Origin: an uncultured Verrucomicrobiota bacterium | GTDB taxonomy: Bacteria; Verrucomicrobiota; Kiritimatiellia; CAIVKH01 | Assembly (NCBI GenBank): GCA_964503335.1 | Contig: CAZCZZ010000002.1 | Coordinates: 50,164 to 114,163, forward strand | Direction: 5' to 3' | DNA length: 64,000 nucleotides | In this document: in pieces, positions 1-64,000 of the stretch | Layout of the letters: each line of letters opens with the position of its first letter | How positions within the stretch are numbered: position 1 is the stretch's first letter | Translations under genes and position numbers: made by a program | The notes under the pieces: generated by a model | Databases searched by the model: none | The model's input: the letters and a program-made list of their open reading frames with translations, nothing else | What the model was told of the DNA's origin: nothing

Positions 1-685
1 TCGATCAAACCTATGGGTTTTTCCTCCTCAAACCTCACACGGGTGGGGTGGGCGCGGGGCTGGAACGTGCCAGGTGGCGATCTTTCACTTTGCCACGGTC
101 GCGGATCTTCTCGAGAAAGCGGTGGAGGAGAAGGGGTCGTTAAGCCTTGGCATTACCCCTGCGCATTCGCAGCGTCTGGCGCGCCTTGTTGATGAATTGA
201 AGCCCCACTACGAACGCATGACGGTCAAGAGCCTGCTCGTGTTCCAGCGGGCGCTGCTGGACTTGACGCTGCTCGCCTTGGACCAGATTCCGGAGGAACC
301 GTCGGAGATCAAATCCGATTTCGCCCTGCGCAAGACCGACGCGGTTATGACGTGGTACATCGAACACATGGAGCAGCAGCCCAAGCTGGAAGAGGCTGCG
401 AAGGCTGTCAGCCTGTCGGTTCGCCATCTCCGCCGCCTCTTCCAGGAAGCCCGCCGCGAAAGTCCGCAGGAAGCATTCACGCGCCTGCGCGTGCAGCGCG
501 CGATGGACCTGTTGTCGCAGACCGACCGGAAGATGGACACCATCGTCGCCGCGTGCGGCTTCTCCAGCAGCAGCGACTTCTGCCGCGTCTTCAAAGCCCG
601 CCGCGGCATCAGCCCCGACCAATGGCGCCGCCAGATCCTCCGCGGCTGCAACGAATCCCACAGGGTAGAGTTCACACGGACCTGA
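1..685 (+). CDS. AraC/XylS-family transcriptional regulator, 5'-partial. The frame is open to the window start, GTG at 74 is the first possible in-window start, and the HTH_AraC domain lies at the C-terminus.
   Basis: Translation contains the AraC signature '...LRRLFQEARRESPQEAFTRLRVQRAMDLLSQTDRKMDTIVAACGFSSSSDFCRVFKARRGISPDQWRR'. There is no in-frame stop between nt 2 and 74, and 203 aa is short for the family, so the N-terminal sensing domain is probably upstream of the window. Confidence 0.75.
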   Translation, partial: RSNLWVFPPQTSHGWGGRGAGTCQVAIFHFATVADLLEKAVEEKGSLSLGITPAHSQRLARLVDELKPHYERMTVKSLLVFQRALLDLTLLALDQIPEEPSEIKSDFALRKTDAVMTWYIEHMEQQPKLEEAAKAVSLSVRHLRRLFQEARRESPQEAFTRLRVQRAMDLLSQTDRKMDTIVAACGFSSSSDFCRVFKARRGISPDQWRRQILRGCNESHRVEFTRT

Positions 686-687
686 TG

Positions 688-790
688 TGCCCACGGAGGT
701 CACGGATAGCACGGATGGGAAGGTCAGAGTCTGATGTAGGACTTATCTGAATTCGGAACACCCTCTTTATCCGTGACCTCCGTGGGCAAG
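688..790. repeat. MITE-like palindromic element, copy A: 21-bp terminal inverted repeats tgcccacggaggtcacggata / tatccgtgacctccgtgggca separated by a ~60-bp internal segment.
   Basis: Read directly: the arms at 688-708 and 770-790 are perfect reverse complements. The element starts 3 nt after the araC-like stop codon (683-685). Confidence 0.7.
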
Positions 791-837
791 CATCTTCTCT
801 GCTCAGAAGCAATCGCGTCGGTCATTCCTGAAATGAA

Positions 838-1212
838 TCAATCGTCGGGCCAGACGGACAGGTTGATTCGGTCGTAGGCTCCGCGTTTTGCGTCCTCGGG
901 GTGCGGTTCGATGGCGAGTATGGTGATTTCACCTCTATGGGGGCCATAGGCCCAGAAGAGTCGTCCGGCGGCTGGCGTGTTGTTTTCCAAGTACGATTGC
1001 CAGATCTTGAATCCGTGTCGGCGGGACAAGGGTTCAATTTCGTGGGTACCCAGACCGGGATGTCGGGGGTTTGCTTGCAGATAACCCAGGGCTTTAGTCA
1101 GCCGCTTGAAGTCCCTTGCCTCATCCTTGCCGAGGATGCCTTGGTCGTAGCGTCGCGTCAGATTCTTCCATAGCGCGTCCATGCCGGGGATGCCCATTCG
1201 TATTTTGAACAT
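838..1212 (-). CDS. Putative type II toxin-antitoxin toxin (RelE/ParE-superfamily-like; family assignment uncertain).
   Basis: 124-aa ORF placed 10 nt downstream of a small AbrB/MazE-like ORF on the same strand, which is the classic antitoxin-then-toxin order. The C-terminal 'GEITILAIEPHPEDAKRGAY' resembles the RelE/ParE C-terminal 'V.ILRV.H.R.D.Y' motif. Confidence 0.5.
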   Translation of the reverse strand: MFKIRMGIPGMDALWKNLTRRYDQGILGKDEARDFKRLTKALGYLQANPRHPGLGTHEIEPLSRRHGFKIWQSYLENNTPAAGRLFWAYGPHRGEITILAIEPHPEDAKRGAYDRINLSVWPDD

Positions 1213-1222
1213 CGGCGCGTTC

Positions 1223-1477
1223 CTACAAATACTTCTTCAATGCGATGGGGGCGGAAGCTTTTCCCTTCTTGAAGTGTCGCGCCGCCTGATCCAGCGTCTT
1301 CAGCGCTTTTTTTGAGACTAATTCCGGCGGAACCAATACTCGCGGCTCCAGCATCACGCGTCCGTTCTCATAGACTTTGACGGCGTAGTACTCCGACGCT
1401 GCCTCACGCAGCGTGATTCGACCCTTGGAGTCGAGGTGGGCATCGTATTCGCGCACAATAGTCTGTTTCATCGGCAT
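1223..1477 (-). CDS. Putative antitoxin with an AbrB/MazE/SpoVT-like swapped-hairpin fold (start MPMKQTIV at 1477; the ORF-track start at 1585 is probably an upstream extension).
   Basis: 85 aa with 'DSKGRITLREAASEY', matching the d.kGRvtiP loop of the AbrB/MazE fold. It ends 10 nt before the toxin ORF, and an operator-like palindrome sits just upstream. Confidence 0.5.
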   Translation of the reverse strand: MPMKQTIVREYDAHLDSKGRITLREAASEYYAVKVYENGRVMLEPRVLVPPELVSKKALKTLDQAARHFKKGKASAPIALKKYL

Positions 1478-1483
1478 GCCTTT

Positions 1484-1519
1484 CGCGTCTTGTGGTGGGA
1501 ATTCCCACCGCAAGACGCG
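1484..1519. promoter_or_regulatory. Putative TA operator: 17/18-bp inverted repeat cgcgtcttgtggtggga|attcccaccgcaagacgcg centred on a GAATTC site, 7 nt upstream of the antitoxin ATG. Candidate -10 (1520-1525, tacagt on the minus strand) and -35 (1542-1547, ttgcaa) lie just upstream.
   Basis: Palindrome read directly from the sequence. Its position overlapping the promoter/RBS is typical of autoregulated type II TA operons. Confidence 0.45.
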
Positions 1520-1624
1520 ACTGTATGGCAATGTTGAGCTGTTGCAAGTAGCGATTGTCCGTCCCGGGAGGTGTTTGGAACTCAAGAGGTCAGGAAGAGC
1601 TTCTTGACGACCGAAAAGGAATAT

Positions 1625-1729
1625 TGCCCACGGAGGTCACGGATTGAGAGGATGTTCAGAATTCAGAGAAGTCCGAATTCAGGCTCTGATCTTCCAATCC
1701 GTGCTATCCGTGACCTCCGTGGGCAATCA
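1625..1729. repeat. MITE-like palindromic element, copy B: same ~100-bp element as 688-790, in inverted orientation.
   Basis: Arms ttgcccacggaggtcacggat (1625-1645) and atccgtgacctccgtgggcaa (1709-1729). The internal segment is the reverse complement of copy A's internal segment at ~80% identity, including 'agcacggat(g/t)gg' and the 'gaattcgga' core. Confidence 0.7.
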
Positions 1730-1788
1730 ATCTCTTCTACTGTCCGTGTCCGTTCGACAGGTTCACGGCAGGGTTCCGTGGGCAGATC

Positions 1789-2433
1789 CTACTCGTTCCG
1801 CGCCGGAGCGTTGAAGGTGCGGTCGCCGGCGTCGCCGAGGCCGGGGACGATGAAGCCGCGGTCGTTCAGCTTCTCGTCGATGACGCACATATAGATCTGG
1901 GTGTCGGGGTAGGTGTTCTGCACGACTTTGACGCCTTCGGGGGCGGCGATCATGGAGAGCAGTTTGACGTTGCGCACGCCCCACTTGAGAACGGCCTTGA
2001 TGGCGGCGACGGCAGATCCTCCCGTCGCGAGCATGGGGTCGAGGATCATCGCAACTTCCACGGCGCCGCCGTGGGGGAGCTTCTTGTAATACTCGACGGG
2101 TTGCAGCGTCTTCTCATCGCGATAGAAACCGAGATGCCAGACCTCAGCCTCGGGAATCAGGTCAAGGACCGGATCCACCATGCCGAGGCCGGCGCGGAGA
2201 ATGGGCACGAGGCCGATTCGCTCGCCGAGGCGTCGGCAGGTTGTCGTGGCGAGCGGTGTTTCGACGGTCTGCGGCTTCAGTTCCAGATCCTTTGTCGCTT
2301 CGTACGCGAGAAGGGTGGAGAGGCGGCGCACCAGGCGGCGGAATTCGGCGGACGACGTGGACTTGTCGCGGAGCACGGCCAGGTGATGCTGGACCAGCGG
2401 ATGATCGATCTCGAACACGTTGTCCATGGCCAT
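1789..2433 (-). CDS. upp: Uracil phosphoribosyltransferase.
   Basis: The 214-aa translation from MAMDNVFEIDHPLVQHHL aligns along its whole length with Upp, including 'VPILRAGLGM', 'DPMLATGGS' and 'IPGLGDAGDR'. A GGAGGA Shine-Dalgarno sits upstream of the ATG at 2433; the ORF-track start at 2526 is an upstream extension. Confidence 0.9.
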   Translation of the reverse strand: MAMDNVFEIDHPLVQHHLAVLRDKSTSSAEFRRLVRRLSTLLAYEATKDLELKPQTVETPLATTTCRRLGERIGLVPILRAGLGMVDPVLDLIPEAEVWHLGFYRDEKTLQPVEYYKKLPHGGAVEVAMILDPMLATGGSAVAAIKAVLKWGVRNVKLLSMIAAPEGVKVVQNTYPDTQIYMCVIDEKLNDRGFIVPGLGDAGDRTFNAPARNE

Positions 2434-2662
2434 AAGGACTCCTCCCGCTCGCACGCGCTGGCGCAAGTGCTTGGTAGATAGCTTGTTTAAGTCCTGTTTT
2501 CGAGAGCAAAAAGAGGCCCCGATCAAATGCGTTTCAGGCTAAACAAAAAAGAAACAATTAAAACGTTTCTCCTAAACAGCCTCGGCGTTGGCGCGTACGA
2601 TTGAAACGCTTGACATTGGTGTCTCAGGGGATGCCGGGTCTGGCTCGACTTAACCGGTTGAT

Positions 2663-5600
2663 GTGAGGACTCTTGTGAAGAATATGGGATATGTCTTGCG
2701 CGGTGTGGTGATGGGTTTTGCGGGGGCAGTGCTCCTTGCCAGTCCCGTCAAAGCCGAAGTGATCCTGCAATTCTTCAACAATTCGTGGAACGAGATCACC
2801 GAGAAGCTGCCCGAGATTGCCGAGGTGGGTTACACCGCGCTCTGGCTCCCGCCGCCGCAGAAGGCCAGCGGTGATCTTTCCGTCGGGTATGACCTTTGGG
2901 ATCCCTTCGACCTTGGCAACAAGTCGCAGCGCGGAGGCCGGACGCGTTATGGCAACGAGGATGACCTGCTCCGCCTGATCGAGACGGCGCACCGCTTCGG
3001 CATCCGTGTCTATTTCGACAACATCATGAACCACCGGGCGTTCGACATTCCCGGCTACAACGAATTCACGCCCATCGACATCTACCCGGGCATGCTTCCC
3101 GAGGACTTCCACCTGCGCGTGACGGAGGACGGCTTCTATCGTCCCTGGGGCGACACCGCCAACTGGGGCAACACCTGGGAAGTGCAAAACCAGTTTCTCT
3201 CCGGCCTGATCGATATCGCCCACGAATCGCCGAACAGCAACTTCGGGCCCACGCTGGGCTCCACGCATCCCAAGATCCAATTTGTCCGCCATCCGCAGAA
3301 TCCGGAGTATTACGACTATCACCCCACGCTGGGCTACGTCGGCTTCGGCAATACGAACATCACGACGACGCTCATCACGAACAACCCGAACTTCTTCAAG
3401 GAAGACGTCGGGGGCTACATGATGCGCTCGGTGCGGTGGCTGATGGATCGCACGAAGGTGGACGGCCTTCGCCTCGACGCCGTGAAGCACGTGCCAGCCT
3501 ACTTCTTCGGCGAGCAGTGGGCATCGGGCAAGGACACCAACTCGGCAGGCTATTGCGGCCAGGCCCAGTGGCAGTTCAACAAGACCCGCGGCTTCAGCGA
3601 TGCGAACCACCGCGACACGGTATTCGACTCCGAGCAGCCGCGCGACGATGCGATGATGTTCGGCGAGCACATGGGTGAGCCGCCGCCTTACGACGAGTAC
3701 TTTGCCTCCGGCATGCGCCTCATTGACGCAAAGATCCACCAGACCCTGAATGACGTGCTCGGCAATCCGGGCCGCACGCTGCTGGGGCTGGAGAACGACG
3801 GCTATTCCGCGGGCTTCCAGTTCGGCGCCTATCTCGGCGTTCCGTATGCGAAGAGCCATGACGACGCCGTGGCCTATCGCGAGGAGTTGCACAACGCGAT
3901 CAACCTGACGCGGCGCGGCCTCCCGAACATCTATACCGACGGCAACCGCCAGGCCGAAACACTCGGTGAAAGCGGCGGCGCCTTCCCGCGTCACGCGAAC
4001 ACCAAGCCCTTCGGCCAGTTCGGCGACAACCGCATCCCCAATCTCGTCTACATCCACAACCAGTTTGCGCGCGGCGACCAAGTCGGGCGGCAGACGGACG
4101 GCGATGTCCTTGCCTACGAACGTCGCGACAAGCGTGAGAACTGGGACATGAGCAATGCCGAGGGCACGACGCTGCTGATGCTGATCAACGACAACTATGC
4201 GGGCGGCCAGTATCGCGAAATCCCGACCACGTTCCCCGATGGGTCGTGGCTGTGGCAGTACTCATCAGCCGGTCCCGGCTTCTACTACAAGGTTACGAAC
4301 GGGCAGGTTAGGGTGACCACGCCGCCCGGCGGCTACTTCGCCTTCTCGTGGCGCAATCCCGAGGCGTCCGACCTTTGGGGCTCGGCGGGTGGTCGTCCGC
4401 TGCAGATTTACCAGAACGGTCAGGAACCCGGCTTCATTTCGTATGTGCGCAAGGAAGGTCCCGACGGTGATCCTGCGTTCAACCCGTACGGCGTGTTCGA
4501 TTCCAACAAGACGGACTTTGCCTACACCTACTATGTGCCGCGCGTGACGACGGCCACGAACCTTCGCTTCGCCGCGCGCGTGGACGGTTCCGCCTACAAT
4601 GTCATGATGAAACTCGACGGCGGCGTGCCGATGAACACGGCGAGCCACGGCGGCGGCGATGCGCGCGACAATCCGCCGGCGCTTTCGTCGGATGTGTATC
4701 TCGGCTACGAGCAGGCCGACTTCAAGCACCGCATCCATCGCGAGAAATTCGCGGCGCGCAATACGATCAGCAACAACGTCATCGGGTCCGGCGGCGCCGA
4801 GACCTACACGTTCACCGTGGGTGTTTCCAACTACGTGATCAATGCGGGCATCACGAACAAGGACAGCGACCTTGAAACGGCGGAATTTGTCTATCACGAC
4901 CCGAACGGTTCCACCGACCACGGCTATTCGCAGTTCTGGCCGAAGCCCGAGAACGCGGCGGGCGGCGATATCTACGTGTGGGCCAAGGCCGGATTCAGCG
5001 GCGAAGTGAACCGCGTGTTCATGTACTACACGACGGACGGCATTTCCTGGCCTGAGGGCGCGGGTGGCGAAGGCACCGGCAGCACGAAGGTCAAGGAGAT
5101 GACGCTCGGCTTCACGACGAACTTCCAGTCCTGGTACACGACCGCCACGCCGATTCCCGGCGTCGCATCCGGAACGGTGTTCCGCTACAAGATCGGCGCT
5201 TATCGCGAGCAGGGCTACCTCGGCGCCCCGTGGGTTGTGCGCTTCCCCAACTCCGAATACGACATCAACAACAAGAAGAGCATGATGGGCGTCTGGCAAT
5301 TGACGAATGTCAACGTGTCGTCGTCGGTCTATCGCCCTCACAACGACTACGGCATGAGTACGACCGGCCTCGTCGAAGGATTCCACACAATCAGCGCCCG
5401 GGCCTTCCTGCAGCGCGAGGGCTCAGCCGGCGGCAACGGCAAGATGTCCGCGATCTACAACACCCTCCAGCAGACGTTCTACCTCGACACGAAGACGCCG
5501 GAAGGCGAGATCAAGTATCCTGTCGAGAACGAGACGCTCTTCGACAACCGCTACGGTGCCGTCATCCGGACGGATCCGACCGTGACCGAGGTCTGGTACA

Positions 5601-8600
5601 ACATCCTCGACAACAACGCGCTGAACGACGACGGGCAGACGGGACAGTCCCAGGGCAATGGCACGAACGCCCTTGGCCAATCGTCATGGGTCAAGGCGCA
5701 GCGCGTGACGCCGACGATCGGGCTTATCAGCCAGTACCCGCTGGAGTGGCGCCTCAACTACAACAACGTCGCATCGAACGGAACGGCCGCGATCCAGGTG
5801 AAGCTTGCCGAGTTGTCTTCGTCCACCAACCCGCTGCTCTCCGACGTATCGGGCCACTTCCGAACGCTGACCCGCAATGTCAACGCGAATGGTCCTGCAT
5901 ACTCGATGTTTGTCGGCTGGCCGCAGAAGGACGGGGACACGGTCGGCGTGCCCTACAACATGAAGCTCTACTTCAGCCAGGCGCTGTGGAACTCCGACGA
6001 AGAGACTATTCGCAACCGCTTCCTCATCACGATCGACGGCGTGGCGCAGGGCCGCAGCGGCTACGACCTGAACTGGCAGGCCGGGCCGAACGGCATGCAC
6101 GAACTCGCATTCGACCTTCCCGACCTCTACAACGGCGATCCGAACTACCTGCATGAAATCGTCATCACGCACACCAACGCCGGCGGTGGCGGCATCACCT
6201 TGTACGGCAGCCGCTATGTGAAGGCTGCGAAGTCAACGACCGGCGCCACGGTCACGATTGTGGATCCGCCGGAGTTCAACCTCGACGGCGCGCCGTATGC
6301 GATCGTCCTGCCCGATGTGCCGAACCCCACGGCTCAGCAGCGCCAGTATAGCATCCGCGTACAGACGGATTCATCGGCGAAAAGCGTCTGGATTGAATTC
6401 ACGAACTCCGTGGGCTTCACAACGTCGATGCCCGGTTCGACCAATGCCCTGACCGGCACGGTCGCCGTCGTAGCGGGCAGCGCGAACGTGGTCGGGTCCG
6501 GCACGCTCTTCGACAGCCAGGTCACGGTCGGCAGCATCCTGCGCATCAGCACCAACCTCGCGATGGTATCGCGAATTGACTCGGCCACGAACCTCGTGCT
6601 GCGCGAGCCCTATCCCGGTCCCACGGCGGGCGGCTTGTCCGTCGATGTCGTTACAGGCAATCCGCTGCGAAATGGCAGCAAGCTGTTTTGGAACTTCTAC
6701 TGGACGAACATCACCACGGCGGGCTCCTACACGCTGATCGCAAAGGTCGATACGAACAACAATCCCTCGACGGTGGAGGCACAGGCCAGCCGGACCACGC
6801 GCGTCGTCTTCCGCGACTCCGTGTCGGGCGACATGGATTACGATGACGATGACGACGGCTTGATGGACGCCTCCGAGCTTGCGAGCACCAACCTGCCATC
6901 CACGAATCCGGAAACCTGGAACAACGGCCAGGTCCACATCTGGTACGTGTACGGCAAGACGGACCCCATGCTGCCGGACACGGATGGTGACGGACTTCCC
7001 GACGGCCTGGAAAGCGGCTGGCGCGGTGCCGATCCGGGCAACACGCAGACGAATACCGACACGAACGGCGACGGCTTCCCGAACTTCCGCGGCGACCGCG
7101 ACCCGCCGTTCTTCAACACGGTTCCCGATAACTGGGACGTGCCGGACTACAACTTCAACGACAGCCGCACGAAGCTCATCGCGGGATCGATGACCGATCC
7201 CAATAACGCAGACAGCGACAGCGACGGCCTGCCTGACGGGATTGAGGACAAGAATCGCAACGGTTGGGTGGATGGCGATGGCCTGGGACTCGGACCCGAT
7301 GATCCGAAGTCGGCGCGCCCCAATGCCGGCGACTGGCCCGACGGCATCGAGCAAAGCTGGGAAACATGGAGCGAGACGGATCCGAACAACTCGGATACCG
7401 ACGGCGACGGTGACGTCGATGGCCACGGCGAAGACAAGAACTTCAACGGCCGGATCGACGGCGACGCCAATTCAAATCGCGTGTGGAATGCCGGCGAGCT
7501 GTGGATTGAGACGGATCCCCTGAACGCAGACACGGACGGCGACGGCCTTCCGGACGGCTGGGAAACGCGCTACGGTCTCGATCCTTGGGACAGTGGCATC
7601 ATCGGTCAGATCAACCGCCGCACAGGTGCGACCATCACCAACGCGCTGAACGGAGCCGACGGCAACCCGGACGGCGATGTGATCGTGGTCGGCATCGCGA
7701 CGAATCCGTACAGCAATATCCTCGAGTTCCAGAATTCGACGCATCCCTTCATTACGGACAATGGCTCGCAGCCTCCCGCCGGCTCCGTGGTGATAGGACG
7801 CGGCCAGGTCCTGGGCGTTCTGGGCGGCGTCACGAACTACCAGGAATTCACCGAGTGGACGGCGGACGACCTGCTCGCCCTTGACGAATACGAAGGCGAT
7901 GGATTCAACGATGAAGGCGGCGACGTCAACCCGTCCTGGGTTGATATGGGCAACAACAACTGGCAGTTGGACGGCTTCGACACGTCGCGCGACATCGTGG
8001 CGTTCTATGCTCGCGACGGCGGGAACTCCGACGGGAAGTTCTACTTCCGCCTCGACTTCAATGACCTCCAGGCCTTTGCCGAAGACACCTATCTCGACAT
8101 CTACGTGGTCATCGACACGGGACAGCCGGGCGTCGGCGAGGTGAATCTGCCCGACGACGTCGATCTCACGACGGACATGAAGTGGGAGCTCGTTGTTGCC
8201 GCCTACAAGAGCGGACAGGGTGCCGTCTACGTCGATACGGATCACATCAACAACACAACCGCCGAGGGGCAGGCCTTGGATGCATCTGTCGGTGTCATCC
8301 GCCGCGATCAATCCACCGCCTCGGGCTTCATTGATGCGTACTACAATTCCGAGATGGATGCCGTCGAATTCTCCATCAGTCGTCAGGCCCTGATCGACGC
8401 GGGCTGGAATGGCCTGAATCCCGACACGCTGAACTACCAGGTGTTCGTCACAAAGGACGGCACGTGCAACTCGTGCGGCGCGGGCGGAAAAGCCGGTCCG
8501 GGCGATCTCGGCGGCCGTAACGATATTCGCGACACGATCTATGACGACGGGCTTGCCGAGGACAAGGGTGACAAGCAGGCGGGCATCGATGACATCCTCC

Positions 8601-11122
8601 ATTCCTGGATTCCGGGCACCAGTTCTCCGAATCTCGCGAAGCTCGCGATGATCGTGCACGGCAACCAGGCGATCCAGCCCGGCAGTATCGTGCAGAGCCT
8701 GATCAACAACGGATCGGGCGCCGGATACTACCGCCCCCTCGACGTGCACCAGCTCTACAAGCGCAAGCTCAGCCTGCACGTCACGCCGACGCTCGCCTCT
8801 GCCATCGAGTGGGCAAAGGCTGATCCCAATGGCCCGAAGCCGTGGCTCGACGGTCCCACCTTCAACGCGTGGATCGCCACGCTGGTCCAGACGAACCTCG
8901 TCGATCTCTTCGCAAGCACGTTCTCCGACCACGCGCTCCCGTACTTCACACCCGAAGCGATCCGCGACAATGTCTCGCTCGCCAAGGACGTGCTGCAGTC
9001 CATCTACAACACGACGATCACGTCGAACTCGGTATTCTGGACGCCTGAACGGCTCCTCGACCACGACGTTTTCACGAAGATCGCGACCGCCGGGTACCGG
9101 TCCACAGTCCTCGACCAGGCAGAGCATCTGGTGAAATGGTTTGACCGCACCGAGGCGCTCGGCACACGCGGCTACCAGATGAATCGCATCAGCGGCATCA
9201 CCACGTTTGCGATCAATAACAACGCGAGCGATTTCCGATTCCAGAACAACGACAAGGGCCTTGTCATGGCGCTGCGCCGCCTCTTCAGCCGCAAGGCGCG
9301 AAGTGGCGAGAAGGACCAGGTCGTTACGCTCTTCAGCAACTGGGAAGATTTCGGCAACAAGGCGAATGCCGACGCGTACGACACAAACATGCGCTGGATC
9401 GCAAACCATCCCTGGATCCAGGTCACGACACCCGAAGCGATCCTCAACGGCAACGTGGACATCTCAGGCGACGGCCAGGGAGATCCCTGGTACGTGCAGG
9501 AGCGCGGGAACCTGACGGGCGGCCAGACCAAGACCTCGCACAACTACATCAACTACGCGTCCGAATTGAACTACGACAATTGGTATCTCGGCTCGGCACA
9601 GGAAGAAGGCCTGCTCAACAAGCGTTTCGAAATCCGGCCCGGCGTCCTCGTTCCCGGCATCTACGGCATGCTTTACAGCGGAGGCGTGGTTTCACAGACA
9701 TGGGCGAATGTGTTGACCATGGGCGACACCAACCTCGCGCGACTCGCGCGCGGTGCATTCCATGCATCCACATTCCAGTCGGCGTTCCACAACCAGGGCA
9801 CACTGGATCTCTCAAAGTACAGCGACGGCCGTTACATCAACCCCGACTCGACCAGCAACACGCTTGCAGGCTTCGTCAAGCCCGCGCAGTCCCAGACGCG
9901 CATGGCAGCAATCTACAAGCGAATCGACCAGTGGGCCGCGGCCGCCTCAGGCATCACGACACCTCAGACCTCGACCGAGGATGTGGACCTGGATGGCGAA
10001 TCCGAGTACCTCCTGTTCAACGATCGACTCTGCGGCCTGTTCGAGCGGGTGGGCGGACGACTTGTCGGTGCCTGGACGCGCGACATCCACAGCGGGCGCG
10101 TTTTCCAGGGAATCGGCAACCAGATCAGCTACGCCGGTTCCGACACCGAGCATGAAGGCACGTATAACTCCGACACGAACGGCTCGCTGGGTTCCTATCG
10201 CACCTCGGGCCTCAAGGATTGGTATGTCGCGGGCGGCAGCTACGTGAACGACCTCTACAGCTTCACGAATCAGCCCTCCGGCTGGCTCATCACCTCGAGT
10301 GACGGCAAGATCAAGAAGACCGTCACCCTCGCTGCAAAGAGTTGGGCCTTTGAAGTGAACTACGTGTTGTCCGGATCGCTCACCAATCAGCCTCTGTACA
10401 TCCGCCATGGATTCTCGCCAAACCTCTGGGATCTCGTCGTGCGCGGGCAGCGAACGCTCAGCGGCATCACAAACAGTGGTGGCGTGGTAAGCCTCGCGAA
10501 CACGAACTACAGCCACACAGTAATTACGTATGTCGGCTGCAGTGACGCAGGACACACGACCGGACATAACCCGCTCGCGGAGGACGACAATCCCGCGACG
10601 GGACGTCAGTTCGCCACGTTCAATATGCGGAACCAGGCGCAGACGCATCAGGTCGAGATCGTGGGCACCAACGCCTTCGCGTTCTCACTCGGCCTTCGTG
10701 CCTTTGGCTCGGACTGGGACGCCGACGGCCTGCCGAACGACTTCGAAGATGGCAACGGCCTGAACTCGACGAACGCTGCAGACGGGAATGCCGACACGGA
10801 CGGCGATGGCATGAAGGCCTGGCAGGAGTATGTCGCCGGCACAGCGGCCAACAATGGAAACGAATACTTCGACGTGGTCGACTCGCTGCGAACGAACAGC
10901 GCCTATGTAACAGTTCGCTTCCCGACCTCGCTGCAGCGCGAATATCGCATCTGGTACGCGAACAACGGTCTCCTGGCCCCGACATGGACGTTGGCGACCA
11001 CAAATCCCGTTGCCGGCACGGGCGGAATTGTGGAGTGGTACGACAACGGCACGCAAACGTCGCCTCATCCGTCGACCATGACCAACCGCTTCTACCGCAT
11101 CGACGTCCGCCTGCCGCAGTAG
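2663..11122 (+). CDS. Giant secreted glycoside hydrolase (2819 aa): signal peptide, GH13 alpha-amylase catalytic domain, TSP3-like Ca2+-binding DxDxDG repeats, GH57-like domain, and a dockerin-like C-terminal module. The start may be GTG 2663 or ATG 2684.
   Basis: GH13 signatures 'GYTALWLPPP', 'GIRVYFDNIMNH', 'VDGLRLDAVKHV'. Repeated 'DTDGDGLPDG', 'DSDSDGLPDG', 'DTDGDGDVDG' loops at ~6830-7590. GH57-like motifs 'WTPERLL' (WxPE nucleophile motif) and 'SNWEDFG' (DGEKFG-like) at ~9030-9360. N-terminal 'GFAGAVLLASPVKA' is a signal peptide. Confidence 0.85.
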   Translation: MRTLVKNMGYVLRGVVMGFAGAVLLASPVKAEVILQFFNNSWNEITEKLPEIAEVGYTALWLPPPQKASGDLSVGYDLWDPFDLGNKSQRGGRTRYGNEDDLLRLIETAHRFGIRVYFDNIMNHRAFDIPGYNEFTPIDIYPGMLPEDFHLRVTEDGFYRPWGDTANWGNTWEVQNQFLSGLIDIAHESPNSNFGPTLGSTHPKIQFVRHPQNPEYYDYHPTLGYVGFGNTNITTTLITNNPNFFKEDVGGYMMRSVRWLMDRTKVDGLRLDAVKHVPAYFFGEQWASGKDTNSAGYCGQAQWQFNKTRGFSDANHRDTVFDSEQPRDDAMMFGEHMGEPPPYDEYFASGMRLIDAKIHQTLNDVLGNPGRTLLGLENDGYSAGFQFGAYLGVPYAKSHDDAVAYREELHNAINLTRRGLPNIYTDGNRQAETLGESGGAFPRHANTKPFGQFGDNRIPNLVYIHNQFARGDQVGRQTDGDVLAYERRDKRENWDMSNAEGTTLLMLINDNYAGGQYREIPTTFPDGSWLWQYSSAGPGFYYKVTNGQVRVTTPPGGYFAFSWRNPEASDLWGSAGGRPLQIYQNGQEPGFISYVRKEGPDGDPAFNPYGVFDSNKTDFAYTYYVPRVTTATNLRFAARVDGSAYNVMMKLDGGVPMNTASHGGGDARDNPPALSSDVYLGYEQADFKHRIHREKFAARNTISNNVIGSGGAETYTFTVGVSNYVINAGITNKDSDLETAEFVYHDPNGSTDHGYSQFWPKPENAAGGDIYVWAKAGFSGEVNRVFMYYTTDGISWPEGAGGEGTGSTKVKEMTLGFTTNFQSWYTTATPIPGVASGTVFRYKIGAYREQGYLGAPWVVRFPNSEYDINNKKSMMGVWQLTNVNVSSSVYRPHNDYGMSTTGLVEGFHTISARAFLQREGSAGGNGKMSAIYNTLQQTFYLDTKTPEGEIKYPVENETLFDNRYGAVIRTDPTVTEVWYNILDNNALNDDGQTGQSQGNGTNALGQSSWVKAQRVTPTIGLISQYPLEWRLNYNNVASNGTAAIQVKLAELSSSTNPLLSDVSGHFRTLTRNVNANGPAYSMFVGWPQKDGDTVGVPYNMKLYFSQALWNSDEETIRNRFLITIDGVAQGRSGYDLNWQAGPNGMHELAFDLPDLYNGDPNYLHEIVITHTNAGGGGITLYGSRYVKAAKSTTGATVTIVDPPEFNLDGAPYAIVLPDVPNPTAQQRQYSIRVQTDSSAKSVWIEFTNSVGFTTSMPGSTNALTGTVAVVAGSANVVGSGTLFDSQVTVGSILRISTNLAMVSRIDSATNLVLREPYPGPTAGGLSVDVVTGNPLRNGSKLFWNFYWTNITTAGSYTLIAKVDTNNNPSTVEAQASRTTRVVFRDSVSGDMDYDDDDDGLMDASELASTNLPSTNPETWNNGQVHIWYVYGKTDPMLPDTDGDGLPDGLESGWRGADPGNTQTNTDTNGDGFPNFRGDRDPPFFNTVPDNWDVPDYNFNDSRTKLIAGSMTDPNNADSDSDGLPDGIEDKNRNGWVDGDGLGLGPDDPKSARPNAGDWPDGIEQSWETWSETDPNNSDTDGDGDVDGHGEDKNFNGRIDGDANSNRVWNAGELWIETDPLNADTDGDGLPDGWETRYGLDPWDSGIIGQINRRTGATITNALNGADGNPDGDVIVVGIATNPYSNILEFQNSTHPFITDNGSQPPAGSVVIGRGQVLGVLGGVTNYQEFTEWTADDLLALDEYEGDGFNDEGGDVNPSWVDMGNNNWQLDGFDTSRDIVAFYARDGGNSDGKFYFRLDFNDLQAFAEDTYLDIYVVIDTGQPGVGEVNLPDDVDLTTDMKWELVVAAYKSGQGAVYVDTDHINNTTAEGQALDASVGVIRRDQSTASGFIDAYYNSEMDAVEFSISRQALIDAGWNGLNPDTLNYQVFVTKDGTCNSCGAGGKAGPGDLGGRNDIRDTIYDDGLAEDKGDKQAGIDDILHSWIPGTSSPNLAKLAMIVHGNQAIQPGSIVQSLINNGSGAGYYRPLDVHQLYKRKLSLHVTPTLASAIEWAKADPNGPKPWLDGPTFNAWIATLVQTNLVDLFASTFSDHALPYFTPEAIRDNVSLAKDVLQSIYNTTITSNSVFWTPERLLDHDVFTKIATAGYRSTVLDQAEHLVKWFDRTEALGTRGYQMNRISGITTFAINNNASDFRFQNNDKGLVMALRRLFSRKARSGEKDQVVTLFSNWEDFGNKANADAYDTNMRWIANHPWIQVTTPEAILNGNVDISGDGQGDPWYVQERGNLTGGQTKTSHNYINYASELNYDNWYLGSAQEEGLLNKRFEIRPGVLVPGIYGMLYSGGVVSQTWANVLTMGDTNLARLARGAFHASTFQSAFHNQGTLDLSKYSDGRYINPDSTSNTLAGFVKPAQSQTRMAAIYKRIDQWAAAASGITTPQTSTEDVDLDGESEYLLFNDRLCGLFERVGGRLVGAWTRDIHSGRVFQGIGNQISYAGSDTEHEGTYNSDTNGSLGSYRTSGLKDWYVAGGSYVNDLYSFTNQPSGWLITSSDGKIKKTVTLAAKSWAFEVNYVLSGSLTNQPLYIRHGFSPNLWDLVVRGQRTLSGITNSGGVVSLANTNYSHTVITYVGCSDAGHTTGHNPLAEDDNPATGRQFATFNMRNQAQTHQVEIVGTNAFAFSLGLRAFGSDWDADGLPNDFEDGNGLNSTNAADGNADTDGDGMKAWQEYVAGTAANNGNEYFDVVDSLRTNSAYVTVRFPTSLQREYRIWYANNGLLAPTWTLATTNPVAGTGGIVEWYDNGTQTSPHPSTMTNRFYRIDVRLPQ
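2750..4100 (+). other. GH13 alpha-amylase catalytic domain within the 2663-11122 CDS (approximate boundaries).
   Basis: Conserved GH13 regions I-IV recognisable in the translation ('DNIMNH', 'GLRLDAVKH', 'EHMGE', 'SHDD'). Confidence 0.7.
6830..7590 (+). other. Thrombospondin-type-3-like / EF-hand-like Ca2+-binding repeat region within the 2663-11122 CDS.
   Basis: At least six DxDxDG(L/V)PDG loops read in the translation between 'DMDYDDDDDG' and 'DADTDGDGLPDGWETRYGLDPWD'. Confidence 0.6.
8590..10450 (+). other. GH57-like domain within the 2663-11122 CDS (approximate boundaries).
   Basis: 'IVHGNQAIQ' (HQP-region-like), 'WTPERLLDHD' and 'NWEDFGNKANADAY' resemble GH57 conserved motifs I, III and IV. 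Confidence 0.5.
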
Positions 11123-11139
11123 CCGAACCTTCTCTTCTG

Positions 11140-11203
11140 TAGCCGGGGTCGGTGACCCCGGATCGTAAATTCAGAAGTCCGGGGTCACCGACCCCGGCTA
11201 CAG
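11140..11203. terminator. Large GC-rich hairpin (25-bp arms tgtagccggggtcggtgaccccgga / tccggggtcaccgaccccggctaca) between the convergent giant amylase and nth genes; likely a bidirectional terminator. It overlaps the nth stop codon.
   Basis: Perfect inverted repeat read directly from the sequence. It lies between the two convergent 3' ends. Confidence 0.55.
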
Positions 11204-11842
11204 GGGGCGCGCCGACGGGCAGATGTCATTCAGCGGACATTCTCCGCACTTCGGCTTGCGCGCGATGCACGTGTACCGTCCGTGGAGGGTGATGCAGTGC
11301 GACCAGTCGGTCCAATCCTTCTCGGGCAGGATTTCGCGAAGTTCCATCTCGATCTTTGTCGCGTCGGTTTGCTTCGTGAGGCCGAGCAGCTGATTCAATC
11401 GAATCTGGTGCGTATCGATGATCAGGCCGGGCTTCTTGAATGCGTCTGCCATCAGAAGGTTTGCGGTCTTTCGGCCTATGCCCGGGAGCTTGATCAGCGT
11501 CTCGAGGTCTTCCGGCATCATCCCTGCGTGGCGTTCGACAAGAGCGGCTCCGAGGTTCCGGATGCTCTTCGCCTTGTTTCGATAGAAGCCCGTGGTGCGG
11601 ACTTCTTCCTCCAGCTTCAAAGGATCGGCATTCGCGTAATCCCTTGCAGTCCTGTACTTCTTGAATAGCGCGGGCGTGACCATGTTCACGCGCTTGTCGG
11701 TGCACTGCGCGGCGAGGATCGCGGCCACGGCGAGTTCGAGGGGGGTCGTGAAATCAAGCTCGCAGCGTGGGTCGGGAATCGCTTTGCGAAGTCTGTCGAG
11801 GACTTCTGCGGCGAAACGCTTCCTGGTTGCGACGTTCTTCAT
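11198..11842 (-). CDS. nth: Endonuclease III (DNA glycosylase/AP lyase, 4Fe-4S).
   Basis: HhH-GPD motif 'LIKLPGIGRKTANLL' and C-terminal Cys cluster 'CIARKPKCGECPLNDIC' (C-x6-C-x2-C-x5-C); 214 aa. Confidence 0.9.
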   Translation of the reverse strand: MKNVATRKRFAAEVLDRLRKAIPDPRCELDFTTPLELAVAAILAAQCTDKRVNMVTPALFKKYRTARDYANADPLKLEEEVRTTGFYRNKAKSIRNLGAALVERHAGMMPEDLETLIKLPGIGRKTANLLMADAFKKPGLIIDTHQIRLNQLLGLTKQTDATKIEMELREILPEKDWTDWSHCITLHGRYTCIARKPKCGECPLNDICPSARPL

Positions 11843-11890
11843 GCGCGCTGAGACAAAAGCAGAAAATCGGACGCGATAACAGGATTTATG

Positions 11891-12000
11891 GGTAGGGCGA
11901 ACCGTCCCGGTGAGCCGGATGGAGAACGCGGCTTACCGGGACGGTTCGCCCTACCAAAAGAAGAACCGTGATCCGTCGCTAAACGGATCACGGTTTTCGT
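11891..12000. terminator. Two consecutive stem-loops downstream of pnp: gggtagggcgaaccgtcccggt...accgggacggttcgccctacc, then gaaccgtgatccgt-cgctaa-acggatcacggtt flanked by A and T runs. Likely bidirectional rho-independent terminators.
   Basis: Inverted repeats read directly. The second hairpin is followed by TTTT on the plus strand and preceded by AAAAG, which gives U-runs in both directions. Confidence 0.55.
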
Positions 12001-12018
12001 AATTGCTGGATTCGTGGC

Positions 12019-14127
12019 TTACGTCGTCTTCGCGGCGGCGTCCATGTCCGCCAGGGCAGCCTTGCGGCTCAAGCGAACCTTGCCGTTGTCATCGACGTTG
12101 ATGACCTTGACCCACATCTGGTCGCCCATCTTGCAGATGTCATCGACGCTACGGACGCGGAAGTCGGCCATCTCGCTAATGTGAACCAGACCTTCGCGGC
12201 TGGGCATGAACTCGACAAACGCGCCGAATTCCTTGATGCCGGTGACCGTGCCCTGATAGATCTTGCCGATCTCGGGCTCGGCGCAGATGCCCATGACCTG
12301 GGCCACGGCCGCTTCCATCGCCTTCGCGTCGGTCGCGTACACATTGACGTAGCCCGTGTCGTCGATATCGATCTGCGTGCCCGTCGTCTCCGTGATGCGG
12401 CGGATGTTCTTGCCGCCGGGTCCGATGAGGGCACCGATCTTCTCGGGGTTGATCTTGAGCTTCGTGATCCGGGGCGCATAGGCCGACATTTCGGCGCGCG
12501 GCTCGGCGATGATGCCCTGCATGACGTCAAGAATCTGCATGCGGGCCTTGCGAGTGTGCTCGAAAGCGCCTTCCACCAGGTTCCACGGCAGGCCGCGGAT
12601 CTTGAGGTCGACTTGGAAGCCTGTGATGCCGTCGCGTGTTCCGGCGACCTTGAAATCCATGTCGCCGCAATGATCTTCGGCGCCGAGGATGTCCGTCACC
12701 AACACAGCCTTGTTGTCGCCCGTGAAGAGGCCTGCGGAGATGCCTGCCACCGGCTTCGAGATCGGAACACCTGCATCCATCAGTGCGAGGGTGCCAGCGC
12801 AAACCGAGGCCATCGAGGTGGAGCCATTGGAGCCCATGATTTCGGAGACGACGCGGATGCTGTACGGGTAATCCTTCGGGATGACCGGGAGGATCGAGCG
12901 CTCGGCAAGGTTGCCGTGACCGATTTCGCGGCGACCCGTGGCGCCAAGGCGTCCCACTTCACCCACGCTGTAGGGCGGGAAGTTGTAGTGGAGAAGGAAC
13001 TTCTTCTCGACCGGACCGCCTGCGATCGCGTCGAGCTCCTGCGCGTCACCTGACGTGCCGAGCGTAACGATCGAAAGAGCCTGCGTTTCGCCGCGGTTGA
13101 AAATGGCCGAACCGTGGACGCGGGGAAGGACGCCAACCGAGCCCGAGAGGGGGCGTACAGCGTCCGTGGCGCGACCGCCGATGCGGTACCCTTCGTCGAG
13201 CACGAGCTTGCGCGTGACTTCAATCTCGAGCGCGTCGAAGAGCTGGAAATACTGCTCGCCGGTCATTTCAGGGAAATGGGTCTGAAGCTGAGCCTTGAGG
13301 CTTTCCTTCAATTCGGAAACCTTGTTCTGGCGCTCCAGCTTGCCGGAGATGTGAAGGGCGTCGGCGAAGGCCTTGCCGCCGAGCTCACGCGCCTTGTTCA
13401 GGAGCGTGTGATCGACTTCGAGGTCCTTGGCGACTTTGGGAGGAAGTCCCAGGCGCTTGCGGAGTTCGAGCTGGGCGTCGAGCAGCGGGATGATCGCGTC
13501 ATGCGCGGCGCGCATCGCGGCAATCATGTCCTTTTCGCTGATCTCGTTCGCATTGCCCTCGATCATGATCGGGCATTCGCGGTTTCCGGCGTACACGAGG
13601 TTCAGGTCGCTCTGGGCGAGTTCGGAATGTGTGGGATTGAGGACGAACTGTCCGTTGACGCGGCCGACGCGCACGGCGGCGATCGGTCCGAAGAACGGGA
13701 TTTCCGAAAGCATCAGGGCTGCGCTTGTGGCGTTGATGCTGAGAATATCGGGCTCATTTTCGCCGTCGGCGACCATGAGCATGTTGTTGACCTGCACGTC
13801 GTTGCGATAGCCGTCGGGGAAGAACGGGCGGATTGGGCGGTCGGTCACGCGCGCGGTCAGGATTTCGCGCTCGCTGGGCTTGCTCTCACGCTTGAAGTAG
13901 CCGCCCGGAAACTTGCCGGCCGCGTAGTACTTTTCACGGTATTCGACCTGAAGGGGGAAGAAATCGACGCCTTCGCGCGGAGTCTTGGTCGCGGTGATCG
14001 CCGAAAATACTACGGTATCACCAATCTGGGCTTTGACGGATCCATTGGCCTGAAGGGCCAGAAGTCCGGTTTCGAATGTAATGGTCTTATTGCCGACCGG
14101 GACGCTGATCGTCTGAACGTTGCTCAT
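12019..14127 (-). CDS. pnp: Polynucleotide phosphorylase (polyribonucleotide nucleotidyltransferase).
   Basis: 702 aa from 'MSNVQTISVPVGNKTITFETG'. Two RNase PH domains, a KH domain and a C-terminal S1 domain ('GKIYQGTVTGIKEFGAFVEF') are recognisable. Located directly downstream of rpsO, as in the canonical operon. Confidence 0.92.
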   Translation of the reverse strand: MSNVQTISVPVGNKTITFETGLLALQANGSVKAQIGDTVVFSAITATKTPREGVDFFPLQVEYREKYYAAGKFPGGYFKRESKPSEREILTARVTDRPIRPFFPDGYRNDVQVNNMLMVADGENEPDILSINATSAALMLSEIPFFGPIAAVRVGRVNGQFVLNPTHSELAQSDLNLVYAGNRECPIMIEGNANEISEKDMIAAMRAAHDAIIPLLDAQLELRKRLGLPPKVAKDLEVDHTLLNKARELGGKAFADALHISGKLERQNKVSELKESLKAQLQTHFPEMTGEQYFQLFDALEIEVTRKLVLDEGYRIGGRATDAVRPLSGSVGVLPRVHGSAIFNRGETQALSIVTLGTSGDAQELDAIAGGPVEKKFLLHYNFPPYSVGEVGRLGATGRREIGHGNLAERSILPVIPKDYPYSIRVVSEIMGSNGSTSMASVCAGTLALMDAGVPISKPVAGISAGLFTGDNKAVLVTDILGAEDHCGDMDFKVAGTRDGITGFQVDLKIRGLPWNLVEGAFEHTRKARMQILDVMQGIIAEPRAEMSAYAPRITKLKINPEKIGALIGPGGKNIRRITETTGTQIDIDDTGYVNVYATDAKAMEAAVAQVMGICAEPEIGKIYQGTVTGIKEFGAFVEFMPSREGLVHISEMADFRVRSVDDICKMGDQMWVKVINVDDNGKVRLSRKAALADMDAAAKTT

Positions 14128-14271
14128 GCTCTTTTTTACCTTCCGTTGCCGGAGGACGATGCTGGGAAGGCTGCTGTGAGCGAAACCACCGGGGCTGCGC
14201 ACCTACATGCCAAACAGGAGTCCTCAAGCCTTGCTTGAAGAAAGACAACCGCTCTTACAGGGAGAGGGTGT

Positions 14272-14535
14272 TTAACGGCGCAGACCGAGGCGTTCAATGA
14301 GCTTCTTGTAGCGCTCTTGATCCCTCGTTCCGAGATAATCCAGCAAACGGCGGCGCGTGCTGACCATTGCAATCAGACCGCGGCGCGAGCTGTGATCCTT
14401 CACATGTCCTTGAAGGTGCTCGGTCAGGCTCTTGATACGCTGGCTCAACAGGGCAACCTGAACCTCCACCGATCCAGTGTCGTTCGTGTGGGTCTGATAT
14501 TCCTGTTTGATGCTCTCTTTTGATACGTTCTGCAT
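14272..14535 (-). CDS. rpsO: 30S ribosomal protein S15.
   Basis: 87-aa translation '[14 protein letters not shown]...LIERLGLRR' is a typical S15, in the canonical position upstream of pnp. Confidence 0.9.
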
Positions 14536-15122
14536 AGCCCTACCAACCCGGTATCGGGTTGTCTTTCTAGTTATTCCTTACTCGATGTGGCCGGACTTTA
14601 TAGGTTGTGACCTTGAGCAAGGCAAGCCCCTTGTGTGAAAAATCTCGCGAGACCAGGCTTTGGCCCGCCAAGACATAGCAAAAGTGACCCCTACGGAGGC
14701 TGTTCAGGTGGTCGCAGGTGATCGAATGTGCCAAATTCCGACAGATTTTGCGCACTTTGTGTGTAAGATGCTTGTGATAAATGTATTGCGCCAGAAACAC
14801 GAGCGCGAAGGCCATGTTCTCATCATTGAGAAAAGTTAACAACGAATCAATGGAGTACTTTCCCTAATGATCTTTACACTTCGCTCATCGGACCCTATCT
14901 TTAATCTGTAGCGGCACAGGTAGTTCGATTCGGAACAGGCAAGAGGTGTCATTTGCCTGCCGGGGGGTGGAATGTTCACGCATGAGGTGTGTGAAGTTTA
15001 AGTCATTTCCCCTTTCGGCTCAGGTGTCGCGGTGGCGGGGACTATTTGTGGATATGGGTCTTTCCGGTGAGAGCACTGATCGGAAGAGGTCAACGGTGGC
15101 GGGGACGCGGTTGGGGATTCCG

Positions 15123-18100
15123 ATGAGCAGAAACAATTTCAATTGTGCGCGGATCGTGCGCCGAATCCGTACGGCGGTGGTTGCCTTCGCAATGGCTTCT
15201 ACAGTTCTCACCCCCGCATTCGCAGTCACGGTCAACTACTCGCATCGCATCGGCTACTACACCACATTCGCAGGCGGAACTTCAGGCCTCTACAATCACA
15301 GCACAACGAACGAAATTGGTCACTATGCGCAGGGCGATACCGGTCAATCCGTTGGCTGGCGAACGTTCCGCACGGCGGATGGTACCGGTGGGTCCGCGCG
15401 CGAATTGCGGCATGGCGATATTTTCACGATCTCGGTGTTTGGCGATGCCCCTTTTGACGTGCTGGGCATGTCTTTCAATGACGGTGCATCCACAGGTTCA
15501 TGGGCCAATCGTCACAGCAATACGCGCGGCTACGTTCAAACAGGCGCAAACGACGAGAACAACTCGTACGCGAACTGGTACGTGCATCACAACGGGACTG
15601 CCACGGATACGGGCGCGAACCTGGGCGATGAGACGGATGACATCAAGATAGAGATTACCTCCAGCTCGTCCTTCAATGCGCAGGTCGATGGCGGGTCATG
15701 GATCTACAACCTGACGATGCGGAACTCTCCTGGAAATGCGGACCTGGTTGACGGGTATTCGATCTACTACCGGGATGACTGGGATGGTGGCGGGCGGCAA
15801 GATGCGTTCTGGAAGGCGACAACGTCGGTTGAGAACGGCGGCGATGTTCACTTTGGCGGCACGACGGATCTAACGCCGGGCTACATCAACGACGGTCTTG
15901 CCGCGGACAGCACGTCCACAGTCAGCGCGAACAAGCTCTTCAAGTTCGGCTCACATACGCTGACCCTGATCTGGACCAATGACTTCACAGGCAGGGTGCA
16001 GGCCGAGGCGGGCACGCTGAAATTCGGACATGATCGTGCACTCGGCGCGGTTCCCGGATCCGTCCAGGCCAGCAACTTCACCGTTTGGGCCGCCGCGACC
16101 ATCGAAATGACCAACTCGTTTACGATTTCGGCGAACCGTGGGATTCGGATTGAGAACGACGGAAACCCCTCCTTCACCGTCACGCCGTCAGCCTACACGG
16201 TGACCTACGACGGCATCATGACTTCGGATGGCGGTGGCGAGGGCTTCCTCAAGCGCGGTGGTGGTACGCTCCAGCTGGGCGGGAACAACACGTTGGCCGG
16301 TGCGGTCTACATTCTGAATGGAACACTTGCGGTGACGGGAACAGATCCATTCGACACGGCGATTAATGTTGGCGAAACGTCAGGCTCGGACCCCGCCACG
16401 CTCAGTATCGGGAGTGGCTCGACCGTGGTCGACACCACGGTAACGATCCGGGATGGCAGCTCGGGCATCAAGAAAATCGCCGCAACGGAGAGCGGCACCG
16501 TCAGCGGAACGGTGGACTTGCAGGAATCGGACGCCGACAAGATCGAAGTCGACGTGTCCAGCTCCAAGACGCTCACGATCAGCGGCACGATGACGGACAA
16601 TACGGGCGGCGGCGAGGTGACGAAGACCGGGGCGGGAACCTTGGTGTTGTCCAACAGCGGCAACTCCCACGACAAGAAGTTCACCATATCCGCCGGCGTT
16701 CTCAGCATCAGCGCATCTCGCAATCTAGGCGAAGATCCGGGCGGATCCTATGCCGGCAAGGTGACTTTCGCGGGCGGCACGTTGAAGGCGACGGAAACCT
16801 TCACGATGCACGTCAACAATCTTACAACGCTGGACACGGGTGGCGGCACCATCGAAGTGGATTCGACCAAGACGTTGACCTACAACCCGGTGATTTCTGG
16901 CAGCGCAAACCTGACCAAGACCGGCGCCGGCACGCTCACGATGGCCGCAGTGAACACGTATAGCGGCAAGACCATCATCAATGCGGGCACCGTCAACATA
17001 TCGGCTGAAACCGGGCTTGGCGCGAACCCAGGCTCATCCACCGCGGATCAGCTCACGATCAATGGCGGCACACTACAGTCAACGGCGACCCTCACCATCG
17101 ACGACTCCAATCGGGGAGTCACGCTGGGGGCATCCGGTGGCACGATCGATGTGGATTCGGGCACCACGTTGACGTTAACCGATACCATAGCCGGAAGTGG
17201 TGCGTTGACGAAGACGGATGCCGGCCAACTTACGCTCAACAATAGTGGCAACAACACGTATTCCGGCGCCACGACCATAAGCGGCGGTACGGTTCTCATT
17301 GCCAAAGACTCCCATTTGGGTGGTGCGCCCGGTTCGCCCACGGCGGGACACCTCACCATTTCGAGTGGTGCCAAGTTGGAGGTCAATTCGACGGCAGACT
17401 TTTCGATCAGCGCCAATCGCGGCCTCTCCATGGGCTCCGGTGGTGGTGCTATTCGTGTCGCATCAGGGGATACGACGACTTATGACGGCATCATAGCCGG
17501 CAGCGGCGATTTGACCAAAGAACTCGCTGGGACGCTCGTGTTGGGCGGCAATAGCAGCAGCTATTCGGGCAATATAACCGTCTCGAGTGGAACTCTTCAG
17601 ATCGGCAGCCATGGGAATTCATTGGGTGATGCAACGGGAATTACGACGGTGGGCTCTGGCAACACGTTGGCCTTGTCCGGCAGCGGCGTTACAATTCCGG
17701 AACCGATCACGGCACGGGGACTTGGAGCCACCACTGGAATCGGCGCGATCCGCAATATCACGGGAAATAACACGCTCTCCGGGAGGGTCACGGTGAACAC
17801 CACCGCAACCCGCATCAATTCGGATGCAGGAACGCTTACGCTGGATGTTTCCTCCGGCAATGCCCTTGAGTCGACCATGGATCTCACGCTTGGTGGCAGC
17901 GGGAACATCACCATCAATGATCCCCTCACCAATGCTGCGACGAGGACCCTGACCAAGGATGGCACCGGCACGCTCACCCTGAACGGGCTGAATACGTTCA
18001 CCAACCTGGCCACGGTCAGCGCGGGTATCGCGGTGGTGAATGGCAGCAACCCGGCCCCGTTCACGGTTTCGGCGGGTGCCTTTCTGTACGGCACGGGTAT

Positions 18101-21100
18101 CGTCAACACGCTGACTGTGAACGGCCAGATCAGTGGTGGAACGACCTCCAATACGGTCGGACACCTCAAGGCCTCCACAATGACCCTCGCAAACGATGGC
18201 CGCATGCAGGTCAATCTGTCCGCGATGACTGGCACAGCCGGCACGGACTGGGACCTCATCACGGTCGGCGGAGGGTCGGGCACCTACACGGTCAACTCTA
18301 CCGCGGGCGGTGATGAGTTCATCATTGCGCTCAAGGGCAATCCCAGCGGATTCAGCAGTTCGACGGCCTTCACGAACATCATCGTGGATGCCGGGACGGC
18401 GACGAGCTTCGCGACCAACAAGTTCACGGTGGACACGGCTGAATTCACGCCCGCGCTCGGAGGCGGCTCCTTCACCGTCGATGCGGATAGCGGAAACCTT
18501 CGCCTCATCTTCATACCGGGCGTCGCCCCGGATGTGCTGGTGCAGGGCAATGCGACGACGATACCGGACGGCGATGTGGTACCCGACTATGGTGACCACA
18601 CGGACTACGGCGATGTCCTCGTTGACGGCGGAACGTTCTCTCGCACGTTTACGATCACCAACTCGGGGTCAGCTTCGCTCGGCGTAGGCCCCATCACGAC
18701 CAATGCTGTGGGGAATCCCGGCGACTTCATTGTCACATCGCAGCCCGCCGACGCCGTTGCCGTGGGCGGTACCACGACGTTCCAGGTGCAGTTCAATCCG
18801 ACAGCATCCGGCCTGCGCTATACGGAAATCCAGTTCACAAACAACGTCGCCGGCGCGAAGAACCCCTACACATTCTATATCCAGGGTACGGGCACCTATG
18901 TTGAAATCGCCGTGAACGGCAACGGAAACAACATTGCCGATGGATCCACGGCTCCCGCCACATCGAACCACACCGACTTCGGCACCATCGGAACCGCCGG
19001 CGATACGCTTTCGCGAACCTACACCATCACGAACACGGGTAACCGAGCGATGACGCTCGGTAATGTGACGACGAGCGGAACCCATGCGGCCGATTTTATT
19101 GTTACCACGCAGCCTTCCTCGTCGGTTGCCGCGGACGGAAGCACGACCTTTGTGGTGCAGTTCAATCCTTCCGGAAACGGCCTTCGGACGGCGTCGCTCA
19201 GTTTCACGACGACGGACGATGCGGCGAGCGACGGACTCACGGAGAATCCGTTTAACTTCGATGTCCAGGGCACTGGCGCCGGAACCGGCATCTCGAATAT
19301 CCCGACCACGATCACGTTCGAGTCGCTGCTCGGCACGGCGCCGTCGCCGGCGCTTCAGGCGTTCAGCGTGACGAATGTCGGGTTGGGCACGCTGACGTAT
19401 GATCTTTCGACCAATGCCGCCTGGCTATCGGTCAATGCCGTGTCGGGTTCCGCTGCTGCCGGTGCCGGGAACATTCACACAGCCTATGTCGCGCTGGCCG
19501 TCGGCATGACGGCGGGCACATCCAATGCCTTGATCACGACGACGGGGACCGATGGTTTCACGACCAACAGTCCGAAGACCATCGCGGTGACGTGGACACT
19601 CAGTGCGATCACGAACCCGAGTGCGCAAACGGCCACGGCTGACGGCGCCGAGATGGTTCGCCTCGCATGGACGAAGGTGCCCAGTCATGATGTCTTGATC
19701 GTGTACCAGTCCGGTGGAGCGGTATCGACCGATCCGACGCAGGGCACCAGCTACAGCGTGGGCAACACCATCGGATCCGGCACGGTCGTCTATAAGGGAT
19801 CGGGTGCCGCCCTCGAACACATCGTCGCCACCGGTACTGCGCACCACTACAAGTTCTACTCGATCAATAACAATTACTACTCACCCGGCGTGACGGCGAA
19901 TGCGACGACGTTGAGCTACCAGGCGGGTGAGATCGTGGAGCAGTTCAGCTACACAAACACTGTCATCCTTAAGGATCTGAACGGTGGGCAGGGCTTCACG
20001 AATGCATGGTCCCTCAGCGTGCCGAATACGAACACCGATATCGTGGTGGACAGTGTGAATTTCTCAACCTTCCAGTCGTCCTGGCCGACCGAGCGAGGCA
20101 ACCGGATAGTGGTCAAGACTGTGGCTACGACGAACTACCAGGCCTTCCGCGGCATCAACACCGTGAATTGCGGACAGGTCTATATCGCGGCCCTCATCCG
20201 CCGCCAGTTCGATGAGGGCGCGGGCGACAACAAGTTCCAGGTCCTGAGCTTCATGAATGGCTCGACGGAGGTCGCCACAGTCGGCAAGCGAGGCGCCGGC
20301 AATGACCAGTTTGGAACGCGGTCGGGAAGCGATACGGACCTCTATGGCGCGGAGAACTCGTTCATGGACGACATCGATTTCCTTGTCATCGGCCGGTACG
20401 ACTTCGATACGGGCGTGATGTCCGGTATTTTCTATGACAATGCGACCAGTGTTCCGTCCAATGAACCTACCTACCTCGTCTCGTCGACCGATACACCCGT
20501 GAGCCAGATCACGGGCATCCGCATTGCCGCGGGTGCGGCGGTCAACGGTTGGCCCGGCGAATGTCACTTTGACGAAATCCGCGTGGCCCGCAACTGGGGC
20601 GACCTGCTCAAGTTGCTGTCGCCCGTCGTAACTAACTACTCGATTGATGGCGACAACGGTGTAACCGATGGCCAGATGACGAACGGCAGCTACGTTGTGA
20701 GCGTGGACCTCAACACCGCGGCAGGCGTCGATACAGATGGCACGCCCATCGCCACGACATTCGACCTTGTCAATCCGACCGGCACGGCGGTTGTGAACAA
20801 CGACACGTTCGGGTTCTTCACCTATAATTCAGCTTCATCGGTCACGGCGACGGATGTGAATCACGCCATCACTTCGGCGAACAATGCCTTGGGCATCTAC
20901 ACCGTCCGTGTCTCGGCGGTTTCATCCAATGGCGGCCAGATCATCGATAACAGGTTCGTCGGCAATGTCTGCACCGGAACGGTGATGACATTCACGGTGA
21001 CGGATGATGATACCGCAGCGCCTACCTTCGGCGTCTTCACGGCAATGGGTCGCGATATGTCCGGCTCGACCTACACGAGCGATACGTTTGCGGGCGGCTT

Positions 21101-24100
21101 CTGGGTTACCGGCACGGTGACGGATGCATTCAGCGGATTGTTCGCGGCGAGCAATACGTTCACCCTTTCCTACAACGGCGGCGTGGTAAGCAGCGGCGTC
21201 TTCGCGGTCAACTTCTCCGATGGCGGCGCAACGTCGGGCGGGATGGTCAGCAACAACTTCCCACAGGCCCTGATGATTGCGGGCGCCTACACGCTGACGG
21301 TCTTCAGTGTGGACTTCGATGTAGACCGTCCGTCCGACCAGCTCAAGGCCACAAACGTGTTCAGCTTCACCGTGGTGGATCCTGCTCCCGCACCCGGGCT
21401 TGCGGCTGGTCCTCTGACGCTGACGTATAGCGCCATGCTCGGGAGCGACCCCGCATCAACCGCCACGTTTGCCGTCACGAATGTCGGTATCGGTACGCTG
21501 ATGTACACGAACTACCAGACGTACGGCCCCGGCCCGTCGGGTTGGTTCACGGCAAATCCGACCAACAACAGCCTCGCGGCGACGGCGTCGCGAATCCACA
21601 CCGGATGGGTTTACACCGCTTCCTTTACGACATCCGGCACCTATGTGGCGACCAACCGCCTCGCGGGCAATCAGACCAATGCCGCCGTCGAAATCGTGGT
21701 GACGTTGAACGTGACAAATATCCCGGCCCCCACTGCGGTGACAGCGACACCTTCAGGCGCCGAATTCGTGGCCTTGCGCTGGACGGAAGCGTCGGGCCGT
21801 CAGGTCATGATCGTATACGGCCAGACGAATGCGCCGTCGGTCAGCCCGACCAATGGCACAGCCTACGCCGTGGGGAACAGCCTCGGCAGCGGCACTGTCA
21901 TATATAAAGGAACCGCCGCGTACTTCGAACAGGTGGTCGGCCAGGGCACCACGAACTTCTATAACTTCTACACGATCAACAACGACCGCTACTCGCTGGT
22001 CAGCACGGTGGGCGCGACGACGGATGTCTATAAGTCGTACGAGATCGTGGATTCGTTCTCCTACACGAATAGCCTCGCGCTCGACACGCGAAATGGCGGC
22101 AATGGGTTCACCAACGCATGGGGCAATGTTTCCGACAATCCGCGCATCGCGACGCAGCAATTTGCCACGGCGGTCGGATACCCGAGCCTCGCCGGAAATA
22201 CGATGGTGCTGACCAATGGCGCCGCGTTCCGGGGCATTCCCAATACCTCGGCGGGCAAGTTGTATGTCGCGTTCATGCTGCGCCACGGCGATGGAGCCAG
22301 CTACGCGGGCTTGAGCCTCTTCAACGGTGCTTCGGAGGAAATCTTCTTCGGCGAGCATGGCGGAGCGACGAGTGAAGCGGGTATCGACTCCGGAGCCGGC
22401 ACCACGTCACAGGGCGCGAACACGATGCCGGCCAACACGGATTACCTCATCATCGCCCGCTTCGACTTCGGCATCTCGCAGGCCGACATGCTGATCTATA
22501 CCAATGGTGGCGCCACCACGGTTCCCGTCGGTGAACCGGCGACCTGGCACGTCACACGCGCGGATACCATCACGCAGATCAATCGCATCCGCCTCGCTTC
22601 CGGCACGGGCACGCGTTGGGACGAGGTGCGTGTCGCGACAAACTGGGTACATCTCTTCCGCAGGGATGTCTCGTATCCCTTTGTCACCAACCATAGCGTG
22701 AACGCAGGCTCGGATGTCACGGACGCCGCCGTCAAGTCCGGGTCGTTCAATGTGACGCATTACGTACGCGACCTCGCCGGCATTGAGACGACCAACACCA
22801 CGCTGCCGTTCTTCTCGCCGAACTTTGATATTCTCAATACCTCGGGTACAGCGCTGCTGTCCGATGAGGTTTACAACTCATTCACCTATCAGGATTCGGG
22901 CCGGACGGTTGTGGCTTCGGACACAAGCCATGCAGGTGCGTCGCCGGCTAACATCACACTGGGTATCTACACGACCCGCGTCAGCGTCGCGAATTCCAAC
23001 GGACTGACTACGATCGACGTGCGGACGAACAGTGCGGGCGCCTCGCTCACCTTCAACGTGGTGGACGACGACACGACATCACCGCTGCTCGGAAGCGCGG
23101 GTGATTGGGATGTCATCTATAACCTGCCGGATCAGGACACGTCGTCGGGCACGACGTCGACCAACGAATATGCCATCCGCCAGCGCTTCGTGGATCGCAT
23201 CACGGCCTTGGGTTCGGGACACACCGCCTATCTCGCGACCTACACCTTCAGCGCGGCCTCTGCCTGCTGCGGCGGTGCGGGACCGATCATCGACGCACTC
23301 ACGACCGCGCTCGACGCGGGCGCAACAGTCACGATGGTTGTCGACAAGGGCGTGGATACGAATCTGGTCTCGACCGCAGCCACCACAAACAGCATCGGCT
23401 CGCTCGCGCGACGCGGCACGAATCCGCTCATTCTGGTTCAGGATGACTCCGCCTCCGGCATCATGCACAACAAGCTCGGCCTCTTTGACTACGGGTCGGG
23501 CAACAAGCGTGTCCTTGTCGCGTCATGGAATATGACCGGCGCGGCCAGCAGCCAGCAGTGGAACATCCTGCTCGATGCAAAGAGCGACACGATGTACGCG
23601 GCGTACCTGTCCGAGTTCACGGAGCTCGTGGCGGGCCGCTTCCATGACGATCCCGCCAAATCCCATGCGCACGATTCGACCACCTTCTCGATCGGCGGAT
23701 CGTGGGGTGCCAACTACGTCCGATTTGCACCTTTCACGAACAGCGCCACGGGCGCCAACAATGCGCAGAGGGACATCACCAACTTCATACACTCGGCGAC
23801 CGGGCAGATCGTCTTTGCGCTGAACAAGCTGACACGCATGACCATCGCCAGTCAGCTGGTTGCGCGCTGCGACGCGGGTGTCATGGTGGACGGCGTCATG
23901 CCGAGGAGCGACACGGACGTCGGCGGCGACTCGGCTTCGGTCTACAGCTATCTGACGAACACGGCCAACTACGCGACGACGAATCGCGTCCGCATGCATA
24001 CCGCCTACGCGGAAGCCGACTACTCGGCCTCGGACTCCGGCGAGACGGATCTTGTTCACGCCAAGTACATGATCATCGATCCGATCTCCGCGAGCCCCGT

Positions 24101-27100
24101 CGTCATCCATGGATCGGCGAACTGGACGTTCTCGGCCCTGCAGGAAACCAACCTGAACGACGAAAACATCGCCTTCCTGCGTCACGCCGGCATTGCCCTG
24201 CGCTTCCTGCAGAACTTCCAGCGGATCACGGACCGGCTGACCAACCTGACCGCCTCCGTCCAGGACGAGTCGGCCTCGGTCAGCATCGGAACGAACGGGC
24301 TTGTCAAGACCGGGAATGGGACGAACAGCACGTGGGCGACAACGGACGGCGCGCTTGCCGGTGTGGCCACCAACAATAGGCTCCGTATCAGCCTGAACAT
24401 CTACGACGTGGACAGCGGCCTGTCGCGGAACGCGTCGGAATCCGACAAGGCTACAAACACCACGCTGACGGTCGCAAACTATACGACGGACAACGTGACC
24501 AATCTGAGCCTGTCCACCAGCAGCGCGGGCACAACGACGATCACCTCGACCAGCGTCTGGGAGATGGTATCCGTCTCATCGGCCTCGATCGGCTCGCTCT
24601 TCACAGGCGTCAGCAACCTGATCAGTGCGAATATCGTCGACGCGGACGATGATCGCGCCAGCGACCAGAAGACCAATGTCAACCAGCGCTTCGGCTTCCT
24701 GTATGTCATCGACGACGACACGAACCGGCCGGTTCTAAGCGGTTTCACGGGCCAGGGCAGGCAGCTGGATACCGGAACCTTCACGAATACGGAACTGCTC
24801 AGCGGCTTGGTCATCACGGGTCTCGTGACGGACGTGGGCAGCGGCGTCTATGCGGGCACGAGCAATACGCTCACGCTCTCGCGCGACGGATCCGTGATCT
24901 TCACGACCAACTTCGTGGCCGGTTTCTCGGACGGCGGCGCCACTGCGGGTGGCTCGCTCTCCAACACGATCGCCTATGCGCTCGTTTCGTCCGCCGGCGC
25001 CTACACCGCGACGGTCTTCAGCGCCGACTACGACATCGACCGCTCCGGAGACTCCCTTACGACGAACGGCGTATTCAGCTTCACGATCGTGGAGGCGGTC
25101 GCGCCCGGCCTCGGCGTCGGCCCCCTGACGCTCACCTACAACGCGATGCTCGGCAGCGATCCGTCCACCGCGACATTCGCGGTAACGAACATCGGTCTCG
25201 GCACGCTGCAGTATACAAACTACCAGACCTACGGGCCCGGCCCGTCCGGCTGGTTCAGCGCGAACCTCACGAACAGCAGCCTTGCGGCAACGGCATCCCG
25301 CATCCACACCGGCTGGGTCAGCAGCGCATCCTTCACGACGTCCGGAACGTACGTGGCCACGAACCGTGTCGCGGGCAACCAGACCAACAGCGCGCAGGAA
25401 ATCGTGGTCACGTTGATTGTCACGAACATCCCGAGCCCGACCTCTGTCTCGGCGACCAACGATGGCGCCGAGTTGATGCGCATCAACGCGGCGGAAGCCG
25501 CGGGACGCACCGTCCTCGTCGTTCACAGCTACACGAATGCACTGACCGTGAATCCGACCAACGGAACGGCCTATGCCGTGGGCGATCTGCTCGGCAACGG
25601 ACGAGTCATCTTCTCGTTCATCGGCTCATCCACCGTCTCCAACCTGTCGCATGTCGTCGTGCCGGGTTCGACGAACTTCTATACGCTCTTCACGGTCAAC
25701 AACAGCCGCTACTCGACGAGTGTCACCGCGGGAGTCACGGCCGAGGTTTACAGGACCGAGATCTACGAGCAGTTCGGCTACACCAACGGGGTGACGCTTG
25801 ACGGCCTTGCCGGCGGAACGGGCTGGACCAATTCCTGGATCGAAAGCAATGCAGGTGCCTACACCGTCAGCGACGGCTCCTTCACGGAACAGGCGGGCTA
25901 CCCGACGGAACGTGGCCGCCAGATCAGTGTGAATCCTCCGAGCGTCAATTCGCGCACGGCACGGCGCCACTTCCCGGCGGTCACGAACGGCGTAATCTAC
26001 ATGGCCTTCTACGTGAGATACGACTTCGGAGAGGCCGGTGGCGGCGGCGACCAGAAGTATGTCGGCGCGAGCTTCATGGACGGAACCACCTCGAAACTGT
26101 TCTTCGGCGAAGTCAGCTCCCTCGACGCGGCCGCCGGTATTGACCCGCTCGGCAACGGCTCTGGTGTGAACAGCGGCGCCAACTCGATGCAGCCCGATGT
26201 CGACTACCTCGTCATCGGTCGCTACACCTTCAGCTCGAAGATCGCCCGCTTCCTGATCTACACGAACGGCGGTTCCTTCGCGGTTCCTTCGGGCGAGCCG
26301 TCCGCATGGGCGAAGACCACGACGCTGACCACGGCGATCGCCAGCATTGATGGCATCCGCTTCAATGCGGGCGCGACATCGGTCGGGACGCCCGGCACAT
26401 CGCTCTTTGACGAAGTGCGCGTCGCGACGAACTGGGTCGACCTCGTCCGCGGCACACGCACCTATCCCGTAGTCACGAACTTTGCCGTTGCGGGTAGCAC
26501 CAACGTCAGTGACTCGCAGGTCGCGGCTGGCACGTTCAGCGTCGCGATGGATATCTACGACGACAAGGGTGTCAACACGACCAACACGCAATTCACGTAT
26601 TTTGCGCCGAACTACGACATCTGGAACTCGGCGGGCATCCAGATCATCACGGACCGGGTCTTCTCGAGCTTCTTCTACACGAACAGCGGCGACACCGTAC
26701 TCGCCTCGAACACGACCCATGCGACGGTCGCAGCAGCCGGCGTCACCATCGGTATCTACACGTCCCGCTACAGCGCGATCAACTCGAACGGACTGTCGTC
26801 CATCGACCTGACCACGCTGTCCAACGGCACGGTCATGACCTTCAACGTGTTCGATGACGATACGAACGCGCCGTTCTCGACAGCCATGGACATCCCGACA
26901 GGCCTTGCCTCGACCAACCTGACTCCGGGCGATATTGCGATCATCGGGTTCAGTTCGGACGGCAGCGGCGGACTCGCGTTCGTGCCGCTGGTGAATGTTC
27001 CCGGCAGCATGACGTTCAATTTCGATGACGACGGCACCGTGGGCAGCGGCTTCCTGGCCTACACGTCGCCGGCTGCGGGTCTCTCGGCAGGTACGGTGGT

Positions 27101-30100
27101 TGTGATCACAAACACAGATGCCGCAGGCACGGCGGTTGTCGTGGGCGGTGGCGGAGTGGGCCGCAGCGGCACGTACGACCTGAACAATACCACGGAAGGT
27201 ATCCTGGTCTGGGAGGGCGCGAACACGAGCGCCGTCTATTATCTGCGGCGCGACGGCACGACGACCTACTCTGGCCTATCCGTGGGAGCCGGAACGATCG
27301 CCGACATGATCCAGAACCTGGACAACGGCGGCTACACGAACCTCAATCGGACCCTCTCGCAGTCCGGCCAGCTCTCGGCCATTGCCTCATCCAACAACTG
27401 GATCTTTACGGATGGCACGGGTGACCAGTCACAGGACTACAATGCGGCGCCGTACACCAACGGATACACGCTCACGGGTAATCGTATCACCCGCCGCCTT
27501 GAGGCATCCTATCTGCAAGTCGGCGGATGGAGCTTCACGGGCCTCGTCCGCGATACGAGCAGTGGCGTGAACAGCAATGGAGTCGTGGTCAGCGAGGCGA
27601 ACAACAACATCTCGCCGAACTTTACCGTCTACAACAGCACCGGCACGGTGATCATCACGACCCAGCCGTTCATCCAGATTCCGGCGGATGGCTCCGGTAT
27701 CACCACGGGTGCGCCAGTCGGCTCTGCCAGCGTGACCAACACCGTGGCTTCGGGGAGCCTGCCCGACGGCGTGTACACGGCGATCGTGTATGTGGCCGAC
27801 AACGATGAGGACCGGACGGGTGATCGTATCGTCGCGACAAACGTCTACACCTTCCAGGTTATCCCGCAGCAGAACCCGGCCCTGGCGGTGGGTCCGCTCG
27901 TTCTGAACTACCATACAATGCTGGGCAACAACGCCACGCAACAGACCTTTGCGGTAACCAATGTGGGCGGTGGTGTGCTGTCCTACACGAACTATCAGAC
28001 CTACGGTCCCGGCCCGTCCGGCTGGTTCGCCGCGAACCTGACCAACAGCAGCCTGGCATCCTCGCTTTCCCGAATCCACACGGGCTACGTGAACAGCGCG
28101 TCGTTCACGACTTCGGGAACGTTTGTCGCCACGAACCGTGTCGCGGGCAACCAGACCAACAGCGCGCAGGAAATCGTGGTGACGGTTGTTGTGTCGAACA
28201 TCCCGAGTCCGACTGCTGCATCCGCAGTGAAGGACGGTGGCCAGATGGTCCGGTTGGAATGGACCGAGGCCTCCGGTCGACAGGTTCTCATCGTCCATGG
28301 CAGCCCGGCGGCAACCACGATCGATCCGACCAATGGCACGGCGTACGCCGCCGGTGACGCGCTCGACGGCGGTACCGTGATCGCGAAAGTCACGGGCAGC
28401 GGAAAGCTCGAGCACATCGTTTCGCAGGGATCGACGAACTTCTACCGGTTCTACACGATCAACAACGACCGCTACTCCACGAGCACGCTGGCGGGCGCTA
28501 CGACGGATGTCTACCAGGCGTTCGAGATCGTGGACCAGTTCGCCTACACGAACGCGACGAGCCTGGATACCCGCAACGGCGGACAGGGCTTCACGAGCAC
28601 GTGGAGCGTGTCCTATGGAACGCTCACAACGGTCAGCAACAATCCGTTCACCTCGACCTCAGGCTATCCCACGAAGGGTGGCAACGTGGTCACGGCGGCG
28701 CCGACCACGCGCGTGTTCCGGGGAATACCCCAGGTCACTGCGGGCCGCGTCTATGCAGCGTTCAACTTCCGCACGGAGGATGGCGGGGCATCCAGGTTCG
28801 CGGGCATGAGCTTCTATGACGGCACAAATACCGAGGAGAAGTTCATCGGCGAAGGCTTTACGCAGGCCAACCTTCTGACCGTGGGCGGAACCACCGGCCC
28901 GACGCCACACGAGATTGCCAACAACACGCACTACACGATCATTGCGATGTACGACTTCGAAAACGACAAGGCATACGCGCTTCTCTACACGAATGGCGTC
29001 GAGACCATTCCGAACGGAGAGCCCGAGGTGTGGGATGTCGAAGACAGCGACTCCACGGTATCGCGCATAACGCACATCCGCCTCGACGGCGATGTCGGCT
29101 ACATGATTGACGAGCTGCGCGTGGCCACCAACTGGCCCAACCTCTTCGCCCGTACTGCGACGTATCCCGCGGTCACGAACTTCATCGTAAATGGCGGATC
29201 AAGCGTTACGGATGCCCTCCTCACGAGCGGCGTGTTCAACGTCGTGGCTCATATTCGCGACACGTCAGGCGTGTCGACGAGCACGTTGGGACGGTTCTTC
29301 AAGCCCAACTTCGACATCATGAACCCTACGGGCACACAGATCCTGACGAATGAGACGTTTGAGACGTTCGGTGTGCTGGATAGCCAGCGGACGTTGATTG
29401 TGACGGATACGGTCCACGCCGTCGTGGCACCGGAAGGCGTGACCCTGGGCGTCTATACCGGCCGGGTATCAGCTATCAACTCAAACGGCGTCGAAACCGT
29501 CAATGTCACGACGCAGGCCAACGGCACCGCACTGACGTTCACGGTCATTGACGACGACGCAACCGGCCCCGAGATGGCGACGATCACCTCGACCAACACG
29601 GGCGGCGGTTCGCTCCGGTTCCTGCATGTGTCAATCGGCGCGGACAACGTATCCGGCAATGGCGCGGCATCGAACAGTATCCAGTACTCGACGACCGACG
29701 CCGCCCTGACCAATCTGTCGTCCGGCAACCCGCTGCTCTTCTGGATGGGTGCGCGCGACGACAACGGCATCTATCGCGGCAATACCGACGCGGCGACAAA
29801 CTCCTGGTTGAGCGTCGGATCCGCCATCATCAGCAATGTGCTGAATTACGATGCCACGCGAAGCGATCCCATGGCGTCCACGGTCAATGCCAAGGCAACC
29901 AACGTCTGGAGCTGGATCACGCCGCTGACCGTGACGGAAATCCAGAACCTCGTCACGAACACGGCCAACGTAGGATCGAACGCTGTCGTAGCCACGTGGC
30001 GCGATGCCGATGCCGATCGTCCTTCCGACTCATCGGCATCTGTCTACACGCAGGGCTGGTTGCGGGTGACCGATGACGACGTGGCAGGGCCGACAATCCA

Positions 30101-33100
30101 GAACATCAACATCTATGGCCTCGACGGCTCCTACACCGTCCGCGTGGACGAACTGACGTCTGCCTTCGGCTGGTCCATCACGGGCCGCATCAGTGACGCC
30201 AGCGGTATCAATGTGAACTCGAACTCGACGACGCAGTTGAACAACTCACCGTACTTCGAATTGTGGGATCCGAACGGCAATCTGAAGCTGACGGAGGCAT
30301 TCGATACGCTGGCCTTCTCCGATGGCGGCGCGACCACGCTTTCCGCCTTTGCCGACACCAATCGCACGGCGCTCGGCGGCGTGGTCACCGGCGTGTGGAC
30401 GGCGCGCGTCATTGCGGCAGATAATGATGAGGATTGGGGTAACAACGATCACTCCGTGAGTACACAAGAGGTGGCATTCACCGTGGTGCCCGGCGCATCG
30501 CTCGGCGGCATCGCCCGCGCACCGGCGACTTTCAATATCACGTCGTCCTACAATGTGGTTACAGGTTCGGGGACATGGCCGACGTACTACGTCACGAACG
30601 TCGGCTCCGGCACGCTGAACTACTCGAACCATGTCACGTATAGCTCTGCATCCGGCTGGCTGACCGTGAACGCGACAAATGTCACCTTGATCGGAACGGG
30701 TACGACCACGAACCACGCCATCAGCGTCGATCCGACCCACCTGAACCCCGGCTCATACTCCGCGACGATCACGCTCAATGGCGACCAGACCAACGCAGCG
30801 CAGACTGTCACAGTCAACATCACGGTCTTTGGCTACTACGTGCGTGAAATCGTGGAACCGGCCACGAATGCCGCCGGAACTCTCCACAACAAATACGGCG
30901 GCACAGGGTGGACGGGTAACTGGTCCAACAACCCGTCTTCCGGTTACTCGTATGTCGCGACGAATGGAAGTTTGTCCGTGCCTGCCAACTATCCGTCGGC
31001 GGCCGGCGGCTACATCCGTGGCGATACGACATCGGGCGAGTTGCAATCATTCCGCACCTTCCCGACCTTCAGCACGGGCAAGCTCTTCGTCGCGGCAGCG
31101 ATCAACAAGAACGCAAACAACACCGACGGATTCATCGGCATATCGCTCATGGATGGCAGCACCGAAGCCGGCTTCTTCGGCAAGGGCTTCGGTACGGCGA
31201 ACTTCGTGATTGATGGCACCAACGGCCCCACGTCGAGCGGATTCGGCATCCACCAGTCCACCTACCTGATCGTCGGCTACTACGACTTCGACACAGACAT
31301 CTTCCGTGCCCGCGCGTGGAATCCGGGTGATACGCTGCCGGTTACAGAACCGACCGCATGGTCGTCGGCCAGCAATGGAAACTACACGATCTCCCAGGTG
31401 ACGGGCATCCGCCTTGGCGCCTCCGGCGTCACCAATGCCATCTTTGATGAAGTGCGTGTCGCGGCCACATGGGAAGAGCTTCTCAACATCTACTCCAACG
31501 AGCCATCCGCCCACGCGACCGGCCTGAACTTCAACAACGTGACGACCGGATCCATGGTGGTCGGCTGGACATCAGGCAACGGCGCCAATCGCATTGTCGT
31601 GGCTCGCGAAGGCGCGGCGGTTACGTTCTCGCCCACGGACAATGTGGCCTACGCGTTCAGCACGAACTGGACGACGGCCACGGACATCGGTGGCGGCAAC
31701 AAGGTCGTATTCAACGGCTCGGGCACGAACTTCAACTTCGTCGGCCTGACGCCCGGCACGCAGTACTGCTTCAGGGTGTTCGAATACAATGGCGCGGGAT
31801 CCACGGCCAACTACCTGACCAACGGAACTGCTCTGGCGGGATGCCGCTGGACGCTGACGACGGAACCGGCCGAGCAGCCGACGAGCTTCAACGCCTACCA
31901 GGTTTCGAACACCCAGATCAGCAATACCTGGGTCGCTGCCGGCGGGTCACCCGCTGCCGATGGGTACGTCATCTTCCGCCGCCGCCATGAGGATCCGACC
32001 AACGTCCCCGTGGACGGCGTCGCCTACACGAACCTGGAGTTGCTCGGCACCTCGCGCATCCTCGTGGTAACGCCGGGCAGCGCGACGACGTTGCTCCACA
32101 CGAACCTGGATAATTGCACCGAGTATCGATTCCGCATCTTCTCGTTCCGTCGCGATACGGCATCGGGCGAAACCTACAACTACAAGACGGATTCGTTCCC
32201 GAGCGCGACGAATTCGACGGCTTGCGACGCGCCGACGATCCAGTCGAGTAACATCGTGTTCAACTCGATCAGCTCAACGGACATGACGATCTCGTGGAGC
32301 AACGGCAGCGGCAGCAATCACCTTGTCGTCGTCCGCGGCACGAACGCCGTGAATGTGGATCCGACGGACGGTGTGAGCTACACGGCCAACCCGATCTTCG
32401 GCAGCGGCTCTCACCTCGGCAGCGGCAACTACGTTCTCTACAACGGCACTGGAGCCACGCTGAATGTCAGCGGACTCGCGACCGGTGTGACGTATCACTT
32501 CCGCATCTACGACTACTTCGGTTCGGGCGGCGGCGAGAACTACAACACCAACACGGCGAACGACAACCCGGCGAGCGCTGCCACCGTGTCGTTCTCTATC
32601 GCCCAGGACACGTTCAGCCGTACGAATACGGCGACGGGCCAGATTACGGATGAAGGTCGCTCCTCGGGCGGCAGCGGCTGGTCCAACAACTGGTCACAGG
32701 CCTTCTCCGTGGAAATCCAGCACAATGCGAATTTCTCGTCGTTCAAGTGCTACCCGCGCAGCACGTCGAACGGGCAGGTCCGGATGATCTCCGATGCGTT
32801 CAAGCATACGGCCTCGCGTGGTTTTGCCCCGCGCACTAGCGGCAAGATCTACGCCGCCTGGGTCATGCAATATGGTTCCGGCGGCTCGGGCAAGTATTCC
32901 GGGTTGTCGTTCATGAACGGGACCGTCGAAACAGGCTTTGTCGGCAAGGCGAACGGCAATACGACAAATGCCCTCTCATTCCAGTCCGGTCCCACGGAGT
33001 ACGCCAGCTCGTACATCATGAACCCGGGCTCGGCATATCTGATCGTCGCGCGTTACGACTTCGAGAATAAGACCTTGGTGGCCATGGGCATGACGCAGTC

Positions 33101-36100
33101 TTACATCCAGTCGTACGAGCCCGACGCCTCGGCGCAAGGATGGGATGTCGTGGCCACAAACATCACGATCGACCAGATCACGGGCATCATGCTGCACAAG
33201 CAGGATTCCGGCGATGTGTACTTCGACGAAGTGCGCATCGGCTCGACATGGGAATCGGTCATGCTGTGCGACTACGGCGCAACGTATAATCCCGGCCCGA
33301 CGCCCAGCCTGATCTTCATCGGCACAAATTACGTCATTGGCGCGTCCGCCATTGTGACGAACCTATCGGACGCTGAACTGAAGGAATCCTCGGGCGTCGA
33401 CTTTGCCGTGAAGTGGGAAGACACGCACGGTGTCTATACGACGAACCGCAACGCCCTGGGATCGAGCAACTTTGTATCGAATACGGGACGCATCCTGCCG
33501 AACTGGGACCCGCTGGCCGTCGGCGCCACGACCAACCAGTTCGGTTTGGACCGCTACTTCTACGCGACGAACATCATCGGTATGTCCGGCGCACAAAGCG
33601 TTACGACCTACGTCCGGAATGCATTCAGCATCACGAACATCGACTTCTCCAGCGCATACTTCGTGACGCTCAGCGCCGAGGACGACCGCCAGGTCGGCTG
33701 CAGCGTGACCGCGACATACGGCGAAGACGTGAACTGCTCGCGCGGAATGACCATCAACACCGCGCTGCAGTTCTATGTGTATGACGACGATACGGTGGGC
33801 CCGATCGTGGGCACCTCGCCGCTGAAGGTTATGACCAATGCCACGGTCGTGAGCTCCCAGACCGCGGGCACTGTCGACCGGTTCTTCCTGATCGACGGTG
33901 TCGTGACCCAGACCGGCATGCGCGTCGCCGTAAGCATCTCGGACGGCTACAGCGGAATCCAGCGTGCCTCTGCCGGCACGGCCGACACAAATATGAATCT
34001 TACGATCGCCTCGCTGACCACGAGCAACATCGCCAACTACTCGTCGTCGCTCAGCTCGTCCAGTTCCGTGCTGCCCGACTCGACCAGCGTGTGGGAATTC
34101 GCCTCCTCGATGTTCACGTACAGTTCTGTGTCCGCCATGTGGGGCGGCGACGGCACGGCGGTCCAGGGCCAGGACTTGAACGTGACTGTGAGTTCCCCGG
34201 ACGTGGATAATGATCGCTCGGCGGACGCCGCATGGACCAGCAACCAGGTCGTGGGCATTGTCCGCGTGATCGATGACGATGAAGCGTCGCCCTACCAGAC
34301 CAACATCACGTATGGCGGTGCTTCGCTTGCCACCCGCTCGTTCTGGGTCGCAACGAACGGGGTGCGTCTCCAGGGCAGCGTCAGCGGCAAGGAGCGCAAC
34401 GAGAACACCGGCACCGACACGGTTTGGACCGTTACCGATGACGAAATGTTGAATGCGGGAACCAAGGCCCTGACATTTGCCTTCGGCGCCGCCGACCTCA
34501 ACAGTGGCATCGCGCGAGGCACCTCGGGCTCGGCCGCGTCACTGATGCATATCAGCATCTGGACGAACTGGCTCAATGATTTCAGCAATTACAACGCATC
34601 GGCCAGCTCTCCGAATGCCGCCGGCGCGACGCGCCTTACGAACGTGTGGGCGTTTGGAGATGCGACGTTCGCAGAGGATGATGTAACCACCTTCTTCTCG
34701 GGTGGAGATATGCCTGTCTATGTGACCATCCCCGATGCGGACAACGATCGCACGAACGATATCTCGACGCTCACGTCGAACCTCGTCGGCTATCTGGCCG
34801 TTGTGGATGACGATGTCGAGGCCTATGGCTTCACGAACCTAACCTTCAACGGACGCCTGGCCAACCTGATCGCGCAGGGCTTCGAAAACAACGAGGGCTG
34901 GTCGAACACGGCGTCGTCCAGCTACCAGACAAGGGATTCGGCTGTCGTGGATGGCACGTGGCACTTGGAGAGCGTGGCGGCCAATCAGCTCCACGAGCAG
35001 GCCAGCAGGACACGCAAGCTGCAATTCCAGACGGGATCGTACCTTGTCCTGCCTCCACGCAATGACCCCGGCACGTTGTTCTTCTGGGCTCGTGGCAGCG
35101 CCGGTGGCCAGACGAACTTCATGACCGTCGACTACTGGCCTGCAGGCAGTTCCACCTGGATCAACTGCGGCTTCACGAACGGCATCACGGGCACGAACTA
35201 CATGCAGACCTCGTTCCCGATCGACTACGTGGGCAATGCGGTGACCGTGCGCGTCTATGCGTCGCAGATCAACAATACGGCCCTCTACCTGGACGACCTC
35301 TCGCTTACGCGGACCCTGTACTGGACCAATGAGGCAACCGTCGCGTTGACATGGCAGAATCCGACCGCGGATTACTCGGGCATTCTCCAGTTCCGCTACA
35401 CCAATGCCGCGACGGCAATCCCGTCGACGGTTACGAGCGGTGTCGCGTCGGCGACCAACAGCGCATCGTTTGCCTCGACGGCTGAAGGCATCGTCACGGG
35501 CTACGTCTTCATGGTGGACAGCGATGCGGACCGCAACAACGACAGCACGAAGGGCATGAGCGTTCCGTATGTCACGAAGATCGACCTGACGCCGCCGCCG
35601 CGCATCTCCGGCTTCACCGGAACAAACGGACTTGATGACACGTCGGAAATCGACCTCGACTGGTCGGCCGACGCGAACTCCCCGCGCGCGGCCGGATGGC
35701 GTGCAAGCGACAGCTCCGCCCTGTCACCGTGGCACACGTACCGCATCTATTACACGGATGGCGCAACCGGTCCGACGACCAACAGCACCTATCTGGACCT
35801 GACGAGCTCCTATCCTGAACTGGCGACGAACATCACGGCATCCATCACGATGTCGAACCTGCTGCCTGGTTCCGACTACCGCATCGCCATCGCGGGCGTC
35901 GATCGCGCCGGCAACATCGGGAACCTGTCGGATACCGCCGTAGTGTCCGTGGCCAACTTCGTCGTCACACAAGGTATCGTGACGGTTAGCGCCATCACCA
36001 ACGTCGACATCTCGTGGACCGCCACGAATTCCGCCGGCCAGATCCTCAAGGACTACGACGCGATCTACTACGATTCGACGAGCGGTCACTCGGACAACTC

Positions 36101-37031
36101 GACCAGCCTGTGGTCCTACATGACGACCGTGCGTGACTCGTACATGACGGATCGCGGCAGCGCCTCGCGCGCCTCCCCGTACCACTTGGGCAGCACGATG
36201 CGCTTCTATCGCGTGGCCGTAACGAATACGTGGAACATCACGAATATACCTCGTCGCGCCAGTGTGCAGATCTACGTGACGAAGCCGCTCCAGCTCGAAG
36301 TTGGCGAGAACTGGCATTCGCTGCTGTCCATTCCGGATACCAATCTGGTGAAGTTCGTATTCGGCACGAATCGCCTGCCGAAGGCGACGCTCGTTTCCGG
36401 CGCCGACGGCACGAGGATCACCTGGTATGGCGGAGCCACGAGCAACGGGCAGCCACGCACGGCGATCTACCTGTCGCTGAACAATCGCTGGACCTACACG
36501 CTGAGCAATGGTGTCGAGTCCAGCGGCACGGCGGATGACATGCTTGTGCCGATCAATGAGGGCTTCAACATCCAGTTGCCTACGAACTCGACACCGACGA
36601 ATCTGATCATGATCGGCGAGGTCCCGACGAACGTGCTGATCCAGGCGATCCAGGCGTCGAACCAGTATAATATCGTGAGCTACACGCTGCCGCGCAGGGT
36701 CCGGGTGCGTGACCTCAAGCTGCGTGAGTCCGGCTTCACGGGAGCCACGGTGTACAATGCCATGTCGGGCGCCGATGAGCTGCGAATCCTTAGCACGGCG
36801 GCTGGTGCCGGCTCGTTTACCACGCCGCGCCTGCGCGTGTGGCTCAAGATCACATCGTCGCCTTCGCCGGGCGAAACGAACTTCTACCACGTAGGCGGAG
36901 GGCTCGCGAATAATGAGTGGATTGAGCCTGACGAATCGATTATCATCTGGCGCAAGGGTACAGTACCTATGGCGATCACGAATGATCCATCCAGGTTCTA
37001 TACCCAGCCGGGTCGAAATATAAACCCGTAG
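15123..37031 (+). CDS. Giant secreted multidomain surface protein (~7300 aa). Modules in order: signal peptide; ~12 autotransporter-associated beta-strand (PATR) repeats; 2 choice-of-anchor-D-like domains; repeated BACON-like/FN3/LamG-like/Ig-cadherin-like super-modules; an embedded double-HKD phospholipase D/Nuc-like domain; 3 FN3 domains; a conserved ~330-aa C-terminal tail.
   Basis: Uninterrupted 22-kb ORF. The start is chosen at ATG 15123 ('MSRNNFNCARIVRRIRTAVVAFAMASTVLTPAFA', signal-peptide-like); the ORF-track start 14946 lacks signal-peptide character. Domain calls rest on motifs read in the translation (see findings). Confidence 0.85.
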   Translation: MSRNNFNCARIVRRIRTAVVAFAMASTVLTPAFAVTVNYSHRIGYYTTFAGGTSGLYNHSTTNEIGHYAQGDTGQSVGWRTFRTADGTGGSARELRHGDIFTISVFGDAPFDVLGMSFNDGASTGSWANRHSNTRGYVQTGANDENNSYANWYVHHNGTATDTGANLGDETDDIKIEITSSSSFNAQVDGGSWIYNLTMRNSPGNADLVDGYSIYYRDDWDGGGRQDAFWKATTSVENGGDVHFGGTTDLTPGYINDGLAADSTSTVSANKLFKFGSHTLTLIWTNDFTGRVQAEAGTLKFGHDRALGAVPGSVQASNFTVWAAATIEMTNSFTISANRGIRIENDGNPSFTVTPSAYTVTYDGIMTSDGGGEGFLKRGGGTLQLGGNNTLAGAVYILNGTLAVTGTDPFDTAINVGETSGSDPATLSIGSGSTVVDTTVTIRDGSSGIKKIAATESGTVSGTVDLQESDADKIEVDVSSSKTLTISGTMTDNTGGGEVTKTGAGTLVLSNSGNSHDKKFTISAGVLSISASRNLGEDPGGSYAGKVTFAGGTLKATETFTMHVNNLTTLDTGGGTIEVDSTKTLTYNPVISGSANLTKTGAGTLTMAAVNTYSGKTIINAGTVNISAETGLGANPGSSTADQLTINGGTLQSTATLTIDDSNRGVTLGASGGTIDVDSGTTLTLTDTIAGSGALTKTDAGQLTLNNSGNNTYSGATTISGGTVLIAKDSHLGGAPGSPTAGHLTISSGAKLEVNSTADFSISANRGLSMGSGGGAIRVASGDTTTYDGIIAGSGDLTKELAGTLVLGGNSSSYSGNITVSSGTLQIGSHGNSLGDATGITTVGSGNTLALSGSGVTIPEPITARGLGATTGIGAIRNITGNNTLSGRVTVNTTATRINSDAGTLTLDVSSGNALESTMDLTLGGSGNITINDPLTNAATRTLTKDGTGTLTLNGLNTFTNLATVSAGIAVVNGSNPAPFTVSAGAFLYGTGIVNTLTVNGQISGGTTSNTVGHLKASTMTLANDGRMQVNLSAMTGTAGTDWDLITVGGGSGTYTVNSTAGGDEFIIALKGNPSGFSSSTAFTNIIVDAGTATSFATNKFTVDTAEFTPALGGGSFTVDADSGNLRLIFIPGVAPDVLVQGNATTIPDGDVVPDYGDHTDYGDVLVDGGTFSRTFTITNSGSASLGVGPITTNAVGNPGDFIVTSQPADAVAVGGTTTFQVQFNPTASGLRYTEIQFTNNVAGAKNPYTFYIQGTGTYVEIAVNGNGNNIADGSTAPATSNHTDFGTIGTAGDTLSRTYTITNTGNRAMTLGNVTTSGTHAADFIVTTQPSSSVAADGSTTFVVQFNPSGNGLRTASLSFTTTDDAASDGLTENPFNFDVQGTGAGTGISNIPTTITFESLLGTAPSPALQAFSVTNVGLGTLTYDLSTNAAWLSVNAVSGSAAAGAGNIHTAYVALAVGMTAGTSNALITTTGTDGFTTNSPKTIAVTWTLSAITNPSAQTATADGAEMVRLAWTKVPSHDVLIVYQSGGAVSTDPTQGTSYSVGNTIGSGTVVYKGSGAALEHIVATGTAHHYKFYSINNNYYSPGVTANATTLSYQAGEIVEQFSYTNTVILKDLNGGQGFTNAWSLSVPNTNTDIVVDSVNFSTFQSSWPTERGNRIVVKTVATTNYQAFRGINTVNCGQVYIAALIRRQFDEGAGDNKFQVLSFMNGSTEVATVGKRGAGNDQFGTRSGSDTDLYGAENSFMDDIDFLVIGRYDFDTGVMSGIFYDNATSVPSNEPTYLVSSTDTPVSQITGIRIAAGAAVNGWPGECHFDEIRVARNWGDLLKLLSPVVTNYSIDGDNGVTDGQMTNGSYVVSVDLNTAAGVDTDGTPIATTFDLVNPTGTAVVNNDTFGFFTYNSASSVTATDVNHAITSANNALGIYTVRVSAVSSNGGQIIDNRFVGNVCTGTVMTFTVTDDDTAAPTFGVFTAMGRDMSGSTYTSDTFAGGFWVTGTVTDAFSGLFAASNTFTLSYNGGVVSSGVFAVNFSDGGATSGGMVSNNFPQALMIAGAYTLTVFSVDFDVDRPSDQLKATNVFSFTVVDPAPAPGLAAGPLTLTYSAMLGSDPASTATFAVTNVGIGTLMYTNYQTYGPGPSGWFTANPTNNSLAATASRIHTGWVYTASFTTSGTYVATNRLAGNQTNAAVEIVVTLNVTNIPAPTAVTATPSGAEFVALRWTEASGRQVMIVYGQTNAPSVSPTNGTAYAVGNSLGSGTVIYKGTAAYFEQVVGQGTTNFYNFYTINNDRYSLVSTVGATTDVYKSYEIVDSFSYTNSLALDTRNGGNGFTNAWGNVSDNPRIATQQFATAVGYPSLAGNTMVLTNGAAFRGIPNTSAGKLYVAFMLRHGDGASYAGLSLFNGASEEIFFGEHGGATSEAGIDSGAGTTSQGANTMPANTDYLIIARFDFGISQADMLIYTNGGATTVPVGEPATWHVTRADTITQINRIRLASGTGTRWDEVRVATNWVHLFRRDVSYPFVTNHSVNAGSDVTDAAVKSGSFNVTHYVRDLAGIETTNTTLPFFSPNFDILNTSGTALLSDEVYNSFTYQDSGRTVVASDTSHAGASPANITLGIYTTRVSVANSNGLTTIDVRTNSAGASLTFNVVDDDTTSPLLGSAGDWDVIYNLPDQDTSSGTTSTNEYAIRQRFVDRITALGSGHTAYLATYTFSAASACCGGAGPIIDALTTALDAGATVTMVVDKGVDTNLVSTAATTNSIGSLARRGTNPLILVQDDSASGIMHNKLGLFDYGSGNKRVLVASWNMTGAASSQQWNILLDAKSDTMYAAYLSEFTELVAGRFHDDPAKSHAHDSTTFSIGGSWGANYVRFAPFTNSATGANNAQRDITNFIHSATGQIVFALNKLTRMTIASQLVARCDAGVMVDGVMPRSDTDVGGDSASVYSYLTNTANYATTNRVRMHTAYAEADYSASDSGETDLVHAKYMIIDPISASPVVIHGSANWTFSALQETNLNDENIAFLRHAGIALRFLQNFQRITDRLTNLTASVQDESASVSIGTNGLVKTGNGTNSTWATTDGALAGVATNNRLRISLNIYDVDSGLSRNASESDKATNTTLTVANYTTDNVTNLSLSTSSAGTTTITSTSVWEMVSVSSASIGSLFTGVSNLISANIVDADDDRASDQKTNVNQRFGFLYVIDDDTNRPVLSGFTGQGRQLDTGTFTNTELLSGLVITGLVTDVGSGVYAGTSNTLTLSRDGSVIFTTNFVAGFSDGGATAGGSLSNTIAYALVSSAGAYTATVFSADYDIDRSGDSLTTNGVFSFTIVEAVAPGLGVGPLTLTYNAMLGSDPSTATFAVTNIGLGTLQYTNYQTYGPGPSGWFSANLTNSSLAATASRIHTGWVSSASFTTSGTYVATNRVAGNQTNSAQEIVVTLIVTNIPSPTSVSATNDGAELMRINAAEAAGRTVLVVHSYTNALTVNPTNGTAYAVGDLLGNGRVIFSFIGSSTVSNLSHVVVPGSTNFYTLFTVNNSRYSTSVTAGVTAEVYRTEIYEQFGYTNGVTLDGLAGGTGWTNSWIESNAGAYTVSDGSFTEQAGYPTERGRQISVNPPSVNSRTARRHFPAVTNGVIYMAFYVRYDFGEAGGGGDQKYVGASFMDGTTSKLFFGEVSSLDAAAGIDPLGNGSGVNSGANSMQPDVDYLVIGRYTFSSKIARFLIYTNGGSFAVPSGEPSAWAKTTTLTTAIASIDGIRFNAGATSVGTPGTSLFDEVRVATNWVDLVRGTRTYPVVTNFAVAGSTNVSDSQVAAGTFSVAMDIYDDKGVNTTNTQFTYFAPNYDIWNSAGIQIITDRVFSSFFYTNSGDTVLASNTTHATVAAAGVTIGIYTSRYSAINSNGLSSIDLTTLSNGTVMTFNVFDDDTNAPFSTAMDIPTGLASTNLTPGDIAIIGFSSDGSGGLAFVPLVNVPGSMTFNFDDDGTVGSGFLAYTSPAAGLSAGTVVVITNTDAAGTAVVVGGGGVGRSGTYDLNNTTEGILVWEGANTSAVYYLRRDGTTTYSGLSVGAGTIADMIQNLDNGGYTNLNRTLSQSGQLSAIASSNNWIFTDGTGDQSQDYNAAPYTNGYTLTGNRITRRLEASYLQVGGWSFTGLVRDTSSGVNSNGVVVSEANNNISPNFTVYNSTGTVIITTQPFIQIPADGSGITTGAPVGSASVTNTVASGSLPDGVYTAIVYVADNDEDRTGDRIVATNVYTFQVIPQQNPALAVGPLVLNYHTMLGNNATQQTFAVTNVGGGVLSYTNYQTYGPGPSGWFAANLTNSSLASSLSRIHTGYVNSASFTTSGTFVATNRVAGNQTNSAQEIVVTVVVSNIPSPTAASAVKDGGQMVRLEWTEASGRQVLIVHGSPAATTIDPTNGTAYAAGDALDGGTVIAKVTGSGKLEHIVSQGSTNFYRFYTINNDRYSTSTLAGATTDVYQAFEIVDQFAYTNATSLDTRNGGQGFTSTWSVSYGTLTTVSNNPFTSTSGYPTKGGNVVTAAPTTRVFRGIPQVTAGRVYAAFNFRTEDGGASRFAGMSFYDGTNTEEKFIGEGFTQANLLTVGGTTGPTPHEIANNTHYTIIAMYDFENDKAYALLYTNGVETIPNGEPEVWDVEDSDSTVSRITHIRLDGDVGYMIDELRVATNWPNLFARTATYPAVTNFIVNGGSSVTDALLTSGVFNVVAHIRDTSGVSTSTLGRFFKPNFDIMNPTGTQILTNETFETFGVLDSQRTLIVTDTVHAVVAPEGVTLGVYTGRVSAINSNGVETVNVTTQANGTALTFTVIDDDATGPEMATITSTNTGGGSLRFLHVSIGADNVSGNGAASNSIQYSTTDAALTNLSSGNPLLFWMGARDDNGIYRGNTDAATNSWLSVGSAIISNVLNYDATRSDPMASTVNAKATNVWSWITPLTVTEIQNLVTNTANVGSNAVVATWRDADADRPSDSSASVYTQGWLRVTDDDVAGPTIQNINIYGLDGSYTVRVDELTSAFGWSITGRISDASGINVNSNSTTQLNNSPYFELWDPNGNLKLTEAFDTLAFSDGGATTLSAFADTNRTALGGVVTGVWTARVIAADNDEDWGNNDHSVSTQEVAFTVVPGASLGGIARAPATFNITSSYNVVTGSGTWPTYYVTNVGSGTLNYSNHVTYSSASGWLTVNATNVTLIGTGTTTNHAISVDPTHLNPGSYSATITLNGDQTNAAQTVTVNITVFGYYVREIVEPATNAAGTLHNKYGGTGWTGNWSNNPSSGYSYVATNGSLSVPANYPSAAGGYIRGDTTSGELQSFRTFPTFSTGKLFVAAAINKNANNTDGFIGISLMDGSTEAGFFGKGFGTANFVIDGTNGPTSSGFGIHQSTYLIVGYYDFDTDIFRARAWNPGDTLPVTEPTAWSSASNGNYTISQVTGIRLGASGVTNAIFDEVRVAATWEELLNIYSNEPSAHATGLNFNNVTTGSMVVGWTSGNGANRIVVAREGAAVTFSPTDNVAYAFSTNWTTATDIGGGNKVVFNGSGTNFNFVGLTPGTQYCFRVFEYNGAGSTANYLTNGTALAGCRWTLTTEPAEQPTSFNAYQVSNTQISNTWVAAGGSPAADGYVIFRRRHEDPTNVPVDGVAYTNLELLGTSRILVVTPGSATTLLHTNLDNCTEYRFRIFSFRRDTASGETYNYKTDSFPSATNSTACDAPTIQSSNIVFNSISSTDMTISWSNGSGSNHLVVVRGTNAVNVDPTDGVSYTANPIFGSGSHLGSGNYVLYNGTGATLNVSGLATGVTYHFRIYDYFGSGGGENYNTNTANDNPASAATVSFSIAQDTFSRTNTATGQITDEGRSSGGSGWSNNWSQAFSVEIQHNANFSSFKCYPRSTSNGQVRMISDAFKHTASRGFAPRTSGKIYAAWVMQYGSGGSGKYSGLSFMNGTVETGFVGKANGNTTNALSFQSGPTEYASSYIMNPGSAYLIVARYDFENKTLVAMGMTQSYIQSYEPDASAQGWDVVATNITIDQITGIMLHKQDSGDVYFDEVRIGSTWESVMLCDYGATYNPGPTPSLIFIGTNYVIGASAIVTNLSDAELKESSGVDFAVKWEDTHGVYTTNRNALGSSNFVSNTGRILPNWDPLAVGATTNQFGLDRYFYATNIIGMSGAQSVTTYVRNAFSITNIDFSSAYFVTLSAEDDRQVGCSVTATYGEDVNCSRGMTINTALQFYVYDDDTVGPIVGTSPLKVMTNATVVSSQTAGTVDRFFLIDGVVTQTGMRVAVSISDGYSGIQRASAGTADTNMNLTIASLTTSNIANYSSSLSSSSSVLPDSTSVWEFASSMFTYSSVSAMWGGDGTAVQGQDLNVTVSSPDVDNDRSADAAWTSNQVVGIVRVIDDDEASPYQTNITYGGASLATRSFWVATNGVRLQGSVSGKERNENTGTDTVWTVTDDEMLNAGTKALTFAFGAADLNSGIARGTSGSAASLMHISIWTNWLNDFSNYNASASSPNAAGATRLTNVWAFGDATFAEDDVTTFFSGGDMPVYVTIPDADNDRTNDISTLTSNLVGYLAVVDDDVEAYGFTNLTFNGRLANLIAQGFENNEGWSNTASSSYQTRDSAVVDGTWHLESVAANQLHEQASRTRKLQFQTGSYLVLPPRNDPGTLFFWARGSAGGQTNFMTVDYWPAGSSTWINCGFTNGITGTNYMQTSFPIDYVGNAVTVRVYASQINNTALYLDDLSLTRTLYWTNEATVALTWQNPTADYSGILQFRYTNAATAIPSTVTSGVASATNSASFASTAEGIVTGYVFMVDSDADRNNDSTKGMSVPYVTKIDLTPPPRISGFTGTNGLDDTSEIDLDWSADANSPRAAGWRASDSSALSPWHTYRIYYTDGATGPTTNSTYLDLTSSYPELATNITASITMSNLLPGSDYRIAIAGVDRAGNIGNLSDTAVVSVANFVVTQGIVTVSAITNVDISWTATNSAGQILKDYDAIYYDSTSGHSDNSTSLWSYMTTVRDSYMTDRGSASRASPYHLGSTMRFYRVAVTNTWNITNIPRRASVQIYVTKPLQLEVGENWHSLLSIPDTNLVKFVFGTNRLPKATLVSGADGTRITWYGGATSNGQPRTAIYLSLNNRWTYTLSNGVESSGTADDMLVPINEGFNIQLPTNSTPTNLIMIGEVPTNVLIQAIQASNQYNIVSYTLPRRVRVRDLKLRESGFTGATVYNAMSGADELRILSTAAGAGSFTTPRLRVWLKITSSPSPGETNFYHVGGGLANNEWIEPDESIIIWRKGTVPMAITNDPSRFYTQPGRNINP
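15940..18300 (+). other. PATR (autotransporter-associated beta-strand) repeat region within giant protein 1.
   Basis: About 12 tandem ~30-aa units of the form 'TKTGAGTLTLSGxNTYSGxTTIxxGTLxI'. Confidence 0.7.
18590..19280 (+). other. Two tandem choice-of-anchor-D-like Ig-fold domains in giant protein 1.
   Basis: Units 'DYGDVLVDGGTFSRTFTITNSGSASLGV...FQVQFNPTASGLRYTEIQFTNN...NPYTFYIQGTG', present twice. Confidence 0.55.
23130..24250 (+). other. Phospholipase D / Nuc-like domain with two complete HKD motifs, embedded in giant protein 1.
   Basis: HKD1 'IMHNKLGLFDYGSGNKRVLVASWNMT' (~23465-23540) and HKD2 'VHAKYMIIDPISASPVVIHGSANWTFSAL' (~24052-24140). Both carry the H-x-K-x4-D core, and HKD2 also has the G-S-x-N extension. 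Confidence 0.8.
31500..32580 (+). other. Three tandem fibronectin type III-like domains in giant protein 1.
   Basis: Repeated ~95-aa units with 'W...G......Y.V...........Y.F.V.AYN' spacing (e.g. 'LTPGTQYCFRVFEYNGAG', 'CTEYRFRIFSF', 'GVTYHFRIYDYFG'). Confidence 0.55.
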
Positions 37032-37307
37032 CGTTCCGGTTCAGGGGGTTGTAAGGGGCTTGATAGGGGGGCCGGTGTTGAATGACCTTATGGTGATTGC
37101 CCGTCTTGGGTCGGGCAGGGGCAACTTCAACATCCGCAAAGCGCTATCGCGGTGTATCGTTTTCCTAATCAGGGCCTTACGTAGCTCACCTTTTTCTAAC
37201 GAAGAACTGACCCTCCCGTGGTCACATCCGAACTTCCGTAGTCCACCTTCCTCTTTACGAACCAGCAGTGTAGGGGGCAATCCCTGCTGGGTGTCGTTCA
37301 ATAGGGT

Positions 37308-38180
37308 GTGATGACCAGATCTGGGCTCAATTTATTGCCGGGGTGTATCGTTTTACTTGGCTCGCTGTTTGCAGGCTTTGTAGAGGCGCAGGATTTTCCT
37401 CTCTACGTCGCATCGAAGTATGTCATCGAGGATGAGGATGATCAGCCACTTCGGGGACTCGATCCAGCGGGAGAGGCCCTTGGACTCCCGAGGGAGAAGG
37501 GTGCCGTCGTTCAAATCCTCGGCGCAAGCGCCGGAATCTTCCCGCCCAATGCCGACGGTTCGCCCAATCTGCAGAATCCCTTGCTGGGCACTACACGTAC
37601 TGGCATCGGTGCCGCTCTTTCGCTCTCTGCGCGCGGTCGATTTGGCGCGACCGTTGTGCCCCGACCCACAACGCCTGTATTCGTCCGCGTATTTAATGGG
37701 CCGGAACTCGCGCTTGCGACGCGTTATGGCGATTCCCAGACCTTTGTGAGCGTGGACAACACGCCGTTTCTCGCCGACATCGAGGAGACGGGCGCTGCAT
37801 TTGCGACGGACAGCGATGGCGACGGACTGAACAACTACTACGAGGGCCTGCTCGGCTCAAACGCCAACCTGACCGACAGCGATGGCGACGGCGTGGCGGA
37901 CGGAGACGAGTACCGCGCTGGCTCTGGAATCGCCAACCCCTCCTCGTTCCTCGGCATCACCACGTTGAAGAAGGAAGCTTCCGGTTTCTGGACCATCGGT
38001 TGGGAATCCTCGACCGGGCGCACCTACTGCGTCGAATACAGCGGAATCGGCCTCTGCCAGGGACCAATCTACTCGATGGTCTGTCCCATGGTCACCGCTA
38101 CGAGCACCACGACCACCGTCCAGGCATCGATCCCCGGATCCGGCGGCGACGGCCATTTCCGCGTGAGGTTGATGGAATGA
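37308..38180 (+). CDS. Small secreted protein (290 aa) with a signal peptide and a dockerin-like double Ca2+-loop C-terminal module. Its stop overlaps the start of the downstream giant gene.
   Basis: N-terminal 'LNLLPGCIVLLGSLFAGFVEA' signal peptide; 'DSDGDGLNNYYEGLLGSNANLTDSDGDGVADGDEY' double loop. The TGA at 38178-38180 overlaps the ATG at 38177-38179. Confidence 0.7.
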   Translation: MMTRSGLNLLPGCIVLLGSLFAGFVEAQDFPLYVASKYVIEDEDDQPLRGLDPAGEALGLPREKGAVVQILGASAGIFPPNADGSPNLQNPLLGTTRTGIGAALSLSARGRFGATVVPRPTTPVFVRVFNGPELALATRYGDSQTFVSVDNTPFLADIEETGAAFATDSDGDGLNNYYEGLLGSNANLTDSDGDGVADGDEYRAGSGIANPSSFLGITTLKKEASGFWTIGWESSTGRTYCVEYSGIGLCQGPIYSMVCPMVTATSTTTTVQASIPGSGGDGHFRVRLME

Positions 38181-41100
38181 TTTCTCGTGATTCCCAAGCA
38201 GATGAAACGCGCGGACTTGGGGTTGAATATCCAATCCGGTGGAGCATAAATGTGGCTATAGAACCCAGATCGGATCGTCATGCCCGATCCACGTGCCTGC
38301 GACAAAGAGGATGGGCGACACATTCCGCGCTTCGCGTCGCGGCGCTCGCCACGGTCCTGACGGGGTCCGTCAGTCATGCAGAATTGCTGCTGGGGTTCGA
38401 TCTGCTGGGTCAAGGCGGTTCTCAAGTAACGACTACCAACACGGTTGCTGCAGCGAACATCTCGACGGCAGCGCCTAATGCCCGAATCACGAGGGGTTCG
38501 GGGCTTCAGTCAAGCACGGCAAGTGATTCCATGTCGTCCAGCAGCTGGACTTTGCCTGGGGCTGCCACGGTTGCGAATGCCATTACCAGTAATGACTATT
38601 TTACGGTGAGAGTGGTTCCTGAAGCGGGTTATCTTATCGACGTTACCAACTTCTCGTGGAGAACAACGCGAAGCGGGACAGGACCGACCAACTACAACCT
38701 TCGCGCCGGCAACGACGGTTTCGCGTCTGATATAGCGACTTGGCTCAACAAGGGTACTACGTCCAACTTCGTGACCACTGTCAACATTACCGGCTCCACA
38801 GGCGTGGAGTTCAGAATCTACGGCTACAGCACCCACAACAACGGCGGTACTGCACGAATCGCTCATGGTGCCGATTTTGGTCAATCGGGAATCGACTTGG
38901 CCATATTTGGCACGGTGAATGCGTCAGGTCCGGATGTTGGAGTCCTGGGTAATAACACGCTGGTCGCTGACGGCGACACTACGCCCGCCTATGCGGATCA
39001 TACCGATTTCGGAAACGTCGGACTCAATCAATCCAATCTGGTCCGTACTTTCACGATCACAAACAGTGGAACGGCTTCGTTGGGGGTTGGTAACATTACG
39101 ACGTCCGGAACTCATGCAGCGGACTTCATTGTGATCGCTCAGCCCTCGAACGCTCTTGCGGCTGGCACCATCTCCACCTTCCAAGTGCGCTTCGATCCGT
39201 CGGCCACCGGCACCCGCACCGCGACGATCCAGTTCACGAATGATGCAGCCGGCAAGTCACCCTACGACTTTGTCGTCCAGGGCACTGGCGTTGCTGCGGG
39301 TATCCTTCGCAGTCCGACGTCGATCACCGTCACGACGATGGTGGGCACAGCGCTCGGGACATCCAGCTTCGGGGTTACGAATGTCGGCCTCGGTCGCCTC
39401 GACTACACGATTTCGACAAACGCCGCGTGGCTCTCCGTATCGCCGACCTCAGCCAATCTCGCGGAAACGGGAGGGCAGCAGGAGACGATCACCTATAGCG
39501 TGACAGGACTCTCCGGCGGCACGTCCAACGCGACGGTCACGATCACGGATTCCAACGCATCCAACAGCCCGCAGACCGTCAGCGTCTCTCTCGTGCTCAC
39601 CAACATTCCCGATCCCACGGCGCAGAGTGCAACGGGTGATGGCAAGGAGATGATGCGGCTTGCGTGGACCAAGCACAGCTCCTTCAACGTGATGATTGTC
39701 TACCAGCTCGGCAGCGCCCCGGCCTCGCCCCAGCAGGGAACAGCCTACAGCGTGGGCGACAGCGTCTCCGGCGGCGGCACGGTCGTCTACAGCGGCACGG
39801 GTGCCACCCTTGAGCACGTCGTGCGGACCAATGCAACGCACTACTACGCGTTCTACTCGATCAACAATAACCACTACTCGCCGGGCGTCTCCGCGAACGC
39901 GGCCACGCCGGCTTATGGCGACGGGGAGATCGTGGACGCCATCGCGTACACCAACGGTGTGACAATCAACGGGGTGAACGGCGGCAACGGCTGGACCAGC
40001 GCGTGGTCCGTCGGTTCCGGCACGTGGACTGCGGAAACGTCCTCGCTGACCGTCGAAACCAACTACCCGACCGAGTATGCCAACCGCATCCGCGTGGCCG
40101 ATCCGGGCAACGGCGGCCAACCCTATGCGACGCGCAAATTCGCAGCACAGTCAAGCGGCACGCTCTATATGGCAGCTATCGTCAGCTACCAGTATCAGGG
40201 CCCGTGGAAGTTCGCTGGCTTCTCCTTTGTCTCGAATGCCACCGAGAAGGTCTTCATCGGCAAGATCCCGAACAGCGAGAACAACCGCTTCGGCTTGACG
40301 TCCACGCGGAATGCGACGGATTACAAGACGTCCGGCGTGACCCTTGGCGACTTCAACACCAGCACCGGCAACGTGTACCTGATGATCGGCACGTATGACT
40401 TCAGCACGCGCGACTTCAAGGCCAAGGTCTATCTGCGCACCACCGTCGTGCCCGAGACGGAACCGGGATCGTGGGATGTGGCGACCAATCTGCCCGCCAA
40501 TTACGCCAACAGCATCGACGGTATCCGGCTTGCATCCGGCGCATTGGGTGCTCCCGATGGAAGCATCGGCCAGACCCTTTATGACGAAATTCGCGTCGCC
40601 ACCAACTGGGCCGGCTTGCTGCGCATCGTGGCCGAACCGGAAATCGCCGTGCTGGGAACGAACAATGCCGTGGTGACGTCGGGCGATGCCTCGCCGGCGA
40701 CAGCGGATGGCACCGACTTCGGAAACGTTAACTTTGCCGGCAGTGTGAGTTTCACCAACGTCTTCTCGATCACGAATTCCGGCAACGCCAACCTCGTGCT
40801 CACCAGCATCAGCACAAGCAGCGCCATGGGCGCGAGCGCGGACTTTACGGTGATCTCGTGGCCGACGACCGTCCTGGCGGGAACGCGGTCGAATCTTGTC
40901 ATCGCCTTCAACCCTGAAACCACGGGCCTGCGCACCGCGCTTGTCAGCATCGCAAACAACGACTCCGACGAGAATCCTTACACCTTCGTCGTGCAGGGCA
41001 CAGGCACCGGCTATTTCGAGACCATCACGTTCCAGGGCTTCGAGGGATCGGGTACCGACACCTGGAATTACCTGTTCGTTTCAAACAACCCCGGAACGGA

Positions 41101-44100
41101 AATCTATGTCGATGGATCCACGAACGCCTCGGGCCTTTACGCCGTGGCCCTGCGTGGGTCGGCGAGTTCGAACGCCGATCCGTATGTCGAATTCGACAAC
41201 ATCGACATCAGCGCCTACGCCGTTGTGACCCTGCAGGTGGCGTTCGCAGTCGCCGGGATCGACAGCGGAGACGATCTCGAGCTGGATCTCTCCTACGATG
41301 GCGGAACAACGTGGAACGGACCCGGCAGCACGACGCTCGTCTTCGGCGCCAACAACACCAATCTCGGGTTCACGGGCATCGGTTCCACCACGGTGGCTTC
41401 GAATCCCTGGTTTGTGAGCCTGCCATCGACATCGAAGCAGGTGAAGGTGCGCATCCGGTTGGACGAATCGTCGAATGACAACTCGTTTGATCGCACCTTT
41501 GCTGACAATATCCGCCTTACCGGCGCGAATGCGGCGCCGCGCGTCCGCTTCAGTGCGGCGACGTACTACACCACGGAAACCAACGGCACAGTGACCATAC
41601 CGGTCACCATTTCCTCCTCCGCAGATGCCACCGTCCGCGTTGCGCTCGCCGGGTCGGCCCTGATCAACAGCACCAACGACTACACCGTCAACGGAACGAA
41701 CATCATCTTCGCGGCCGGCGGGACGACGACGTCGAACGTCGTGTTGACCCTGGTCGACGACACGGCCGCCGAAGGCCTCGAGGAGATCAACCTGCAGCTC
41801 GTGAATGGGCAGGGGACCGTGCCGGGTGATTCCGCTGTCACCGTGGTGCTGTTGCAGGATGACGATGCGTTTAGCGTCATGTCAGCCAACCTTACTGCCG
41901 GAACCAACATCGTCGACGGCACCTACACGTATGACGAAACGGCGCAGCGCATCATCCGCCGGCTTCGCCCGGACGTGCTGGCGATCCAGGAGTGGAAGTT
42001 CACCAACGCAAGTGCGCGTGCCTTCGTCGATTCCGTCCTTGGCACGAACTACTACTACTACATCGAGCCGGAGTCCGATCCCAACCCGATCCCGAACGGC
42101 GTCATCAGCCGCTGGCCGATCACCGTTTCCAACCAGTGGACTGACACGTTCGTGGGCGCCCGCGACCATGTGCAGGTGACCATCGACATTCCTGGTCCGC
42201 GTGACCTCCATGTAGTCTCGACACATCTCAAGGCAGGCACTTCGGATGCAGCCACGCGCCTTGACCAGGTGCGGGAACTCACCAACTACATCGCGACGGC
42301 GGCGTTCCCTACGAACGACTACCTCGTTGTGGCTGGCGACTTGAACCTGACGAACCGCACAGAGACGACGTTTGTCGTTCTGACGCAGGTGGTCACCGAT
42401 GCGCGGCAACCGGCCGATACGGAGGGCAACGTCAATTCAAGCCTCGGGAAGACCTCGCCCTTCGACCATGTCCTCCCGAACAACGTGCTCAACAACGTGC
42501 ACCTGACGAACCGCATGGCCGGCTTTGCCTTCACGAACGGCATGATCTTCGACACGGCCCAGTTCGACGATCACCTGCTCCCTGCGCTGGTGGAAGATTC
42601 CTATCCCACGAATCGCGCCCATCACGCCGTGCTCAAGCTCTTCAACTTGTCCACCGCCGCCGTGCCTCCCACCGTCACGACCACGATCGCATCCGCGACG
42701 AATCTCACGACGGCGACATCCGGCGGCAACGTTACATCAGACGGGGGTGCCTCTGTCACGAATCGCGGCGTCGTCTGGAGCACGAGTCCGGGTCCAACGG
42801 TCCCCGGACTGCAGACCACCAACGGCACAGGAACGGGCAGCTTCTCCTCGACGCTCACCAACCTGACTCCGGGCGGAACGTACTATTACAAGGCGTTCGC
42901 TCAGAACAGCGTCGGCACGGGCTACGGCGCCGAATACTCCCTCACGACGCCGTGCTTCTCGGGCATTGTCACCGGCCTTCTGGTCACCGTCACCAACGAC
43001 ATCGACTTCACGCTCACATGGAGCAATGTGCAGTATGCGACAGGATTCCAGCTCGATGTAGCCACCTCGGCGACATTCAGCACATCGGGTACGCAGGACG
43101 ATTTCACGGACGGCGACTTTACCAATAACCCTGCGTGGTCGGGCGACGCGACGGGCTATACGAATCTCACGGCTGGAACTTTACCGAGTGGTGTAGCCTC
43201 CACTGACGGAAATTACATCGGCAATCCCGCGTCGACCTCCGGCAACAACATCATGACCATCGCCTCGAGCGAGACGTCGGAATGGCGCTTCTCCCTGGGC
43301 AGTACGACCTTCAGCCCCTCGTCCGCCAATCACTTCGGCGTGATTCTCATGTCGGACAATGCTGTCCAGGGCGATGTCACGACAAACAGCTTCAACGGCT
43401 ACTATCTCCGTGTGGGTGTTGACGGCGCCACGGACTACCTTGAACTGTGGCGGAGCTCAGGCACGACCAAGACGAAGATCGGTGACTACACCACGCCGGG
43501 CAATTTCGGCGCCGACGGGCTTGAAGACGGTCTGGACCTGCGCATCACACGCAACGGAAGCGGCGTCTTCGAGCTGTTCTACGCTACCGGGTTCACGTAC
43601 GCCTCCACACCGACCAGCAACGGAGGAACGCTAACCAATACGACACATTCCAGCTCCTCCTACTTCGGCGTCTATTCGCGCTTCGCCAACACGGGTCGTC
43701 GCGTCTACATCGACAATATCCAGCTAGGGTCGGGCTCAAGTTCATATGTTGCAGGCTATTCAAACCGGGCAGTCGGCGCGACAAGCGCGACGGTGACCGG
43801 ACTAACCTCCGGTGCGACGTACTACTATCGCGTCCGTGCCACAAACGAATACTGCGTGAGCGCCAATTCCGTGACCGGCACCGTGACCACGGTGCTTCTG
43901 GCGCCGGACATCGCCGTCTATGGCAACAACACGCTGATTGCGGACGGCGACACGACGCCGGCTTATGCGGACCACACCGATTTCGGAAGCGTCGGCTTCA
44001 TCAACTCGAACCTTGTGCGCACGTTCACGATCACCAATACCGGCACGGGTTCACTCACCCTGGCCAACGTCACCACGAGCGGAACGGCTGCGGCGGACTT

Positions 44101-47100
44101 TATTGTGCTGTCGCAACCATCTACACCGGTCGCCGCGGGCGGAACCACGACGTTCCAACTTCGATTTGATCCGTCAGCGACGGGATTGCGCACGGCGACC
44201 GTCCAGTTTGCGAACAACGTAACCGGGAAGAATCCCTACGACTTCGTGGTGCAGGGCACGGGCGTTGCGGCGGGCATCCTGCGCAGCCCGACCAGCATCA
44301 GCGTGACGTCGATGGTGGGCAGCGCCCCGGCGGCGGCAGGGTTCGGCGTGACGAATGTCGGCCTGGGCCAGCTCATCTACACGATCAGCACCAACGCCCC
44401 GTGGCTCTCGGTGAGCCCGACCGGCGACACGCTCTGGGAGACGGAGGGCCAGCAGCACACGGTGAGCTTCAGCGTGACCGGATATGGCGCGGGGACTTCG
44501 AATGCCACGGTCACGATCACGGACAGCAACGCGTCGAACAGTCCTCAAACGATCGCGGTGTCGATGGTTCTGACCAATATCCCGGATGCCACCTCGAACG
44601 TGGCCACGAACGACGGAAGTGAACTGATCCGTATTGCGTGGACAAAGCCCGGGAGTCTCGATGTCATGATCGTGCACCGCGGTACCAATGCGCCCGTCGC
44701 GCCGACGCAGGGCACTGCGTACAACGTGGGCGACGCCGTCGGATCCGGTGGCGGTCGCGTCGTGTATAAGGGTGGCGGCGCGTACCTTGATCACGTTGTC
44801 AACCCGGGTAGCGACAATTACTACGTCTTCTACGCCGTGAACAACAACCACTACTCGCCCGGAGTCACGAACGTGGCGACGACACCGGCCTACGGCGCGA
44901 GCGAGCGCGTGGAGCAGTTCGGCTATACCAACGGCGTGTCGTTGAGCGGGCTTGGCGGGGGCAATCTCTTCACGAGCACCTGGTCGGTGGGGGCGGGCAA
45001 CTTCACGGTCCTGAGCAATGGCCCGACGCCGAACCTTTACGCCAACACCAATTATTCGGCCGAGGCGGCGCAGCGCGTGGTGAGCAGCAACTACGTCAAC
45101 GACACCGAAATGCGCGCGAGCCGGCGCTTTGCGGCGATCACCAATGGCTCAATCTACATCTCGTACCTCGTCGCCGTGGAATACGGTGGCGCGGGCAAGT
45201 ACACGGGCGTCCGCGCGTTGTCGAACACCACGGAACGATTCTTCGTCGGCGAAGGCGGAGGCAATGACCTGCTCGCCATCGATGGCTACGGAGGTGGCAT
45301 CCAGAACACGGCCTTCAACATCAACTCCTTCCAGTCGAATACCGGAAACGTCTACCTCGTCGTCGCACGCTATATTTTCAGCAGCAACCATGTCTCTGTG
45401 AAGGGCTACTACCGGACCGATACCGTGCCCGAGGCGGAGCCGGCGAGTTGGGATACATCCGTAACGGCCAGCAGCGACCGGTCGTACATCGACGGCATTG
45501 AAATCGTCAGCGGCGGCTTCTCCGGCAACCAACCAGGCCTTGTGGCCTTTGATGAAATCCGCGTCTCGACCAACTGGGCGGGCATCGTTCCTCCGTCGGG
45601 TGTCCCCGGAATCGGTGTCAATCCCTCCAGCGTGACGGTGTCGGTCATGCGCGGCTCAAGTCCTGCCGCCCAGACGTTCACCGTGACGAATGTCGGCCAG
45701 GGCGCCCTCAATTACAGCATCTCAACGAGCGTGAGCTGGATAGCCGTCGCACCGGTTGCCGGGTCGTTATCGGCCTTCCTGGGGCAGATCCACACCTCGT
45801 CGTTCAACACCGTTTCTCTCCCCGTCGGCACGAATATCGCCACGGTGACCGTCACGGCACCGCTTGCGTCCAACTCGCCGGTCACGGTCACCTACAACGT
45901 CATTGTGACGAACATTCCGCCGCCCACGAACGTGATCGCCAGCGCCGATGGCTACGAGATGGTCCGCCTCGGGTGGTCCCCGCCGCCCGGCCTGCCGACC
46001 GTGATGATCCTGCACGACGATGTGCCGATTGCCACGGATCCCTCGCAGGGAACGCTATACAATGTGGACAGCGCGGTGGGGCTCGCGCGCGTCATCTACA
46101 AGGGAACGAACACGTCGCTGGAGCACATCGTGGCGCCGGGATCCACGAACCACTACGCATTCTACGCGGTGAACGGGAACTACTATTCCACGGATGGTTC
46201 GTACACCGTCATCGAGTGTCCGGACACGACCGCGACCAACCTTGTAGCCGGTGACATTGCCATCTTCGGCTTGAACACGCTGACATCCGGCAGCACCAAC
46301 TACGACAGCTTCGGGTTCATCACGCTCACGGACCTGCCGACGGGGACGGCGATCAACTTCACCGACAATGGCTGGCGGAGCAACGACACCTTCAGGACCG
46401 GTGAGGGAACGATCACATGGTCGGCCACGAGTTGCGTGCCTGCGGGAACGGTGATCCGCTGGATCTCGACGAACACCCCGCAGGTCACGGTCGGAAGCAT
46501 CACGACCAATTCCTCATTCGCCCCGAATATCGACGGCGAGCAGGTGCTGGCCTACCAGGGCCCGGCAACCAACCCCACGTTCATCTATGCCCTCGGATCG
46601 CACACCGATGGCGTCTGGCACGTTGACGCGACGGATACGCATGAGTCCGCCTTGCCGCGTGGATTGACGAACGGCCTGACGGCCGTCGTCATCGCCGAGC
46701 TCAACAATGTTGTCATCAGCACAAACACGCTGGCGATTTCGGGCGATCGCGCCGCCATCCTCTCCTACTTTGGCAACACGAACAACTGGGTGGGCGATGA
46801 CAGCATCATCTTCGACCTCCTTGCGTACAACTTCTCGTTCCCCGACCTGAACACCAGCGGCGGCGGCGTGATGACCAATGTCACGATGGGCTTGTACCGT
46901 ACGAACGAAATCGTCGATGTGTTCGCGTACACGAATGGAAACTCGATCTCCTCGCCGGCGCGAAACGGTGGTTGGGGCTGGACCTCGACCTGGACCGGAG
47001 CGGCGGGAACGTGGACAGCCCTCACGAACAACACCGCCGAGATCTCCTTCCCCTCACAGCCCCTGTATCCGACGAATGCTGCAAATATCCTCAAGCTCAC

Positions 47101-50100
47101 GGATCCCGGCGTCAGCACGACCGGCCGCATGCATCGCTATTTCCAGGCTGTCACGAACGGTAGCCTCTATTTCTCAGGCTTCCTGTCCTACCAGTATGAA
47201 GGCTTTAACAAGTTTGCAGGCTTCAGCTTCATGAGCGGCGGGGCCGAGACCGGTTTCATGGGCAAGATCTCTTCGCCGAGCCATAGCTTCACGCTCGGTA
47301 TAGACACGTATGGAGGCTCCCGCGTGTTCGCCGCCTACGACCTGCGCGGCCAGGAGAACAGCACCAACAACACCTACCTGATCGTCGGCAAATACGACTT
47401 CGATACGGACCTGATCACGGTGCAGTCGTACTACCGCGGCGTTGCGGTGCCTGACACGGAGCCCGCGGATTGGGCCGCCACCGCGACCGTGTCCGGCGCG
47501 GGCATCTCCCTCATCGATGGCATCCGCGTCCACGGCGGCGCCGATGTGGGCACGATCGGCAATTGCTACTTTGACGAAATCCGCGTCGCGTCATCATGGG
47601 GCGCCCTGATCAACAGGAATCCCCCGACGGTCCTCACGCGACCCGTCTCCAACATCCTGATCTCCGCCGCAACCGGCGGCGGCGAGGTCACCTCGGATGG
47701 TGGCGCGACCGTCACGAATCGCGGCGTGGTGTACAGCACGAATGCGCTGCCGGTCTTGACCGACAGCCGGACATCCGATGGCACGGGCACCGGGATCTAC
47801 GCCAGCGTCATGACCAACCTGATCGCGGGCGAGACCTACTATGTGCGGGCCTATGCCCAGAACGCTGCGGGCACGTCGTTTGGCGCCGTCTCCAACTTCA
47901 CGACGCTGTGCTTCACCTCTGTCGTGACGGGCCTCTACGCGAACCCGACAAACAGCACAGACTTTACTGCAAACTGGTCGGCCCTTACCGGAGCGGCCCG
48001 CTACCAGCTCGATGTCTCCTCCGTATCCAACTTCACGGGCAATGCCCCGAACTACGGCGTGGAGGTGTTCACCAACATCGGCGGCGGCACATCGAGCAGC
48101 TACCTGCAGCGCAACTGGACGAATAACAATATCGCCTGGAGCGCCTTTGGCGCGCGCACGGACCAGACCATCGATGGCGCGGCGATTGCGCTGGAAGACG
48201 CGAGCGGTGCCTACATTGTCAGCGGCAGCATCACAGGCGGCATCAGTGAGCTGTCCGTGGTCCACCAGATGAAATTCTCGGGCGTGGGCAGCACGTTCGA
48301 CATCTTCGTCAACTCGACCAAGGTGGCGACCAACGTCGCCTTTGATGCCAACATCCAGACGGCGCGCGTGACAGGAATCAATGTCAGCGGCAGCTTCACG
48401 ATCTCGATTTCCAACCGGGCCACATCTGCGGAGCAGTTGGCCCTGGATACGCTGACGTGGACGAATGACAGCTCCGCCGGCTCGTTCATTGCCGGGTATG
48501 ACTCGCGCTCTGTGACGGGAACGAGCCAGAGCGTCACCGGACTCCTTGAAGGCGCCACGTACTACTTCCGCGTGCGCGCCGTTGGCGGCGGCTCGTGCGT
48601 CAGCGGCAACTCATCCACGGTCACCGTGGTCACCGTGGACAACCGGGGACCAAGCCTCTTTGCCTTCAATGTGGACAACAGGACCAATACCGACGCGATG
48701 ATCCGGAACGGGTTCGCAGTCACAGGCCTGGTGTACGATGCAGGGTATGGTGTCTCCAATGGCGTGAGCACACCGTACTACCTGATCCGGAACAATGCGG
48801 GCACTACGGTTGCAGCATCAAACAAGTTCACAACGGCGCCCGCCAATGGTTCGGTCGTGACCGGGAATCTCGCCGGCACCTTCAGCGCAGTGCCGCAGGC
48901 CGACGTGACGCTGGGCATCTACACCGCCATCGTCGGAGCAGTCGATCTGGTTCCCAATGTAAGCGTTTCGAACTTCTTCTTCACGGTGGTGGACGACGAC
49001 ACGAACATCCCCGAGCAGGTTACCCTGATGTCGACCAATACCGGCGGCGGCAACCTGCGCTTCATGCAGATTTCAATCGGCGCCGCCAATATCACGTTGG
49101 GTGGGGGCGCCACCTCCAACCTGTTCTATCCGACGACGGACGGCGCCCTCGCCGCTGTGGCCGCGGCAAATCCGCTGCTCTTCTGGATGGGCGCGCGCGA
49201 TGAATCCGGGCTCAATCGCGGTACCAGCACCCCGACGACCAACATGAACTTCACGCTCGATGCGATCGTGATCAGCAACACGGCGAACTTCGACGCGACG
49301 CGCAGCTCCAGCTTCGCGAGCACGACCAATACGCGCGCGACCAATGTCTGGGCCTGGACATCGCCGTTCACAAGCGACGAGCTGACGACCTTGATCACCA
49401 ACACCGTCAACGGCCTCGGCACGAATCGCATCAGCCTCAGCCTCTTTGACGCAGATGACGACCGGATTGGCGATGCGTTGACGCTGATCGACCGCCAGTA
49501 CGGATATCTTGTCGTGACGGACGATGACACGGTTGTTCCGACGGTGGGATCGACCGATATCAACGGCGTCGGCGCCGCCGGCCAGCTGTACACCATCTTC
49601 ACCGAAACCATGGGCACCGCCGGCACCAGCGGGGAGAGCATCGCCACGCACGAGACCAACAACCGCTTCGACAACACGGCCTTTACCATGAGTGGCACAG
49701 GCGACGCCCGCACCACGACGGCATCCACCGGCTACGACGGCGCATCGGGCTCGTTCAATATTCTGCTCAACGCCGTGGGCGAGACTTTCATCATCGCCGA
49801 CATCAATTCGTCGGCATACACGAACATGAGCCTGGTCTTCGGTGTGTACAAGAGTTCCACCTCGGAGAACGGCTCGAGCCTGGTCGTTGAAGTGAGCACG
49901 AATGGAACGACATGGAACACGCTGACCATTCCGGCGCTGCCCACGGGCGCGGGCACCGCCGACTGGTATTCGCGCACCAATTCCGCAGGGACGATACCAT
50001 CAGGCACGAATCTCCAGATCCGGTTCACCGGCAACACCACGTCCGAGCTCCGTCTTGATGACGTGAAGCTCATCAACTTGATCACGGACGTCTCGCTGAC

Positions 50101-53100
50101 CGACGGACAGATCGCGTCCGGCGGCTACGTTGTCACGTCCCGTGTCAGCGACGCCACCAGCGGTATCGCCGTGAGCAATGCGTTCGCCCCCAGTTACCTC
50201 ATCCTCAACCAGCTCGGCAACCTCGTGGTCTCGAACACCTTCACCACGCCCTTCGCAAACGGCGGAGGCCTGACGCTCACATCGGTGTATTCGACCGCCG
50301 CCGCGGCTGTCAGCACCAACGTGGTCACGTTGGGGATCTATACGACAACGGTCTATGTGACGGACGCCGATGCGGACCGGAACGGCGACCGACTTTCCAG
50401 CACCGGCACGCCGTTCAGTTTCACGGTGATCGATGATGACACGAACGCGCCTGTTGTTTCGGCCTTCCAGCTTGCGGGCGGCACAACCAACTTTGACCTG
50501 AGCCTTGGCTCCATCGCCATAACCGGTCTCCTGACCGATGCATCGAGCGTTCAGTACGGCGGCCTCACCCACATCCTGCTCCTCGACAACACCGGAGGCA
50601 TTGCCCAGAGCAACAGACTCTTCGCCGGCACTGGCTCGGCGGCTACCGGCACGCTGTCCGACGCCGGACTGAACTGCGGCAACATCTATACGGTCCGGCT
50701 GTTCGCGGCGGACGCCGACCTTGATCGTCCCGCGGACCAGCTCTTCGTGACGAACATGGCCCTGGTGATCCAGACCACAGGCACGGGCGGTCCCGCAGAC
50801 TATCCGATCGCGAGCAACCTGCTGGTAAGCGGCTCCACGGCGGCGCCGACGACCACGGTATTCGACGCAACCATTCGCACGGGCGGTTGGAGCCTCGCCA
50901 TGAGCCTGTCGCATCCCGTGGGCGTGTTTACCAATGCGACATCGCCGTCGTTCCGTGTGACCAACCTGGTCGCAGAGGTTATTGCGTTGATGCCCTGGAG
51001 CAACGCGGTGCAGTCGGGCAACACCTACTTCTTCACGAACGCGCCGCTGCCCGGCGCGGCCTACGCATCAGTCAACACGGGCATCCATTTCGTGGTGTGG
51101 TCCGCCAGCAACCAGGGCTCGTGCGTGGCCAGCATCATCGACCGTCCCGTCATCACCGGTGGCACGAACGTATTCGCGGTCGTGGATGAAGACGAGGCCG
51201 TGCCGGTCCTGAGCGGCTTCACGCTCCCGGGCGGAGGCAGCACAGTCTCTGTGGCGACTGCGTTCTCCGGATTTGCCATCACGGGCCTGATCCAGGACGC
51301 GGGCAGCGGCGTGGCCTTCACCTCGCAGCCGCCCTATGCCCTGTTCTATGACGTCAGCGGAAGCGTGCTGGCGAGCAACGCGATGCTTGGCGGAACGGAG
51401 GGCAATGGAACGTCGCCCGTCGCGTTCACCAACTGGTTCTCCGGCATCACCCTGAGCTGTGGAAACTTCTACACGGTGCGGGTCTTTGCGGCGGATGCGG
51501 ATAATGACCGCGCCAGCGACCGGACCTCGGTGAGCACCAATGTCATGGTCGTGGCGACGGAAGGATCCGGCGGCGATGCGCCGACAGCGCAGGACCTCCT
51601 CGTCAACAACACGGCCGCATCGTCTGTAACGCTGTACGACGAAACGATCGCTACAGGCGGATGGCAGGTTGCCCTCGTCATGTCGCACTCCTCGGGCAAT
51701 ATCGTCACCAACGGCCCGAATGCCCCTTCGTTCCTCGTCCAGAACCAGACAGGAACGCATGTCTATTCCACCTCTCCGCTGGTCTGGAGCAACATCGTGA
51801 AGTCAGGCGTGACGTACTACGCGACGAACACGCCGATGCCCGCAGCCAACACAAACTGGATTACGACGGGAACGTACAGCTTTGTCTGGTCCGCCCAGAG
51901 CGACGGTCTCTGCTTTGGAGTGACCAACGGAAGCGGCAATATCAACCCCGGGACGAACAAGTTCCTCGTGGTCGACGACGATGTGATTCCGCCGAACATG
52001 TCCGGCATCAGCGTGGCAGGGGGTACAGGCTCGGTGAGCGGTGCCTCGGACTGCGCGGACCCCACGGCGACCAATCTCCTCGCGGGAGACATAGCGATCT
52101 ATGCGATCAATACCAAGACAGGGTCGGGCACAAACAACGACAGCTTCGCCTTTGTGGCCCTCGTCGATATTCCGACCGGAACGCAGATCAAGTTCACCGA
52201 CAACGGATGGAAGAGCAGCACCGCATCGTTCCGCAATAACGAGGGCACGATTACCTGGATGGCGACGGGCTGTGTCCCTGCGGGCACATCCATTCGCTGG
52301 ATCGCCACGAACACGCCGCTGGTGAGCAGCGGGCAGATCATCGCCACCAACGGAACGTTCGCCCCCAACATCCAGGGCGAGCAGATCCTCGCGTATCAGG
52401 GATCTGAAAGCAGCCCGAACTTCCTGTATGCGGTCAACGACCGCCTGAACGGCATCTGGGACGTGGACGCGGTTGACTCCCATTCGTCCGCGATTCCTCC
52501 CGGCCTGATCGATGGCTACACGGCTGTAGCCGTCGGCGAGTTTGATAACATCATCATCAACACGAACAACCTCACGATCACCGGGGATCGAGACCAGATC
52601 CTCTATTACATTGGCGACAAAGACAACTGGATCGGGTCCGACACCAATGTGTTCGATCTTCTCCAGTTCAACTTCACATTCCCCGACGCCAACGCGGGCG
52701 GTGGCGCAGTAACGGACCAGGACATTCTGTTCGGCGGCTGGAGCATCACGGGCCTCGTGCAGGATGTCGGGAGCGGATTGCTCGTCAGCAACGGTCCCGC
52801 GCTTCGCTATGTCGTCCTGAACACGAACTCCGGCGTCGTGGTGTCCAACTACTTCTACACGACCTTCACGAATGGCACGAAGGTCGAGCAGAACCTCTCC
52901 AATGCGGTGAGCGCAGGCAGCTACAGTCTCAACCAGCTCGGCACCTTCACGGCCCAGCTCTACGCGGCGGATGCCGATGTGGACCGGATCGCAGACCACG
53001 CCGAGCGCAATACGAACGTGCCGTTCCAGGTTGTTGATGATGACACGGACTACCCGCAGATCGGCTTCTTCTATATCAACGGCCAGACCACGATCACCAA

Positions 53101-55474
53101 TCCGGCTGAACTGAGCAGCGTTGTCCTTTCCGGTCAGGTGCGCGACGTGACCAGCGGTATCGCTTTTACGTCGGAACCTCCGACCTACGCCATCCTGGAT
53201 TCAACAGGCGGAGTGGCCGCAAGCGGTGGATTCACCTACGGCCCGACCAACGAGGGCGCCGGATTGAATTGGACCAACCTGTGGACGACGAACCTGAACC
53301 TGACCGGGATCGCCGACTGCGGAACGTACACTGTGCGCGTGACGATCGCAGACGCCGACAATGACCGACCAGTGGATCGCCGTGAAACGAATCTCACTTT
53401 CCTTATCAGCGTGGCGAGCGGAAATGGGTCCGCCCCGATCGCGAGCAACCTTCTGGTTAATGCGACGGCGGCAAGCGCCGCCTCGATCAGCGATGCCACG
53501 GTGGCGGCCGGCGGGTGGTCGCTTGCGGTCAGCATGTATCATCCATCCGGTCTCCGGATCGACGCTCCGTACACGCCCACGTTCGTTCTGCGCAATGCGG
53601 CAGTGACGGGCGTGTCGACGCAGGAATGGACGAACATCGTGACGGCGGGCTCGAGCATGTATGCGACGAACAGCAACATGCCGGCCATCGGCTATTCGAG
53701 TATCGATACCGGCTACTACACCGTGGTCTGGTCCGCCCGCAGCCAGGGCTCCTGCTTCGGCGAAACGAATTTCTGCCCGTTCATCAATGGCGATACGAAC
53801 CGATTCCTCGTGTTTGACGACGACGTCACGGCGCCGGCCAATCCTTCCAACGTCGCATCACCCGCGGCCTACTGGACGAACCTGGCGAACGTGCAGGTTT
53901 CATGGCTTACCAACAACATCTCAGACGCTTCCAGCATGAGCTTCTACATCACGACCAACCGCACGGTACCGGTGTCGACGGCGGGCGGCGTGACGCTCGG
54001 CATGACCAATGCCTACATCTTCACCAACGCGGCGGAAGGCGTGTACACGAACTGGGTCTTTGCGGCCGACGCCGACAACGACCGCGTGAGCGACTCGCTC
54101 ATGAGCGCGATCACGAGCTTCGTCATGTACGTGGACCGCACGGCGCCGACGCAGGTTGTGTCCTTTGCCGCAGTTGTCGGCGCCAACGACAATACGTCGG
54201 AAATCGATCTCAACTGGGGCCCGCTGGCCGACGCAGGCAACAGCAACCTTTCGCCGTGGGCCAGCTACATTGTGTATTACACGGACGAGGCGACCGGGCC
54301 GTTTACGACCAGCAGCTATGTCACAGCGATGAACGGTGGACCTGCCGGGTTGGGGACCAACACGACGAGCAGCATCACGCTGCAGAATTTCGAGTTCGAC
54401 ACGACCTATCGCGTGGCGATCGCAGGCATGGATCGAGCCGGCAACATCGGGCCGATGTCCACGACCCAAACCGTTACGCTTGGCGTGTTTGCCCTCACGC
54501 AGGGTCTCGCCGCTGTCACGGAGGACGTGGATCTCTACCACACCGCCGTCACGGGCAAGCAGTACGACCTGATCTATGTGGATGCCGTGACCTTCGCGGA
54601 TTCGCTGACGAGCTACTGGAACCTGGCCCAGAGCGGGCAGGGCACGTATCGCTACGACACGGGCGCTGCATCGCGCGTTCCTCCGATCGATCTCGGGGGC
54701 GCCACGATGCGGTTCTATCGCGCGGCGCAGGAAGGTCGCTGGACCATCACCAACGTCCCGAACCGCGTTGCGAGCGTCGAGGTGTATGCGGCAAAACCCC
54801 TCACGTTGTCGCCGGGGCAGAACTTCGTCTCGCTCTTCGCGATTCCCGACACGAATCGCGTGGACTTCATCCTCGGCACGAACAAGCTTCCCGCCGGCGG
54901 CACGCTTGCCACGAGCACCGTCGTATCCTTCTATGGCGTCTCGACAAACGGTCACCCCGACGCCGTGTCGATCTGGCTCAGCGACGGAGGCTATTGGTTG
55001 TACAGCACGGGCGGCTTGGCGAATCACCAGTCGCTTCCGCTGTACGAAGGATTCAACATAGCGCTGCCGACCAGCGCTTCGACCCAGAAGGTCCTGCTTG
55101 TGGGACGTATTCCGACGAACACCGTCGTGCAGTCGCTTTCGCCCAACGCGTACAATGTCGTGAGCTACACCGTGCCGCGGCGGATGAGGGTATCCGAGCT
55201 GGGGCTGCGTGAGGCAGGACTCACCACGGGAGCGACACCTTCCACGGCCGACGAGATCCGCATCCTGCAACGCGGCCTCGGCTCCCTCACCACGCCGAAG
55301 GTGCGCATCATCCACAACGGCACGAACTTCGTCACATGGCCCGCGAAAACGAGCGCGAATAACTATATGATCGAAGCTGACGACGCCATTATCATCTACC
55401 GCCGTCCCGGCAGCACCATGAGCTGGACCAACAAGCTGTATTACACACCGCCTGTGCGGAACATGAATCCGTAG
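38177..55474 (+). CDS. Giant secreted multidomain surface protein 2 (~5760 aa), a paralogue of giant 1. It has an N-terminal beta-sandwich module, choice-of-anchor-D-like, BACON-like/FN3/LamG-like super-modules, a Calx-beta domain, an EEP (DNase I-like) domain, FN3-like domains, cadherin-like DxDxDR modules and the shared ~330-aa C-terminal tail.
   Basis: Uninterrupted 17.3-kb ORF. The start is uncertain: ATG 38177 (ATGA overlap with the upstream gene) gives a long N-region before the hydrophobic stretch 'ALRVAALATVLTGSVSHA'. The ORF-track start 38000 would overlap the upstream gene by 180 nt and lacks a signal peptide. An internal GTG start (~38250) cannot be excluded. Confidence 0.85.
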   Translation: MISRDSQADETRGLGVEYPIRWSINVAIEPRSDRHARSTCLRQRGWATHSALRVAALATVLTGSVSHAELLLGFDLLGQGGSQVTTTNTVAAANISTAAPNARITRGSGLQSSTASDSMSSSSWTLPGAATVANAITSNDYFTVRVVPEAGYLIDVTNFSWRTTRSGTGPTNYNLRAGNDGFASDIATWLNKGTTSNFVTTVNITGSTGVEFRIYGYSTHNNGGTARIAHGADFGQSGIDLAIFGTVNASGPDVGVLGNNTLVADGDTTPAYADHTDFGNVGLNQSNLVRTFTITNSGTASLGVGNITTSGTHAADFIVIAQPSNALAAGTISTFQVRFDPSATGTRTATIQFTNDAAGKSPYDFVVQGTGVAAGILRSPTSITVTTMVGTALGTSSFGVTNVGLGRLDYTISTNAAWLSVSPTSANLAETGGQQETITYSVTGLSGGTSNATVTITDSNASNSPQTVSVSLVLTNIPDPTAQSATGDGKEMMRLAWTKHSSFNVMIVYQLGSAPASPQQGTAYSVGDSVSGGGTVVYSGTGATLEHVVRTNATHYYAFYSINNNHYSPGVSANAATPAYGDGEIVDAIAYTNGVTINGVNGGNGWTSAWSVGSGTWTAETSSLTVETNYPTEYANRIRVADPGNGGQPYATRKFAAQSSGTLYMAAIVSYQYQGPWKFAGFSFVSNATEKVFIGKIPNSENNRFGLTSTRNATDYKTSGVTLGDFNTSTGNVYLMIGTYDFSTRDFKAKVYLRTTVVPETEPGSWDVATNLPANYANSIDGIRLASGALGAPDGSIGQTLYDEIRVATNWAGLLRIVAEPEIAVLGTNNAVVTSGDASPATADGTDFGNVNFAGSVSFTNVFSITNSGNANLVLTSISTSSAMGASADFTVISWPTTVLAGTRSNLVIAFNPETTGLRTALVSIANNDSDENPYTFVVQGTGTGYFETITFQGFEGSGTDTWNYLFVSNNPGTEIYVDGSTNASGLYAVALRGSASSNADPYVEFDNIDISAYAVVTLQVAFAVAGIDSGDDLELDLSYDGGTTWNGPGSTTLVFGANNTNLGFTGIGSTTVASNPWFVSLPSTSKQVKVRIRLDESSNDNSFDRTFADNIRLTGANAAPRVRFSAATYYTTETNGTVTIPVTISSSADATVRVALAGSALINSTNDYTVNGTNIIFAAGGTTTSNVVLTLVDDTAAEGLEEINLQLVNGQGTVPGDSAVTVVLLQDDDAFSVMSANLTAGTNIVDGTYTYDETAQRIIRRLRPDVLAIQEWKFTNASARAFVDSVLGTNYYYYIEPESDPNPIPNGVISRWPITVSNQWTDTFVGARDHVQVTIDIPGPRDLHVVSTHLKAGTSDAATRLDQVRELTNYIATAAFPTNDYLVVAGDLNLTNRTETTFVVLTQVVTDARQPADTEGNVNSSLGKTSPFDHVLPNNVLNNVHLTNRMAGFAFTNGMIFDTAQFDDHLLPALVEDSYPTNRAHHAVLKLFNLSTAAVPPTVTTTIASATNLTTATSGGNVTSDGGASVTNRGVVWSTSPGPTVPGLQTTNGTGTGSFSSTLTNLTPGGTYYYKAFAQNSVGTGYGAEYSLTTPCFSGIVTGLLVTVTNDIDFTLTWSNVQYATGFQLDVATSATFSTSGTQDDFTDGDFTNNPAWSGDATGYTNLTAGTLPSGVASTDGNYIGNPASTSGNNIMTIASSETSEWRFSLGSTTFSPSSANHFGVILMSDNAVQGDVTTNSFNGYYLRVGVDGATDYLELWRSSGTTKTKIGDYTTPGNFGADGLEDGLDLRITRNGSGVFELFYATGFTYASTPTSNGGTLTNTTHSSSSYFGVYSRFANTGRRVYIDNIQLGSGSSSYVAGYSNRAVGATSATVTGLTSGATYYYRVRATNEYCVSANSVTGTVTTVLLAPDIAVYGNNTLIADGDTTPAYADHTDFGSVGFINSNLVRTFTITNTGTGSLTLANVTTSGTAAADFIVLSQPSTPVAAGGTTTFQLRFDPSATGLRTATVQFANNVTGKNPYDFVVQGTGVAAGILRSPTSISVTSMVGSAPAAAGFGVTNVGLGQLIYTISTNAPWLSVSPTGDTLWETEGQQHTVSFSVTGYGAGTSNATVTITDSNASNSPQTIAVSMVLTNIPDATSNVATNDGSELIRIAWTKPGSLDVMIVHRGTNAPVAPTQGTAYNVGDAVGSGGGRVVYKGGGAYLDHVVNPGSDNYYVFYAVNNNHYSPGVTNVATTPAYGASERVEQFGYTNGVSLSGLGGGNLFTSTWSVGAGNFTVLSNGPTPNLYANTNYSAEAAQRVVSSNYVNDTEMRASRRFAAITNGSIYISYLVAVEYGGAGKYTGVRALSNTTERFFVGEGGGNDLLAIDGYGGGIQNTAFNINSFQSNTGNVYLVVARYIFSSNHVSVKGYYRTDTVPEAEPASWDTSVTASSDRSYIDGIEIVSGGFSGNQPGLVAFDEIRVSTNWAGIVPPSGVPGIGVNPSSVTVSVMRGSSPAAQTFTVTNVGQGALNYSISTSVSWIAVAPVAGSLSAFLGQIHTSSFNTVSLPVGTNIATVTVTAPLASNSPVTVTYNVIVTNIPPPTNVIASADGYEMVRLGWSPPPGLPTVMILHDDVPIATDPSQGTLYNVDSAVGLARVIYKGTNTSLEHIVAPGSTNHYAFYAVNGNYYSTDGSYTVIECPDTTATNLVAGDIAIFGLNTLTSGSTNYDSFGFITLTDLPTGTAINFTDNGWRSNDTFRTGEGTITWSATSCVPAGTVIRWISTNTPQVTVGSITTNSSFAPNIDGEQVLAYQGPATNPTFIYALGSHTDGVWHVDATDTHESALPRGLTNGLTAVVIAELNNVVISTNTLAISGDRAAILSYFGNTNNWVGDDSIIFDLLAYNFSFPDLNTSGGGVMTNVTMGLYRTNEIVDVFAYTNGNSISSPARNGGWGWTSTWTGAAGTWTALTNNTAEISFPSQPLYPTNAANILKLTDPGVSTTGRMHRYFQAVTNGSLYFSGFLSYQYEGFNKFAGFSFMSGGAETGFMGKISSPSHSFTLGIDTYGGSRVFAAYDLRGQENSTNNTYLIVGKYDFDTDLITVQSYYRGVAVPDTEPADWAATATVSGAGISLIDGIRVHGGADVGTIGNCYFDEIRVASSWGALINRNPPTVLTRPVSNILISAATGGGEVTSDGGATVTNRGVVYSTNALPVLTDSRTSDGTGTGIYASVMTNLIAGETYYVRAYAQNAAGTSFGAVSNFTTLCFTSVVTGLYANPTNSTDFTANWSALTGAARYQLDVSSVSNFTGNAPNYGVEVFTNIGGGTSSSYLQRNWTNNNIAWSAFGARTDQTIDGAAIALEDASGAYIVSGSITGGISELSVVHQMKFSGVGSTFDIFVNSTKVATNVAFDANIQTARVTGINVSGSFTISISNRATSAEQLALDTLTWTNDSSAGSFIAGYDSRSVTGTSQSVTGLLEGATYYFRVRAVGGGSCVSGNSSTVTVVTVDNRGPSLFAFNVDNRTNTDAMIRNGFAVTGLVYDAGYGVSNGVSTPYYLIRNNAGTTVAASNKFTTAPANGSVVTGNLAGTFSAVPQADVTLGIYTAIVGAVDLVPNVSVSNFFFTVVDDDTNIPEQVTLMSTNTGGGNLRFMQISIGAANITLGGGATSNLFYPTTDGALAAVAAANPLLFWMGARDESGLNRGTSTPTTNMNFTLDAIVISNTANFDATRSSSFASTTNTRATNVWAWTSPFTSDELTTLITNTVNGLGTNRISLSLFDADDDRIGDALTLIDRQYGYLVVTDDDTVVPTVGSTDINGVGAAGQLYTIFTETMGTAGTSGESIATHETNNRFDNTAFTMSGTGDARTTTASTGYDGASGSFNILLNAVGETFIIADINSSAYTNMSLVFGVYKSSTSENGSSLVVEVSTNGTTWNTLTIPALPTGAGTADWYSRTNSAGTIPSGTNLQIRFTGNTTSELRLDDVKLINLITDVSLTDGQIASGGYVVTSRVSDATSGIAVSNAFAPSYLILNQLGNLVVSNTFTTPFANGGGLTLTSVYSTAAAAVSTNVVTLGIYTTTVYVTDADADRNGDRLSSTGTPFSFTVIDDDTNAPVVSAFQLAGGTTNFDLSLGSIAITGLLTDASSVQYGGLTHILLLDNTGGIAQSNRLFAGTGSAATGTLSDAGLNCGNIYTVRLFAADADLDRPADQLFVTNMALVIQTTGTGGPADYPIASNLLVSGSTAAPTTTVFDATIRTGGWSLAMSLSHPVGVFTNATSPSFRVTNLVAEVIALMPWSNAVQSGNTYFFTNAPLPGAAYASVNTGIHFVVWSASNQGSCVASIIDRPVITGGTNVFAVVDEDEAVPVLSGFTLPGGGSTVSVATAFSGFAITGLIQDAGSGVAFTSQPPYALFYDVSGSVLASNAMLGGTEGNGTSPVAFTNWFSGITLSCGNFYTVRVFAADADNDRASDRTSVSTNVMVVATEGSGGDAPTAQDLLVNNTAASSVTLYDETIATGGWQVALVMSHSSGNIVTNGPNAPSFLVQNQTGTHVYSTSPLVWSNIVKSGVTYYATNTPMPAANTNWITTGTYSFVWSAQSDGLCFGVTNGSGNINPGTNKFLVVDDDVIPPNMSGISVAGGTGSVSGASDCADPTATNLLAGDIAIYAINTKTGSGTNNDSFAFVALVDIPTGTQIKFTDNGWKSSTASFRNNEGTITWMATGCVPAGTSIRWIATNTPLVSSGQIIATNGTFAPNIQGEQILAYQGSESSPNFLYAVNDRLNGIWDVDAVDSHSSAIPPGLIDGYTAVAVGEFDNIIINTNNLTITGDRDQILYYIGDKDNWIGSDTNVFDLLQFNFTFPDANAGGGAVTDQDILFGGWSITGLVQDVGSGLLVSNGPALRYVVLNTNSGVVVSNYFYTTFTNGTKVEQNLSNAVSAGSYSLNQLGTFTAQLYAADADVDRIADHAERNTNVPFQVVDDDTDYPQIGFFYINGQTTITNPAELSSVVLSGQVRDVTSGIAFTSEPPTYAILDSTGGVAASGGFTYGPTNEGAGLNWTNLWTTNLNLTGIADCGTYTVRVTIADADNDRPVDRRETNLTFLISVASGNGSAPIASNLLVNATAASAASISDATVAAGGWSLAVSMYHPSGLRIDAPYTPTFVLRNAAVTGVSTQEWTNIVTAGSSMYATNSNMPAIGYSSIDTGYYTVVWSARSQGSCFGETNFCPFINGDTNRFLVFDDDVTAPANPSNVASPAAYWTNLANVQVSWLTNNISDASSMSFYITTNRTVPVSTAGGVTLGMTNAYIFTNAAEGVYTNWVFAADADNDRVSDSLMSAITSFVMYVDRTAPTQVVSFAAVVGANDNTSEIDLNWGPLADAGNSNLSPWASYIVYYTDEATGPFTTSSYVTAMNGGPAGLGTNTTSSITLQNFEFDTTYRVAIAGMDRAGNIGPMSTTQTVTLGVFALTQGLAAVTEDVDLYHTAVTGKQYDLIYVDAVTFADSLTSYWNLAQSGQGTYRYDTGAASRVPPIDLGGATMRFYRAAQEGRWTITNVPNRVASVEVYAAKPLTLSPGQNFVSLFAIPDTNRVDFILGTNKLPAGGTLATSTVVSFYGVSTNGHPDAVSIWLSDGGYWLYSTGGLANHQSLPLYEGFNIALPTSASTQKVLLVGRIPTNTVVQSLSPNAYNVVSYTVPRRMRVSELGLREAGLTTGATPSTADEIRILQRGLGSLTTPKVRIIHNGTNFVTWPAKTSANNYMIEADDAIIIYRRPGSTMSWTNKLYYTPPVRNMNP
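41525..41865 (+). other. Calx-beta domain in giant protein 2.
   Basis: 'APRVRFSAATYYTTETNGTVTIPVTISSSADATVRVALAGSALINSTNDYTV...NVVLTLVDDTAAEGLEEINLQLVN...VTVVLLQDDD' has the Calx-beta layout, ending in the DDD motif. Confidence 0.7.
41870..42650 (+). other. Endonuclease/exonuclease/phosphatase (EEP, DNase I-like) domain in giant protein 2.
   Basis: Catalytic landmarks in order: 'VMSANL', 'VLAIQEW', 'VVSTHLKAG', 'VVAGDLNL', 'SPFDHVL' (Asn/Glu/His/Asp-Asn/Asp-His). Confidence 0.8.
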
Positions 55475-55503
55475 GGCATCCGTCCCCCATTCCAGGAGAA
55501 GAT

Positions 55504-58197
55504 ATGAAAAACATCGCAGTCTGTATTGTCGCCATGCTCCTGGCCCTTCACGACGTTGGAGCTGCCCAGATTGGCATCTACACATTCACCGGTGCCACGG
55601 GCGACGAGGCCACGTTGCCTGTAGACACACAGCCCAGCAACGCCGTCTTCTCGGTCATGAGCCGTGGGTCGGGATTGACCGCCTCAGCCGCGGCGAACAC
55701 GTTCAGCGCATCGGGTTGGACCACGGGCGCGCTGGACACGAATGACTACTACGAATTCTCGATTACGCCTGCCGACGGCGCATCCGCTACGTACACAAAT
55801 CTCAGCTTCACGGAGAGGCGGTCCGGCACGGGAATCGGCTCGTGGTTGCTTGCCAGCAGCCTTGATGGCTACGCGAGTGGCATTACAAACTTCACGGTGC
55901 CGGATAACACATCGGACCGGAATCACTCCATCCTGTTAGGGCCGGCATTTGCCGGTCTGTCATCCATCGTGACCTTCCGCTTGTATGGGTTTACCTCCGA
56001 GGCAGCCGGCGGGACGTGGCGCGTCGATAACGTCGCGTTGTCCGGCGACATCACGGGTGGCGGAGGCGGACCAGCAACCAATGTACAGTTCACAGCCTCG
56101 TCAGCATCCGTGAGCGAAGCGGCGGGTTCGTACACTGTCACGGTGTTCAAGACGACCGCGGACGGCAATGTAAGCGGGGAGGTCGCGATAAGCGGCACAG
56201 CCACCCAGGGAATCAGCGACGACTACACGATCGACACGACGAACTTCACCATGAATGGCGCGACGACATCAGCGACGTTTGTCGTCACACTCAACAACGA
56301 TACGAACACAGAGCCGTCGAAGACTGTGGGCCTGACCCTGGCCAATGTCACCGGCGGTACGATCGTTTCGCCTTCCGTCTTTACGCTGACGATCACGGAT
56401 GATGATGTCCCGCCGGTCCCCGCCGAGGGCATCGCGGCGTTCCGCTTCACCTCCGGTCCGCATCTCGCCGTGACGACGAAAGAGACGAACATCACTGTAA
56501 CGACAGTCGCGTTGTCGAGTGGGACCATTGAAACCAATCAGACGACGGGCACGGTGTTCCCGAATGAGCCGTTCATTCAGGAATCGTCCTGGACAGCGTC
56601 GAGCCAGGCGTCGGCCAAACGGTTCCAATTCACAATCACGCCTGATTCGGGTTACCAGGTGTCGGTCACCGGCATCAGCTTCCGCGCGCTTGCCACGGGT
56701 TCCGGGCCGACTGCGTTTGGCTACGACATCGGAGGGCTCGCCAGTTTTGCAGCGAACTTCACGAACGATGTACTCGTCGTTGTGAGCCAGTCTGTTGCGG
56801 GAGTTGATAACCAGACAGGTCCCGTCCTGATCCAGATTCAGGGCTGGACCAATGGAACGCGTGCTTCCAGCGGCGTGGGCGATTTTCGTCTCGATGATGT
56901 CGTTGTTTTCGGAACCATCGAAACCGCCGCAGTGACGACGAACGTCCGCTTCACGGCGTCATCGGCCACCGTCGGCGAAGCTGCCGGCACGCACAATGTC
57001 ACCGTCTTCAAGAATCTTGCCGACGGGAACGTGTCCGGCGAAATTGGCCTGGGCGGCTCTGCCACGATCGGTGGCGGAAACGACTACACGATCAACACCA
57101 CGAATTTCGCCCTCAACGGCGCCACAACCTCCGCGACCTTCACGATCACCATCAACGACGACGCGGCGGTCGAATCGACGGAAACGGTAGTCCTGACCCT
57201 GGCCAATGTGACCGGTGGCGATGTGGCGTCACCCTCAGTCTATACGCTGAGCATCACGAACAACGATGTGGCCCCCCCACCGTCATTCAACGTGTGGATC
57301 AATGAGCTGCACTACGACAATCAGGGTCCGGATACAGACGATGGGTTCGAAATTGCTGGCGCATCGGGGACAGACCTCTCCAGCTACAACCTGCTCCTCT
57401 ACAATGGCAGCGTACCTGGTACGATTGGCCAAGTGTACAGTAACCGTGTGCTGTCTGGAGTCATACCCAATCAGTCGAATGGCTATGGTGCGGTGTGGTT
57501 CAGCTATGACAATGGTGCCGGAAACGGTACTCAGAACGGTCCGGATGGCGTAGCCCTTGTCGTAAACACCACAACCGTAATTCAATTCCTCAGCTATGAG
57601 GGGACCATTCTCGCCGTCAACGGGGCGGCATCCGGAATGACATCCGAGGATATCGGTGTCGTGGAAGCCGGGACAGGGACCAATTTGACGGTGCTGAACA
57701 ATTCACTCCAGTTGTGTGGTACCGGCACGAATTACGCATCATTCGCATGGGCGACGAATTCGCCCAATACCCGCGGTCTGATCAATGCCTGCCAGTCGAT
57801 TCCCGGCGGCGGTGGTGGCACGGATGACGATGGCGACCTGCTGCCGAATGACTGGGAGACGCAGTATTTCGGCGGCGCGACGAATGCCACGGCGAATGCG
57901 GACAACGACAGTGATACGTACCTGAACATCGAGGAGTTTGTCGCGGGCAGCGTGCCGACGAACGGCTTGTCGTATCCCCGCGTGAGCGTGGTGACCGGGG
58001 TGGCGGCGGGTCAGCAGGTTCAGTTCCCATCCACGACAGGTCGCTTGTATTGGGTCGATTACCGCACGAACCTGCTTGCGGGTGACTGGCAGAATCTGCA
58101 GTCGAACGTGGCCGGATCGGGCGCGACGCTGCTCATCACCGACACGAACGGTGCACCGCAGAACAGCTACCGCTTCGGCGTGAAGATGGCGCCCTGA
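55504..58197 (+). CDS. Secreted 897-aa protein: signal peptide; two copies of an N-terminal beta-sandwich module, each followed by a Calx-beta domain; a lamin-tail domain (LTD); a dockerin-like double Ca2+ loop; and the shared C-terminal beta-domain.
   Basis: AGGAGA RBS 8 nt upstream of ATG 55504. 'MKNIAVCIVAMLLALHDVGAA' is a signal peptide. LTD signature 'VWINELHYDNQGPDTDDGFEIAGASGTDLSSYNLLLYNG'. Calx-beta units end in 'TLTITDDD' and 'TLSITNND'. Confidence 0.85.
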   Translation: MKNIAVCIVAMLLALHDVGAAQIGIYTFTGATGDEATLPVDTQPSNAVFSVMSRGSGLTASAAANTFSASGWTTGALDTNDYYEFSITPADGASATYTNLSFTERRSGTGIGSWLLASSLDGYASGITNFTVPDNTSDRNHSILLGPAFAGLSSIVTFRLYGFTSEAAGGTWRVDNVALSGDITGGGGGPATNVQFTASSASVSEAAGSYTVTVFKTTADGNVSGEVAISGTATQGISDDYTIDTTNFTMNGATTSATFVVTLNNDTNTEPSKTVGLTLANVTGGTIVSPSVFTLTITDDDVPPVPAEGIAAFRFTSGPHLAVTTKETNITVTTVALSSGTIETNQTTGTVFPNEPFIQESSWTASSQASAKRFQFTITPDSGYQVSVTGISFRALATGSGPTAFGYDIGGLASFAANFTNDVLVVVSQSVAGVDNQTGPVLIQIQGWTNGTRASSGVGDFRLDDVVVFGTIETAAVTTNVRFTASSATVGEAAGTHNVTVFKNLADGNVSGEIGLGGSATIGGGNDYTINTTNFALNGATTSATFTITINDDAAVESTETVVLTLANVTGGDVASPSVYTLSITNNDVAPPPSFNVWINELHYDNQGPDTDDGFEIAGASGTDLSSYNLLLYNGSVPGTIGQVYSNRVLSGVIPNQSNGYGAVWFSYDNGAGNGTQNGPDGVALVVNTTTVIQFLSYEGTILAVNGAASGMTSEDIGVVEAGTGTNLTVLNNSLQLCGTGTNYASFAWATNSPNTRGLINACQSIPGGGGGTDDDGDLLPNDWETQYFGGATNATANADNDSDTYLNIEEFVAGSVPTNGLSYPRVSVVTGVAAGQQVQFPSTTGRLYWVDYRTNLLAGDWQNLQSNVAGSGATLLITDTNGAPQNSYRFGVKMAP
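57288..57700 (+). other. Lamin-tail domain (LTD) in the 897-aa protein.
   Basis: 'INELHYDN...D..FEI.G.....LS.Y.L.LYNG' matches the LTD consensus found in ExeM/NucH-type extracellular nucleases. Confidence 0.7.
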
Positions 58198-58217
58198 TCC
58201 GGCCTCACCGAGGCCGG
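58198..58217. terminator. Short GC hairpin (ccggcctcaccgaggccgg) between the convergent 897-aa gene and the membrane/TPR gene.
   Basis: Inverted repeat read directly. It fills the 20-nt gap between the convergent stop codons. Confidence 0.4.
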
Positions 58218-60206
58218 CTACAGGGGAGAGGGTTGCCTCGCCGCCGGCGCATTCGTGGAAAAGAAGGCCTCGGTGAGTTCGCCGTTCAAGGTCGCGGCGC
58301 GCTCGCGGGCCTTCGAGGCTGCCACGTCATTGCCCGCGAGCGAATAGGCCTTGCTCAGCCAGAGCCAGGCGAGCGGCGCCTTGGGCATCCTTCTGGCGGC
58401 GATCTCGAGCGGTTCCACGGCCTCAAGGTGGCGTCCGAGTTGGACACGGCAGACGCCAAGTCCCATCCATGCAGTCGCCATCGTCGGGCTGCCGTCCACC
58501 AGGATTTCATACAGAGCCTCCGCTTCCCGGAATCTGCCGAGGTCCTGGAAGAAGCTTGCAGCCCCCGCGATGCGCGGCGATGGCGCAGGATAGGCCTTCG
58601 AGCGGACTGCCTTTGCGTAGGCCTTGCGCTCGTCTTCAAGCAGATCGAGGCCCCCCTGCTGAAGTTCCTTGTTGGCGAGGAGCACCGTCCATGGGGAGGG
58701 ATTCGCGACAAAGAGAGCGGACAGGCCGTCGAAGTAGGCGAGGATCCACTTTCGTGAAGCAAGCAGGTGCCGCACGATCATGGTCGAGCCCGGTGATGCA
58801 CAGTTCAGTAGAACGGCCTCCGGTGCACCGCCTGCCTCCAGGATCTTCGTGCTGTCCACATCGCCCATCAAAGCCTTGGCAACAATGGAGTACGCGTTTG
58901 CGCCAAGCAGGGCCGCGCGCTGGTCCAGCATCACCTTCCTGCCCGGCGTGGACCAGAGCAGGAAGCCTCCGTCATGCATCAGGTTGATCGTCCTGGCCGT
59001 AAAGGACGGCTGTCCGACGAGCTTGTCCACGACAGCGGACGGGAAGAGCGATTGCGAAAGGCCAATGCCGAATGAAGACGTGCTTCCGGACCTGTTCAGG
59101 TAGCGGTTGCTCATATGGGTCGCCGCCCCCGTGAGCAGAAGTGCAAGCAGGGCGATTCTGGAATACGTGCCTGCCTTCTCCCTCAACGCCGTTTGTGGCA
59201 GGGATGCGGCCAGGATGTCCCCCAGCGAAGCCAGGCTCAGGCACAGGAAAGGAAACACAAGGACTGCGGCCGCATCGGCAAAGTTCGGCGACCGAAACGC
59301 GAGAAATGCGCCGCACGCGCCCAGCGCGGTGTAGGCGAGCGGGAGGCGATGGCGGCACGTGACAAACGCCGAGGCAACGAGGGCGACGACGGCGTAGCGT
59401 GACCACGTCCCGGTCGATGTGCCGAAGTAGGGATACAGCATCGATATCCAGTCGTTGGCGATCGTTGCGACAGGCGATGTCAGCCCGCTGAACGCCGCGG
59501 GAAGGAGACGAGCCGCATACGGATTGATCAGGGCAACCACGAGGCACGCTGCTGCGATGGACGCGCGCTTCATCATGGCGGACGGCGAACGGCTCTCCCC
59601 GTCAAAGTATCTCGCCGCGGCGAACACGATGCAGAGCAAGGGTCCCAGGAGAAAAGAAGGATGCAGGTTTGCCCAGAGCAGTTGGACGGCCAGAATGGCC
59701 GCCAATCTGCGCTTCGAGATGACATCGCAGTCCAGAAGGAGAATAAAGAGAGCCAGTATCGGAAGTGTGAAGAGGAATGGGCCGACCCCGAGAAGTGGAG
59801 CGATAAGCCAGCCACTGATCCAGAGAGCCCAGGGAATTGCTGCCGACCACGCTTTACGGCTTCCCGCTATGCGCGCGAGAAGGTAGAAGGCAACACCGAC
59901 CGCCAGCGCGTGGGTGAGTACTATGCCGCCGGGTCCCGTCGTACTGAAGAGTGTGTAGAGGATGCGGTCGTAGAGCCAGGACGTGTTGATCCACGGCGTC
60001 CCTTCGGGCACGGACAGCGAAAAGGGGTCCGTAGCGGGAACGCCGTGTTCCGCAATATAGCGGCCCGACGCGAGATGAAGCCAGAAGCTGGGTGTGCCGA
60101 CGGTGCGGAGACCGGCCAGGACAATCACGAGAAGGCCAAGCACAACCAGGGTGCGATCAAGAATCCGGCAACGCTCCGATGAATCCGCAGCAGCTTCCAT
60201 GGGCAC
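58218..60206 (-). CDS. Polytopic membrane protein with C-terminal TPR repeats (GT-C / DUF2723-like putative glycosyltransferase).
   Basis: About 12 predicted TM helices in the N-terminal 450 aa, rich in W/L/A/F. The C-terminal ~150 aa form TPR-like helical pairs ('EAEALYEILVDGSPTMATAWMGLGVCRVQLGRHLEAVEPLEIAARRMPKAPLAWLWLSKAYSLAG'). Confidence 0.6.
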   Translation of the reverse strand: MPMEAAADSSERCRILDRTLVVLGLLVIVLAGLRTVGTPSFWLHLASGRYIAEHGVPATDPFSLSVPEGTPWINTSWLYDRILYTLFSTTGPGGIVLTHALAVGVAFYLLARIAGSRKAWSAAIPWALWISGWLIAPLLGVGPFLFTLPILALFILLLDCDVISKRRLAAILAVQLLWANLHPSFLLGPLLCIVFAAARYFDGESRSPSAMMKRASIAAACLVVALINPYAARLLPAAFSGLTSPVATIANDWISMLYPYFGTSTGTWSRYAVVALVASAFVTCRHRLPLAYTALGACGAFLAFRSPNFADAAAVLVFPFLCLSLASLGDILAASLPQTALREKAGTYSRIALLALLLTGAATHMSNRYLNRSGSTSSFGIGLSQSLFPSAVVDKLVGQPSFTARTINLMHDGGFLLWSTPGRKVMLDQRAALLGANAYSIVAKALMGDVDSTKILEAGGAPEAVLLNCASPGSTMIVRHLLASRKWILAYFDGLSALFVANPSPWTVLLANKELQQGGLDLLEDERKAYAKAVRSKAYPAPSPRIAGAASFFQDLGRFREAEALYEILVDGSPTMATAWMGLGVCRVQLGRHLEAVEPLEIAARRMPKAPLAWLWLSKAYSLAGNDVAASKARERAATLNGELTEAFFSTNAPAARQPSPL

Positions 60207-60289
60207 ATCTTCCTCTCGAGGCTGATCAGCCAGCCCTGCGCATTCTCGTTAATCTCCCGTAAGGGGCAAGAGACAAAATGGGTGTCGGC

Positions 60290-61003
60290 CTACCTGCCGG
60301 GATTATCGAGCAGGGACGGGGCACGCAGCGGCTCATCGTCCTGCATCCCTTGGCCCGTCTCAGGATTCAGCGCATCAGAACGCAAATCCTCACCCGTCGT
60401 GGTTCCCAGGCGGAGCGGGGAAACTGTCGCGCTGCTGGCATCGTCGGCCGTCGAAGCCGCATCCGCGGCATGGGTTGAAGCCGCCTCTCGCGCCTTCGGG
60501 GCTAAATCGTGGAGCATCTCGCGAAATAGGCTCGTATAGCGGATGCGGTCAAACCATGGAGAATGAACCCAGAGCTTGAATGCTTCCGCGTTCATTTTCC
60601 GATGGGCTCGACGAAGCCAGCCGACGCTCTCGGGTGTACTTCCGTCCCCCGCGTAAAGGGCGGCCAGGGCCATGGCGGGTTGGTAACCTGAACCCTCGTC
60701 GCGTGTGGCGCGCAAGAGATGTCCGACCGCCTCAATGAGGTCGCCGCCGCGCCATGCACAGACGCCGCCCACGAGCGCGACATGCCAGTCGGTTGTCGCC
60801 TCCAGAACTTCCCGCTGCGCGATGGCGCAAAGCGAGTCCAAGGCCCCGTCATCCATCCTTGCCTCGACGACTGCCAGTGCGAAGGCGGAGGTTGCGACGC
60901 CTTCCGGCGCTGGAAGGAAATCACCATACCGTGTGGGCGCTGCAGCCAGCGGTGTCACATACCCGAACAGCGCCACCGGAAGGACGAGAATCAGGCTCTT
61001 CAT
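60290..61003 (-). CDS. Secreted hypothetical protein with TPR/Sel1-like helical repeats (start MKSLILVLPV at 61003).
   Basis: Signal peptide 'MKSLILVLPVALFGYVTPLAAA'. No recognisable catalytic motif; low-complexity acidic C-terminus. Confidence 0.45.
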   Translation of the reverse strand: MKSLILVLPVALFGYVTPLAAAPTRYGDFLPAPEGVATSAFALAVVEARMDDGALDSLCAIAQREVLEATTDWHVALVGGVCAWRGGDLIEAVGHLLRATRDEGSGYQPAMALAALYAGDGSTPESVGWLRRAHRKMNAEAFKLWVHSPWFDRIRYTSLFREMLHDLAPKAREAASTHAADAASTADDASSATVSPLRLGTTTGEDLRSDALNPETGQGMQDDEPLRAPSLLDNPGR

Positions 61004-61082
61004 TGCGGTCTTGTCAAATCCTCTTGCTGAAATCGACGGTGACTTCATACCATGCCGCCCACCGCGCGTAACGGCGAAATCC

Positions 61083-62243
61083 ATGAAGATCCACGAATAC
61101 CAAGCTAAAGAACTGTTCTGTGCCTACGATATTCCCACCCAGGGCGGTCGTCTGGCCCACACCCCCGATGAAGCCGCAACGGCGGCTCGCGAGATGGGTC
61201 GCATGGTCGTCGTCAAAGCCCAGGTCCATGTCGGCGGCCGCGGCAAGGCCGGCGGCGTGAAGCTGGCGAATACGCCTGACGAGGCGAGGGAGAGAGCCTC
61301 GAAGATCCTCGGCATGGACATCAAGGGCATCACGGTCCGCAAGGTCCTGATTGCCGACGCGGCCGACATCGCGAAGGAAGCATACCTCGCCGTAACGCTT
61401 GATCGCACGAACAAGGGCATCCTCTTTATCGCCAGCGCCGCGGGCGGCATCGACATCGAGGAGGTCGCGGCGACCCAGCCCGAGAAAATCCTCCGCGTCT
61501 CCACGCAGTCCAAGACCTTTCCCGAAACCGATGCACGGAAGGCCGCCGCAGCACTCCTCGGCGCGGAGCACGAGGCCGCGGTGCTCGATATCATGCGGAA
61601 GATCTTCAAGCTCTTCGTGGAGAAGGATTGCTCGCTCGTGGAGATCAATCCGCTCGTTCTCACACCTGATGGCAAGGTCGTTGCCGTCGACGGGAAGATC
61701 AACTTCGACGACAACGCGCTGTTCCGTCATCCCGAAATCGAAGCCCTGCGCGATATTGCAGAAGAAGACGCCAACGAACTCGAAGCCAAGGCGAAGGGCC
61801 TCAGCTACGTCCAGCTTGATGGCAATATCGGCTGTATGGTCAACGGCGCCGGACTCGCGATGGCGACGATGGACATGATCAAGCTCTTCGGCGGACAGCC
61901 CGCGAACTTCCTCGACGTCGGCGGCAGCTCGAACCCGGAGAAGGTCGTGAGCGCTTTCCGCATCCTGCTCGGCACCGGGAAGGTGAAGGCCGTGCTCATC
62001 AATATCTTCGGCGGCATCACGCGCTGTGATGACATCGCACGGGGCATCCTTGAAGCCTTCAAGCAGATGACGATTTCCGTTCCCGTGGTTTGTCGTCTCA
62101 CGGGCACCAATTCCGCGGAAGGCCTGGCCCTCTTGAAGGGGTCCAGCCTGATCCCCGCGGCGACGTTCTCCGAAGCCGTGCGGCGCGTCGTTGAAGCTGC
62201 AGGCGGACCGGTTGTGGAGGATGCCGATGAGCATTCTGATTAA
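61083..62243 (+). CDS. sucC: Succinyl-CoA synthetase beta subunit (ADP-forming).
   Basis: '[22 protein letters not shown]' ATP-grasp N-terminus and a CoA-ligase C-terminal domain; 386 aa. The ORF-track start at 60705 is an upstream extension. Confidence 0.9.
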
Positions 62244-63099
62244 TCAAGATACGCGCGTCATCGTACAGGGCATCACCGGACGCGATGGCTCCTTCCATGC
62301 CAAGGGCATGCTCGACTACGGCACGAAGGTGGTCGGTGGCGTCACCCCGGGCAAGGGCGGCCAGCAAGTTCACGGTGTTCCTGTCTTTAACTCCGTCAAG
62401 GAAGCCGTGGCGGCCACGAAGGCCAATGCGACGGTGATCTATGTTCCCGCGCCGTACTGCAAGGCAGCGATCCGCGAAGCGGCTGACGCGGGCGTCCCGC
62501 TGATCATCGCGATCACGGAAGGTATTCCCGTCCTCGACATGATGGATGTCTATCACGAGGTGCGTGCCAAAGGGCTGCGCCTCATCGGCCCGAACTGCCC
62601 CGGCCTTATTTCACCCGGCTCATGCAAGATCGGCATCATGCCCGGCTCGATCCACAAGCCGGGCCGCGTCGGTGTGATTTCGCGCAGCGGCACACTGACG
62701 TATGAAATCGTGCACGCGTTGACGTCGCTCGGCATCGGTCAGTCGACCTGCGTCGGCATCGGTGGCGATCCGATTGTCGGCACCGGTCCTATGGATTTGC
62801 TCCCGCTTTTCGAAGCCGACCCCGGCACGGATGCGATGGTCGTGGTCGGTGAAATCGGCGGCGACGAAGAAGAACGCACCGCCGCCTTCATCAAGCAGCA
62901 CATCAAGAAACCCGTCTTCGCCTACATCGTCGGCATCACCGCCCCCGAAGGCAAACGCATGGGCCACGCCGGCGCCATCGTATCGGGCGGCAGCGGCACC
63001 GCCGCCTCGAAACTCAAAGCCTTCTCCCACGCCGGCGTCCCCGTCGCCAACACGATCGACGAGCTGGCTGACCTCGTTCACGACGCCCTCAAGCGATAG
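62227..63099 (+). CDS. sucD: Succinyl-CoA synthetase alpha subunit.
   Basis: '[24 protein letters not shown]', 'SRSGTLTYE' and the phospho-His loop '[10 protein letters not shown]'; 290 aa. It overlaps sucC by 17 nt. Confidence 0.9.
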
Positions 63100-63126
63100 C
63101 TGAGGCAGAGAGGAAATCTCTTGGTA

Positions 63127-63180
63127 GGGACGCGACTCCGCTCGCGTCCGCTCTTCGGCCCGGAACGGAGTCCGGGCCCC
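63127..63180. terminator. Two adjacent GC hairpins (ggacgcga-ctccgct-cgcgtcc and ggcccgg-aacggag-tccgggcc) between the convergent sucD and pirin genes.
   Basis: Inverted repeats read directly from the sequence. Confidence 0.4.
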
Positions 63181-63225
63181 ACCAGGAAGAATGCAGCGAT
63201 TCAATATAACTTAGGCGTCGTCGGG

Positions 63226-64000
63226 CTATTCCGGCAAGGACCCCATCTTGCCGCTCTGAAAGTCGATCATTGCCTGGCGGAGTTCGCCTTTTGTGTTCAT
63301 GACGAAAGGGCCTTGGGCGGCGATGGGTTCGTGAATGATTTCACCGTTGAGCAGGAGGATCGTGGAGTCTTCCTTCGCGTCGATGCTCACGAGGTCACCG
63401 GCTGTATTCAAGATCGCCATCTCGGCGTTGCCCATCGGCACATCGCCGCAGACGGTAACGCTTCCCTTCAGCACAAACACGGCCGTCATGTAGCCTTCGG
63501 GAACGGTGAGCGACACCGTCTTCCCCGCCTTCAGCCGGATGTCCCACAGGTTGATCGGGGTAAACGTTTCGGCGGGTCCCTTGTGACCGTCATGCGATCC
63601 CGCGATGATTCGAATCGTTCCGCTGTCGTTCGGCAGGGTGACTACCGGAATGCTCGCGTTCAAAATCGACTGGTAACGGGGCGCGGCGGCTTTGTCCCGT
63701 GCGGGTAGATTCACCCAGAGCTGCACCATTTCAAACAGGCCACCGCGCCGGGCGAAATCGCGCGAGTGGAATTCCTCGTGAAGGATGCCGGAGGCGGCGG
63801 TCATCCACTGCACGTCACCGGGTCCGATCACGCCGTGATGGCCGACAGAGTCGCGATGCTCCACTTCTCCGGCGTAGACGATCGTAACGGTCTCAAAGCC
63901 TTTGTGCGGATGTCCGTCGACGCCGCGTCGCTCTTCGGTCGGCGTGAACGTCGCGGGTCCCGCATAGTCCATCATGAGGAACGGACTGATCGACGGTGTG
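63226..64000 (-). CDS. Pirin-family (cupin) protein, 5'-partial: the N-terminus probably extends past the window end.
   Basis: Cupin metal-binding motif 'HPHKGFETVTIVYAGEVEHRDSVGHHGVIGPGDVQWMTAASGILHEEF' and a C-terminal pirin domain. The reading frame reaches the window edge. Confidence 0.8.
   Translation of the reverse strand, partial: TPSISPFLMMDYAGPATFTPTEERRGVDGHPHKGFETVTIVYAGEVEHRDSVGHHGVIGPGDVQWMTAASGILHEEFHSRDFARRGGLFEMVQLWVNLPARDKAAAPRYQSILNASIPVVTLPNDSGTIRIIAGSHDGHKGPAETFTPINLWDIRLKAGKTVSLTVPEGYMTAVFVLKGSVTVCGDVPMGNAEMAILNTAGDLVSIDAKEDSTILLLNGEIIHEPIAAQGPFVMNTKGELRQAMIDFQSGKMGSLPE

Follow-up and report, generated by a model that had tools for sequence, protein, structure and literature searches.

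Bacterial MITEs of the Correia/ERIC type lie between genes and are palindromic; they measure 100-150 bp, and their terminal inverted repeats ~20-26 bp. Transcribed together with their neighbours, they form hairpins that influence termination and the stability of the mRNA; the families occur in many copies per genome, and the Correia elements duplicate a TA dinucleotide. Elements of this type are covered by the review of Delihas (2011, PMC3184786). As summarised in that review, a 2009 study described a CcdAB pair located between two conserved metabolic genes; some relatives have the pair and others lack it, and in about half of the isolates the spacer contains REP sequences. REPINs are REP doublets that form hairpins (Bertels and Rainey 2011, PMC3116915, PMC3337134); each REP arm has an imperfect palindrome as its core, and the copies, accompanied by a RAYT gene, number in the tens to hundreds. 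In TIME-COMP elements, the cargo lies between two Tn3-derived miniature inverted-repeat elements, or TIMEs, which are 262 bp long, possess 38-bp Tn3-type inverted repeats and 5-6-bp target duplications, and have been caught transposing (Szuplewska et al. 2014, PMC4133298). The flanking copies of TIME-COMP elements are in the same or opposite orientation and need not be identical (PMC4133298).

The locus described here lies at one end of a 64-kb window, by which we mean the whole stretch of DNA that was analysed. Two minus-strand genes form an operon between an araC-like gene and upp, and a 101-nt palindromic element brackets them in two inverted copies. The features are as follows.

74..685, plus strand: araC-like gene, 3' part (Pfam HTH_18/HTH_AraC)
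688..788, no strand: element copy A, a 101-nt palindrome with a perfect 21-bp terminal inverted repeat and TG...CA ends
838..1212, minus strand: putative toxin of 124 aa, with a predicted fold of the RelE/YoeB/ParE superfamily
1223..1471, minus strand: upstream partner of 82 aa, putative antitoxin and autorepressor (from the ORF list)
1483..1520, no strand: 38-bp palindrome, putative operator, 11 nt upstream of the ATG (z = -8.6)
1520..1547, minus strand: putative promoter of the pair, read by eye
1625..1725, no strand: element copy B, inverted relative to copy A, with a 20-bp perfect inverted repeat
1775..1788, minus strand: solo arm, a fragment that reads GATCTGCCCACGGA on this strand, adjoining the upp stop codon
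1789..2433, minus strand: upp, uracil phosphoribosyltransferase (Pfam UPRTase, 9e-74)

The layout is real and resembles that of known small mobile repeats, and the element may itself be mobile. Similar to TIME-COMP, two short elements with terminal repeats surround a core of a few genes that lacks a transposase. Cargo held between two miniature elements is thus already known, and the statement in the preliminary description that such an arrangement is not a standard feature class was too strong. However, the element differs from TIMEs in its length of 101 bp, in having no target duplication, no known transposase and no second copy of the unit, and in the 21% divergence between the two interiors. 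It also shares with REPINs a hairpin of ~100 nt, conserved inverted arms, a poorly conserved spacer that pairs, and an extragenic position at the 3' ends of genes, but differs in that two copies and a fragment are known, the arm has no internal palindrome, and the window contains no RAYT gene. Compared to the Correia/ERIC families, neither a high copy number nor a TA duplication is shown for the 101-nt element. With the CcdAB spacer case, as far as the review summarises it, the locus has in common a toxin-antitoxin (TA) pair between conserved metabolic genes and an association with REP-type sequences, whereas the TA family differs and here a matched inverted pair brackets the cassette.

The insert at the araC-upp junction

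The nearest relative contig (L033), whose flanking proteins are 81-83% identical to those of the window, has the same four-gene synteny: GH, araC, upp and a giant amylase-like protein. In this relative, araC and upp converge with their ends overlapping by 26 nt, and the spacer is absent. DNA homology between the two ends at 654 and restarts at 1791, and the junction measures 1136 nt in the window compared to 46 nt in the relative, indicating an insertion in the window. Judged from this comparison, positions 655-1790 are lineage-specific DNA inserted at a 3'-3' junction of housekeeping genes. The preliminary description had read the unit as an insertion into a housekeeping spacer and had pointed to an empty site in relatives as its check; on both counts the relative agrees with it. 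L033 is close only at the genus level, which leaves the boundaries of the insertion approximate. Other AraC homologues (58-64% identity) have different neighbour genes, so the empty site is informed by L033 alone.

The full-length AraC-family regulator has 275 aa, as seen in sister contigs, with a full-length gene on contig L004. In an alignment with L033, its C-terminal tail in the window is 13 aa shorter, whereas the C-terminus of upp is identical in the two. The araC-like stop codon occupies 683-685, and copy A begins 2 nt later; the upp stop codon occupies 1789-1791, and copy B ends 63 nt short of it. Owing to the empty site visible in the relative, the locus provides a clean, dated example of a TA cassette landing in a gene-dense chromosome.

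The 101-nt element and its solo arm

A scan for the arm TGCCCACGGAGGTCACGGATA (up to 3 mismatches) gave four matches in the 64-kb window and none in shuffles, at 688-708 (plus strand), 768-788 (minus), 1625-1645 (plus, 1 mismatch) and 1705-1725 (minus). Copy A aligns with the reverse complement of copy B at 89% identity, ungapped, over 101-102 nt. The arm scan and the alignment together confirm two inverted copies of a ~100-bp element around the module, as had been noticed at first sight. Of the dimensions then given, the starts at 688 and 1625 stand, the ends at 790 and 1729/1730 take in 2-5 nt of flank, and the 21-bp perfect terminal repeat holds for copy A, while that of copy B is 20 bp, or 22 bp if the flanking AT/AT is counted. 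On the minus strand, copy B is followed by AATATTCCTTTTCGG. The similarity of the two copies extends into their flanks (ACACGGAC...TGAT) no better than in shuffles.

The 11 differences between the copies are unevenly placed, with none in the 49 arm positions and 11 in the 52 interior positions (Fisher p = 5.6e-4), so that the arms are identical and the interiors 79% identical. In addition, strain-level SNPs are concentrated in the interior of copy A (4 in 59 nt vs 5 in 1141 nt, p = 5.5e-4). By these nucleotide comparisons, the arms are conserved and the interior is fast-evolving. We also considered whether the SNPs in the interior of copy A are structure-preserving wobble changes, and discarded the idea: the two haplotypes fold differently, with similar energies.

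Each arm is built from three CACGGA motifs at 9-nt spacing (CACGGAGGT-CACGGATAG-CACGGATGG), a direct periodicity; an internal palindrome, such as the imperfect palindromic core of REP sequences, is absent from the arm. The folding energy is ~-57 to -62 kcal/mol per copy, with z = -7.3 to -8.3 vs shuffles. Copy B has a T-rich tract 3' in the direction of upp, and copy A a moderately T-rich tract 3' in the direction of araC. The classical loop-plus-U-tract signature of terminators is absent from both hairpins, and a terminator scan called neither. Only one frame, CPRRSRI...IRDLRG, is open through the element; as a query against 5.8 billion protein clusters it found none with three shared 5-mers.

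Imperfect palindromes of this length recall attC sites, and TA pairs are common cargo of integrons, which raises the possibility of a gene cassette bounded by attC-like hairpin sites. However, the GTTRRRY or RYYYAAC core site is absent at all ends of both copies, the copies are inverted rather than in the direct orientation of an array, and the window holds no integrase or further cassettes. The missing core sites effectively refute this explanation.

A part of the arm is found once more outside the two copies. The 10-mer TGCCCACGGA has a fifth copy at 1775-1784, giving 5 matches in the window compared to 0.22 expected. This solo arm is either all that is left of a third copy or a favoured target. 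Neither the solo arm (1775-1784) nor the 38-bp palindrome (1483-1520) was part of the preliminary description.

The putative toxin-antitoxin pair and its operator

The two genes of the operon are co-directional, with the partner upstream and a gap of 10 nt between partner and toxin; an alternative start at 1477 would give a partner of 84 aa. The AlphaFold2 model of the toxin has a pLDDT of 80.6 and a pTM of 0.75. Structural similarity search of the PDB using Foldseek placed YoeB, RelE, HigB2, YafQ and ParE among the best matches; for the best five (YoeB, HP0892, RelE) the probability is 0.99-1.00 and the target-normalised TM 0.58-0.72, with E-values of only 7.5e-3 to 2e-2. Neither toxin nor partner matched Pfam, NCBIfam or PADLOC, and no curated RelE/ParE/YoeB/HigB model, nor a PDB sequence search, returned a match for the toxin. 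Similar to YefM-YoeB and RelBE, the antitoxin gene would come first, with a short gap and a palindromic operator, and the toxin model superposes on YoeB and RelE. Compared to these systems, the toxin is ~35 aa longer than YoeB or RelE and has no curated-family sequence membership, and the partner is not recognisably Phd/YefM, RelB or AbrB/MazE.

The partner family comprises 304 representative clusters, and Pfam gave no match for 42 of its members. An AbrB/MazE identity, proposed from the motif DSKGRITL, is unsupported by Pfam or by hhalign, which gave a probability of 4.9% against an approximate AbrB/MazE comparison set. The single-sequence model of the partner is poor (pLDDT 63.5), and a fold search with it is meaningless. 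In these comparisons no DNA-binding fold was recognised in the partner.

A homologous partner of ~80 aa always precedes the toxin homologue, in Verrucomicrobia-type contigs as well as in Lactobacillus and Streptomyces plasmids. The pair recurs across phyla in unrelated contexts, next to Fic, MazEF, integrase and defence-type genes. Moreover, its GC3 is 0.66-0.68 compared to 0.77-0.83 for the host genes, and with this foreign codon composition the pair was plausibly acquired horizontally. The predicted fold, the conserved module, the upstream palindrome and the foreign GC3 suggest that the pair is plausibly a type II TA system. The module noticed earlier thus keeps its RelE/YoeB-like predicted fold and its conserved pairing, but belongs to no curated TA family. 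All 1353 clusters of toxin homologues are hypothetical, as is the RefSeq label of the plasmid homologues. The analysis therefore flags a large family of RelE-fold toxins, with more than 1300 clusters that extend to Lactobacillus, Streptomyces and cyanobacterial plasmids, which is unnamed in curated libraries; a model for this family and its partner would improve the annotation of TA systems and defence islands.

The 38-bp palindrome upstream of the partner is interrupted by a single mismatch in the window, whereas most sister contigs have it in perfect form. The core of the palindrome, GTGGGAATTCCCAC, recurs upstream of the nearest cassette homologue (L027), whose toxin is 78% identical. In that cassette the operator core is kept and the flanking element is absent, and DNA similarity is confined to the coding region. 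The putative promoter combines a -35 box TTGCAA (1547-1542), a 16-nt spacer and a -10 box TACAGT (1525-1520); it matches 8 of the 12 consensus positions and falls under the threshold of the promoter scan. With the promoter at 1520-1547, the transcription start would fall inside the palindrome. An enrichment of GAATTC in the operator centre and the element interiors is weak.

The inverted repeats of ~100 nt around a segment of 834 nt could in principle serve as substrates for inversion of the TA cassette, making the locus a DNA switch. We regard this as highly improbable, as every junction-spanning contig, from independent samples (contigs only), carries one orientation and no recombinase lies nearby. 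Contig L006 shows an alternative junction at coordinate 1584. Moreover, the promoter is itself part of the segment, so that the operon would be turned neither on nor off by inversion.

Copy number, origin and possible role of the hairpins

The two full copies and the one arm fragment, all within 1.1 kb, are the only ones in the 64 kb plus ~10 kb of flank, which links the element to the cassette. The window consists mostly of giant genes with few spacers. An nhmmer search (--max) with a two-copy profile, run on the window together with all 40 loci, gave no match outside this locus. Exact matches to a 19-mer of the arm number 3 in GTDB representative genomes (a reference set of 185,579 genomes), 8 in JGI metagenomes and 0 in IMG/VR; these are regarded as chance, since they lie in unrelated, mostly coding contexts and have no partner arm. 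Blastn of plasmids with the element gave no match, and Rfam gave only sub-threshold noise from miRNA hairpins. No further copy of the element was therefore found in the 64 kb, the reference genomes, the JGI metagenomes or the viral contigs. The arms are also not ordinary REP sequences present in every intergenic region, a reading that had been named as one that would undo the proposal; the other long hairpins of the window belong to different sequence families. Contig breaks were rejected as a sign of multi-copy repeats: they occur at the 38-bp operator palindrome as well, and the 22-nt overlaps are consistent with the four local 21-mers.

Short, non-coding and bounded by terminal inverted repeats, the element resembles a MITE, but no target-site duplication accompanies it. 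Copy A has none (GATG | element | AGCA), the AT/AT flanks of copy B are indistinguishable from an extension of the palindrome, and the composite, at whose outer ends the preliminary description had asked for one, has none at 688/1725 (CTGATG vs ATCAAT). With the solo arm taken as the true end, there is GATG (688) and GATC (1784) at most, and GATC is self-complementary. No transposase, integrase or RAYT was found among the mid-size ORFs of the window.

These results bear on a composite MITE transposon, in which copy A, the TA pair and copy B moved as one by a transposase acting in trans on the outer 21-bp TG...CA ends, in the manner of IS- or TIME-driven composite transposons. The outer ends are indeed identical inverted repeats with TG...CA termini, both copies occur only around the cassette, the site is empty in the relative, and cargo between two miniature elements in either orientation has experimental precedent (PMC4133298). 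However, no direct repeat flanks 688 and 1725, none of the collections searched contains the composite or the element a second time, the two interiors are 21% divergent, homologous cassettes elsewhere are without the element, and no transposase is encoded among the ORFs of the window. We consider a composite unlikely, though it deserves some weight. Delivery by MITEs, as first proposed, is thus not borne out, given the absence of a target-site duplication and of any copy beyond the locus, and the related cassettes that lack the element; the insertion and the plausible TA cargo of that interpretation stand.

It is also conceivable, and in our view rather unlikely, that the hairpins are not mobile repeats but intrinsic and unique to the cassette, as functional terminators, insulators or RNA-processing sites that were duplicated locally or inherited from the donor. 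In keeping with this, the element was not found outside the locus, the arms are more constrained than the interior, and both copies face incoming host transcription with the same polarity and are then followed by T-rich tracts. By contrast, such hairpins are missing from related cassettes, among them the one that shares the operator core and has a 78%-identical toxin. The solo arm (1775-1788) and the TG...CA termini resemble traces of element turnover, and 21-bp perfect stems with 59-nt loops are unnecessary for a terminator.

We favour, with moderate confidence, an acquired TA operon in a lineage-specific insert, flanked by MITE/REPIN-like hairpins whose present role would be that of terminators or insulators. 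From a promoter that is sigma-70-like but weak, the operon would run through a palindromic operator covering the start site to the 82-aa partner, probably an antitoxin and autorepressor, and then to the 124-aa toxin, which may be an mRNA endonuclease. The anatomy of the repeats, the insertion, the predicted toxin fold, the conserved pairing of the genes and their foreign composition are shown by the data, whereas toxicity, autoregulation, termination at the hairpins and a mobile element are inferred. The elements are most likely non-autonomous, lineage-restricted repeats of the MITE/REPIN kind, which would have colonised the new non-coding DNA on either side of the cassette; composite delivery is less likely. 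Once transcribed as part of the 3' ends of the araC, upp and TA mRNAs, each copy would form a hairpin of ~-57 kcal/mol, and the copies may serve as terminators or insulators and as stabilisers of these 3' ends. In this way the TA operon would be shielded from convergent araC transcription and upp read-through, and araC and upp from the TA operon. The palindromic repeats sit exactly where transcriptional insulation is needed.

Rather than settling around the operon, the hairpins might have travelled with it: hairpin, TA pair and hairpin might form an undescribed, self-contained mobile cassette, whose ends, palindromes of iterated CACGGA, would serve in recombination and double as bidirectional terminators, and which would enter overlapping 3'-3' junctions precisely and without target duplication. 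This we regard as improbable. An enzyme that recognises single-strand hairpins would be one example of a route, and the TA pair, from a so far unannotated RelE-fold family, would act as an addiction module. If the hairpins were mobilising ends, the locus would be the second case, of experimental grade, in which miniature elements capture cargo, and one from outside the Proteobacteria. Elsewhere in the window, two hairpins (11137-11203 and 11891-11955) match the description of REPINs better than copies A and B.

The araC-upp junction

Two inverted copies of a 101-nt palindromic CACGGA element, copy A (688-788) and copy B (1625-1725), surround a two-gene putative toxin-antitoxin (TA) cassette between the araC-like and upp genes. 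A search among 5.8 billion proteins revealed that the closest other lineage is contig L033, with identities of 81% for the upstream glycoside hydrolase, 61% for the AraC-like protein, 81% for Upp and 83% for the downstream giant amylase-like protein. The four flanking genes share the same order, and the araC-like and upp genes of L033 are convergent with an overlap of 26 nt. The DNA homology stops at 654 and restarts at 1791, leaving 1136 nt in the window compared to 46 nt in L033. The AraC protein of the window is 13 residues shorter than that of L033, with its stop codon 2 nt from copy A, and the C-terminal 14 residues of Upp are the same in both. In addition, the GC3 of the TA genes is 0.66-0.68, compared to 0.77-0.83 for host genes. 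Further AraC homologues (58-64% identity) sit among other genes, which leaves L033 as the sole informative empty site. Judged from this comparison, region 655-1790 is an insertion, in agreement with the preliminary description, which had proposed one in a housekeeping spacer and suggested looking for an empty site in relatives.

One sister contig of the same population, L006 (ENA ERZ926116 k127_370811), ends in 82 nt of unrelated sequence (L006 1-82) that replace copy B and upp. The join lies at window position ~1584, 41 nt inside of copy B, and reflects either chimeric assembly or structural variation at this locus; none of the other fetched sequences matches these 82 nt.

Anatomy and variation of the CACGGA element

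The 21-mer TGCCCACGGAGGTCACGGATA has four matches in the 64-kb window at up to three mismatches, compared to none in 100 shuffles:

688-708, plus strand: first arm match
768-788, minus strand: second arm match
1625-1645, plus strand: third arm match, with one mismatch
1705-1725, minus strand: fourth arm match

A repeat finder paired 688-789 with 1624-1725 as 102-nt inverted copies, 89% complementary and 834 nt apart. Ungapped alignment of copy A against the reverse complement of copy B showed 11 differences over 101 positions, all of them interior (arms 0/49 versus interior 11/52; Fisher p = 5.6e-4), such that the ends of 29 and 20 nt are identical; beyond the ends, the similarity has no significant extension into the flanks. 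These results confirm the inverted ~100-bp palindromic copies first described around the two-gene module. The 21-bp perfect terminal inverted repeats ascribed to both copies were found in copy A, whereas those of copy B are perfect over 20 bp, or over 22 bp counting the flanking AT/AT. The termini are TG...CA, and each arm consists of three CACGGA motifs at 9-nt spacing, CACGGAGGT CACGGATAG CACGGATGG. Each copy has a fold energy of about -57 to -62 kcal/mol on both strands (z = -7.3 to -8.3). The 10-mer TGCCCACGGA, with 0.22 occurrences expected in the whole window, is present a fifth time at 1775-1784, abutting the upp stop codon; this solo arm was absent from the preliminary description.

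The window derives from an uncultured population represented in several assemblies from ENA and Logan, the contigs of which are 99.5-100% identical here and share one arrangement and one orientation of the locus. It is therefore very improbable that the copies bound an invertible segment, the more so as the TA promoter is internal. Sister contigs show two haplotypes of the interior of copy A, defined by four linked SNPs within 31 nt (736, 742, 744 and 766). The density of 4 SNPs in 59 nt of this interior compares to 5 in 1141 nt (p = 5.5e-4), and the 634-nt TA coding sequence has at most one SNP in the population. The flanking SNPs at 672 and 1510 vary independently of this haplotype. The cluster is consistent with hypermutability of the hairpin DNA or with gene conversion by copies not seen here, neither being preferred. 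Independent assemblies (L008-L018, L037, L038) end at each strong palindrome of the locus, namely both element copies and also the 38-bp putative operator (region 1479-1520). Contig ends are thus uninformative on copy number, and the breaks were rejected as a sign of a multi-copy element.

Four of the 23 GAATTC sites of the window lie inside the 1.04-kb unit, compared to ~0.4 expected:

749: copy A
1499: operator centre
1659 and 1675: copy B

The putative toxin and partner genes

The cassette consists of two open reading frames:

1471-1223, minus strand: partner ORF, 82 aa
1212-838, minus strand: toxin ORF, 124 aa, 10 nt downstream of the partner ORF

Neither protein has a match at useful thresholds in Pfam, NCBIfam, PADLOC, PHROGs or PDB sequences, and none of the 1353 homologous 90%-clusters of the 124-aa protein is named. 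Its AlphaFold2 model (68 input homologues; pLDDT 80.6, pTM 0.75) has a strand, two helices, a short helix and three strands in order. Structural similarity search against the PDB using Foldseek yielded almost exclusively RelE-superfamily toxins as best matches, albeit at modest E-values of 7.5e-3 and above. The top match is Sa2YoeB (probability 1.00, target-normalised TM 0.71-0.72), and others include HP0892, archaeal RelE, HigB2, YafQ and ParE. The invariant residues R84, Y89, E102, H104, E106 and Y113 cluster after the last strands, the region in which YoeB and RelE have their catalytic residues. The protein is predicted to be a ribosome-dependent mRNA endonuclease.

The partner has 304 representative clusters; structure model, fold search and profile comparison gave no fold assignment. 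The order of partner homologue followed by toxin homologue recurs in the 78%-identical cassette of L027/L028 and in lineage L029-L031 from a peat or soil metagenome; plasmids of Lactobacillus helsingborgensis and one of Streptomyces venezuelae carry it as well. Neighbours of the homologous pairs include Fic, RelA/SpoT, MazEF, integrase, methyltransferases and AAA ATPases, a typical setting for TA and defence islands. The pair spans phyla (Verrucomicrobia-type MAGs, Lactobacillus, Streptomyces, cyanobacteria), and the RefSeq annotation of the homologues on plasmids NZ_CP084390.1 (L035) and NZ_CP018075.1 (L036) is only 'hypothetical protein'; Pfam, NCBIfam and PADLOC contain no model for the family.

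Immediately upstream of the gene pair lies a 38-bp palindrome (1483-1520; z = -8.6), which is without mismatch in most sister contigs; the L027 cassette is likewise preceded by its core, GTGGGAATTCCCAC. A weak candidate promoter, TTGCAA (-35), 16 nt and TACAGT (-10), read by eye and below the scanner's threshold, would place the transcription start within this palindrome. Altogether, the gene order, modelled RelE-like fold, conserved pairing and upstream palindrome match the layout of a type II TA operon under autoregulation. The pair belongs to a family so far named in no library, which is the most useful by-product of the analysis.

Origin, proposed role and relatives of the element

The proposal that miniature elements delivered or mobilised the cassette found little support. 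Exact 19-mer arm scans covering 185,579 reference genomes, JGI metagenomes and IMG/VR gave only isolated chance matches, blastn against plasmids gave no match, and querying protein space with the element's only open frame gave no further copy. Likewise, no copy outside this locus was found when the window and all fetched loci were searched with a profile; the host sequence covered is about 74 kb, and the window is mostly giant genes with few spacers. Two giant ORFs at 14946-37031 (7361 aa) and 38000-55474 (5824 aa) account for this paucity; they contain numerous diverged repeats (40-300 nt) and probably encode surface or adhesin-like proteins.

Target-site duplications, sought around 688 and 1730, are absent for copy A and for the A-TA-B composite. 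The AT/AT flanking copy B is self-complementary and therefore uninformative, and taking the solo arm (1775-1784) as the true right end leaves the unit between GATG and GATC, equally ambiguous. Moreover, the DNA similarity of the 78%-identical cassette is confined to the coding region (window 847-1456), with no flanking inverted repeats. The other genes of the window, housekeeping (endonuclease III, PNPase, succinyl-CoA ligase, pirin) or giant surface proteins, include no transposase, integrase or RAYT. In favour of a link, no copy or fragment was seen beyond copies A and B and the solo arm, and these sit in a spacer absent from the relative, so the elements arrived with or after the cassette. 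We consider a composite MITE transposon unlikely, and are similarly doubtful that the hairpins are intrinsic to the cassette and exist at this locus only. An integron attC cassette is effectively excluded, since core sites are missing and the copies are in the wrong orientation.

Copy A lies 2 nt past the araC stop codon and 49 nt past the toxin stop codon. Copy B is 63 nt downstream of the stop codon of upp, and the TA promoter is about 100 nt further along from it in the direction of the cassette, so that copy B is upstream of the promoter. The two copies have the same polarity toward the incoming host transcript, and are followed by CAUCUUCUCU (A) and AAUAUUCCUUUUC (B). Termination, insulation and exonuclease protection are known roles of REP, ERIC and Correia hairpins when co-transcribed. 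We propose that copies A and B most likely also work as strong 3' hairpins acting as terminators, insulators and exonuclease barriers. They would prevent antisense transcription of the toxin gene from araC and keep upp read-through from overriding TA autoregulation, and a hairpin would end the TA transcript. A terminator scan called no classical signature at either copy, so the terminator role stays putative.

The element resembles REPINs in its conserved inverted arms, fast-evolving but still partly paired interior, length of ~100 nt and location at gene 3' ends (PMC3116915, PMC3337134), and shares its gross anatomy with palindromic MITEs such as Correia and ERIC (PMC3184786). However, REP arms have an internal palindromic core that the CACGGA arms lack, and MITEs have a target duplication, which is absent here. 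TA genes between inverted miniature elements had been thought to fall outside standard classes, but cargo bracketed by two such elements is already described as TIME-COMP (PMC4133298). The ccdO157 TA pair between folA and apaH (PMC3184786) is a precedent for a TA pair in a variable REP-associated spacer between housekeeping genes. Both components of the locus thus belong to known kinds: it is a tidy, well-dated insertion that combines a lineage-restricted palindromic repeat family with an unannotated RelE-fold TA family.

Further hairpins occur at gene ends in the window:

11137-11203: perfect stem of 26 bp and loop of 15 nt (CTGTAGCCGGGGTCGGTGACCCCGGA ...), located where a 2819-aa gene and the endonuclease III gene converge
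11891-11955: second long palindrome, 27-bp stem GGTAGGGCGAACCGTCCCGGTGAGCCG
11958-12000: classical hairpin-plus-T-run terminator of the PNPase gene, adjoining the second palindrome

The two long palindromes are perfect, have GTAG heads and are unrelated in sequence to the CACGGA element, which is not the ordinary REP of every spacer. Each arm of 11137-11203 has an imperfect palindrome of its own. Both palindromes look more like classical REPINs than the CACGGA element does. Hairpin repeats at 3' junctions are thus habitual in this genome; two long hairpins also bracket the endonuclease III gene (11198-11842), but these belong to different families.

Follow-up and report, generated by a model that had tools for sequence, protein, structure and literature searches.

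The gene at positions 2663 to 11122 of the window, as the whole 64,000-nucleotide stretch of DNA analysed here is called, belongs to an uncultured member of the Kiritimatiellia (Verrucomicrobiota) and raises the question of whether one secreted polypeptide carries two working alpha-glucan-active enzymes, one of glycoside hydrolase family GH13 and the other of family GH57. The sequence-only reading had seen in it an unusual, dual-mechanism amylolytic giant of the cell surface. The explanation that we favour, with about even confidence, is a secreted and probably cell-tethered alpha-amylase on a stalk, accompanied by a GH57-like domain that binds alpha-glucan or is otherwise non-canonical. The protein would thus probably consist of one enzyme and one sugar-holding domain rather than of two enzymes, because the GH57 relative lacks one of the two catalytic residues. 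The term dual mechanism does not apply in either case, since both GH13 and GH57 use a retaining double-displacement mechanism (PMC6037648).

The single giant polypeptide is real. A protein homologue search found at least 120 full-length orthologues with 47-76% identity in metagenome-assembled genomes (MAGs) of Kiritimatiellia and Lentisphaerae, a taxonomic range taken from the names attached to the orthologues, and 817 sequences match the protein at E<=1e-5. The fusion is therefore neither an artefact nor rare, and the architecture cannot be called unusual in that sense. The ATG at 2684 is more likely to be the start codon than the GTG at 2663, because an NCBI protein with 100% identity (P0001, 2812 aa) begins there. 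Amino acid numbers are counted from the GTG at 2663 (2819-aa frame), and residue conservation was counted over an alignment of 120 sequences. The N-terminal part of the protein is composed as follows:

2663..11122, + strand: whole open reading frame (ORF), 2819 aa from the GTG at 2663; 2812 aa from the likely true start, the ATG at 2684
2684..2755, + strand: predicted Sec signal peptide, MGYVLRGVVMGFAGAVLLASPVKA followed by EV, as read from the sequence
2756..4342, + strand: GH13 alpha-amylase catalytic module, aa 32-560 (PF00128, NCBIfam and PDB matches)
aa 119-125: GH13 region I, DNIMNHR
aa 268-276: GH13 region II, GLRLDAVKH
aa 333-338: GH13 region III, FGEHMG, assigned from motif and order only
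aa 397-401: GH13 region IV, KSHDD

Export would proceed through the predicted signal peptide, which contains no Cys, so that the protein is not a lipoprotein. Together with the stalk-like Ig domains described below, this peptide fits the secreted or surface placement that had been proposed. The GH13 core with four readable regions was likewise borne out: all four motifs are present, PF00128 matches with 57.1 bits against a cut-off of 22 in a Pfam search of the ORF, and the best of the matching NCBIfam alpha-amylase models reaches an E of 3.9e-32. The putative catalytic residues, namely the nucleophile D272, the acid/base E335 and D400, together with H124 and H399, do not vary across the 120 aligned sequences. 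Searching the PDB with a family profile returned 43 GH13 chains at E<=0.001, the closest alpha-amylases being 1mwo from Pyrococcus woesei and 3bc9, AmyB from Halothermothrix orenii (E 1e-29 to 1e-30, with regions I, II and IV aligned); the best matches also include the Bacillus liquefying amylases 1HVX and 1BLI. All of these share the catalytic Asp/Glu/Asp and His residues with the domain studied here, but the significant alignment covers parts of the barrel only, and no match is found for the long segment that separates region I from region II (aa 126-266). The domain probably represents a separate GH13 subgroup, because it falls far below the NCBIfam equivalog cut-offs (111 bits against 516). 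At the level of its sequence, this N-terminal head appears to be a catalytically competent, retaining alpha-amylase.

The GH13 head is followed by a long region rich in beta structure and acidic repeats:

4343..6832, + strand: all-beta stalk of tandem Ig-like sandwich domains, aa 561-1390 (all-beta in the AF2 model, pLDDT 67)
6443..6697, + strand: small stalk domain resembling the N-terminus of a phage distal tail protein, aa 1261-1345 (profile search)
6833..7762, + strand: TSP3-type acidic repeats, putatively calcium-binding, aa 1391-1700 (motif and NCBIfam matches)

No Pfam family matches aa 561-1390, and the best Foldseek matches of the stalk are the Ig-like domains of PrgB, cadherins, an ice-binding adhesin and the S-layer protein SbsB. 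Within this region, a weak match (E 0.004) links aa 758-857 to the N-terminal domain of the alpha-amylase 8jnx, and a profile of aa 1261-1345 matches 23gd_B, 'Distal tail protein gp20', with an E of 1.6e-6 (1e-4 in a second search). Acidic repeats, probably of the TSP3 type, separate the two glycosidase domains, as had been noticed: aa 1393-1648 are matched by the NCBIfam models for two TSP3-repeat proteins, CglD (E 1.2e-20) and MtsD (E 3e-9), and PF18884 (TSP3_bac) reaches 17.9 bits, under its cut-off of 25. The count of at least six DxDxDG loops holds under the relaxed pattern [DN]x[DN]x[DN]G, which gives ten loops between aa 1394 and 1671, and fails under the strict one, which gives five (aa 1394, 1439, 1517, 1578 and 1623). 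The fold is seen in the model and its structural matches; the Ig-like domains (about 830 aa) and the TSP3 repeats that follow them (about 300 aa) would together form an extended, calcium-stiffened stalk.

Beyond the stalk lies the part of the protein on which the question depends:

7835..8527, + strand: domain of about 230 aa preceding the GH57-like module, aa 1725-1955 (domain-profile hmmsearch over module representatives)
8630..10717, + strand: GH57-like module, 4-alpha-glucanotransferase type, aa 1990-2685, made up of a barrel, a helical region and a beta-sandwich at the C-terminal end
9038..9058, + strand: CSR-3-like motif WTPERLL, in which E2129 corresponds to the nucleophile Glu123 of the T. 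litoralis enzyme (hhalign)
9332..9355, + strand: CSR-4-like motif FSNWEDFG, aligned with the canonical ADDGEKFG (hhalign)

The GH57 homology had been made to stand or fall with a profile match, and PF03065 does match aa 2072-2260, with 35.0 bits over a cut-off of 21.2 (E 1.3e-8, profile positions 95-278 of 291). A fold search and a profile-profile alignment were needed in addition, because the GH57-like region did not bring up any GH57 chain when searched against PDB sequences, whether as a single sequence or as a 15-sequence profile. The AF2 model of the module is of moderate confidence (pLDDT 72, pTM 0.75, low around aa 2129-2131) and indicates, together with Foldseek, the (beta/alpha)7 barrel and helical bundle expected of GH57. 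Its top Foldseek match, which answers the call for a structure prediction of the C-terminal region, is 1k1x, the GH57 4-alpha-glucanotransferase from T. litoralis (E 2e-18, over the whole module); the list also includes the GH57 structures 1ufa, 3p0b, 5wu7, 9jlq and 4cmr, and GH38 mannosidases are the second-best fold matches. In hhalign, the module aligns with 71 canonical GH57 sequences over 591 columns (98.6% probability, E 7.5e-15). The canonical full-length genes for this comparison were taken from 80 genome loci; a search with a 115-aa T. litoralis fragment had returned only fragments under 200 aa that stop short of CSR-4, and these were not used as the canonical set.

The T. litoralis enzyme (1K1W, 1K1X, 1K1Y) is built from the same three parts as aa 1990-2685, at about 12-18% identity. 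However, it stands alone, with about 650 aa, whereas the module described here forms the end of a secreted protein of 2,800 aa and follows an extra 230-aa domain. This domain is always found directly before the GH57-like module, stand-alone relatives included. The region of aa 1690-1960 has no match in Pfam or the PDB, and may resemble the glucodextranase-type binding domains.

As a catalyst, the module departs from GH57 in several places, and the expectation of a working GH57 enzyme found no support: the five conserved sequence regions (CSRs) of the family are not complete. CSR-1 is degraded from HnHQP to HGNQA, with Asn in place of the second His (H13); the Glu of CSR-2 (E79) is replaced by a hydrophobic residue in the hhalign alignment; and CSR-5 (QCNcaYWH against STFQSAFH) keeps only its His, the Asp having become Ser/Thr. 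CSR-3 is kept, and CSR-4 retains only E, F and G. The two GH57-like motifs that had been spotted in the sequence lie in these last regions, WTPERLL at aa 2126-2132 (nt 9038) and NWEDFG at aa 2226-2231 (nt 9338). The Glu at the nucleophile position (CSR-3, strand beta4 in GH57), E2129, is invariant in 120 of 120 aligned sequences, and phmmer pairs WPPERV of a relative (P0194) with WLTERV of 1k1w. The place of the proton-donor Asp214, which belongs to CSR-4 on strand beta7 in GH57, is instead taken by N2226, with E2228 equivalent to Glu216 (hhalign). In 116 of the 120 sequences the residue at position 2226 is non-acidic: N (96), S (6) and G (4) are found there besides the four with D, and others include H, P and R. 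A change from Asp to Asn at the acid/base position is a classic inactivating substitution, and the fold search itself included a GH38 D341N acid-base mutant. GH57 'like' proteins short of a catalytic residue are considered very probably unable to act as typical GH57 enzymes (PMC6037648).

That the protein nevertheless holds two enzymes is possible, if on the unlikely side. The module would then still be a retaining glycosidase or transglycosylase, with its acid/base moved to Glu2228 (or Asp2229), and an endo-amylase head would be combined with a second alpha-glucan-processing activity near the cell. Its pocket is indeed well kept, since H1999, N2001, D2089, W2126, D2151, H2155 and H2376 are invariant along with E2129, and R2130 and W2227 are nearly so. 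Glu2228, present in 111 of the 120 sequences, lies two residues past position 2226, after a modelled strand (aa 2221-2226), and should share its orientation with residue 2226. No orthologue is without a carboxylate somewhere in aa 2226-2229, and this constancy, together with the invariant E2129, would equally suit an enzyme that is still active. An either/or arrangement is even hinted at by the loss of Glu2228 in three of the four sequences with Asp2226 (SDWGD twice, ADWSA), as opposed to six of the other 116; this covariation, however, comes from very few sequences and ignores phylogeny. Moreover, positions 2226 and 2228 both vary, unlike E2129 and the catalytic residues of GH13, and in six orthologues both lack a carboxylate, which speaks against a displaced proton donor. 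An active module whose acid/base had hopped to the Glu two residues on would amount to a new GH57 subfamily or family within a two-headed, cell-tethered core alpha-glucan processor of the Kiritimatiellia, which we regard as rather unlikely. In such a protein, a proximal transferase or hydrolase of GH57 type, located at the cell surface, would be supplied with chains by the distal GH13 endo-amylase.

Under the preferred explanation, the module of this protein and of most orthologues has retained most of its pocket together with the nucleophile Glu, but no longer has the proton-donor Asp (Asn2226 in this protein) and is most likely non-hydrolysing. It would bind or hold alpha-glucan chains beside the cell, where the distal GH13 head could cut them. 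A precedent is given by the 4-alpha-glucanotransferase-like and other 'like' groups (63 sequences; Martinovicova & Janecek 2018, PMC6037648), which are bacterial and lack one or both catalytic residues, as the present family lacks one. No GH13 fusion and no giant architecture are described for those groups, and the present clade is so divergent that PF03065 finds only about half of its members.

The relatives of the module give some indication of its origin and substrate. Among 1.84 billion sequences, 308 cluster representatives match the module at E<=0.001, and canonical GH57 enzymes were not recovered by this sequence search; the few representatives with a source name are called 'hypothetical protein'. 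The module also occurs without GH13, in proteins of 900-1000 aa. Distant relatives keep the Glu/Asp pair, in the motif FDDWE, and carry CBM53 and CBM25 starch-binding modules as well as a second, canonical GH57 domain. These intact relatives align with canonical GH57 at 99.4% probability in hhalign, and two relatives (P0194 and P0260) reach 50-53 bits on PF03065. One relative carries a glucan-water-dikinase Ig-like domain. The C-terminal third of the protein, with the 230-aa domain and the module, would thus come from a starch-associated clade of GH57 relatives with both catalytic residues, and domain co-occurrence suggests alpha-glucan as the substrate of the module.

A different glycan, either bound or processed by the module, or a role of the whole protein in the cell envelope or its structure rather than in feeding, appears improbable. 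GH57 also includes alpha-galactosidases, and its fold is common to GH38 alpha-mannosidases, which agrees with the second place of the latter in the fold search; the failure of sequence searches to reach canonical GH57 or any PDB entry from so small a clade would also be compatible with another specificity. Nevertheless, the best fold and profile matches are of the 4-alpha-glucanotransferase type, acting on alpha-1,4-glucan, GH38 has no Pfam match in the module, the relatives bear starch-binding modules, and the module is fused to an intact alpha-amylase. A role outside nutrition finds its support in the gene itself, which is highly conserved and stands among housekeeping genes; conservation is unusually high for a secreted carbohydrate-active enzyme and could reflect such a role, for instance in the cell envelope. 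The neighbouring genes differ between genomes, with no conserved neighbour when the window was compared with the surroundings of two orthologues and one stand-alone relative, and an explanation through operon partners was dropped for this reason. No polysaccharide-utilisation context was seen around the gene, and promoter and terminator scans of both flanks of the ORF found nothing. Neighbouring giant ORFs, too, bear hydrolase domains on Ig-rich bodies.

The protein ends with two further features:

10712..10852, + strand: two TSP3-type loops, aa 2684-2730, with strict DxDxDG at aa 2684 and 2711
10865..11119, + strand: C-terminal domain of about 85 aa, putatively for sorting or anchoring, aa 2735-2819 (BLASTP and profile search)

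This C-terminus had been described as dockerin-like, an identity that can be discarded: PF00404 has no match at E<=1 in the Pfam search of the ORF, and the loops fit the protein's own TSP3 profile, which matches aa 2686-2724 (in the numbering of the translation searched) with an i-E of 0.0028. The last 85 aa are shared instead with the C-terminus of another secreted ORF of the window, at 55504-58197 (BLASTP E 2e-10; profile E 2.3e-6), and the same domain is found at the C-terminus of most family representatives. The protein shows no cohesin, LPXTG or SLH evidence either. The final 135 aa or so, comprising the two loops and the common domain, may act as a lineage-specific sorting or anchoring module, and tethering to the surface by this domain is our conjecture.

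It is scarcely credible that the GH57 call is spurious, covering a mere GH13 accessory domain, or that the long ORF arose artificially through assembly or fusion, and both were ruled out: the PF03065 match is modest, confined to part of the profile and recorded in only about half of the orthologues, but Pfam, Foldseek and the profile-profile alignment are three independent lines that agree on GH57 homology, the distant relatives score higher on the profile, intact ones among them align with canonical GH57, the module exists without GH13, and the same full-length ORF recurs in at least 120 independent assemblies.

Large secreted or anchored polypeptides with several alpha-glucan-active and binding modules are known from other multi-catalytic or cell-anchored amylolytic enzymes, such as the bifidobacterial amylopullulanases with two GH13 domains and the dockerin-bearing amylases of Ruminococcus bromii. 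The protein described here differs from them in that its second 'catalytic' module is without a proton donor. A GlgB-MalQ fusion is also noted among the multi-catalytic enzymes (PMC11046441), and a literature search found no description of a GH13 and GH57(-like) pair on one chain, nor of this protein. As a substrate holder, the module would resemble the chitinase-like lectins. These are GH18 pseudo-enzymes that have kept their sugar pocket and replaced the catalytic acid, and bind without cleaving; the analogy is one of function only, their fold and family being unrelated to those of the module.

Multi-module amylases and glycoside hydrolase pseudo-enzymes being already known, the major concepts remain unchanged. 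The analysis does expose an unannotated and deeply divergent clade related to GH57, whose older members have both catalytic residues and starch-binding modules, and the protein amounts to an experiment of nature in which the GH57 proton donor has been changed from Asp to Asn. Kiritimatiellia are anaerobic glycan degraders, common in sediments, microbial mats and guts. If the preferred explanation is true, they share a giant, conserved enzyme of the cell surface, held out on a calcium-stiffened stalk so as to cleave alpha-glucans, and a former second enzyme has been recycled in it as a substrate-holding domain.

The giant protein is encoded by an uninterrupted open reading frame at 2663..11122 of the window (+ strand), with a GTG start and 2819 residues, the version from which residues are numbered here. 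The identical NCBI protein, P0001, starts at an ATG at 2684 that has a GAGGA 14 nt upstream; this ATG is probably the true start, giving a true length of 2812 residues. A whole-protein search of 5.8 billion proteins returned 817 matches at E<=1e-5. The best 120 of these are 2747-3185 residues long with 47-76% identity, nearly all aligned over the full query, and carry the organism name "Kiritimatiellia bacterium" or "Lentisphaerae bacterium" and are annotated as "alpha-amylase family glycosyl hydrolase" or "hypothetical protein". The fusion of a GH13 head and a GH57-like module is therefore a conserved trait of a bacterial class, and not the rarity implied by "unusual" in the sequence-only reading.

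In the GH13 head (residues 32-560), PF00128 scores 57.1 bits against a Pfam cut-off of 22, and all four of the regions reported as readable are in place:
residues 119-125 (+ strand), GH13 region I, DNIMNHR
residues 268-276 (+ strand), GH13 region II, GLRLDAVKH
residues 333-338 (+ strand), GH13 region III, FGEHMG
residues 397-401 (+ strand), GH13 region IV, KSHDD

In an alignment of 120 sequences (the window protein and 119 orthologues), D119, N123, H124, R270, D272, K275, H276, E335, H399, and D400 are invariant (120/120). The closest known relatives are archaeal and Bacillus-type GH13 alpha-amylases; by family profile, the nearest solved structures are the Pyrococcus woesei alpha-amylase (1mwo, E 7e-30), Halothermothrix AmyB (3bc9), and Bacillus liquefying amylases, and regions I, II (DGFRLDAVKH/DGLRLDAVKH), and IV (FVANHD/YAKSHD) align to solved amylases. 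The head falls far short of the NCBIfam equivalog cut-off (111 bits vs 516) and thus belongs to a divergent GH13 group. It is presumably an active retaining alpha-amylase, and nothing in its sequence speaks against this.

The GH57 homology of the second module (residues 1990-2685) had been staked on a significant family match, and PF03065 gives one, with 35.0 bits and an E of 1.3e-8 against a Pfam cut-off of 21.2. A PF03065 match is on record for about half of the orthologues, so the signal is borderline family-wide. Direct sequence searches of the module against the PDB gave no match. An AlphaFold2 model built on 15 sequences (pLDDT 72, pTM 0.75) has as its top Foldseek match, over the whole length, the Thermococcus litoralis GH57 4-alpha-glucanotransferase (1k1x, E 2e-18), the closest known protein in fold and layout; GH38 mannosidases, which have the same fold arrangement, follow from rank 2, ahead of branching enzymes and an amylopullulanase, both from GH57. 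P0194, a distant relative of the module, matches 1k1w by phmmer (E 0.006), its WPPERV pairing with WLTERV. When 71 full-length 4-alpha-glucanotransferase-type GH57 proteins, extracted from 80 gene loci, were compared by hhalign with the orthologue alignment, the two aligned over 591 columns (98.6% probability, E 7.5e-15).

What defines GH57 (PMC6037648) is a (beta/alpha)7 barrel that bears its Glu nucleophile on beta4 and its Asp proton donor on beta7, together with five conserved sequence regions (CSRs). WTPERLL and NWEDFG are present where the sequence-only reading had placed them, and the regions compare as follows (by hhalign):
CSR-1 (+ strand), canonical HnHQP, here HGNQA, the second His replaced by N2001
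CSR-2 (+ strand), canonical Glu lost, here a hydrophobic residue
CSR-3 (+ strand), canonical WLaER, here WTPER within WTPERLL (residues 2126-2132), nucleophile E2129 invariant (120/120)
CSR-4 (+ strand), canonical ADDGEKFG, here FSNWEDFG, including NWEDFG (residues 2226-2231), proton donor Asp214 replaced by N2226, Glu216 corresponding to E2228
CSR-5 (+ strand), canonical QCNcaYWH, here STFQSAFH, the His alone retained

Position 2226 is N in 96 of the 120 aligned sequences, S in 6, G in 4, and D in 4, the rest being H, P, R, A, T, M, or W; E2228 is Glu in 111. The proposal of GH13 and GH57 on one polypeptide thus stands as regards the homology of both parts, each above its Pfam cut-off, and fails at the GH57 proton-donor Asp. 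Judged by its sequence, the module is a GH57 homologue lacking one defining catalytic feature (PMC6037648). The closest known parallel for such incomplete machinery is found in the bacterial GH57 "like" groups, including a 4-alpha-glucanotransferase-like one, which lack one or both catalytic residues and are "very probably" unable to act as typical GH57 enzymes (PMC6037648). The label "dual-mechanism" has to be dropped, since GH13 and GH57 are both retaining (PMC6037648). As a side observation, carboxylates may alternate at window positions 9335-9346 (residues 2225-2228): Glu2228 is absent from 3/4 sequences with Asp2226 and from 6/116 without it, in few sequences and uncorrected for phylogeny.

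We consider it about an even chance that the protein is secreted, stays tethered to the cell, and works as a stalked alpha-amylase, in which the GH13 head would act on alpha-glucans while the GH57-like module would bind and hold their chains without cleaving them. The main rival, distinctly less probable, is that the module has kept its activity and that E2228 or D2229 has taken over as acid/base. The invariance of E2129, a carboxylate somewhere within residues 2226-2229 in all 120 sequences, and the absence of E2228 from all but one of the four Asp2226 sequences favor such activity; however, neither 2226 nor 2228 is invariant, and six orthologues have no carboxylate at either.

In an exhaustive HMMER search against 1.84 billion cluster representatives, only 308 relatives of the module came up at E<=0.001, the few whose names were looked up being just "hypothetical protein". 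The family is narrow, with canonical GH57 enzymes outside it at the sequence level, and takes in proteins of 900-1000 residues without GH13 as well as large proteins of other architectures. A distant clade keeps both catalytic residues (WxPERV and F-D-D-W-E-A/K; 26 representatives among those covering the motifs), where the GH13-bearing giants show S-N-W-E-D and variants; the giants would represent the branch that lost the proton donor. Three members, P0156, P0169, and P0187 (2058-2400 residues), combine an intact FDDWE module with a canonical GH57 domain at the N-terminus, making them the two-GH57 equivalents of the giants. Starch-binding CBM53 and CBM25 are above threshold in P0156 and P0187, P0169 having only a weak CBM53 match, and one module relative has a glucan-water-dikinase Ig-like domain. 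This co-occurrence appears to set the module in an alpha-glucan context; a different substrate, or a structural role, is unlikely. A 230-residue unassigned domain (here 1725-1955) directly precedes the module in all architectures, so the general plan is an N-terminal alpha-glucan-active domain (GH13 or GH57), spacers or CBMs, and this N-domain with the GH57-like module. The intact clade aligns with canonical GH57 at 99.4% probability, DDWE paired with DDGE, and an artefact or spurious match is very improbable.

Residues 8-31 read as a putative Sec signal peptide, by which the protein would be exported. Residues 561-1390 match no Pfam family; their AlphaFold2 model (pLDDT 67) is a chain of beta-sandwich domains, and Foldseek places these next to the Ig-domain arrays found in adhesins, with PrgB, cadherins, an ice-binding adhesin, and the S-layer protein SbsB among the matches. 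Within this stalk, residues 758-857 (window 4934-5233; YYTTDGxSWPEGAGG) weakly resemble an alpha-amylase N-terminal domain (8jnx_A, E 0.004) and may form a carbohydrate-binding-type module, and residues 1261-1345 (window 6443-6697; GTVxVxxGSxxVxGxGTxF...YPGxTASG) match the N-terminus of the phage distal tail protein gp20 (23gd_B, E 1.6e-6). At the latter domain, about 75-80 additional residues in some orthologues repeat its motif. Putative TSP3-type acidic repeats follow (residues 1391-1700; PF18884 below threshold), matched by the TSP3-repeat proteins CglD (E 1e-20) and MtsD (E 3e-9). Five strict DxDxDG loops, or ten with a relaxed pattern, lie between the GH13 head and the GH57-like module, with two further strict ones at residues 2684 and 2711; calcium would stiffen the stalk.

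The C-terminus, previously called dockerin-like, gave no match to the Pfam dockerin HMM; its 135 residues consist of two TSP3-type loops and an 85-residue domain, which ends most family members and is homologous to the C-terminus of the ORF at 55504-58197 (BLASTP E 2e-10, HMM E 2.3e-6). That ORF (+ strand, 897 residues, Calx-beta, signal-peptide-like N-terminus) has a TSP3 loop and the final domain in common with the giant; another at 37308-38180 (+ strand), also with a signal-peptide-like N-terminus, shares mainly the TSP3 part. The tail may serve as a sorting or anchoring module particular to this lineage, which would tether the protein to the cell surface.

Multi-module amylases and glycoside hydrolase pseudo-enzymes are both already known kinds; our literature search found no account of GH13 and GH57(-like) domains on one chain, nor of this giant protein. 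The gene is a self-contained unit. Its neighbours, all on the opposite strand, are an AraC-type regulator and a uracil phosphoribosyltransferase upstream, and endonuclease III and PNPase downstream; orthologue loci, and that of one stand-alone relative, have other, equally unrelated neighbours. Scans detected neither a sigma-70-type promoter nor an intrinsic terminator at the gene. Two larger ORFs lie further downstream:
14946-37031 (+ strand), 7361 residues, the first 4900 with PATR (autotransporter-associated) repeats, two PLD-like stretches, and HYDIN/DUF1573 Ig-like domains; by eye, the last ~170 residues look like the C-terminus of the next
38000-55474 (+ strand), 5824 residues, with an endonuclease/exonuclease/phosphatase domain, Calx-beta, BACON, and several Ig-like domains

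The second looks like another hydrolase on a giant secreted scaffold. Since PLD-like and endonuclease/exonuclease/phosphatase domains also occur on Ig-rich giants, mounting enzymes on giant secreted scaffolds seems to be a recurrent feature of this genome.

Follow-up and report, generated by a model that had tools for sequence, protein, structure and literature searches.

Giant secreted proteins of Kiritimatiellia-type bacteria as a probable surface scaffold with optional phosphodiesterase cargo

Introduction

Two genes that lie close together in the genome of an uncultured Kiritimatiellia bacterium (Verrucomicrobiota) encode secreted proteins of several thousand residues, and each protein carries a candidate phosphodiesterase domain inside a long modular scaffold. 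Do these genes and the smaller ones beside them make up a machine for the degradation of extracellular DNA, or do they belong to a wider family of giant proteins in which the enzymes are optional? The Kiritimatiellia, anaerobes that degrade complex organic matter, are widespread, and to our knowledge their cell surface has hardly been characterised. A sequence-only reading of the locus (positions 15123-58197 of the window, the whole stretch of 64,000 nucleotides that was analysed) had described three tandem mega-proteins plus a coupled small protein, and had proposed that their PLD, EEP and LTD domains are the parts of an extracellular nuclease split over several scaffolds. Here, we followed up that proposal by analysing the domains, relatives and gene neighbourhoods of the encoded proteins.

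Results

The ORF listing places four co-oriented genes on the plus strand at exactly the positions first reported (Table 1). Only two of their products are of the giant class; a third giant (2663-11122, with GH13 and GH57 domains) lies outside the locus. Giant 1 is identical to the database protein P0125 (7311 aa). The ATG of giant 2 and the stop codon of the 290-aa gene overlap in an ATGA, and the two genes are apparently coupled in translation, as their sequence suggests; this coupling is not firm because the start codon of giant 2 is uncertain, a later GTG near 38251 being also possible. Each of the four proteins begins with a hydrophobic segment resembling a Sec-type signal, which is its sole membrane-type segment, and the giants are rich in T, S, G and N and poor in K. 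Together with the domain repertoire, these features bear out the earlier description of secreted, adhesin-like, modular proteins. Repeats within the locus are at most 83% identical at the DNA level, and we therefore see no sign of misassembly. The neighbours of the locus in the window are pnp, a TPR protein and sucCD. Secretion-system genes were not found in the window; a T2SS or secretin cluster is present in L029, one of the related loci. Promoter and terminator scans gave nothing informative, and Rfam and tRNA scans returned no matches.

Table 1 Features of the locus, with positions in the window
Feature	Position	Strand	Details
Giant 1	15123..37031	+	~7300 aa; ORF 14946-37031 = 7361 aa, ATG at 15123; layout (Pfam and NCBIfam): Sec-type signal, PATR repeats, repeated Ig/BACON cassettes, PLD domain, fn3 domains, family C-terminal module
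PATR / autotransporter-associated beta-strand repeats, giant 1	16617..17297	+	ORF aa 558-784; PF12951 3.8e-27, TIGR02601 1.1e-31
Choice-of-anchor D / HYDIN-type Ig, giant 1	18903..19223	+	NF012200 7.6e-36
Double-HKD PLD-superfamily domain, giant 1	23133..24275	+	aa 2730-3110
Family C-terminal module, giant 1	35313..37031	+	ends PGRNINP
290-aa gene	37308..38180	+	ORF; layout: secretion signal, small N-terminal domain, TSP3 calcium-binding repeats, ~80-aa C-terminal domain
Giant 2	38177..55474	+	~5765 aa from ATG at 38177; ORF 38000-55474 = 5824 aa
N-terminal module, giant 2	38486..38860	+	common to the 897-aa protein
Calx-beta, giant 2	41528..41863	+	PF03160 28.3 bits vs cut-off 27; directly precedes the EEP domain
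EEP-superfamily phosphodiesterase domain, giant 2	41867..42649	+	aa 1290-1550; PF03372 (Exo_endo_phos) 37.9 bits vs 24.5
Family C-terminal module, giant 2	53870..55474	+	ends PVRNMNP
897-aa gene	55504..58197	+	ORF; layout: 2 x [N-terminal module + Calx-beta], divergent LTD, TSP3 repeats, ~80-aa C-terminal domain
Divergent lamin-tail-like domain (LTD), 897-aa protein	57289..57813	+	aa 596-770
Polytopic membrane protein with C-terminal TPR repeats	58218..60206	-	at least 6 hydrophobic segments; TPR_16; convergent with the locus

Most of the scaffold modules recognised in the sequence-only reading were recovered by profile searches. Choice-of-anchor D domains were matched by HMM in both giants, where the choice-of-anchor D/HYDIN-type Ig opens a cassette of ~450-600 aa that is repeated in each of them, with 41-44% similarity between giant 1 and giant 2. 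Pfam places one Calx-beta domain in giant 2 and two in the 897-aa protein. The N-terminal module shared by these two proteins was also recovered (giant 2 aa 163-287 against aa 52-174 of the 897-aa protein, 33% identity, 4e-11 by blastp); it stands at the N-termini of giants in three further loci (L003, L005 and L022) and, together with its Calx-beta, is duplicated within the 897-aa protein (43% over 248 aa). The proposed LamG-like and cadherin-like modules found no HMM support.

Both giants end in a module of ~570 aa, which consists of an Ig domain with VDDDxDRxND, an fn3 domain, a beta-sandwich ending in MRFYRV and a terminal domain of ~270 aa, in this order. Their C-termini are 41% identical over 579 aa, and both align with P0001 and P0002 along the entire module, which makes them members of one family. 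An exhaustive search with a profile of the module retrieved 508 proteins at E<=1e-3, of which 214 remain at E<=1e-30, with giant 1 as the third-best match; most of these proteins have 2,000-7,600 aa and carry the module at the extreme C-terminus, and the family comprises at least 214 clusters. The chain ends in P-x-[KR]-x-x-x-P in 86 of 150 family representatives, and the usual, near-invariant ending of the family is P-x-[KR]-N-x-x-P. In about 10% of members the module is internal and followed by further fn3-like repeats, which weakens a strict reading of it as a C-terminal signal. A genome locus scan run with four sequences gave 20 loci, all of them in MAGs of Kiritimatiellia, Verrucomicrobiota or Lentisphaerae and often with tandem copies of the giants, and no cultured carrier was found. 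Searches for a Pfam or NCBIfam model of the module and for a PDB relative by sequence were negative, and literature searches returned no description of the family. The AF2 model of the module (pLDDT 85) is not a barrel. Its terminal domain, the last ~270 aa, is modelled as a confident fold and has no solved structural neighbour in the PDB. On the evidence of these alignments and profiles, the giants are a lineage-restricted family defined by the ~570-aa C-terminal module. A second class of C-terminus (~80 aa), likewise part of the original description, is common to the 290-aa, the 897-aa and the upstream 2819-aa proteins.

Several gene types travel with the giants. Homologues of the 290-aa protein, whose TSP3_bac match is weak, adjoin giants in L004, L010, L012, L013, L016, L021, L022, L029, L030 and L031, and this small family is kept also beside giants that lack an enzyme; a Rosetta-stone fusion of the 290-aa protein to the giants was sought and none was found. 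Orthologues of the 897-aa protein follow a 290-like gene in L012 (46-58%) and L013 (51%), and homologues of the TPR membrane protein occupy the same position in L013 (36%), L004 (34%) and L030 (36%). The recurrent orders are (i) giant, 290-like, giant (L016, L022/L004), (ii) giant, 290-like, 897-like and TPR gene on the minus strand (L013, L012), (iii) giant, giant with EEP, 290-like, a 741-aa protein and TPR gene on the minus strand (L030), and (iv) 290-like, giant with PLD, 290-like (L031). The expected co-conservation was thus seen for the gene types, but not for the enzymes, which are absent from the syntenic orthologues.

The LTD of the 897-aa protein was found only in part as proposed: there was no direct Pfam match even at E<=10, and a PDB sequence search with the LTD-like region gave nothing useful. 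This region, which has 255 homologues, is 49% identical over 172 aa to P0272, and the aligned region of P0272 scores 48.8 bits on the LTD model (PF00932, cut-off 34.3), with four other homologues at 23-32 bits, below the cut-off. The assignment is thus transitive, through P0272, and we call the domain a putative, divergent LTD.

The PLD domain of giant 1 is complete, as had been claimed. PLDc_2 matches it twice (51.6 and 51.7 bits against a cut-off of 27), and both HxKxxxxD motifs are intact, HNKLGLFD...ASWN (H2841) and HAKYMIID...GSAN (H3038), with the codons of the catalytic His at 23466-23468 and 24057-24059. With two HxK(x)4D(x)6G(S/T)xN motifs, a PLD fold and a profile score that passes the curated threshold, the domain belongs to the PLD (HKD) superfamily; its H, K, D, G, S and N are invariant across an alignment of 53 sequences. 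It is not of the Nuc/NucT type, since the NucT model NF010493 gives 18.2 bits against a cut-off of 351 and the domain is a fused two-HKD chain rather than a single-HKD homodimer. Its relatives are uncharacterised stand-alone secreted PLDs of ~475 aa from Kiritimatiellia, Lentisphaerae and Verrucomicrobiota (57-59% identity), and each giant-borne PLD is nearer to these than to the other giant-borne PLDs. By sequence relationship, the giant 1 PLD goes back to a stand-alone secreted PLD of a common type.

The EEP call for giant 2 stood, but its DNase I-like character did not. A profile score above threshold and the candidate catalytic residues N1297, E1331, H1409, D1447, N1449, D1489 and H1541 assign the domain to the EEP superfamily. 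These residues are invariant in six giants, that is, in six of the seven EEP copies, several being lost in P0267; the Asp before the last catalytic His, usual in EEP enzymes, is Ala in giant 2 (Ala or Thr among the EEPs of the giants). The only NCBIfam and PDB matches are weak and fall on sphingomyelinases, namely the sphingomyelinase C/beta-toxin structures of Bacillus, Listeria and Staphylococcus (7e-6 with the single sequence, 2.6e-4 with the profile; 2ddr and 2uyr match core residues 102-199 only) and the neutral sphingomyelinase C equivalog TIGR03395 (6.5e-6). The latter assignment was rejected, as the score of 25.8 bits is far below the cut-off of 248.2 and the match covers the conserved EEP core only. 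An ExeM/NucH-type nuclease was rejected as well, as no LTD was found in giant 2 and no nuclease family model matches the EEP. As far as these profile and PDB sequence searches tell, the giant 2 EEP is closest to bacterial sphingomyelinases and not to DNase I. The block that contains it (giant 2 aa 872-1700) shares 69-71% identity with P0155 and P0140, compared with 34-54% for the remainder of those proteins, and this better conservation argues for selection on the enzyme. The sequence-only reading had made its case depend on catalytic residues being kept in orthologues; in both the PLD and the EEP they are intact, and most homologues keep them.

The enzymes are nevertheless scarce in the family. 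A PLD is present in three and an EEP in six of the 150 representatives, and none of 12 other giants scanned has an enzyme domain. The EEP block is missing from the closest orthologues of giant 2 (L003, 66% identity; L005, 55-72%), from the syntenic giant in ACE_NR_VERR3 and from L004. PLD and EEP giants are paired only in this window and never occur together in the four other loci with a PLD or EEP giant. LTD modules are common in the giant family; P0167 has an EEP (1162-1422) and an LTD (1575-1690) in one chain, and P0140, P0155 and P0222 carry an LTD plus an enzyme. P0167 and P0222, both of 5781 aa with the enzyme at ~1160, were considered as a cargo-swap pair, which was rejected as they are not close relatives. 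Judged by their distribution, PLD and EEP are sporadic optional cargo, and the locus is therefore not a conserved DNA-degrading machine.

Discussion

Taken together, these results favor, with reasonable though not strong confidence, a lineage-restricted giant surface scaffold with optional phosphodiesterase cargo. Giants 1 and 2 would be paralogous members of a giant secreted family of Kiritimatiellia-type PVC bacteria, presumably exported through the Sec pathway and built of long arrays of beta-sandwich domains (PATR, choice-of-anchor D/HYDIN Ig, BACON, fn3 and Calx-beta), with the C-terminal module most likely acting at the cell surface in sorting, anchoring or assembly. The giant genes appear to travel with the small TSP3 protein and often also with the LTD/Calx-beta protein and the TPR membrane protein. 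Onto this scaffold optional enzyme cassettes would be taken up: giant 1 may have acquired a copy of a stand-alone secreted PLD, and giant 2 seems to carry a mobile block in which Calx-beta is joined to an EEP phosphodiesterase. Judged by their residues, the two enzymes appear capable of catalysis, and the pair most likely displays phosphodiester cleavage on a long surface fibre, which would bind and digest an extracellular phosphodiester such as DNA/RNA, phospholipid/sphingolipid or phosphodiester-linked glycans. We infer the surface location, the substrate and the roles of the C-terminal module and the 290-aa protein; composition and domain types are what suggest surface anchoring. Most family members have no enzyme, and the enzyme activities may thus be peripheral to the core role of the family. 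More tentatively, it is possible, though doubtful, that the C-terminal module acts with the small TSP3 protein and with the TPR membrane protein as an undescribed system for the sorting, anchoring or assembly of giant surface fibres in Kiritimatiellia and related PVC bacteria, a scaffold onto which PLD and EEP cassettes have repeatedly been recruited from stand-alone secreted genes.

Nuclease function is one possibility within this picture rather than a demonstrated architecture. The proposal of a surface apparatus that captures and degrades extracellular DNA by means of a Nuc-like PLD, a DNase I-like EEP and a DNA-binding LTD spread over co-operating scaffolds gains something from relatives in which the LTD adjoins the enzyme or shares its chain (P0167, P0140, P0155 and P0222), and from S1/P1 nuclease genes near stand-alone PLD orthologues. 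Such genes are, however, present in two of four contexts and absent from the other two, and we downgraded this adjacency as functional evidence for that reason; besides, LTDs occur in many non-nuclease secreted proteins. The domains themselves speak against a DNA apparatus, given that no DNase I or ExeM/NucH-type match was obtained for the EEP, that the NucT score is far under its cut-off and that the PLD has a phospholipase as its best fold match, and so does their distribution, with the enzymes absent from syntenic orthologues and most family members and the pairing confined to this window. We consider this apparatus unlikely, and the idea of PLD, EEP and LTD as one conserved, split ExeM/NucH system is not supported.

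The same domain matches might point to lipids, with a fibre-held PLD-type phospholipase and a sphingomyelinase/phospholipase C-type EEP serving either an attack on the membranes of other cells or on host material or the scavenging of phosphate and head groups. The best EEP matches in the PDB and NCBIfam are indeed sphingomyelinase C and beta-toxin, but they are limited to the EEP core, and nucleases come close to phospholipases in the strength of their fold match to the PLD. As no lipid-binding or membrane-insertion element was identified and the enzymes are sporadic in the family, lipid targeting in particular seems rather improbable to us.

Alternatively, the giants could be adhesin, matrix or envelope fibres for attachment or biofilm structure, with the enzymes as incidental passengers. 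Scaffold domains are all that 12 of the 12 other giants scanned contain, the composition and the set of domains are those of typical adhesins, and the EEP of P0267 is degraded at several catalytic residues. The enzymes would hardly be expected to be so well kept as passengers, however: the catalytic residues are invariant in the other six EEP copies and in all three giant-borne PLDs, and the EEP block is conserved above its surroundings. We regard this explanation as quite unlikely. That the giants are polymorphic toxins of contact-dependent competition, with the small downstream gene as immunity protein, is scarcely credible despite their very large size, secretion, hydrolase domains and the small gene directly downstream, since the enzymes are internal and the C-terminus is the most conserved part (the opposite of the variable C-terminal toxin of CDI/Rhs-like systems), the 290-aa protein, unlike the cytoplasmic immunity protein of such systems, carries a signal peptide along with TSP3 repeats and is kept beside enzyme-free giants, and Pfam/NCBIfam scans of the locus proteins found no T5b, T6 or Rhs markers.

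If the giants are a surface scaffold with optional phosphodiesterase cargo, they are of wider relevance. Hundreds of clusters of giant secreted proteins lie outside the coverage of the domain databases, and the conserved tail and partner genes could define how Kiritimatiellia display huge proteins. The locus would also illustrate modular evolution, with a mobile EEP block and a PLD of the common stand-alone secreted kind grafted onto a scaffold in a few lineages. It is tempting to speculate that, if the enzymes cut DNA or lipids at the cell surface, they are relevant to phosphorus scavenging in sediments and guts.

The extracellular nucleases ExeM, NucH and Xds are secreted proteins with LTD and EEP domains. 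Some relatives of giant 2 resemble them in having both domains in a single chain, whereas in giant 2 itself no LTD was detected, the divergent LTD lies in a separate protein, the host protein is about ten times larger and no nuclease model matches its EEP. Among solved structures and NCBIfam models, neutral sphingomyelinase C and beta-toxin come nearest to that EEP, with a score far under the equivalog cut-off and a match confined to the conserved core; no elements specific to a substrate were recognised. Nuc/NucT/Zucchini, the PLD3/PLD4 exonucleases and the Serratia plymuthica PLD (7E0M) share 14-26% sequence identity with the giant 1 PLD, which unlike these HKD phosphodiesterases sits inside a 7300-aa protein, at residue ~2730, and has its true relatives among the ~475-aa secreted PLDs.

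As to the scaffold, RTX adhesins (LapA, SiiE and MpIBP) and autotransporter adhesins likewise have long arrays of Ig-like and calcium-binding domains presumed to extend from the cell surface, and PATR repeats are common to giant 1 and autotransporter passengers. Neither class could be assigned to the giants. PATR is present, but no barrel was matched in Pfam or NCBIfam and the C-terminal model is not a barrel, which speaks against a type V autotransporter; a T1SS-exported RTX giant adhesin was rejected in view of the Sec-type signals, the lack of RTX matches and the lack of adjacent T1SS or TpsB genes. In place of the termini of those adhesins, the giants have a different, uncatalogued C-terminal module. 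Close precedents are the PVC giants, described as giant genes of Planctomycetota and found also in Omnitrophota, Elusimicrobiota and Verrucomicrobiota (West-Roberts et al. 2023, bioRxiv 10.1101/2023.11.21.568195). That report makes no mention of Kiritimatiellia, of PLD/EEP cargo or of this C-terminal module, and its giants differ from those here in having SecA- or C39-type domains as well as anchors that span the membrane. Both sets nonetheless consist of secreted proteins of several thousand residues with repeated beta-sandwich modules and embedded hydrolytic domains, and both are read as surface structures.

Genes and domains of the locus

The ORF map bore out all four co-oriented genes of the sequence-only reading at the positions claimed for them (table), and sucC, then sucD, follow beyond the TPR membrane protein gene. 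In the public gene call for giant 1 (P0125), the start is a GTG at position 15096. The stop of the 290-aa gene overlaps an in-frame ATG of giant 2 (ATGA, 38177-38180), from which ~70 residues precede the signal-like segment; an alternative GTG start ~75 nt downstream (near 38251) gives a shorter leader. All four proteins have a signal-like hydrophobic segment at the N-terminus, and no membrane segments beyond it were found in giants 1 and 2, whose composition is high in T, S, G and N and low in K. Since the DNA repeats within the locus are short and at most ~83% identical, the giant ORFs are unlike assembly artefacts.

Features of the locus and its flanks in the window
Feature	Position	Strand	Remark
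Third giant	2663-11122	+	2819 aa, upstream of the locus; GH13 alpha-amylase and GH57
pnp	12019-14202	-	Flank, giant 1 side
pnp-giant 1 intergenic region	14203-15122		~920 bp
Giant 1 ORF	14946-37031	+	7361-aa ORF; ATG at 15123, giving MSRNNFNCARIVRRIRTAVVAFAMASTVLTPAFA
290-aa gene	37308-38180	+	ORF map
Giant 2 ORF	38000-55474	+	5824-aa ORF
897-aa gene	55504-58197	+	ORF map
TPR membrane protein gene	58218-60206	-	Flank, 897-aa gene side
264-aa ORF	60290-61084	-	Between TPR gene and sucC

The GC content of the window is about 61%, and that of the intergenic region ahead of giant 1 is lower (0.54 vs ~0.61); promoter-like sites there are weak only, and Rfam and tRNA scans of the region gave no match. 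The 264-aa ORF has a signal-like segment, no family match and a weak similarity to a stretch of the related locus L013 (34% over 74 aa).

HMM scans found PATR/autotransporter-associated repeats (3.8e-27), choice-of-anchor D/HYDIN Ig, BACON_2 and fn3 domains in giant 1, and three choice-of-anchor D domains, BACON_2, Calx-beta and fn3 in giant 2. The complete double-HKD PLD proposed for giant 1 was confirmed by two PLDc_2 matches (1.1e-13 each; 51.6 and 51.7 bits vs a cut-off of 27), both HKD motifs being canonical (H2841, H3038). The 290-aa protein gave a weak TSP3 match and nothing else, and two Calx-beta domains were the sole matches of the 897-aa protein. The LTD assigned to the latter was not found by Pfam even at E<=10; however, its residues 596-770 (NVWINELHYDNQGPDTDDGFEI...) have 255 homologues, mostly of ~210-265 aa with T9SS or PEP-CTERM tails. 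One of them, the database protein P0272 (49% identity across 172 aa), reaches 48.8 bits against Pfam LTD in the aligned region (cut-off 34.3) and four others score 23-32 bits, so the call is probably right, for a domain that is divergent. HMM support was lacking for the LamG-like and cadherin-like modules of the same reading.

Comparisons among the locus proteins recovered the shared module vocabulary and two classes of C-terminus. Giants 1 and 2 have in common a repeated ~450-600-aa cassette (41-44% identity), and their ~570-aa C-termini are homologous (41%). The N-terminal module of giant 2 has its counterpart in the 897-aa protein, where it occurs twice together with Calx-beta (copies 43% identical over 248 aa). 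The other class of C-terminus, in which TSP3 repeats are joined to an ~80-aa domain that ends ...RFYR/FRVRL, is common to the 290-aa, 897-aa and 2819-aa proteins.

This ~80-aa domain (W..G..Y.V.Y......W........RFYRV..P; at 37900-38177, 57900-58194 and 10880-11119) has no Pfam or NCBIfam model, also ends stand-alone PLD proteins, is listed for P0006, P0012, P0021 and P0033, and has a related copy within the C-terminal module of the giants (MRFYRV); a possible role is that of a tail for sorting or anchoring, specific to this lineage. The 2819-aa giant, outside the earlier finding, carries its GH13 alpha-amylase N-terminally and also has GH57, CglD/TSP3-like repeats and a short ...RFYRIDVRLPQ C-terminal domain. 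It is a predicted multi-enzyme alpha-glucan-degrading surface protein, with a C-terminus class unlike that of giants 1 and 2.

A family of giants with recurring neighbours

The ~570-aa C-terminal module had no match in Pfam, NCBIfam or PDB sequences, and a word-indexed search with it returned four relatives only. When 1.84 billion cluster representatives were searched exhaustively with a profile, 508 proteins were returned at E<=1e-3 (214 at E<=1e-30), mostly of 2,000-7,600 aa and with the module at the extreme C-terminus. Among the best 150 of the 508, 86 have P-x-[KR]-x-x-x-P at the chain end, typically PGKNINP, PGKNFNP or PTKNFTP; in about one tenth of the representatives the module is internal and further fn3-like repeats follow. 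In P0132, P0135, P0147, P0158, P0167 and P0168 the final motif is ...PPVLQITN... instead, and the chain runs on for 400-700 aa in repeats of the type NPNGL..YG.TTNYG. When one genome per species was scanned, 20 family loci turned up, often as tandem copies and with several in one genome; every one belongs to a Kiritimatiellia, Verrucomicrobiota or Lentisphaerae MAG.

P0003, a flagellin-like N-terminus fused to the module with a frameshifted end, is probably a chimera or an error of gene calling. In L002, an LTD-bearing ORF and a module-bearing ORF overlap (146-1570, 1534-3453) and have the appearance of a single giant broken by a frameshift.

Gene order was compared by tblastn and by mapping the ORFs of the loci, plus gene tables of four loci. 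The following orders were found: (i) giant, 290-like, giant (L016; L022/L004); (ii) giant, 290-like, 897-like, TPR(-) (L013, L012); (iii) giant, 290-like, TPR(-), sucC, sucD (L004, 71-83% identical to the downstream genes of the window); (iv) giant, giant with EEP, 290-like, 741 aa, TPR(-) (L030); (v) TPR(-), 290-like, giant with PLD, 290-like (L031, where the small gene ends 4 nt ahead of the giant); and (vi) giant, giant with no intervening small gene (L003, L005, L009, L015). Within the loci compared, the most constant neighbour of the giants is the 290-aa family, built of a conserved small N-terminal domain (…ARVFNxP…FYxDSQxF), TSP3 repeats and a short C-terminal domain. Since the giant/290-like/897-like/TPR neighbourhood recurs across loci, the co-conservation on which the sequence-only reading depended holds at the gene-family level.

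In L029, the locus of the PLD- and LTD-bearing giant P0222, a nucleotidyltransferase/NTase-substrate-binding pair lies between the 290-like gene and the giant, and downstream come a PilM/secretin cluster and another protein, of 3358 aa, with Laminin_G_3 (8863-9574 and 31863-36359).

Taken together, giants 1 and 2 are paralogues within a large, lineage-restricted and uncatalogued family with conserved partner genes; neither the literature searched nor Pfam or NCBIfam holds a description of the family, its C-terminal module or the partner genes.

Enzymes as sporadic cargo

Among the best 150 representatives, three carry a PLD domain (giant 1, P0222 and P0198) and six an EEP domain (P0140, P0155, P0167, P0181, P0232 and P0267), and twelve other giants (49 kaa) yielded scaffold domains and no enzyme at E<=1e-5. 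The giant 2 orthologue in L003, with 66% identity across the first ~1000 aa and colinear from there on, skips the Calx-beta and EEP segment; that in L005 keeps the segment directly after the EEP (72% identity) and misses the EEP itself; and in the syntenic L004 (ACE_NR_VERR3) the whole second giant has neither PLD nor EEP. Residues 872-1700 of giant 2 are 69-71% identical to P0155 and P0140, the rest of which is 34-54% identical and rearranged; this block behaves like a mobile cassette. Because the first giants of L030 and L032 lack a PLD and the PLD giants of L029 and L031 have no EEP neighbour, the PLD and EEP pairing is seen in this window only. Both enzymes are intact but sporadic in the family.

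More than 200 stand-alone proteins of ~470-480 aa, found in Kiritimatiellia, Lentisphaerae and Verrucomicrobiota, share 45-59% identity with the 381-aa PLD of giant 1. They consist of a signal peptide, a two-HKD domain and a short ...RFYR-type C-terminal domain and lie in varied, housekeeping contexts. Each giant-borne PLD is closer to these than to other giant-borne PLDs, which suggests repeated capture into giants; the catalytic residues show no variation. In two of four contexts an S1/P1 nuclease gene is found near the stand-alone PLD, a suggestive link to nucleic acid, inconsistent across contexts. The observation concerns L023 (1227-2126), L024 (8337-9332) and L025 (378-1373), with an RRM protein too in the last two.

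The structure model of the domain (pLDDT 92) gave fold matches of 30.0 to the Serratia plymuthica PLD 7E0M (PMC8004604), 28.4 to the human PLD4 5'-3' exonuclease, 26.9 to Vaccinia F13, 25.0 to phosphatidylserine synthase and 17-18 per half to Nuc, NucT and Zucchini. The fold, unlike the substrate, is certain.

In giant 2, the EEP call was upheld by one Exo_endo_phos match (2.2e-9; 37.9 bits vs a cut-off of 24.5), and residues N1297, E1331, H1409, D1447, N1449, D1489 and H1541 do not vary among six giants; the copy in P0267, a seventh, is degenerate. Its only specific sequence relatives are bacterial sphingomyelinase C/beta-toxin (7e-6 with the single sequence, 2.6e-4 with the profile); it reaches 25.8 bits on TIGR03395 (cut-off 248) and APE1 at E~0.8 only. 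The "DNase I-like" label was not supported, because these relatives are of sphingomyelinase type and no DNase I or ExeM/NucH-type model matched. On this evidence the domain belongs to the EEP superfamily and is a predicted phosphodiesterase of no assignable specificity.

Discussion

The sequence-only reading saw PLD, EEP and LTD as distributed parts of one split extracellular nuclease. True LTDs do occur beside enzymes or in the same chain in relatives, P0167 having an EEP at 1162-1422 and an LTD at 1575-1690, and P0140, P0155 and P0222 also having both enzyme and LTD; a nuclease role thus stays a possibility. However, LTDs are present in some 14 of the 150 representatives, mostly enzyme-free ones, and with such sporadic enzymes the nuclease is not conserved as one system and is not specifically supported.

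We favor instead a family of giants with optional enzymatic cargo. The giants would be exported by Sec and then displayed on, or released from, the cell surface, and the conserved C-terminal module could act in sorting, anchoring or assembly, perhaps in concert with the TSP3 protein and with the TPR membrane protein. The PLD and EEP cargo would hydrolyze an extracellular phosphodiester substrate, for which nucleic acid, membrane lipid and other phosphodiesters (e.g. phosphoglycans) are comparably likely; a phosphoglycan plausibly fits the glycan-degrading Kiritimatiellia.

As regards known systems, the readings as polymorphic toxins, autotransporters or RTX adhesins were rejected, as the features that define these were not found. 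PVC bacteria are already known to have giant surface proteins of modular build with embedded hydrolases, and the higher-value lead is the conserved tail with its partner genes, rather than the enzymes.

Follow-up and report, generated by a model that had tools for sequence, protein, structure and literature searches.

A complete double-HKD phospholipase D-type domain embedded in a giant repeat protein of an uncultured Kiritimatiellia-like bacterium

The 64,000-nucleotide stretch of DNA analysed here (the window) encodes a protein of about 7,300 residues that carries within its chain a complete two-lobe catalytic domain of the HKD/phospholipase D (PLD) superfamily. Overall, we read this domain as a catalytically competent HKD phosphodiesterase cassette set in the shaft of a surface protein with passenger-associated transport repeats (PATR), for which extracellular nucleic acid would be the most probable substrate; we give this tentative reading a probability of roughly 0.45. 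The features of the gene are as follows.

14946..37031, plus strand: giant PLD gene, maximal open reading frame (ORF) of 7361 aa (database version P0121: 7311 aa, GTG start at 15096)
15123-15224, plus strand: likely Sec signal peptide 'MSRNNFNCARIVRRIRTAVVAFAMASTVLTPAFA', called by eye
15930..18250 (limits approximate), plus strand: PATR beta-helix-type region (PF12951, E 3.6e-29, 6 stretches)
22653..23084, plus strand: upstream flanking module, aa 2570-2713, terminating in DDDTTSP
23100..24236, plus strand: two-lobe HKD/PLD-superfamily catalytic domain, aa 2719-3097 (379 aa)
23466..23489, plus strand: HKD motif 1, HNKLGLFD, with His2841 and Lys2843
23520-23531, plus strand: ASWN, the first-lobe GSxN equivalent, downstream of HKD motif 1
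24057..24125, plus strand: HKD motif 2, HAKYMIID, through GSANW (aa 3056-3060), with His3038, Lys3040 and Asp3045
24237..24731, plus strand: downstream flanking module(s), aa 3098-3262, 'YDVDSGLSR ... DADDDR ... DDDTNRP'

The first-pass annotation had proposed a complete double-HKD PLD domain with both motifs intact inside a giant repeat protein, and closer analysis bore this out. The PLDc_2 profile (PF13091) matched the protein in two stretches covering both lobes (score 94.9 bits, cut-off 27; E 4.6e-27), the nearest families being Nuc, NucT, Zucchini and DrmC. HNKLGLFD (aa 2841) and HAKYMIID (aa 3038) are the sole two matches to HxK(x)4D in all 7361 residues, and each is followed by a G-[GS]-x-N element, as GSANW in the second lobe and as ASWN (family consensus GSWN) in the first. 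The histidine and lysine of motif 1, as well as the H, K, D, G, N and W of the motif 2 region, are invariant across 40 homologues, and the domain has the pseudo-dimeric two-lobe alpha/beta PLD fold. Aligned over 96-98% of its length as query, it is 44-59% identical to a family of free-standing proteins (P0001-P0120) and keeps 49 of the 49 columns that are invariant in that family. On these sequence features, the embedded PLD-type domain is complete and probably active.

In members of the free-standing family (~480 aa in total), a signal peptide precedes the PLD domain and a 'W..W..RFYR' tail of ~70 aa ends the chain, whereas the window copy lies inside a 7361-aa chain with no signal peptide or tail of its own and matches the mature catalytic part of these secreted homologues. 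The expectation that PLD enzymes are normally free-standing holds for about 130 of the 142 close relatives, which are secreted proteins of ~480 aa from Kiritimatiellia, Lentisphaerae and Verrucomicrobia metagenome-assembled genomes (MAGs), but embedding is not unique, since 11 of 39 representative clusters at E<=1e-30 comprise proteins of 750-8,000 aa. The same module-PLD-module cassette recurs in five giants, in which the PLD is the most conserved block. The PLD-in-giant arrangement, present in about ten to a dozen related uncultured PVC bacteria, is thus real but typical of the lineage. A neighbour-joining tree of the PLD domains (without bootstrap) places the embedded copies in at least five groups, with two giant groups basal; the flanks shared by the five giants argue against many independent captures.

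A nuclease-like activity is favoured by the nearest sequence families named above, by the GS/GS character of the motifs, by the closest folds and by the lamin-tail domains (LTD) that relatives repeatedly carry. Nuc (Salmonella pKM101), NucT (Helicobacter) and Zucchini/MitoPLD are minimal HKD nucleases, free-standing homodimers of ~150-200-aa single-HKD subunits; the embedded domain, in contrast, has both lobes in one 379-aa chain inside a ~7,300-aa protein, and its relationship to them is at clade level only, below the NucT equivalog cut-off of NCBIfam (26.1 bits against 297). The closest folds are those of Serratia plymuthica SpPLD (7E0M), a free-standing enzyme, and mammalian PLD3/PLD4, which are membrane-anchored lysosomal 5' exonucleases. 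The embedded domain resembles these as a compact two-lobe PLD, although identity is 14-16% with no match at the sequence level. What SpPLD acts on is itself under debate (PMC8004604). In concept, the protein also recalls ExeM/NucH (LTD + OB + EEP), in which a nuclease/phosphoesterase is placed at the cell surface, and LTD, rarely OB, is found in the PLD relatives (PMC6085458); however, the fold here is HKD rather than metal-dependent EEP and no ExeM/NucH match from NCBIfam was found in the window protein, making this a functional analogue only.

If the domain behaves as other members of the HKD superfamily do, it would need no metal and would work in two steps. Either His2841 or His3038 would attack the phosphodiester to yield a phospho-histidine intermediate, while the histidine of the other lobe would protonate the leaving group and then activate water, the phosphate being held by Lys2843, Lys3040 and the GSxN asparagines. 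The module-PLD-module cassette, fixed in the shaft of a putatively Sec-exported ~7,300-aa PATR-repeat protein of a PVC bacterium that the labels of its relatives mark as Kiritimatiellia-like, would be kept at a distance from the cell by the giant protein and might cleave extracellular nucleic acid for phosphorus or nutrient scavenging or for matrix remodelling.

Several observations count against a nucleic-acid substrate. The domain is acidic (pI 5.3; embedded copies range over 4.3-5.9 and free-standing ones have a median of 5.8), which is unusual for a non-specific DNA binder, and its NucT score is far under the cut-off. Searches with Pfam, a local LTD HMM and an EEP search found no LTD, OB or EEP in the 7361-aa protein, and the missing LTD and OB weigh in the same direction. 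So do the neighbourhoods of four free-standing homologues, which contain housekeeping genes that differ between loci, with no linkage to nucleoside uptake, 5'-nucleotidase or the Pho regulon. Charge and conserved-residue analysis does not separate the candidate substrates.

The acidity of the domain keeps in play a tethered phospholipase D that would attack membrane lipids, those of other cells or of vesicles, and serve as a lytic weapon on contact or as a means of gaining lipid phosphate; the top structural match is deposited under a phospholipase name. One of the two neighbouring genes listed next bears on this alternative as well.

37308..38180, plus strand: conserved partner gene, ~290 aa, with a signal peptide, TSP3 repeats and a 'W..W..G.FRVRL' tail
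38531..55474, plus strand: adjacent giant gene, 5647 aa as called in an independent assembly
about 41945-42484, plus strand: EEP domain embedded in the adjacent giant gene, closest to bacterial sphingomyelinase C

The EEP domain, alongside which a phospholipase would act, is nearest to sphingomyelinase C and not to ExeM/NucH, and hints at lipid head-group chemistry in the locus. This evidence keeps alive a lipid substrate, which we nevertheless think rather doubtful. The first-pass annotation had suggested a tethered nuclease or phospholipase, or a toxin-like effector; its PLD-type phosphodiesterase core stands, but descent from Tle-type toxins is unsupported. The Tle5/PldA phospholipase D effectors of type VI secretion systems (T6SS) are also double-HKD enzymes, used against other cells; the window protein neither has its closest similarity to PldA/PldB nor lies in a T6SS context of VgrG and immunity genes.

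The locus as a whole is a run of three giant genes with GH13/GH57, PLD and EEP domains, and the glycoside-hydrolase-bearing member suggests a polymer-degrading lifestyle. A phosphodiesterase for some other anionic extracellular polymer (teichoic-acid-type polyol phosphates, phosphodiester-linked capsular or phosphoglycan polysaccharides, or polyphosphate) would suit such a lifestyle, but nothing points positively to any particular one of these substrates and the closest sequence families are nucleases, so that we regard it as unlikely. Very improbable is a non-catalytic PLD-fold module that binds phosphate ligands, mediates adhesion or acts as a structural spacer: both histidines, both lysines, the second-lobe aspartate and the GSxN residues, which are typically lost in inactive PLD folds, are invariant in the 40 homologues and the five giants, and this is the block of the giant proteins that has changed least.

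The modules on either side of the domain indicate that the embedding is genuine. The upstream module is conserved at the same position in other giant PLD proteins and received no family assignment from the searches, and the downstream module(s) are colinear with those of L018/P0124 and other giants. Both flanks had been described as cadherin-like, a label that the searches did not support: no cadherin was found in Pfam (E<=0.01) or among PDB sequence matches (E<=10). The GC/skew profile is uniform across the PLD domain, with no sign of recent insertion. A scan of genome contigs turned up no identical copy of the locus (best match 53%); genes next to the giant one recur in SRR14932609 and ERZ27296148. 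Although misassembly is common in giant repetitive genes and an exact-product look-up gave no contig on record for P0121, there is next to no chance that a chimeric contig or faulty gene call fused a stand-alone PLD gene with pieces of repeat proteins, given that the copy lacks both the signal peptide and the tail that free-standing genes encode, its flanks are joined in frame, the PLD and flanks are colinear in L018 (an independent MAG), at least four further giants from different sources have the same order, and the GC profile is even. Other ORFs overlap the PLD domain (23523-24185 on the minus strand; 23032-23535 and 23702-24379 on the plus strand); these were discounted as genes and attributed to high GC, because homology supports the reading frame of the giant ORF.

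The by-eye signal peptide and the PATR repeats suggest that the giant protein is exported and displayed at the surface; profile searches identified no anchor domain and, despite the PATR repeats, no translocator family at the C-terminus. In being long, repeat-rich, predicted to be exported and furnished with internal enzyme domains, it resembles the giant PVC surface proteins ('surface weapons', cellulosome-like) described before (West-Roberts et al. 2023 bioRxiv; PMC12057145), the West-Roberts preprint having no relevant passage on phospholipase, nuclease or Kiritimatiell*. Earlier work has thus given a general account of enzyme domains in such giant proteins, and for that reason no new chemistry or principle is revealed here. 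There is a looser likeness to MARTX toxins and RTX adhesins, which have effector or ligand modules inside the chain, but no RTX, CPD or T1SS features are present.

If active, the domain and those of about ten related giants would be the first examples we could trace of HKD phosphodiesterases carried in-line by a surface fibre of a bacterium; the literature searched contained nothing relevant on a PLD-bearing surface fibre or a secreted HKD nuclease. The paired free-standing and embedded versions offer a natural experiment on the benefit of tethering an exo-enzyme, and the 379-aa domain is an easily expressed handle on the function of otherwise opaque giant PVC proteins. Turnover of extracellular DNA or phospholipid by such enzymes may be relevant to phosphorus recycling by the mostly uncultured Kiritimatiellia and Lentisphaerae. 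A bolder conjecture, for which we hold out little expectation, is that one exo-enzyme set has two interchangeable deployments, as small proteins with a lineage-specific 'W..W..FYRV' C-terminal tail or as cassettes in PATR fibres, and that the three giants and the TSP3 partner would form a covalent 'digestive fibre' that, on touching other cells, attacks their envelope, DNA and storage polymers; such an apparatus would be a predatory or necrotrophic organelle not recognised before. Homologues of the partner gene also adjoin other giant PLD genes.

Two further segments of the giant protein stand apart. A 195-aa insert (aa 3976-4170) has no Pfam or NCBIfam match and is without a counterpart in the other giants compared. 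The last 296 aa have just two homologues in the database and an AF2 model whose pLDDT of 43.5 is too low for use.

The two-lobe HKD domain of the phospholipase-D superfamily (PLD domain) lies in frame (23130-24250) within a single, uninterrupted ORF, as the first-pass annotation had proposed in placing it inside one very long protein. The identical protein is present in a public database (P0121, 7311 aa, start at 15096).

14946-37031, + strand: giant ORF, 7361 aa
23100-24236, + strand: PLD domain, aa 2719-3097, limits set by alignment to free-standing homologues
23466-23489, + strand: HKD motif 1, HNKLGLFD, from translation
24057-24080, + strand: HKD motif 2, HAKYMIID, from translation
24111-24125, + strand: GSANW, from translation

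Both HKD motifs are intact as originally quoted, and they are the only two matches to the pattern H.K....D in the entire giant protein. Because the Pfam profile PLDc_2 covers both lobes (94.9 bits against a cut-off of 27, E 4.6e-27) and AlphaFold2, supplied with an alignment including 40 homologues, gave a high-confidence model (mean pLDDT 93.7, pTM 0.93), a chance origin of the signal is excluded. The passenger-associated transport repeats (PATR) reported for this protein are also present. As for the flanks, the DDDTxxP modules are real and conserved on both sides of the domain, but the description "cadherin-like" is unsupported, since sequence searches matched them neither to a cadherin profile nor to any solved structure. 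The observation as a whole is confirmed, whereas its interpretation is supported in part.

A word-indexed search across 5.8 billion proteins with the PLD domain as query gave 135 matches; the 120 listed were all 354-537 aa long, with PLDc_2 as their sole domain and 44-60% identity; their alignments cover no less than 88% of the query and, with few exceptions, 96-99% of it. The few sources named among the matches listed are Lentisphaerae, Kiritimatiellia, Spartobacteria and Verrucomicrobia MAGs. These free-standing relatives consist of a signal peptide, a catalytic domain beginning at DW.V.[YF]N.PDQ, and a C-terminal tail of ~70 aa ending RF[YF]R...P. Judged from sequence, the giant protein holds the catalytic core of an enzyme that is secreted elsewhere, since the window copy starts precisely at the mature N-terminus of the free-standing enzymes and ends before their tail.

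The domain is a bona fide PLD superfamily member within a PVC-specific secreted double-HKD family. It does not belong to Nuc/NucT proper, because both of its HKD motifs lie on a single chain and its score falls short of the cut-off, and it differs from the ExeM/NucH nucleases in catalytic fold. The suggestion of a Tle-type toxin was not borne out, since Tle5-type effectors are a more distant match and there is no T6SS context.

We tentatively favor a nucleic acid as the substrate, with a probability of about 0.45. Compared with solved sequences, the family profile reaches only Zucchini/MitoPLD, Nuc and NucT, which we counted towards a nuclease-type phosphodiesterase, and per-lobe identity peaks with Nuc (27%). 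NCBIfam gave weak NucT matches, plus DISARM DrmC for the database relative P0002, and nothing else. The nearest whole-domain folds, from structure comparison of the predicted model, are compact PLDs (SpPLD and PLD3/4), and PLD3/4 are 5' exonucleases. According to the authors of its structure, SpPLD resembles nucleases in loops, charge and GS motifs, and its substrate is unsettled (PMC8004604). Lamin-tail domains (LTDs) accompany this PLD domain in six multi-domain relatives; among 60 more distant secreted relatives, 12 carry LTDs, two carry OB-fold nucleic-acid-binding domains and 30 carry T9SS sorting tails. The LTD is an accessory of the extracellular nuclease ExeM, its bacterial occurrence being mainly with membrane-associated phosphoesterases (PMC6085458), and a large protein with a nuclease domain, encoded in the "DNA-degradation loci" of bacteria from marine sediment, carries it as well (PMC8289736). 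Against the nuclease reading, however, the domain is acidic (pI 5.3; embedded copies 4.3-5.9), Pfam and a local LTD search found no LTD or OB domain in the window protein, and the gene contexts of free-standing homologues give no clue in four genomic neighborhoods. A phospholipid substrate is the less probable alternative: the Exo_endo_phos-type (EEP) domain of the adjacent giant gene has bacterial sphingomyelinase C as its closest relative (2ddr 4.9e-6; TIGR03395 2.4e-6), not ExeM/NucH, as would suit a lipid-directed locus, but neither the PLD domain nor P0002 has an NCBIfam match to cardiolipin synthase or phosphatidylserine synthase. Action on another phosphodiester polymer is unlikelier still.

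That the domain is non-catalytic seems very improbable, given how the PLD block behaves across the embedded forms. It is the most conserved part of the five giants aligned (P0121, P0123, P0124, P0126 and P0130; pairwise identity 0.46-0.49 versus 0.23-0.37 elsewhere), which argues for purifying selection on a putative working enzyme. All five share the module-PLD-module cassette, and this shared, conserved block, together with a uniform GC profile across the window domain, tells against an assembly artefact. When 1.84 billion cluster representatives were searched exhaustively with phmmer, 362 matched at E<=1e-3, of which 55 reached <=1e-10 and 39 reached <=1e-30, so that the family is small; the domain is embedded in 11 of the 39 clusters. 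Internal copies occur in P0122 (1760 aa), P0123 (3960), P0124 (7987), P0125 (748), P0126 (5781), P0129 (4578), P0130 (6069), P0131 (1324), P0132 (3973) and P0153 (1383), the named carriers being Kiritimatiellia, Tichowtungia and "Verrucomicrobia" MAGs. Among 16 PLD loci in species-representative genomes, 14 are free-standing and two embedded: a ~2000-aa ORF of Tichowtungia (L004) and an ORF of >6531 aa (L018, the same gene as P0124), which shares 43% identity with the window protein over 836 aa, including the PLD domain and both flanks. The embedded architecture is therefore lineage-typical, not a one-off.

The L004 protein (8798-14833, Tichowtungia sp. MAG) unites cadherin/He_PIG-like repeats with the PLD domain, two LTDs, repeated ~120-aa units lacking known function, a TSP3 repeat and an FYRV tail. 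As a compact counterpart of the displayed enzyme, it is better suited to experiments than a 7,300-aa protein.

A candidate Sec signal peptide (aa 60-93, judged by eye) and the PATR repeats point to export of the giant protein, which would form a long array of beta-rich modules with the PLD domain in line between two conserved ones. By analogy with the superfamily, the substrate phosphate would become covalently bound to His2841 or His3038 as a phospho-histidine, with the second histidine serving as general acid and base; holding the phosphate would fall to the lysines and the GSxN asparagines, and catalysis would proceed without metal. Being tethered, the enzyme would stay close to the cell, and so would its products. 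Family searches found no translocator or sorting domain at the C-terminus of the giant protein, whose last 296 aa (36141-37028; unusable AlphaFold2 model, pLDDT 43.5, beta-rich) have two fragmentary database matches only and may be the site of anchoring or a secretion signal. This domain ends PGRNINP and is conserved among giants (alignment A5). The giant proteins may also be linked to a secretin or pilus-type export system.

Free-standing PLD enzymes, TSP3 partner proteins and multi-domain PLD proteins have in common a short C-terminal tail domain, which contains conserved Trp residues and has RF[YF]R[VA] at its end. It is seen at the C-terminal end of P0002, P0013 and other proteins (alignment A1), closes the L004 protein and the ~290-aa window partner (37308-38180), and lies at window ~36030-36200 (MRFYRVAVTNTW); neither Pfam nor NCBIfam has a match for it. 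The tail may serve in sorting or retention as a module specific to this lineage, and the free-standing relatives may be retained through it.

The literature already treats giant surface proteins of PVC bacteria that contain catalytic domains as weapons or as structures resembling cellulosomes (10.1101/2023.11.21.568195; PMC12057145), and our literature searches found no description of a PLD/HKD cassette in them. NCBI automatic annotation already names P0126 "phospholipase D-like domain-containing protein". The architecture is of interest and the enzyme easily testable; the chemistry is not new.

The giant gene has the following neighbors.

2663-11122, + strand: third giant ORF, 2819 aa (~2670 aa in an independent assembly)
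37308-38180, + strand: partner gene, ~290 aa, with signal peptide, "LFVRVFN" domain, TSP3 repeats and W..W..G.FRVRL tail
38531-55474, + strand: second giant gene, 5647-5824 aa, with embedded EEP at ~41945-42484, preceded by Calx-beta

Since the third ORF carries an alpha-amylase segment (GH13, aa 42-128) and a GH57 domain (aa 2072-2260), besides a TSP3 repeat, the window holds three consecutive giant genes, each with a different hydrolase. In comparisons with solved structures and NCBIfam, the second gene's EEP is nearer to sphingomyelinase C than to ExeM/NucH or Xth. In three assemblies unrelated to one another, the ~290-aa gene stands beside giant PLD genes (homologues at L026 9100-9996 and 28734-29687, and L025 7642-8508; 32-35% identity), and its product may act as a partner or as an anchor.

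Annotation is lacking for most of the 7,361 aa. Six repeated segments (aa 1876, 2559, 3822, 4722, 5501 and 6094) are marked by the motif D[ED][VIL]R[VI][AG], with (T)NW after it in most cases; Pfam recognized neither these segments nor the intervening BACON-like and Fn3-like modules at E<=0.01, and self-BLAST yielded no module definition. An insert of ~195 aa (...LTPGDIAIIGFSSDGSGGLAFVPLVNVPG...; 26871-27455, aa 3976-4170) directly follows the end of a DDDTNAP module, mirroring the PLD domain, which directly follows DDDTTSP. Pfam and NCBIfam gave no match for the insert, and the other giant PLD proteins compared contain no homologue of it. Downstream of the 5781-aa Kiritimatiellia PLD giant P0126, L025 31863-36359 carries PilM_2 and Secretin genes and then a 3358-aa Laminin_G_3 protein. 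In the window, the ORF at 55504-58197, with two Calx-beta domains, shows a faint match to the Amuc_1099 pilus-like system.
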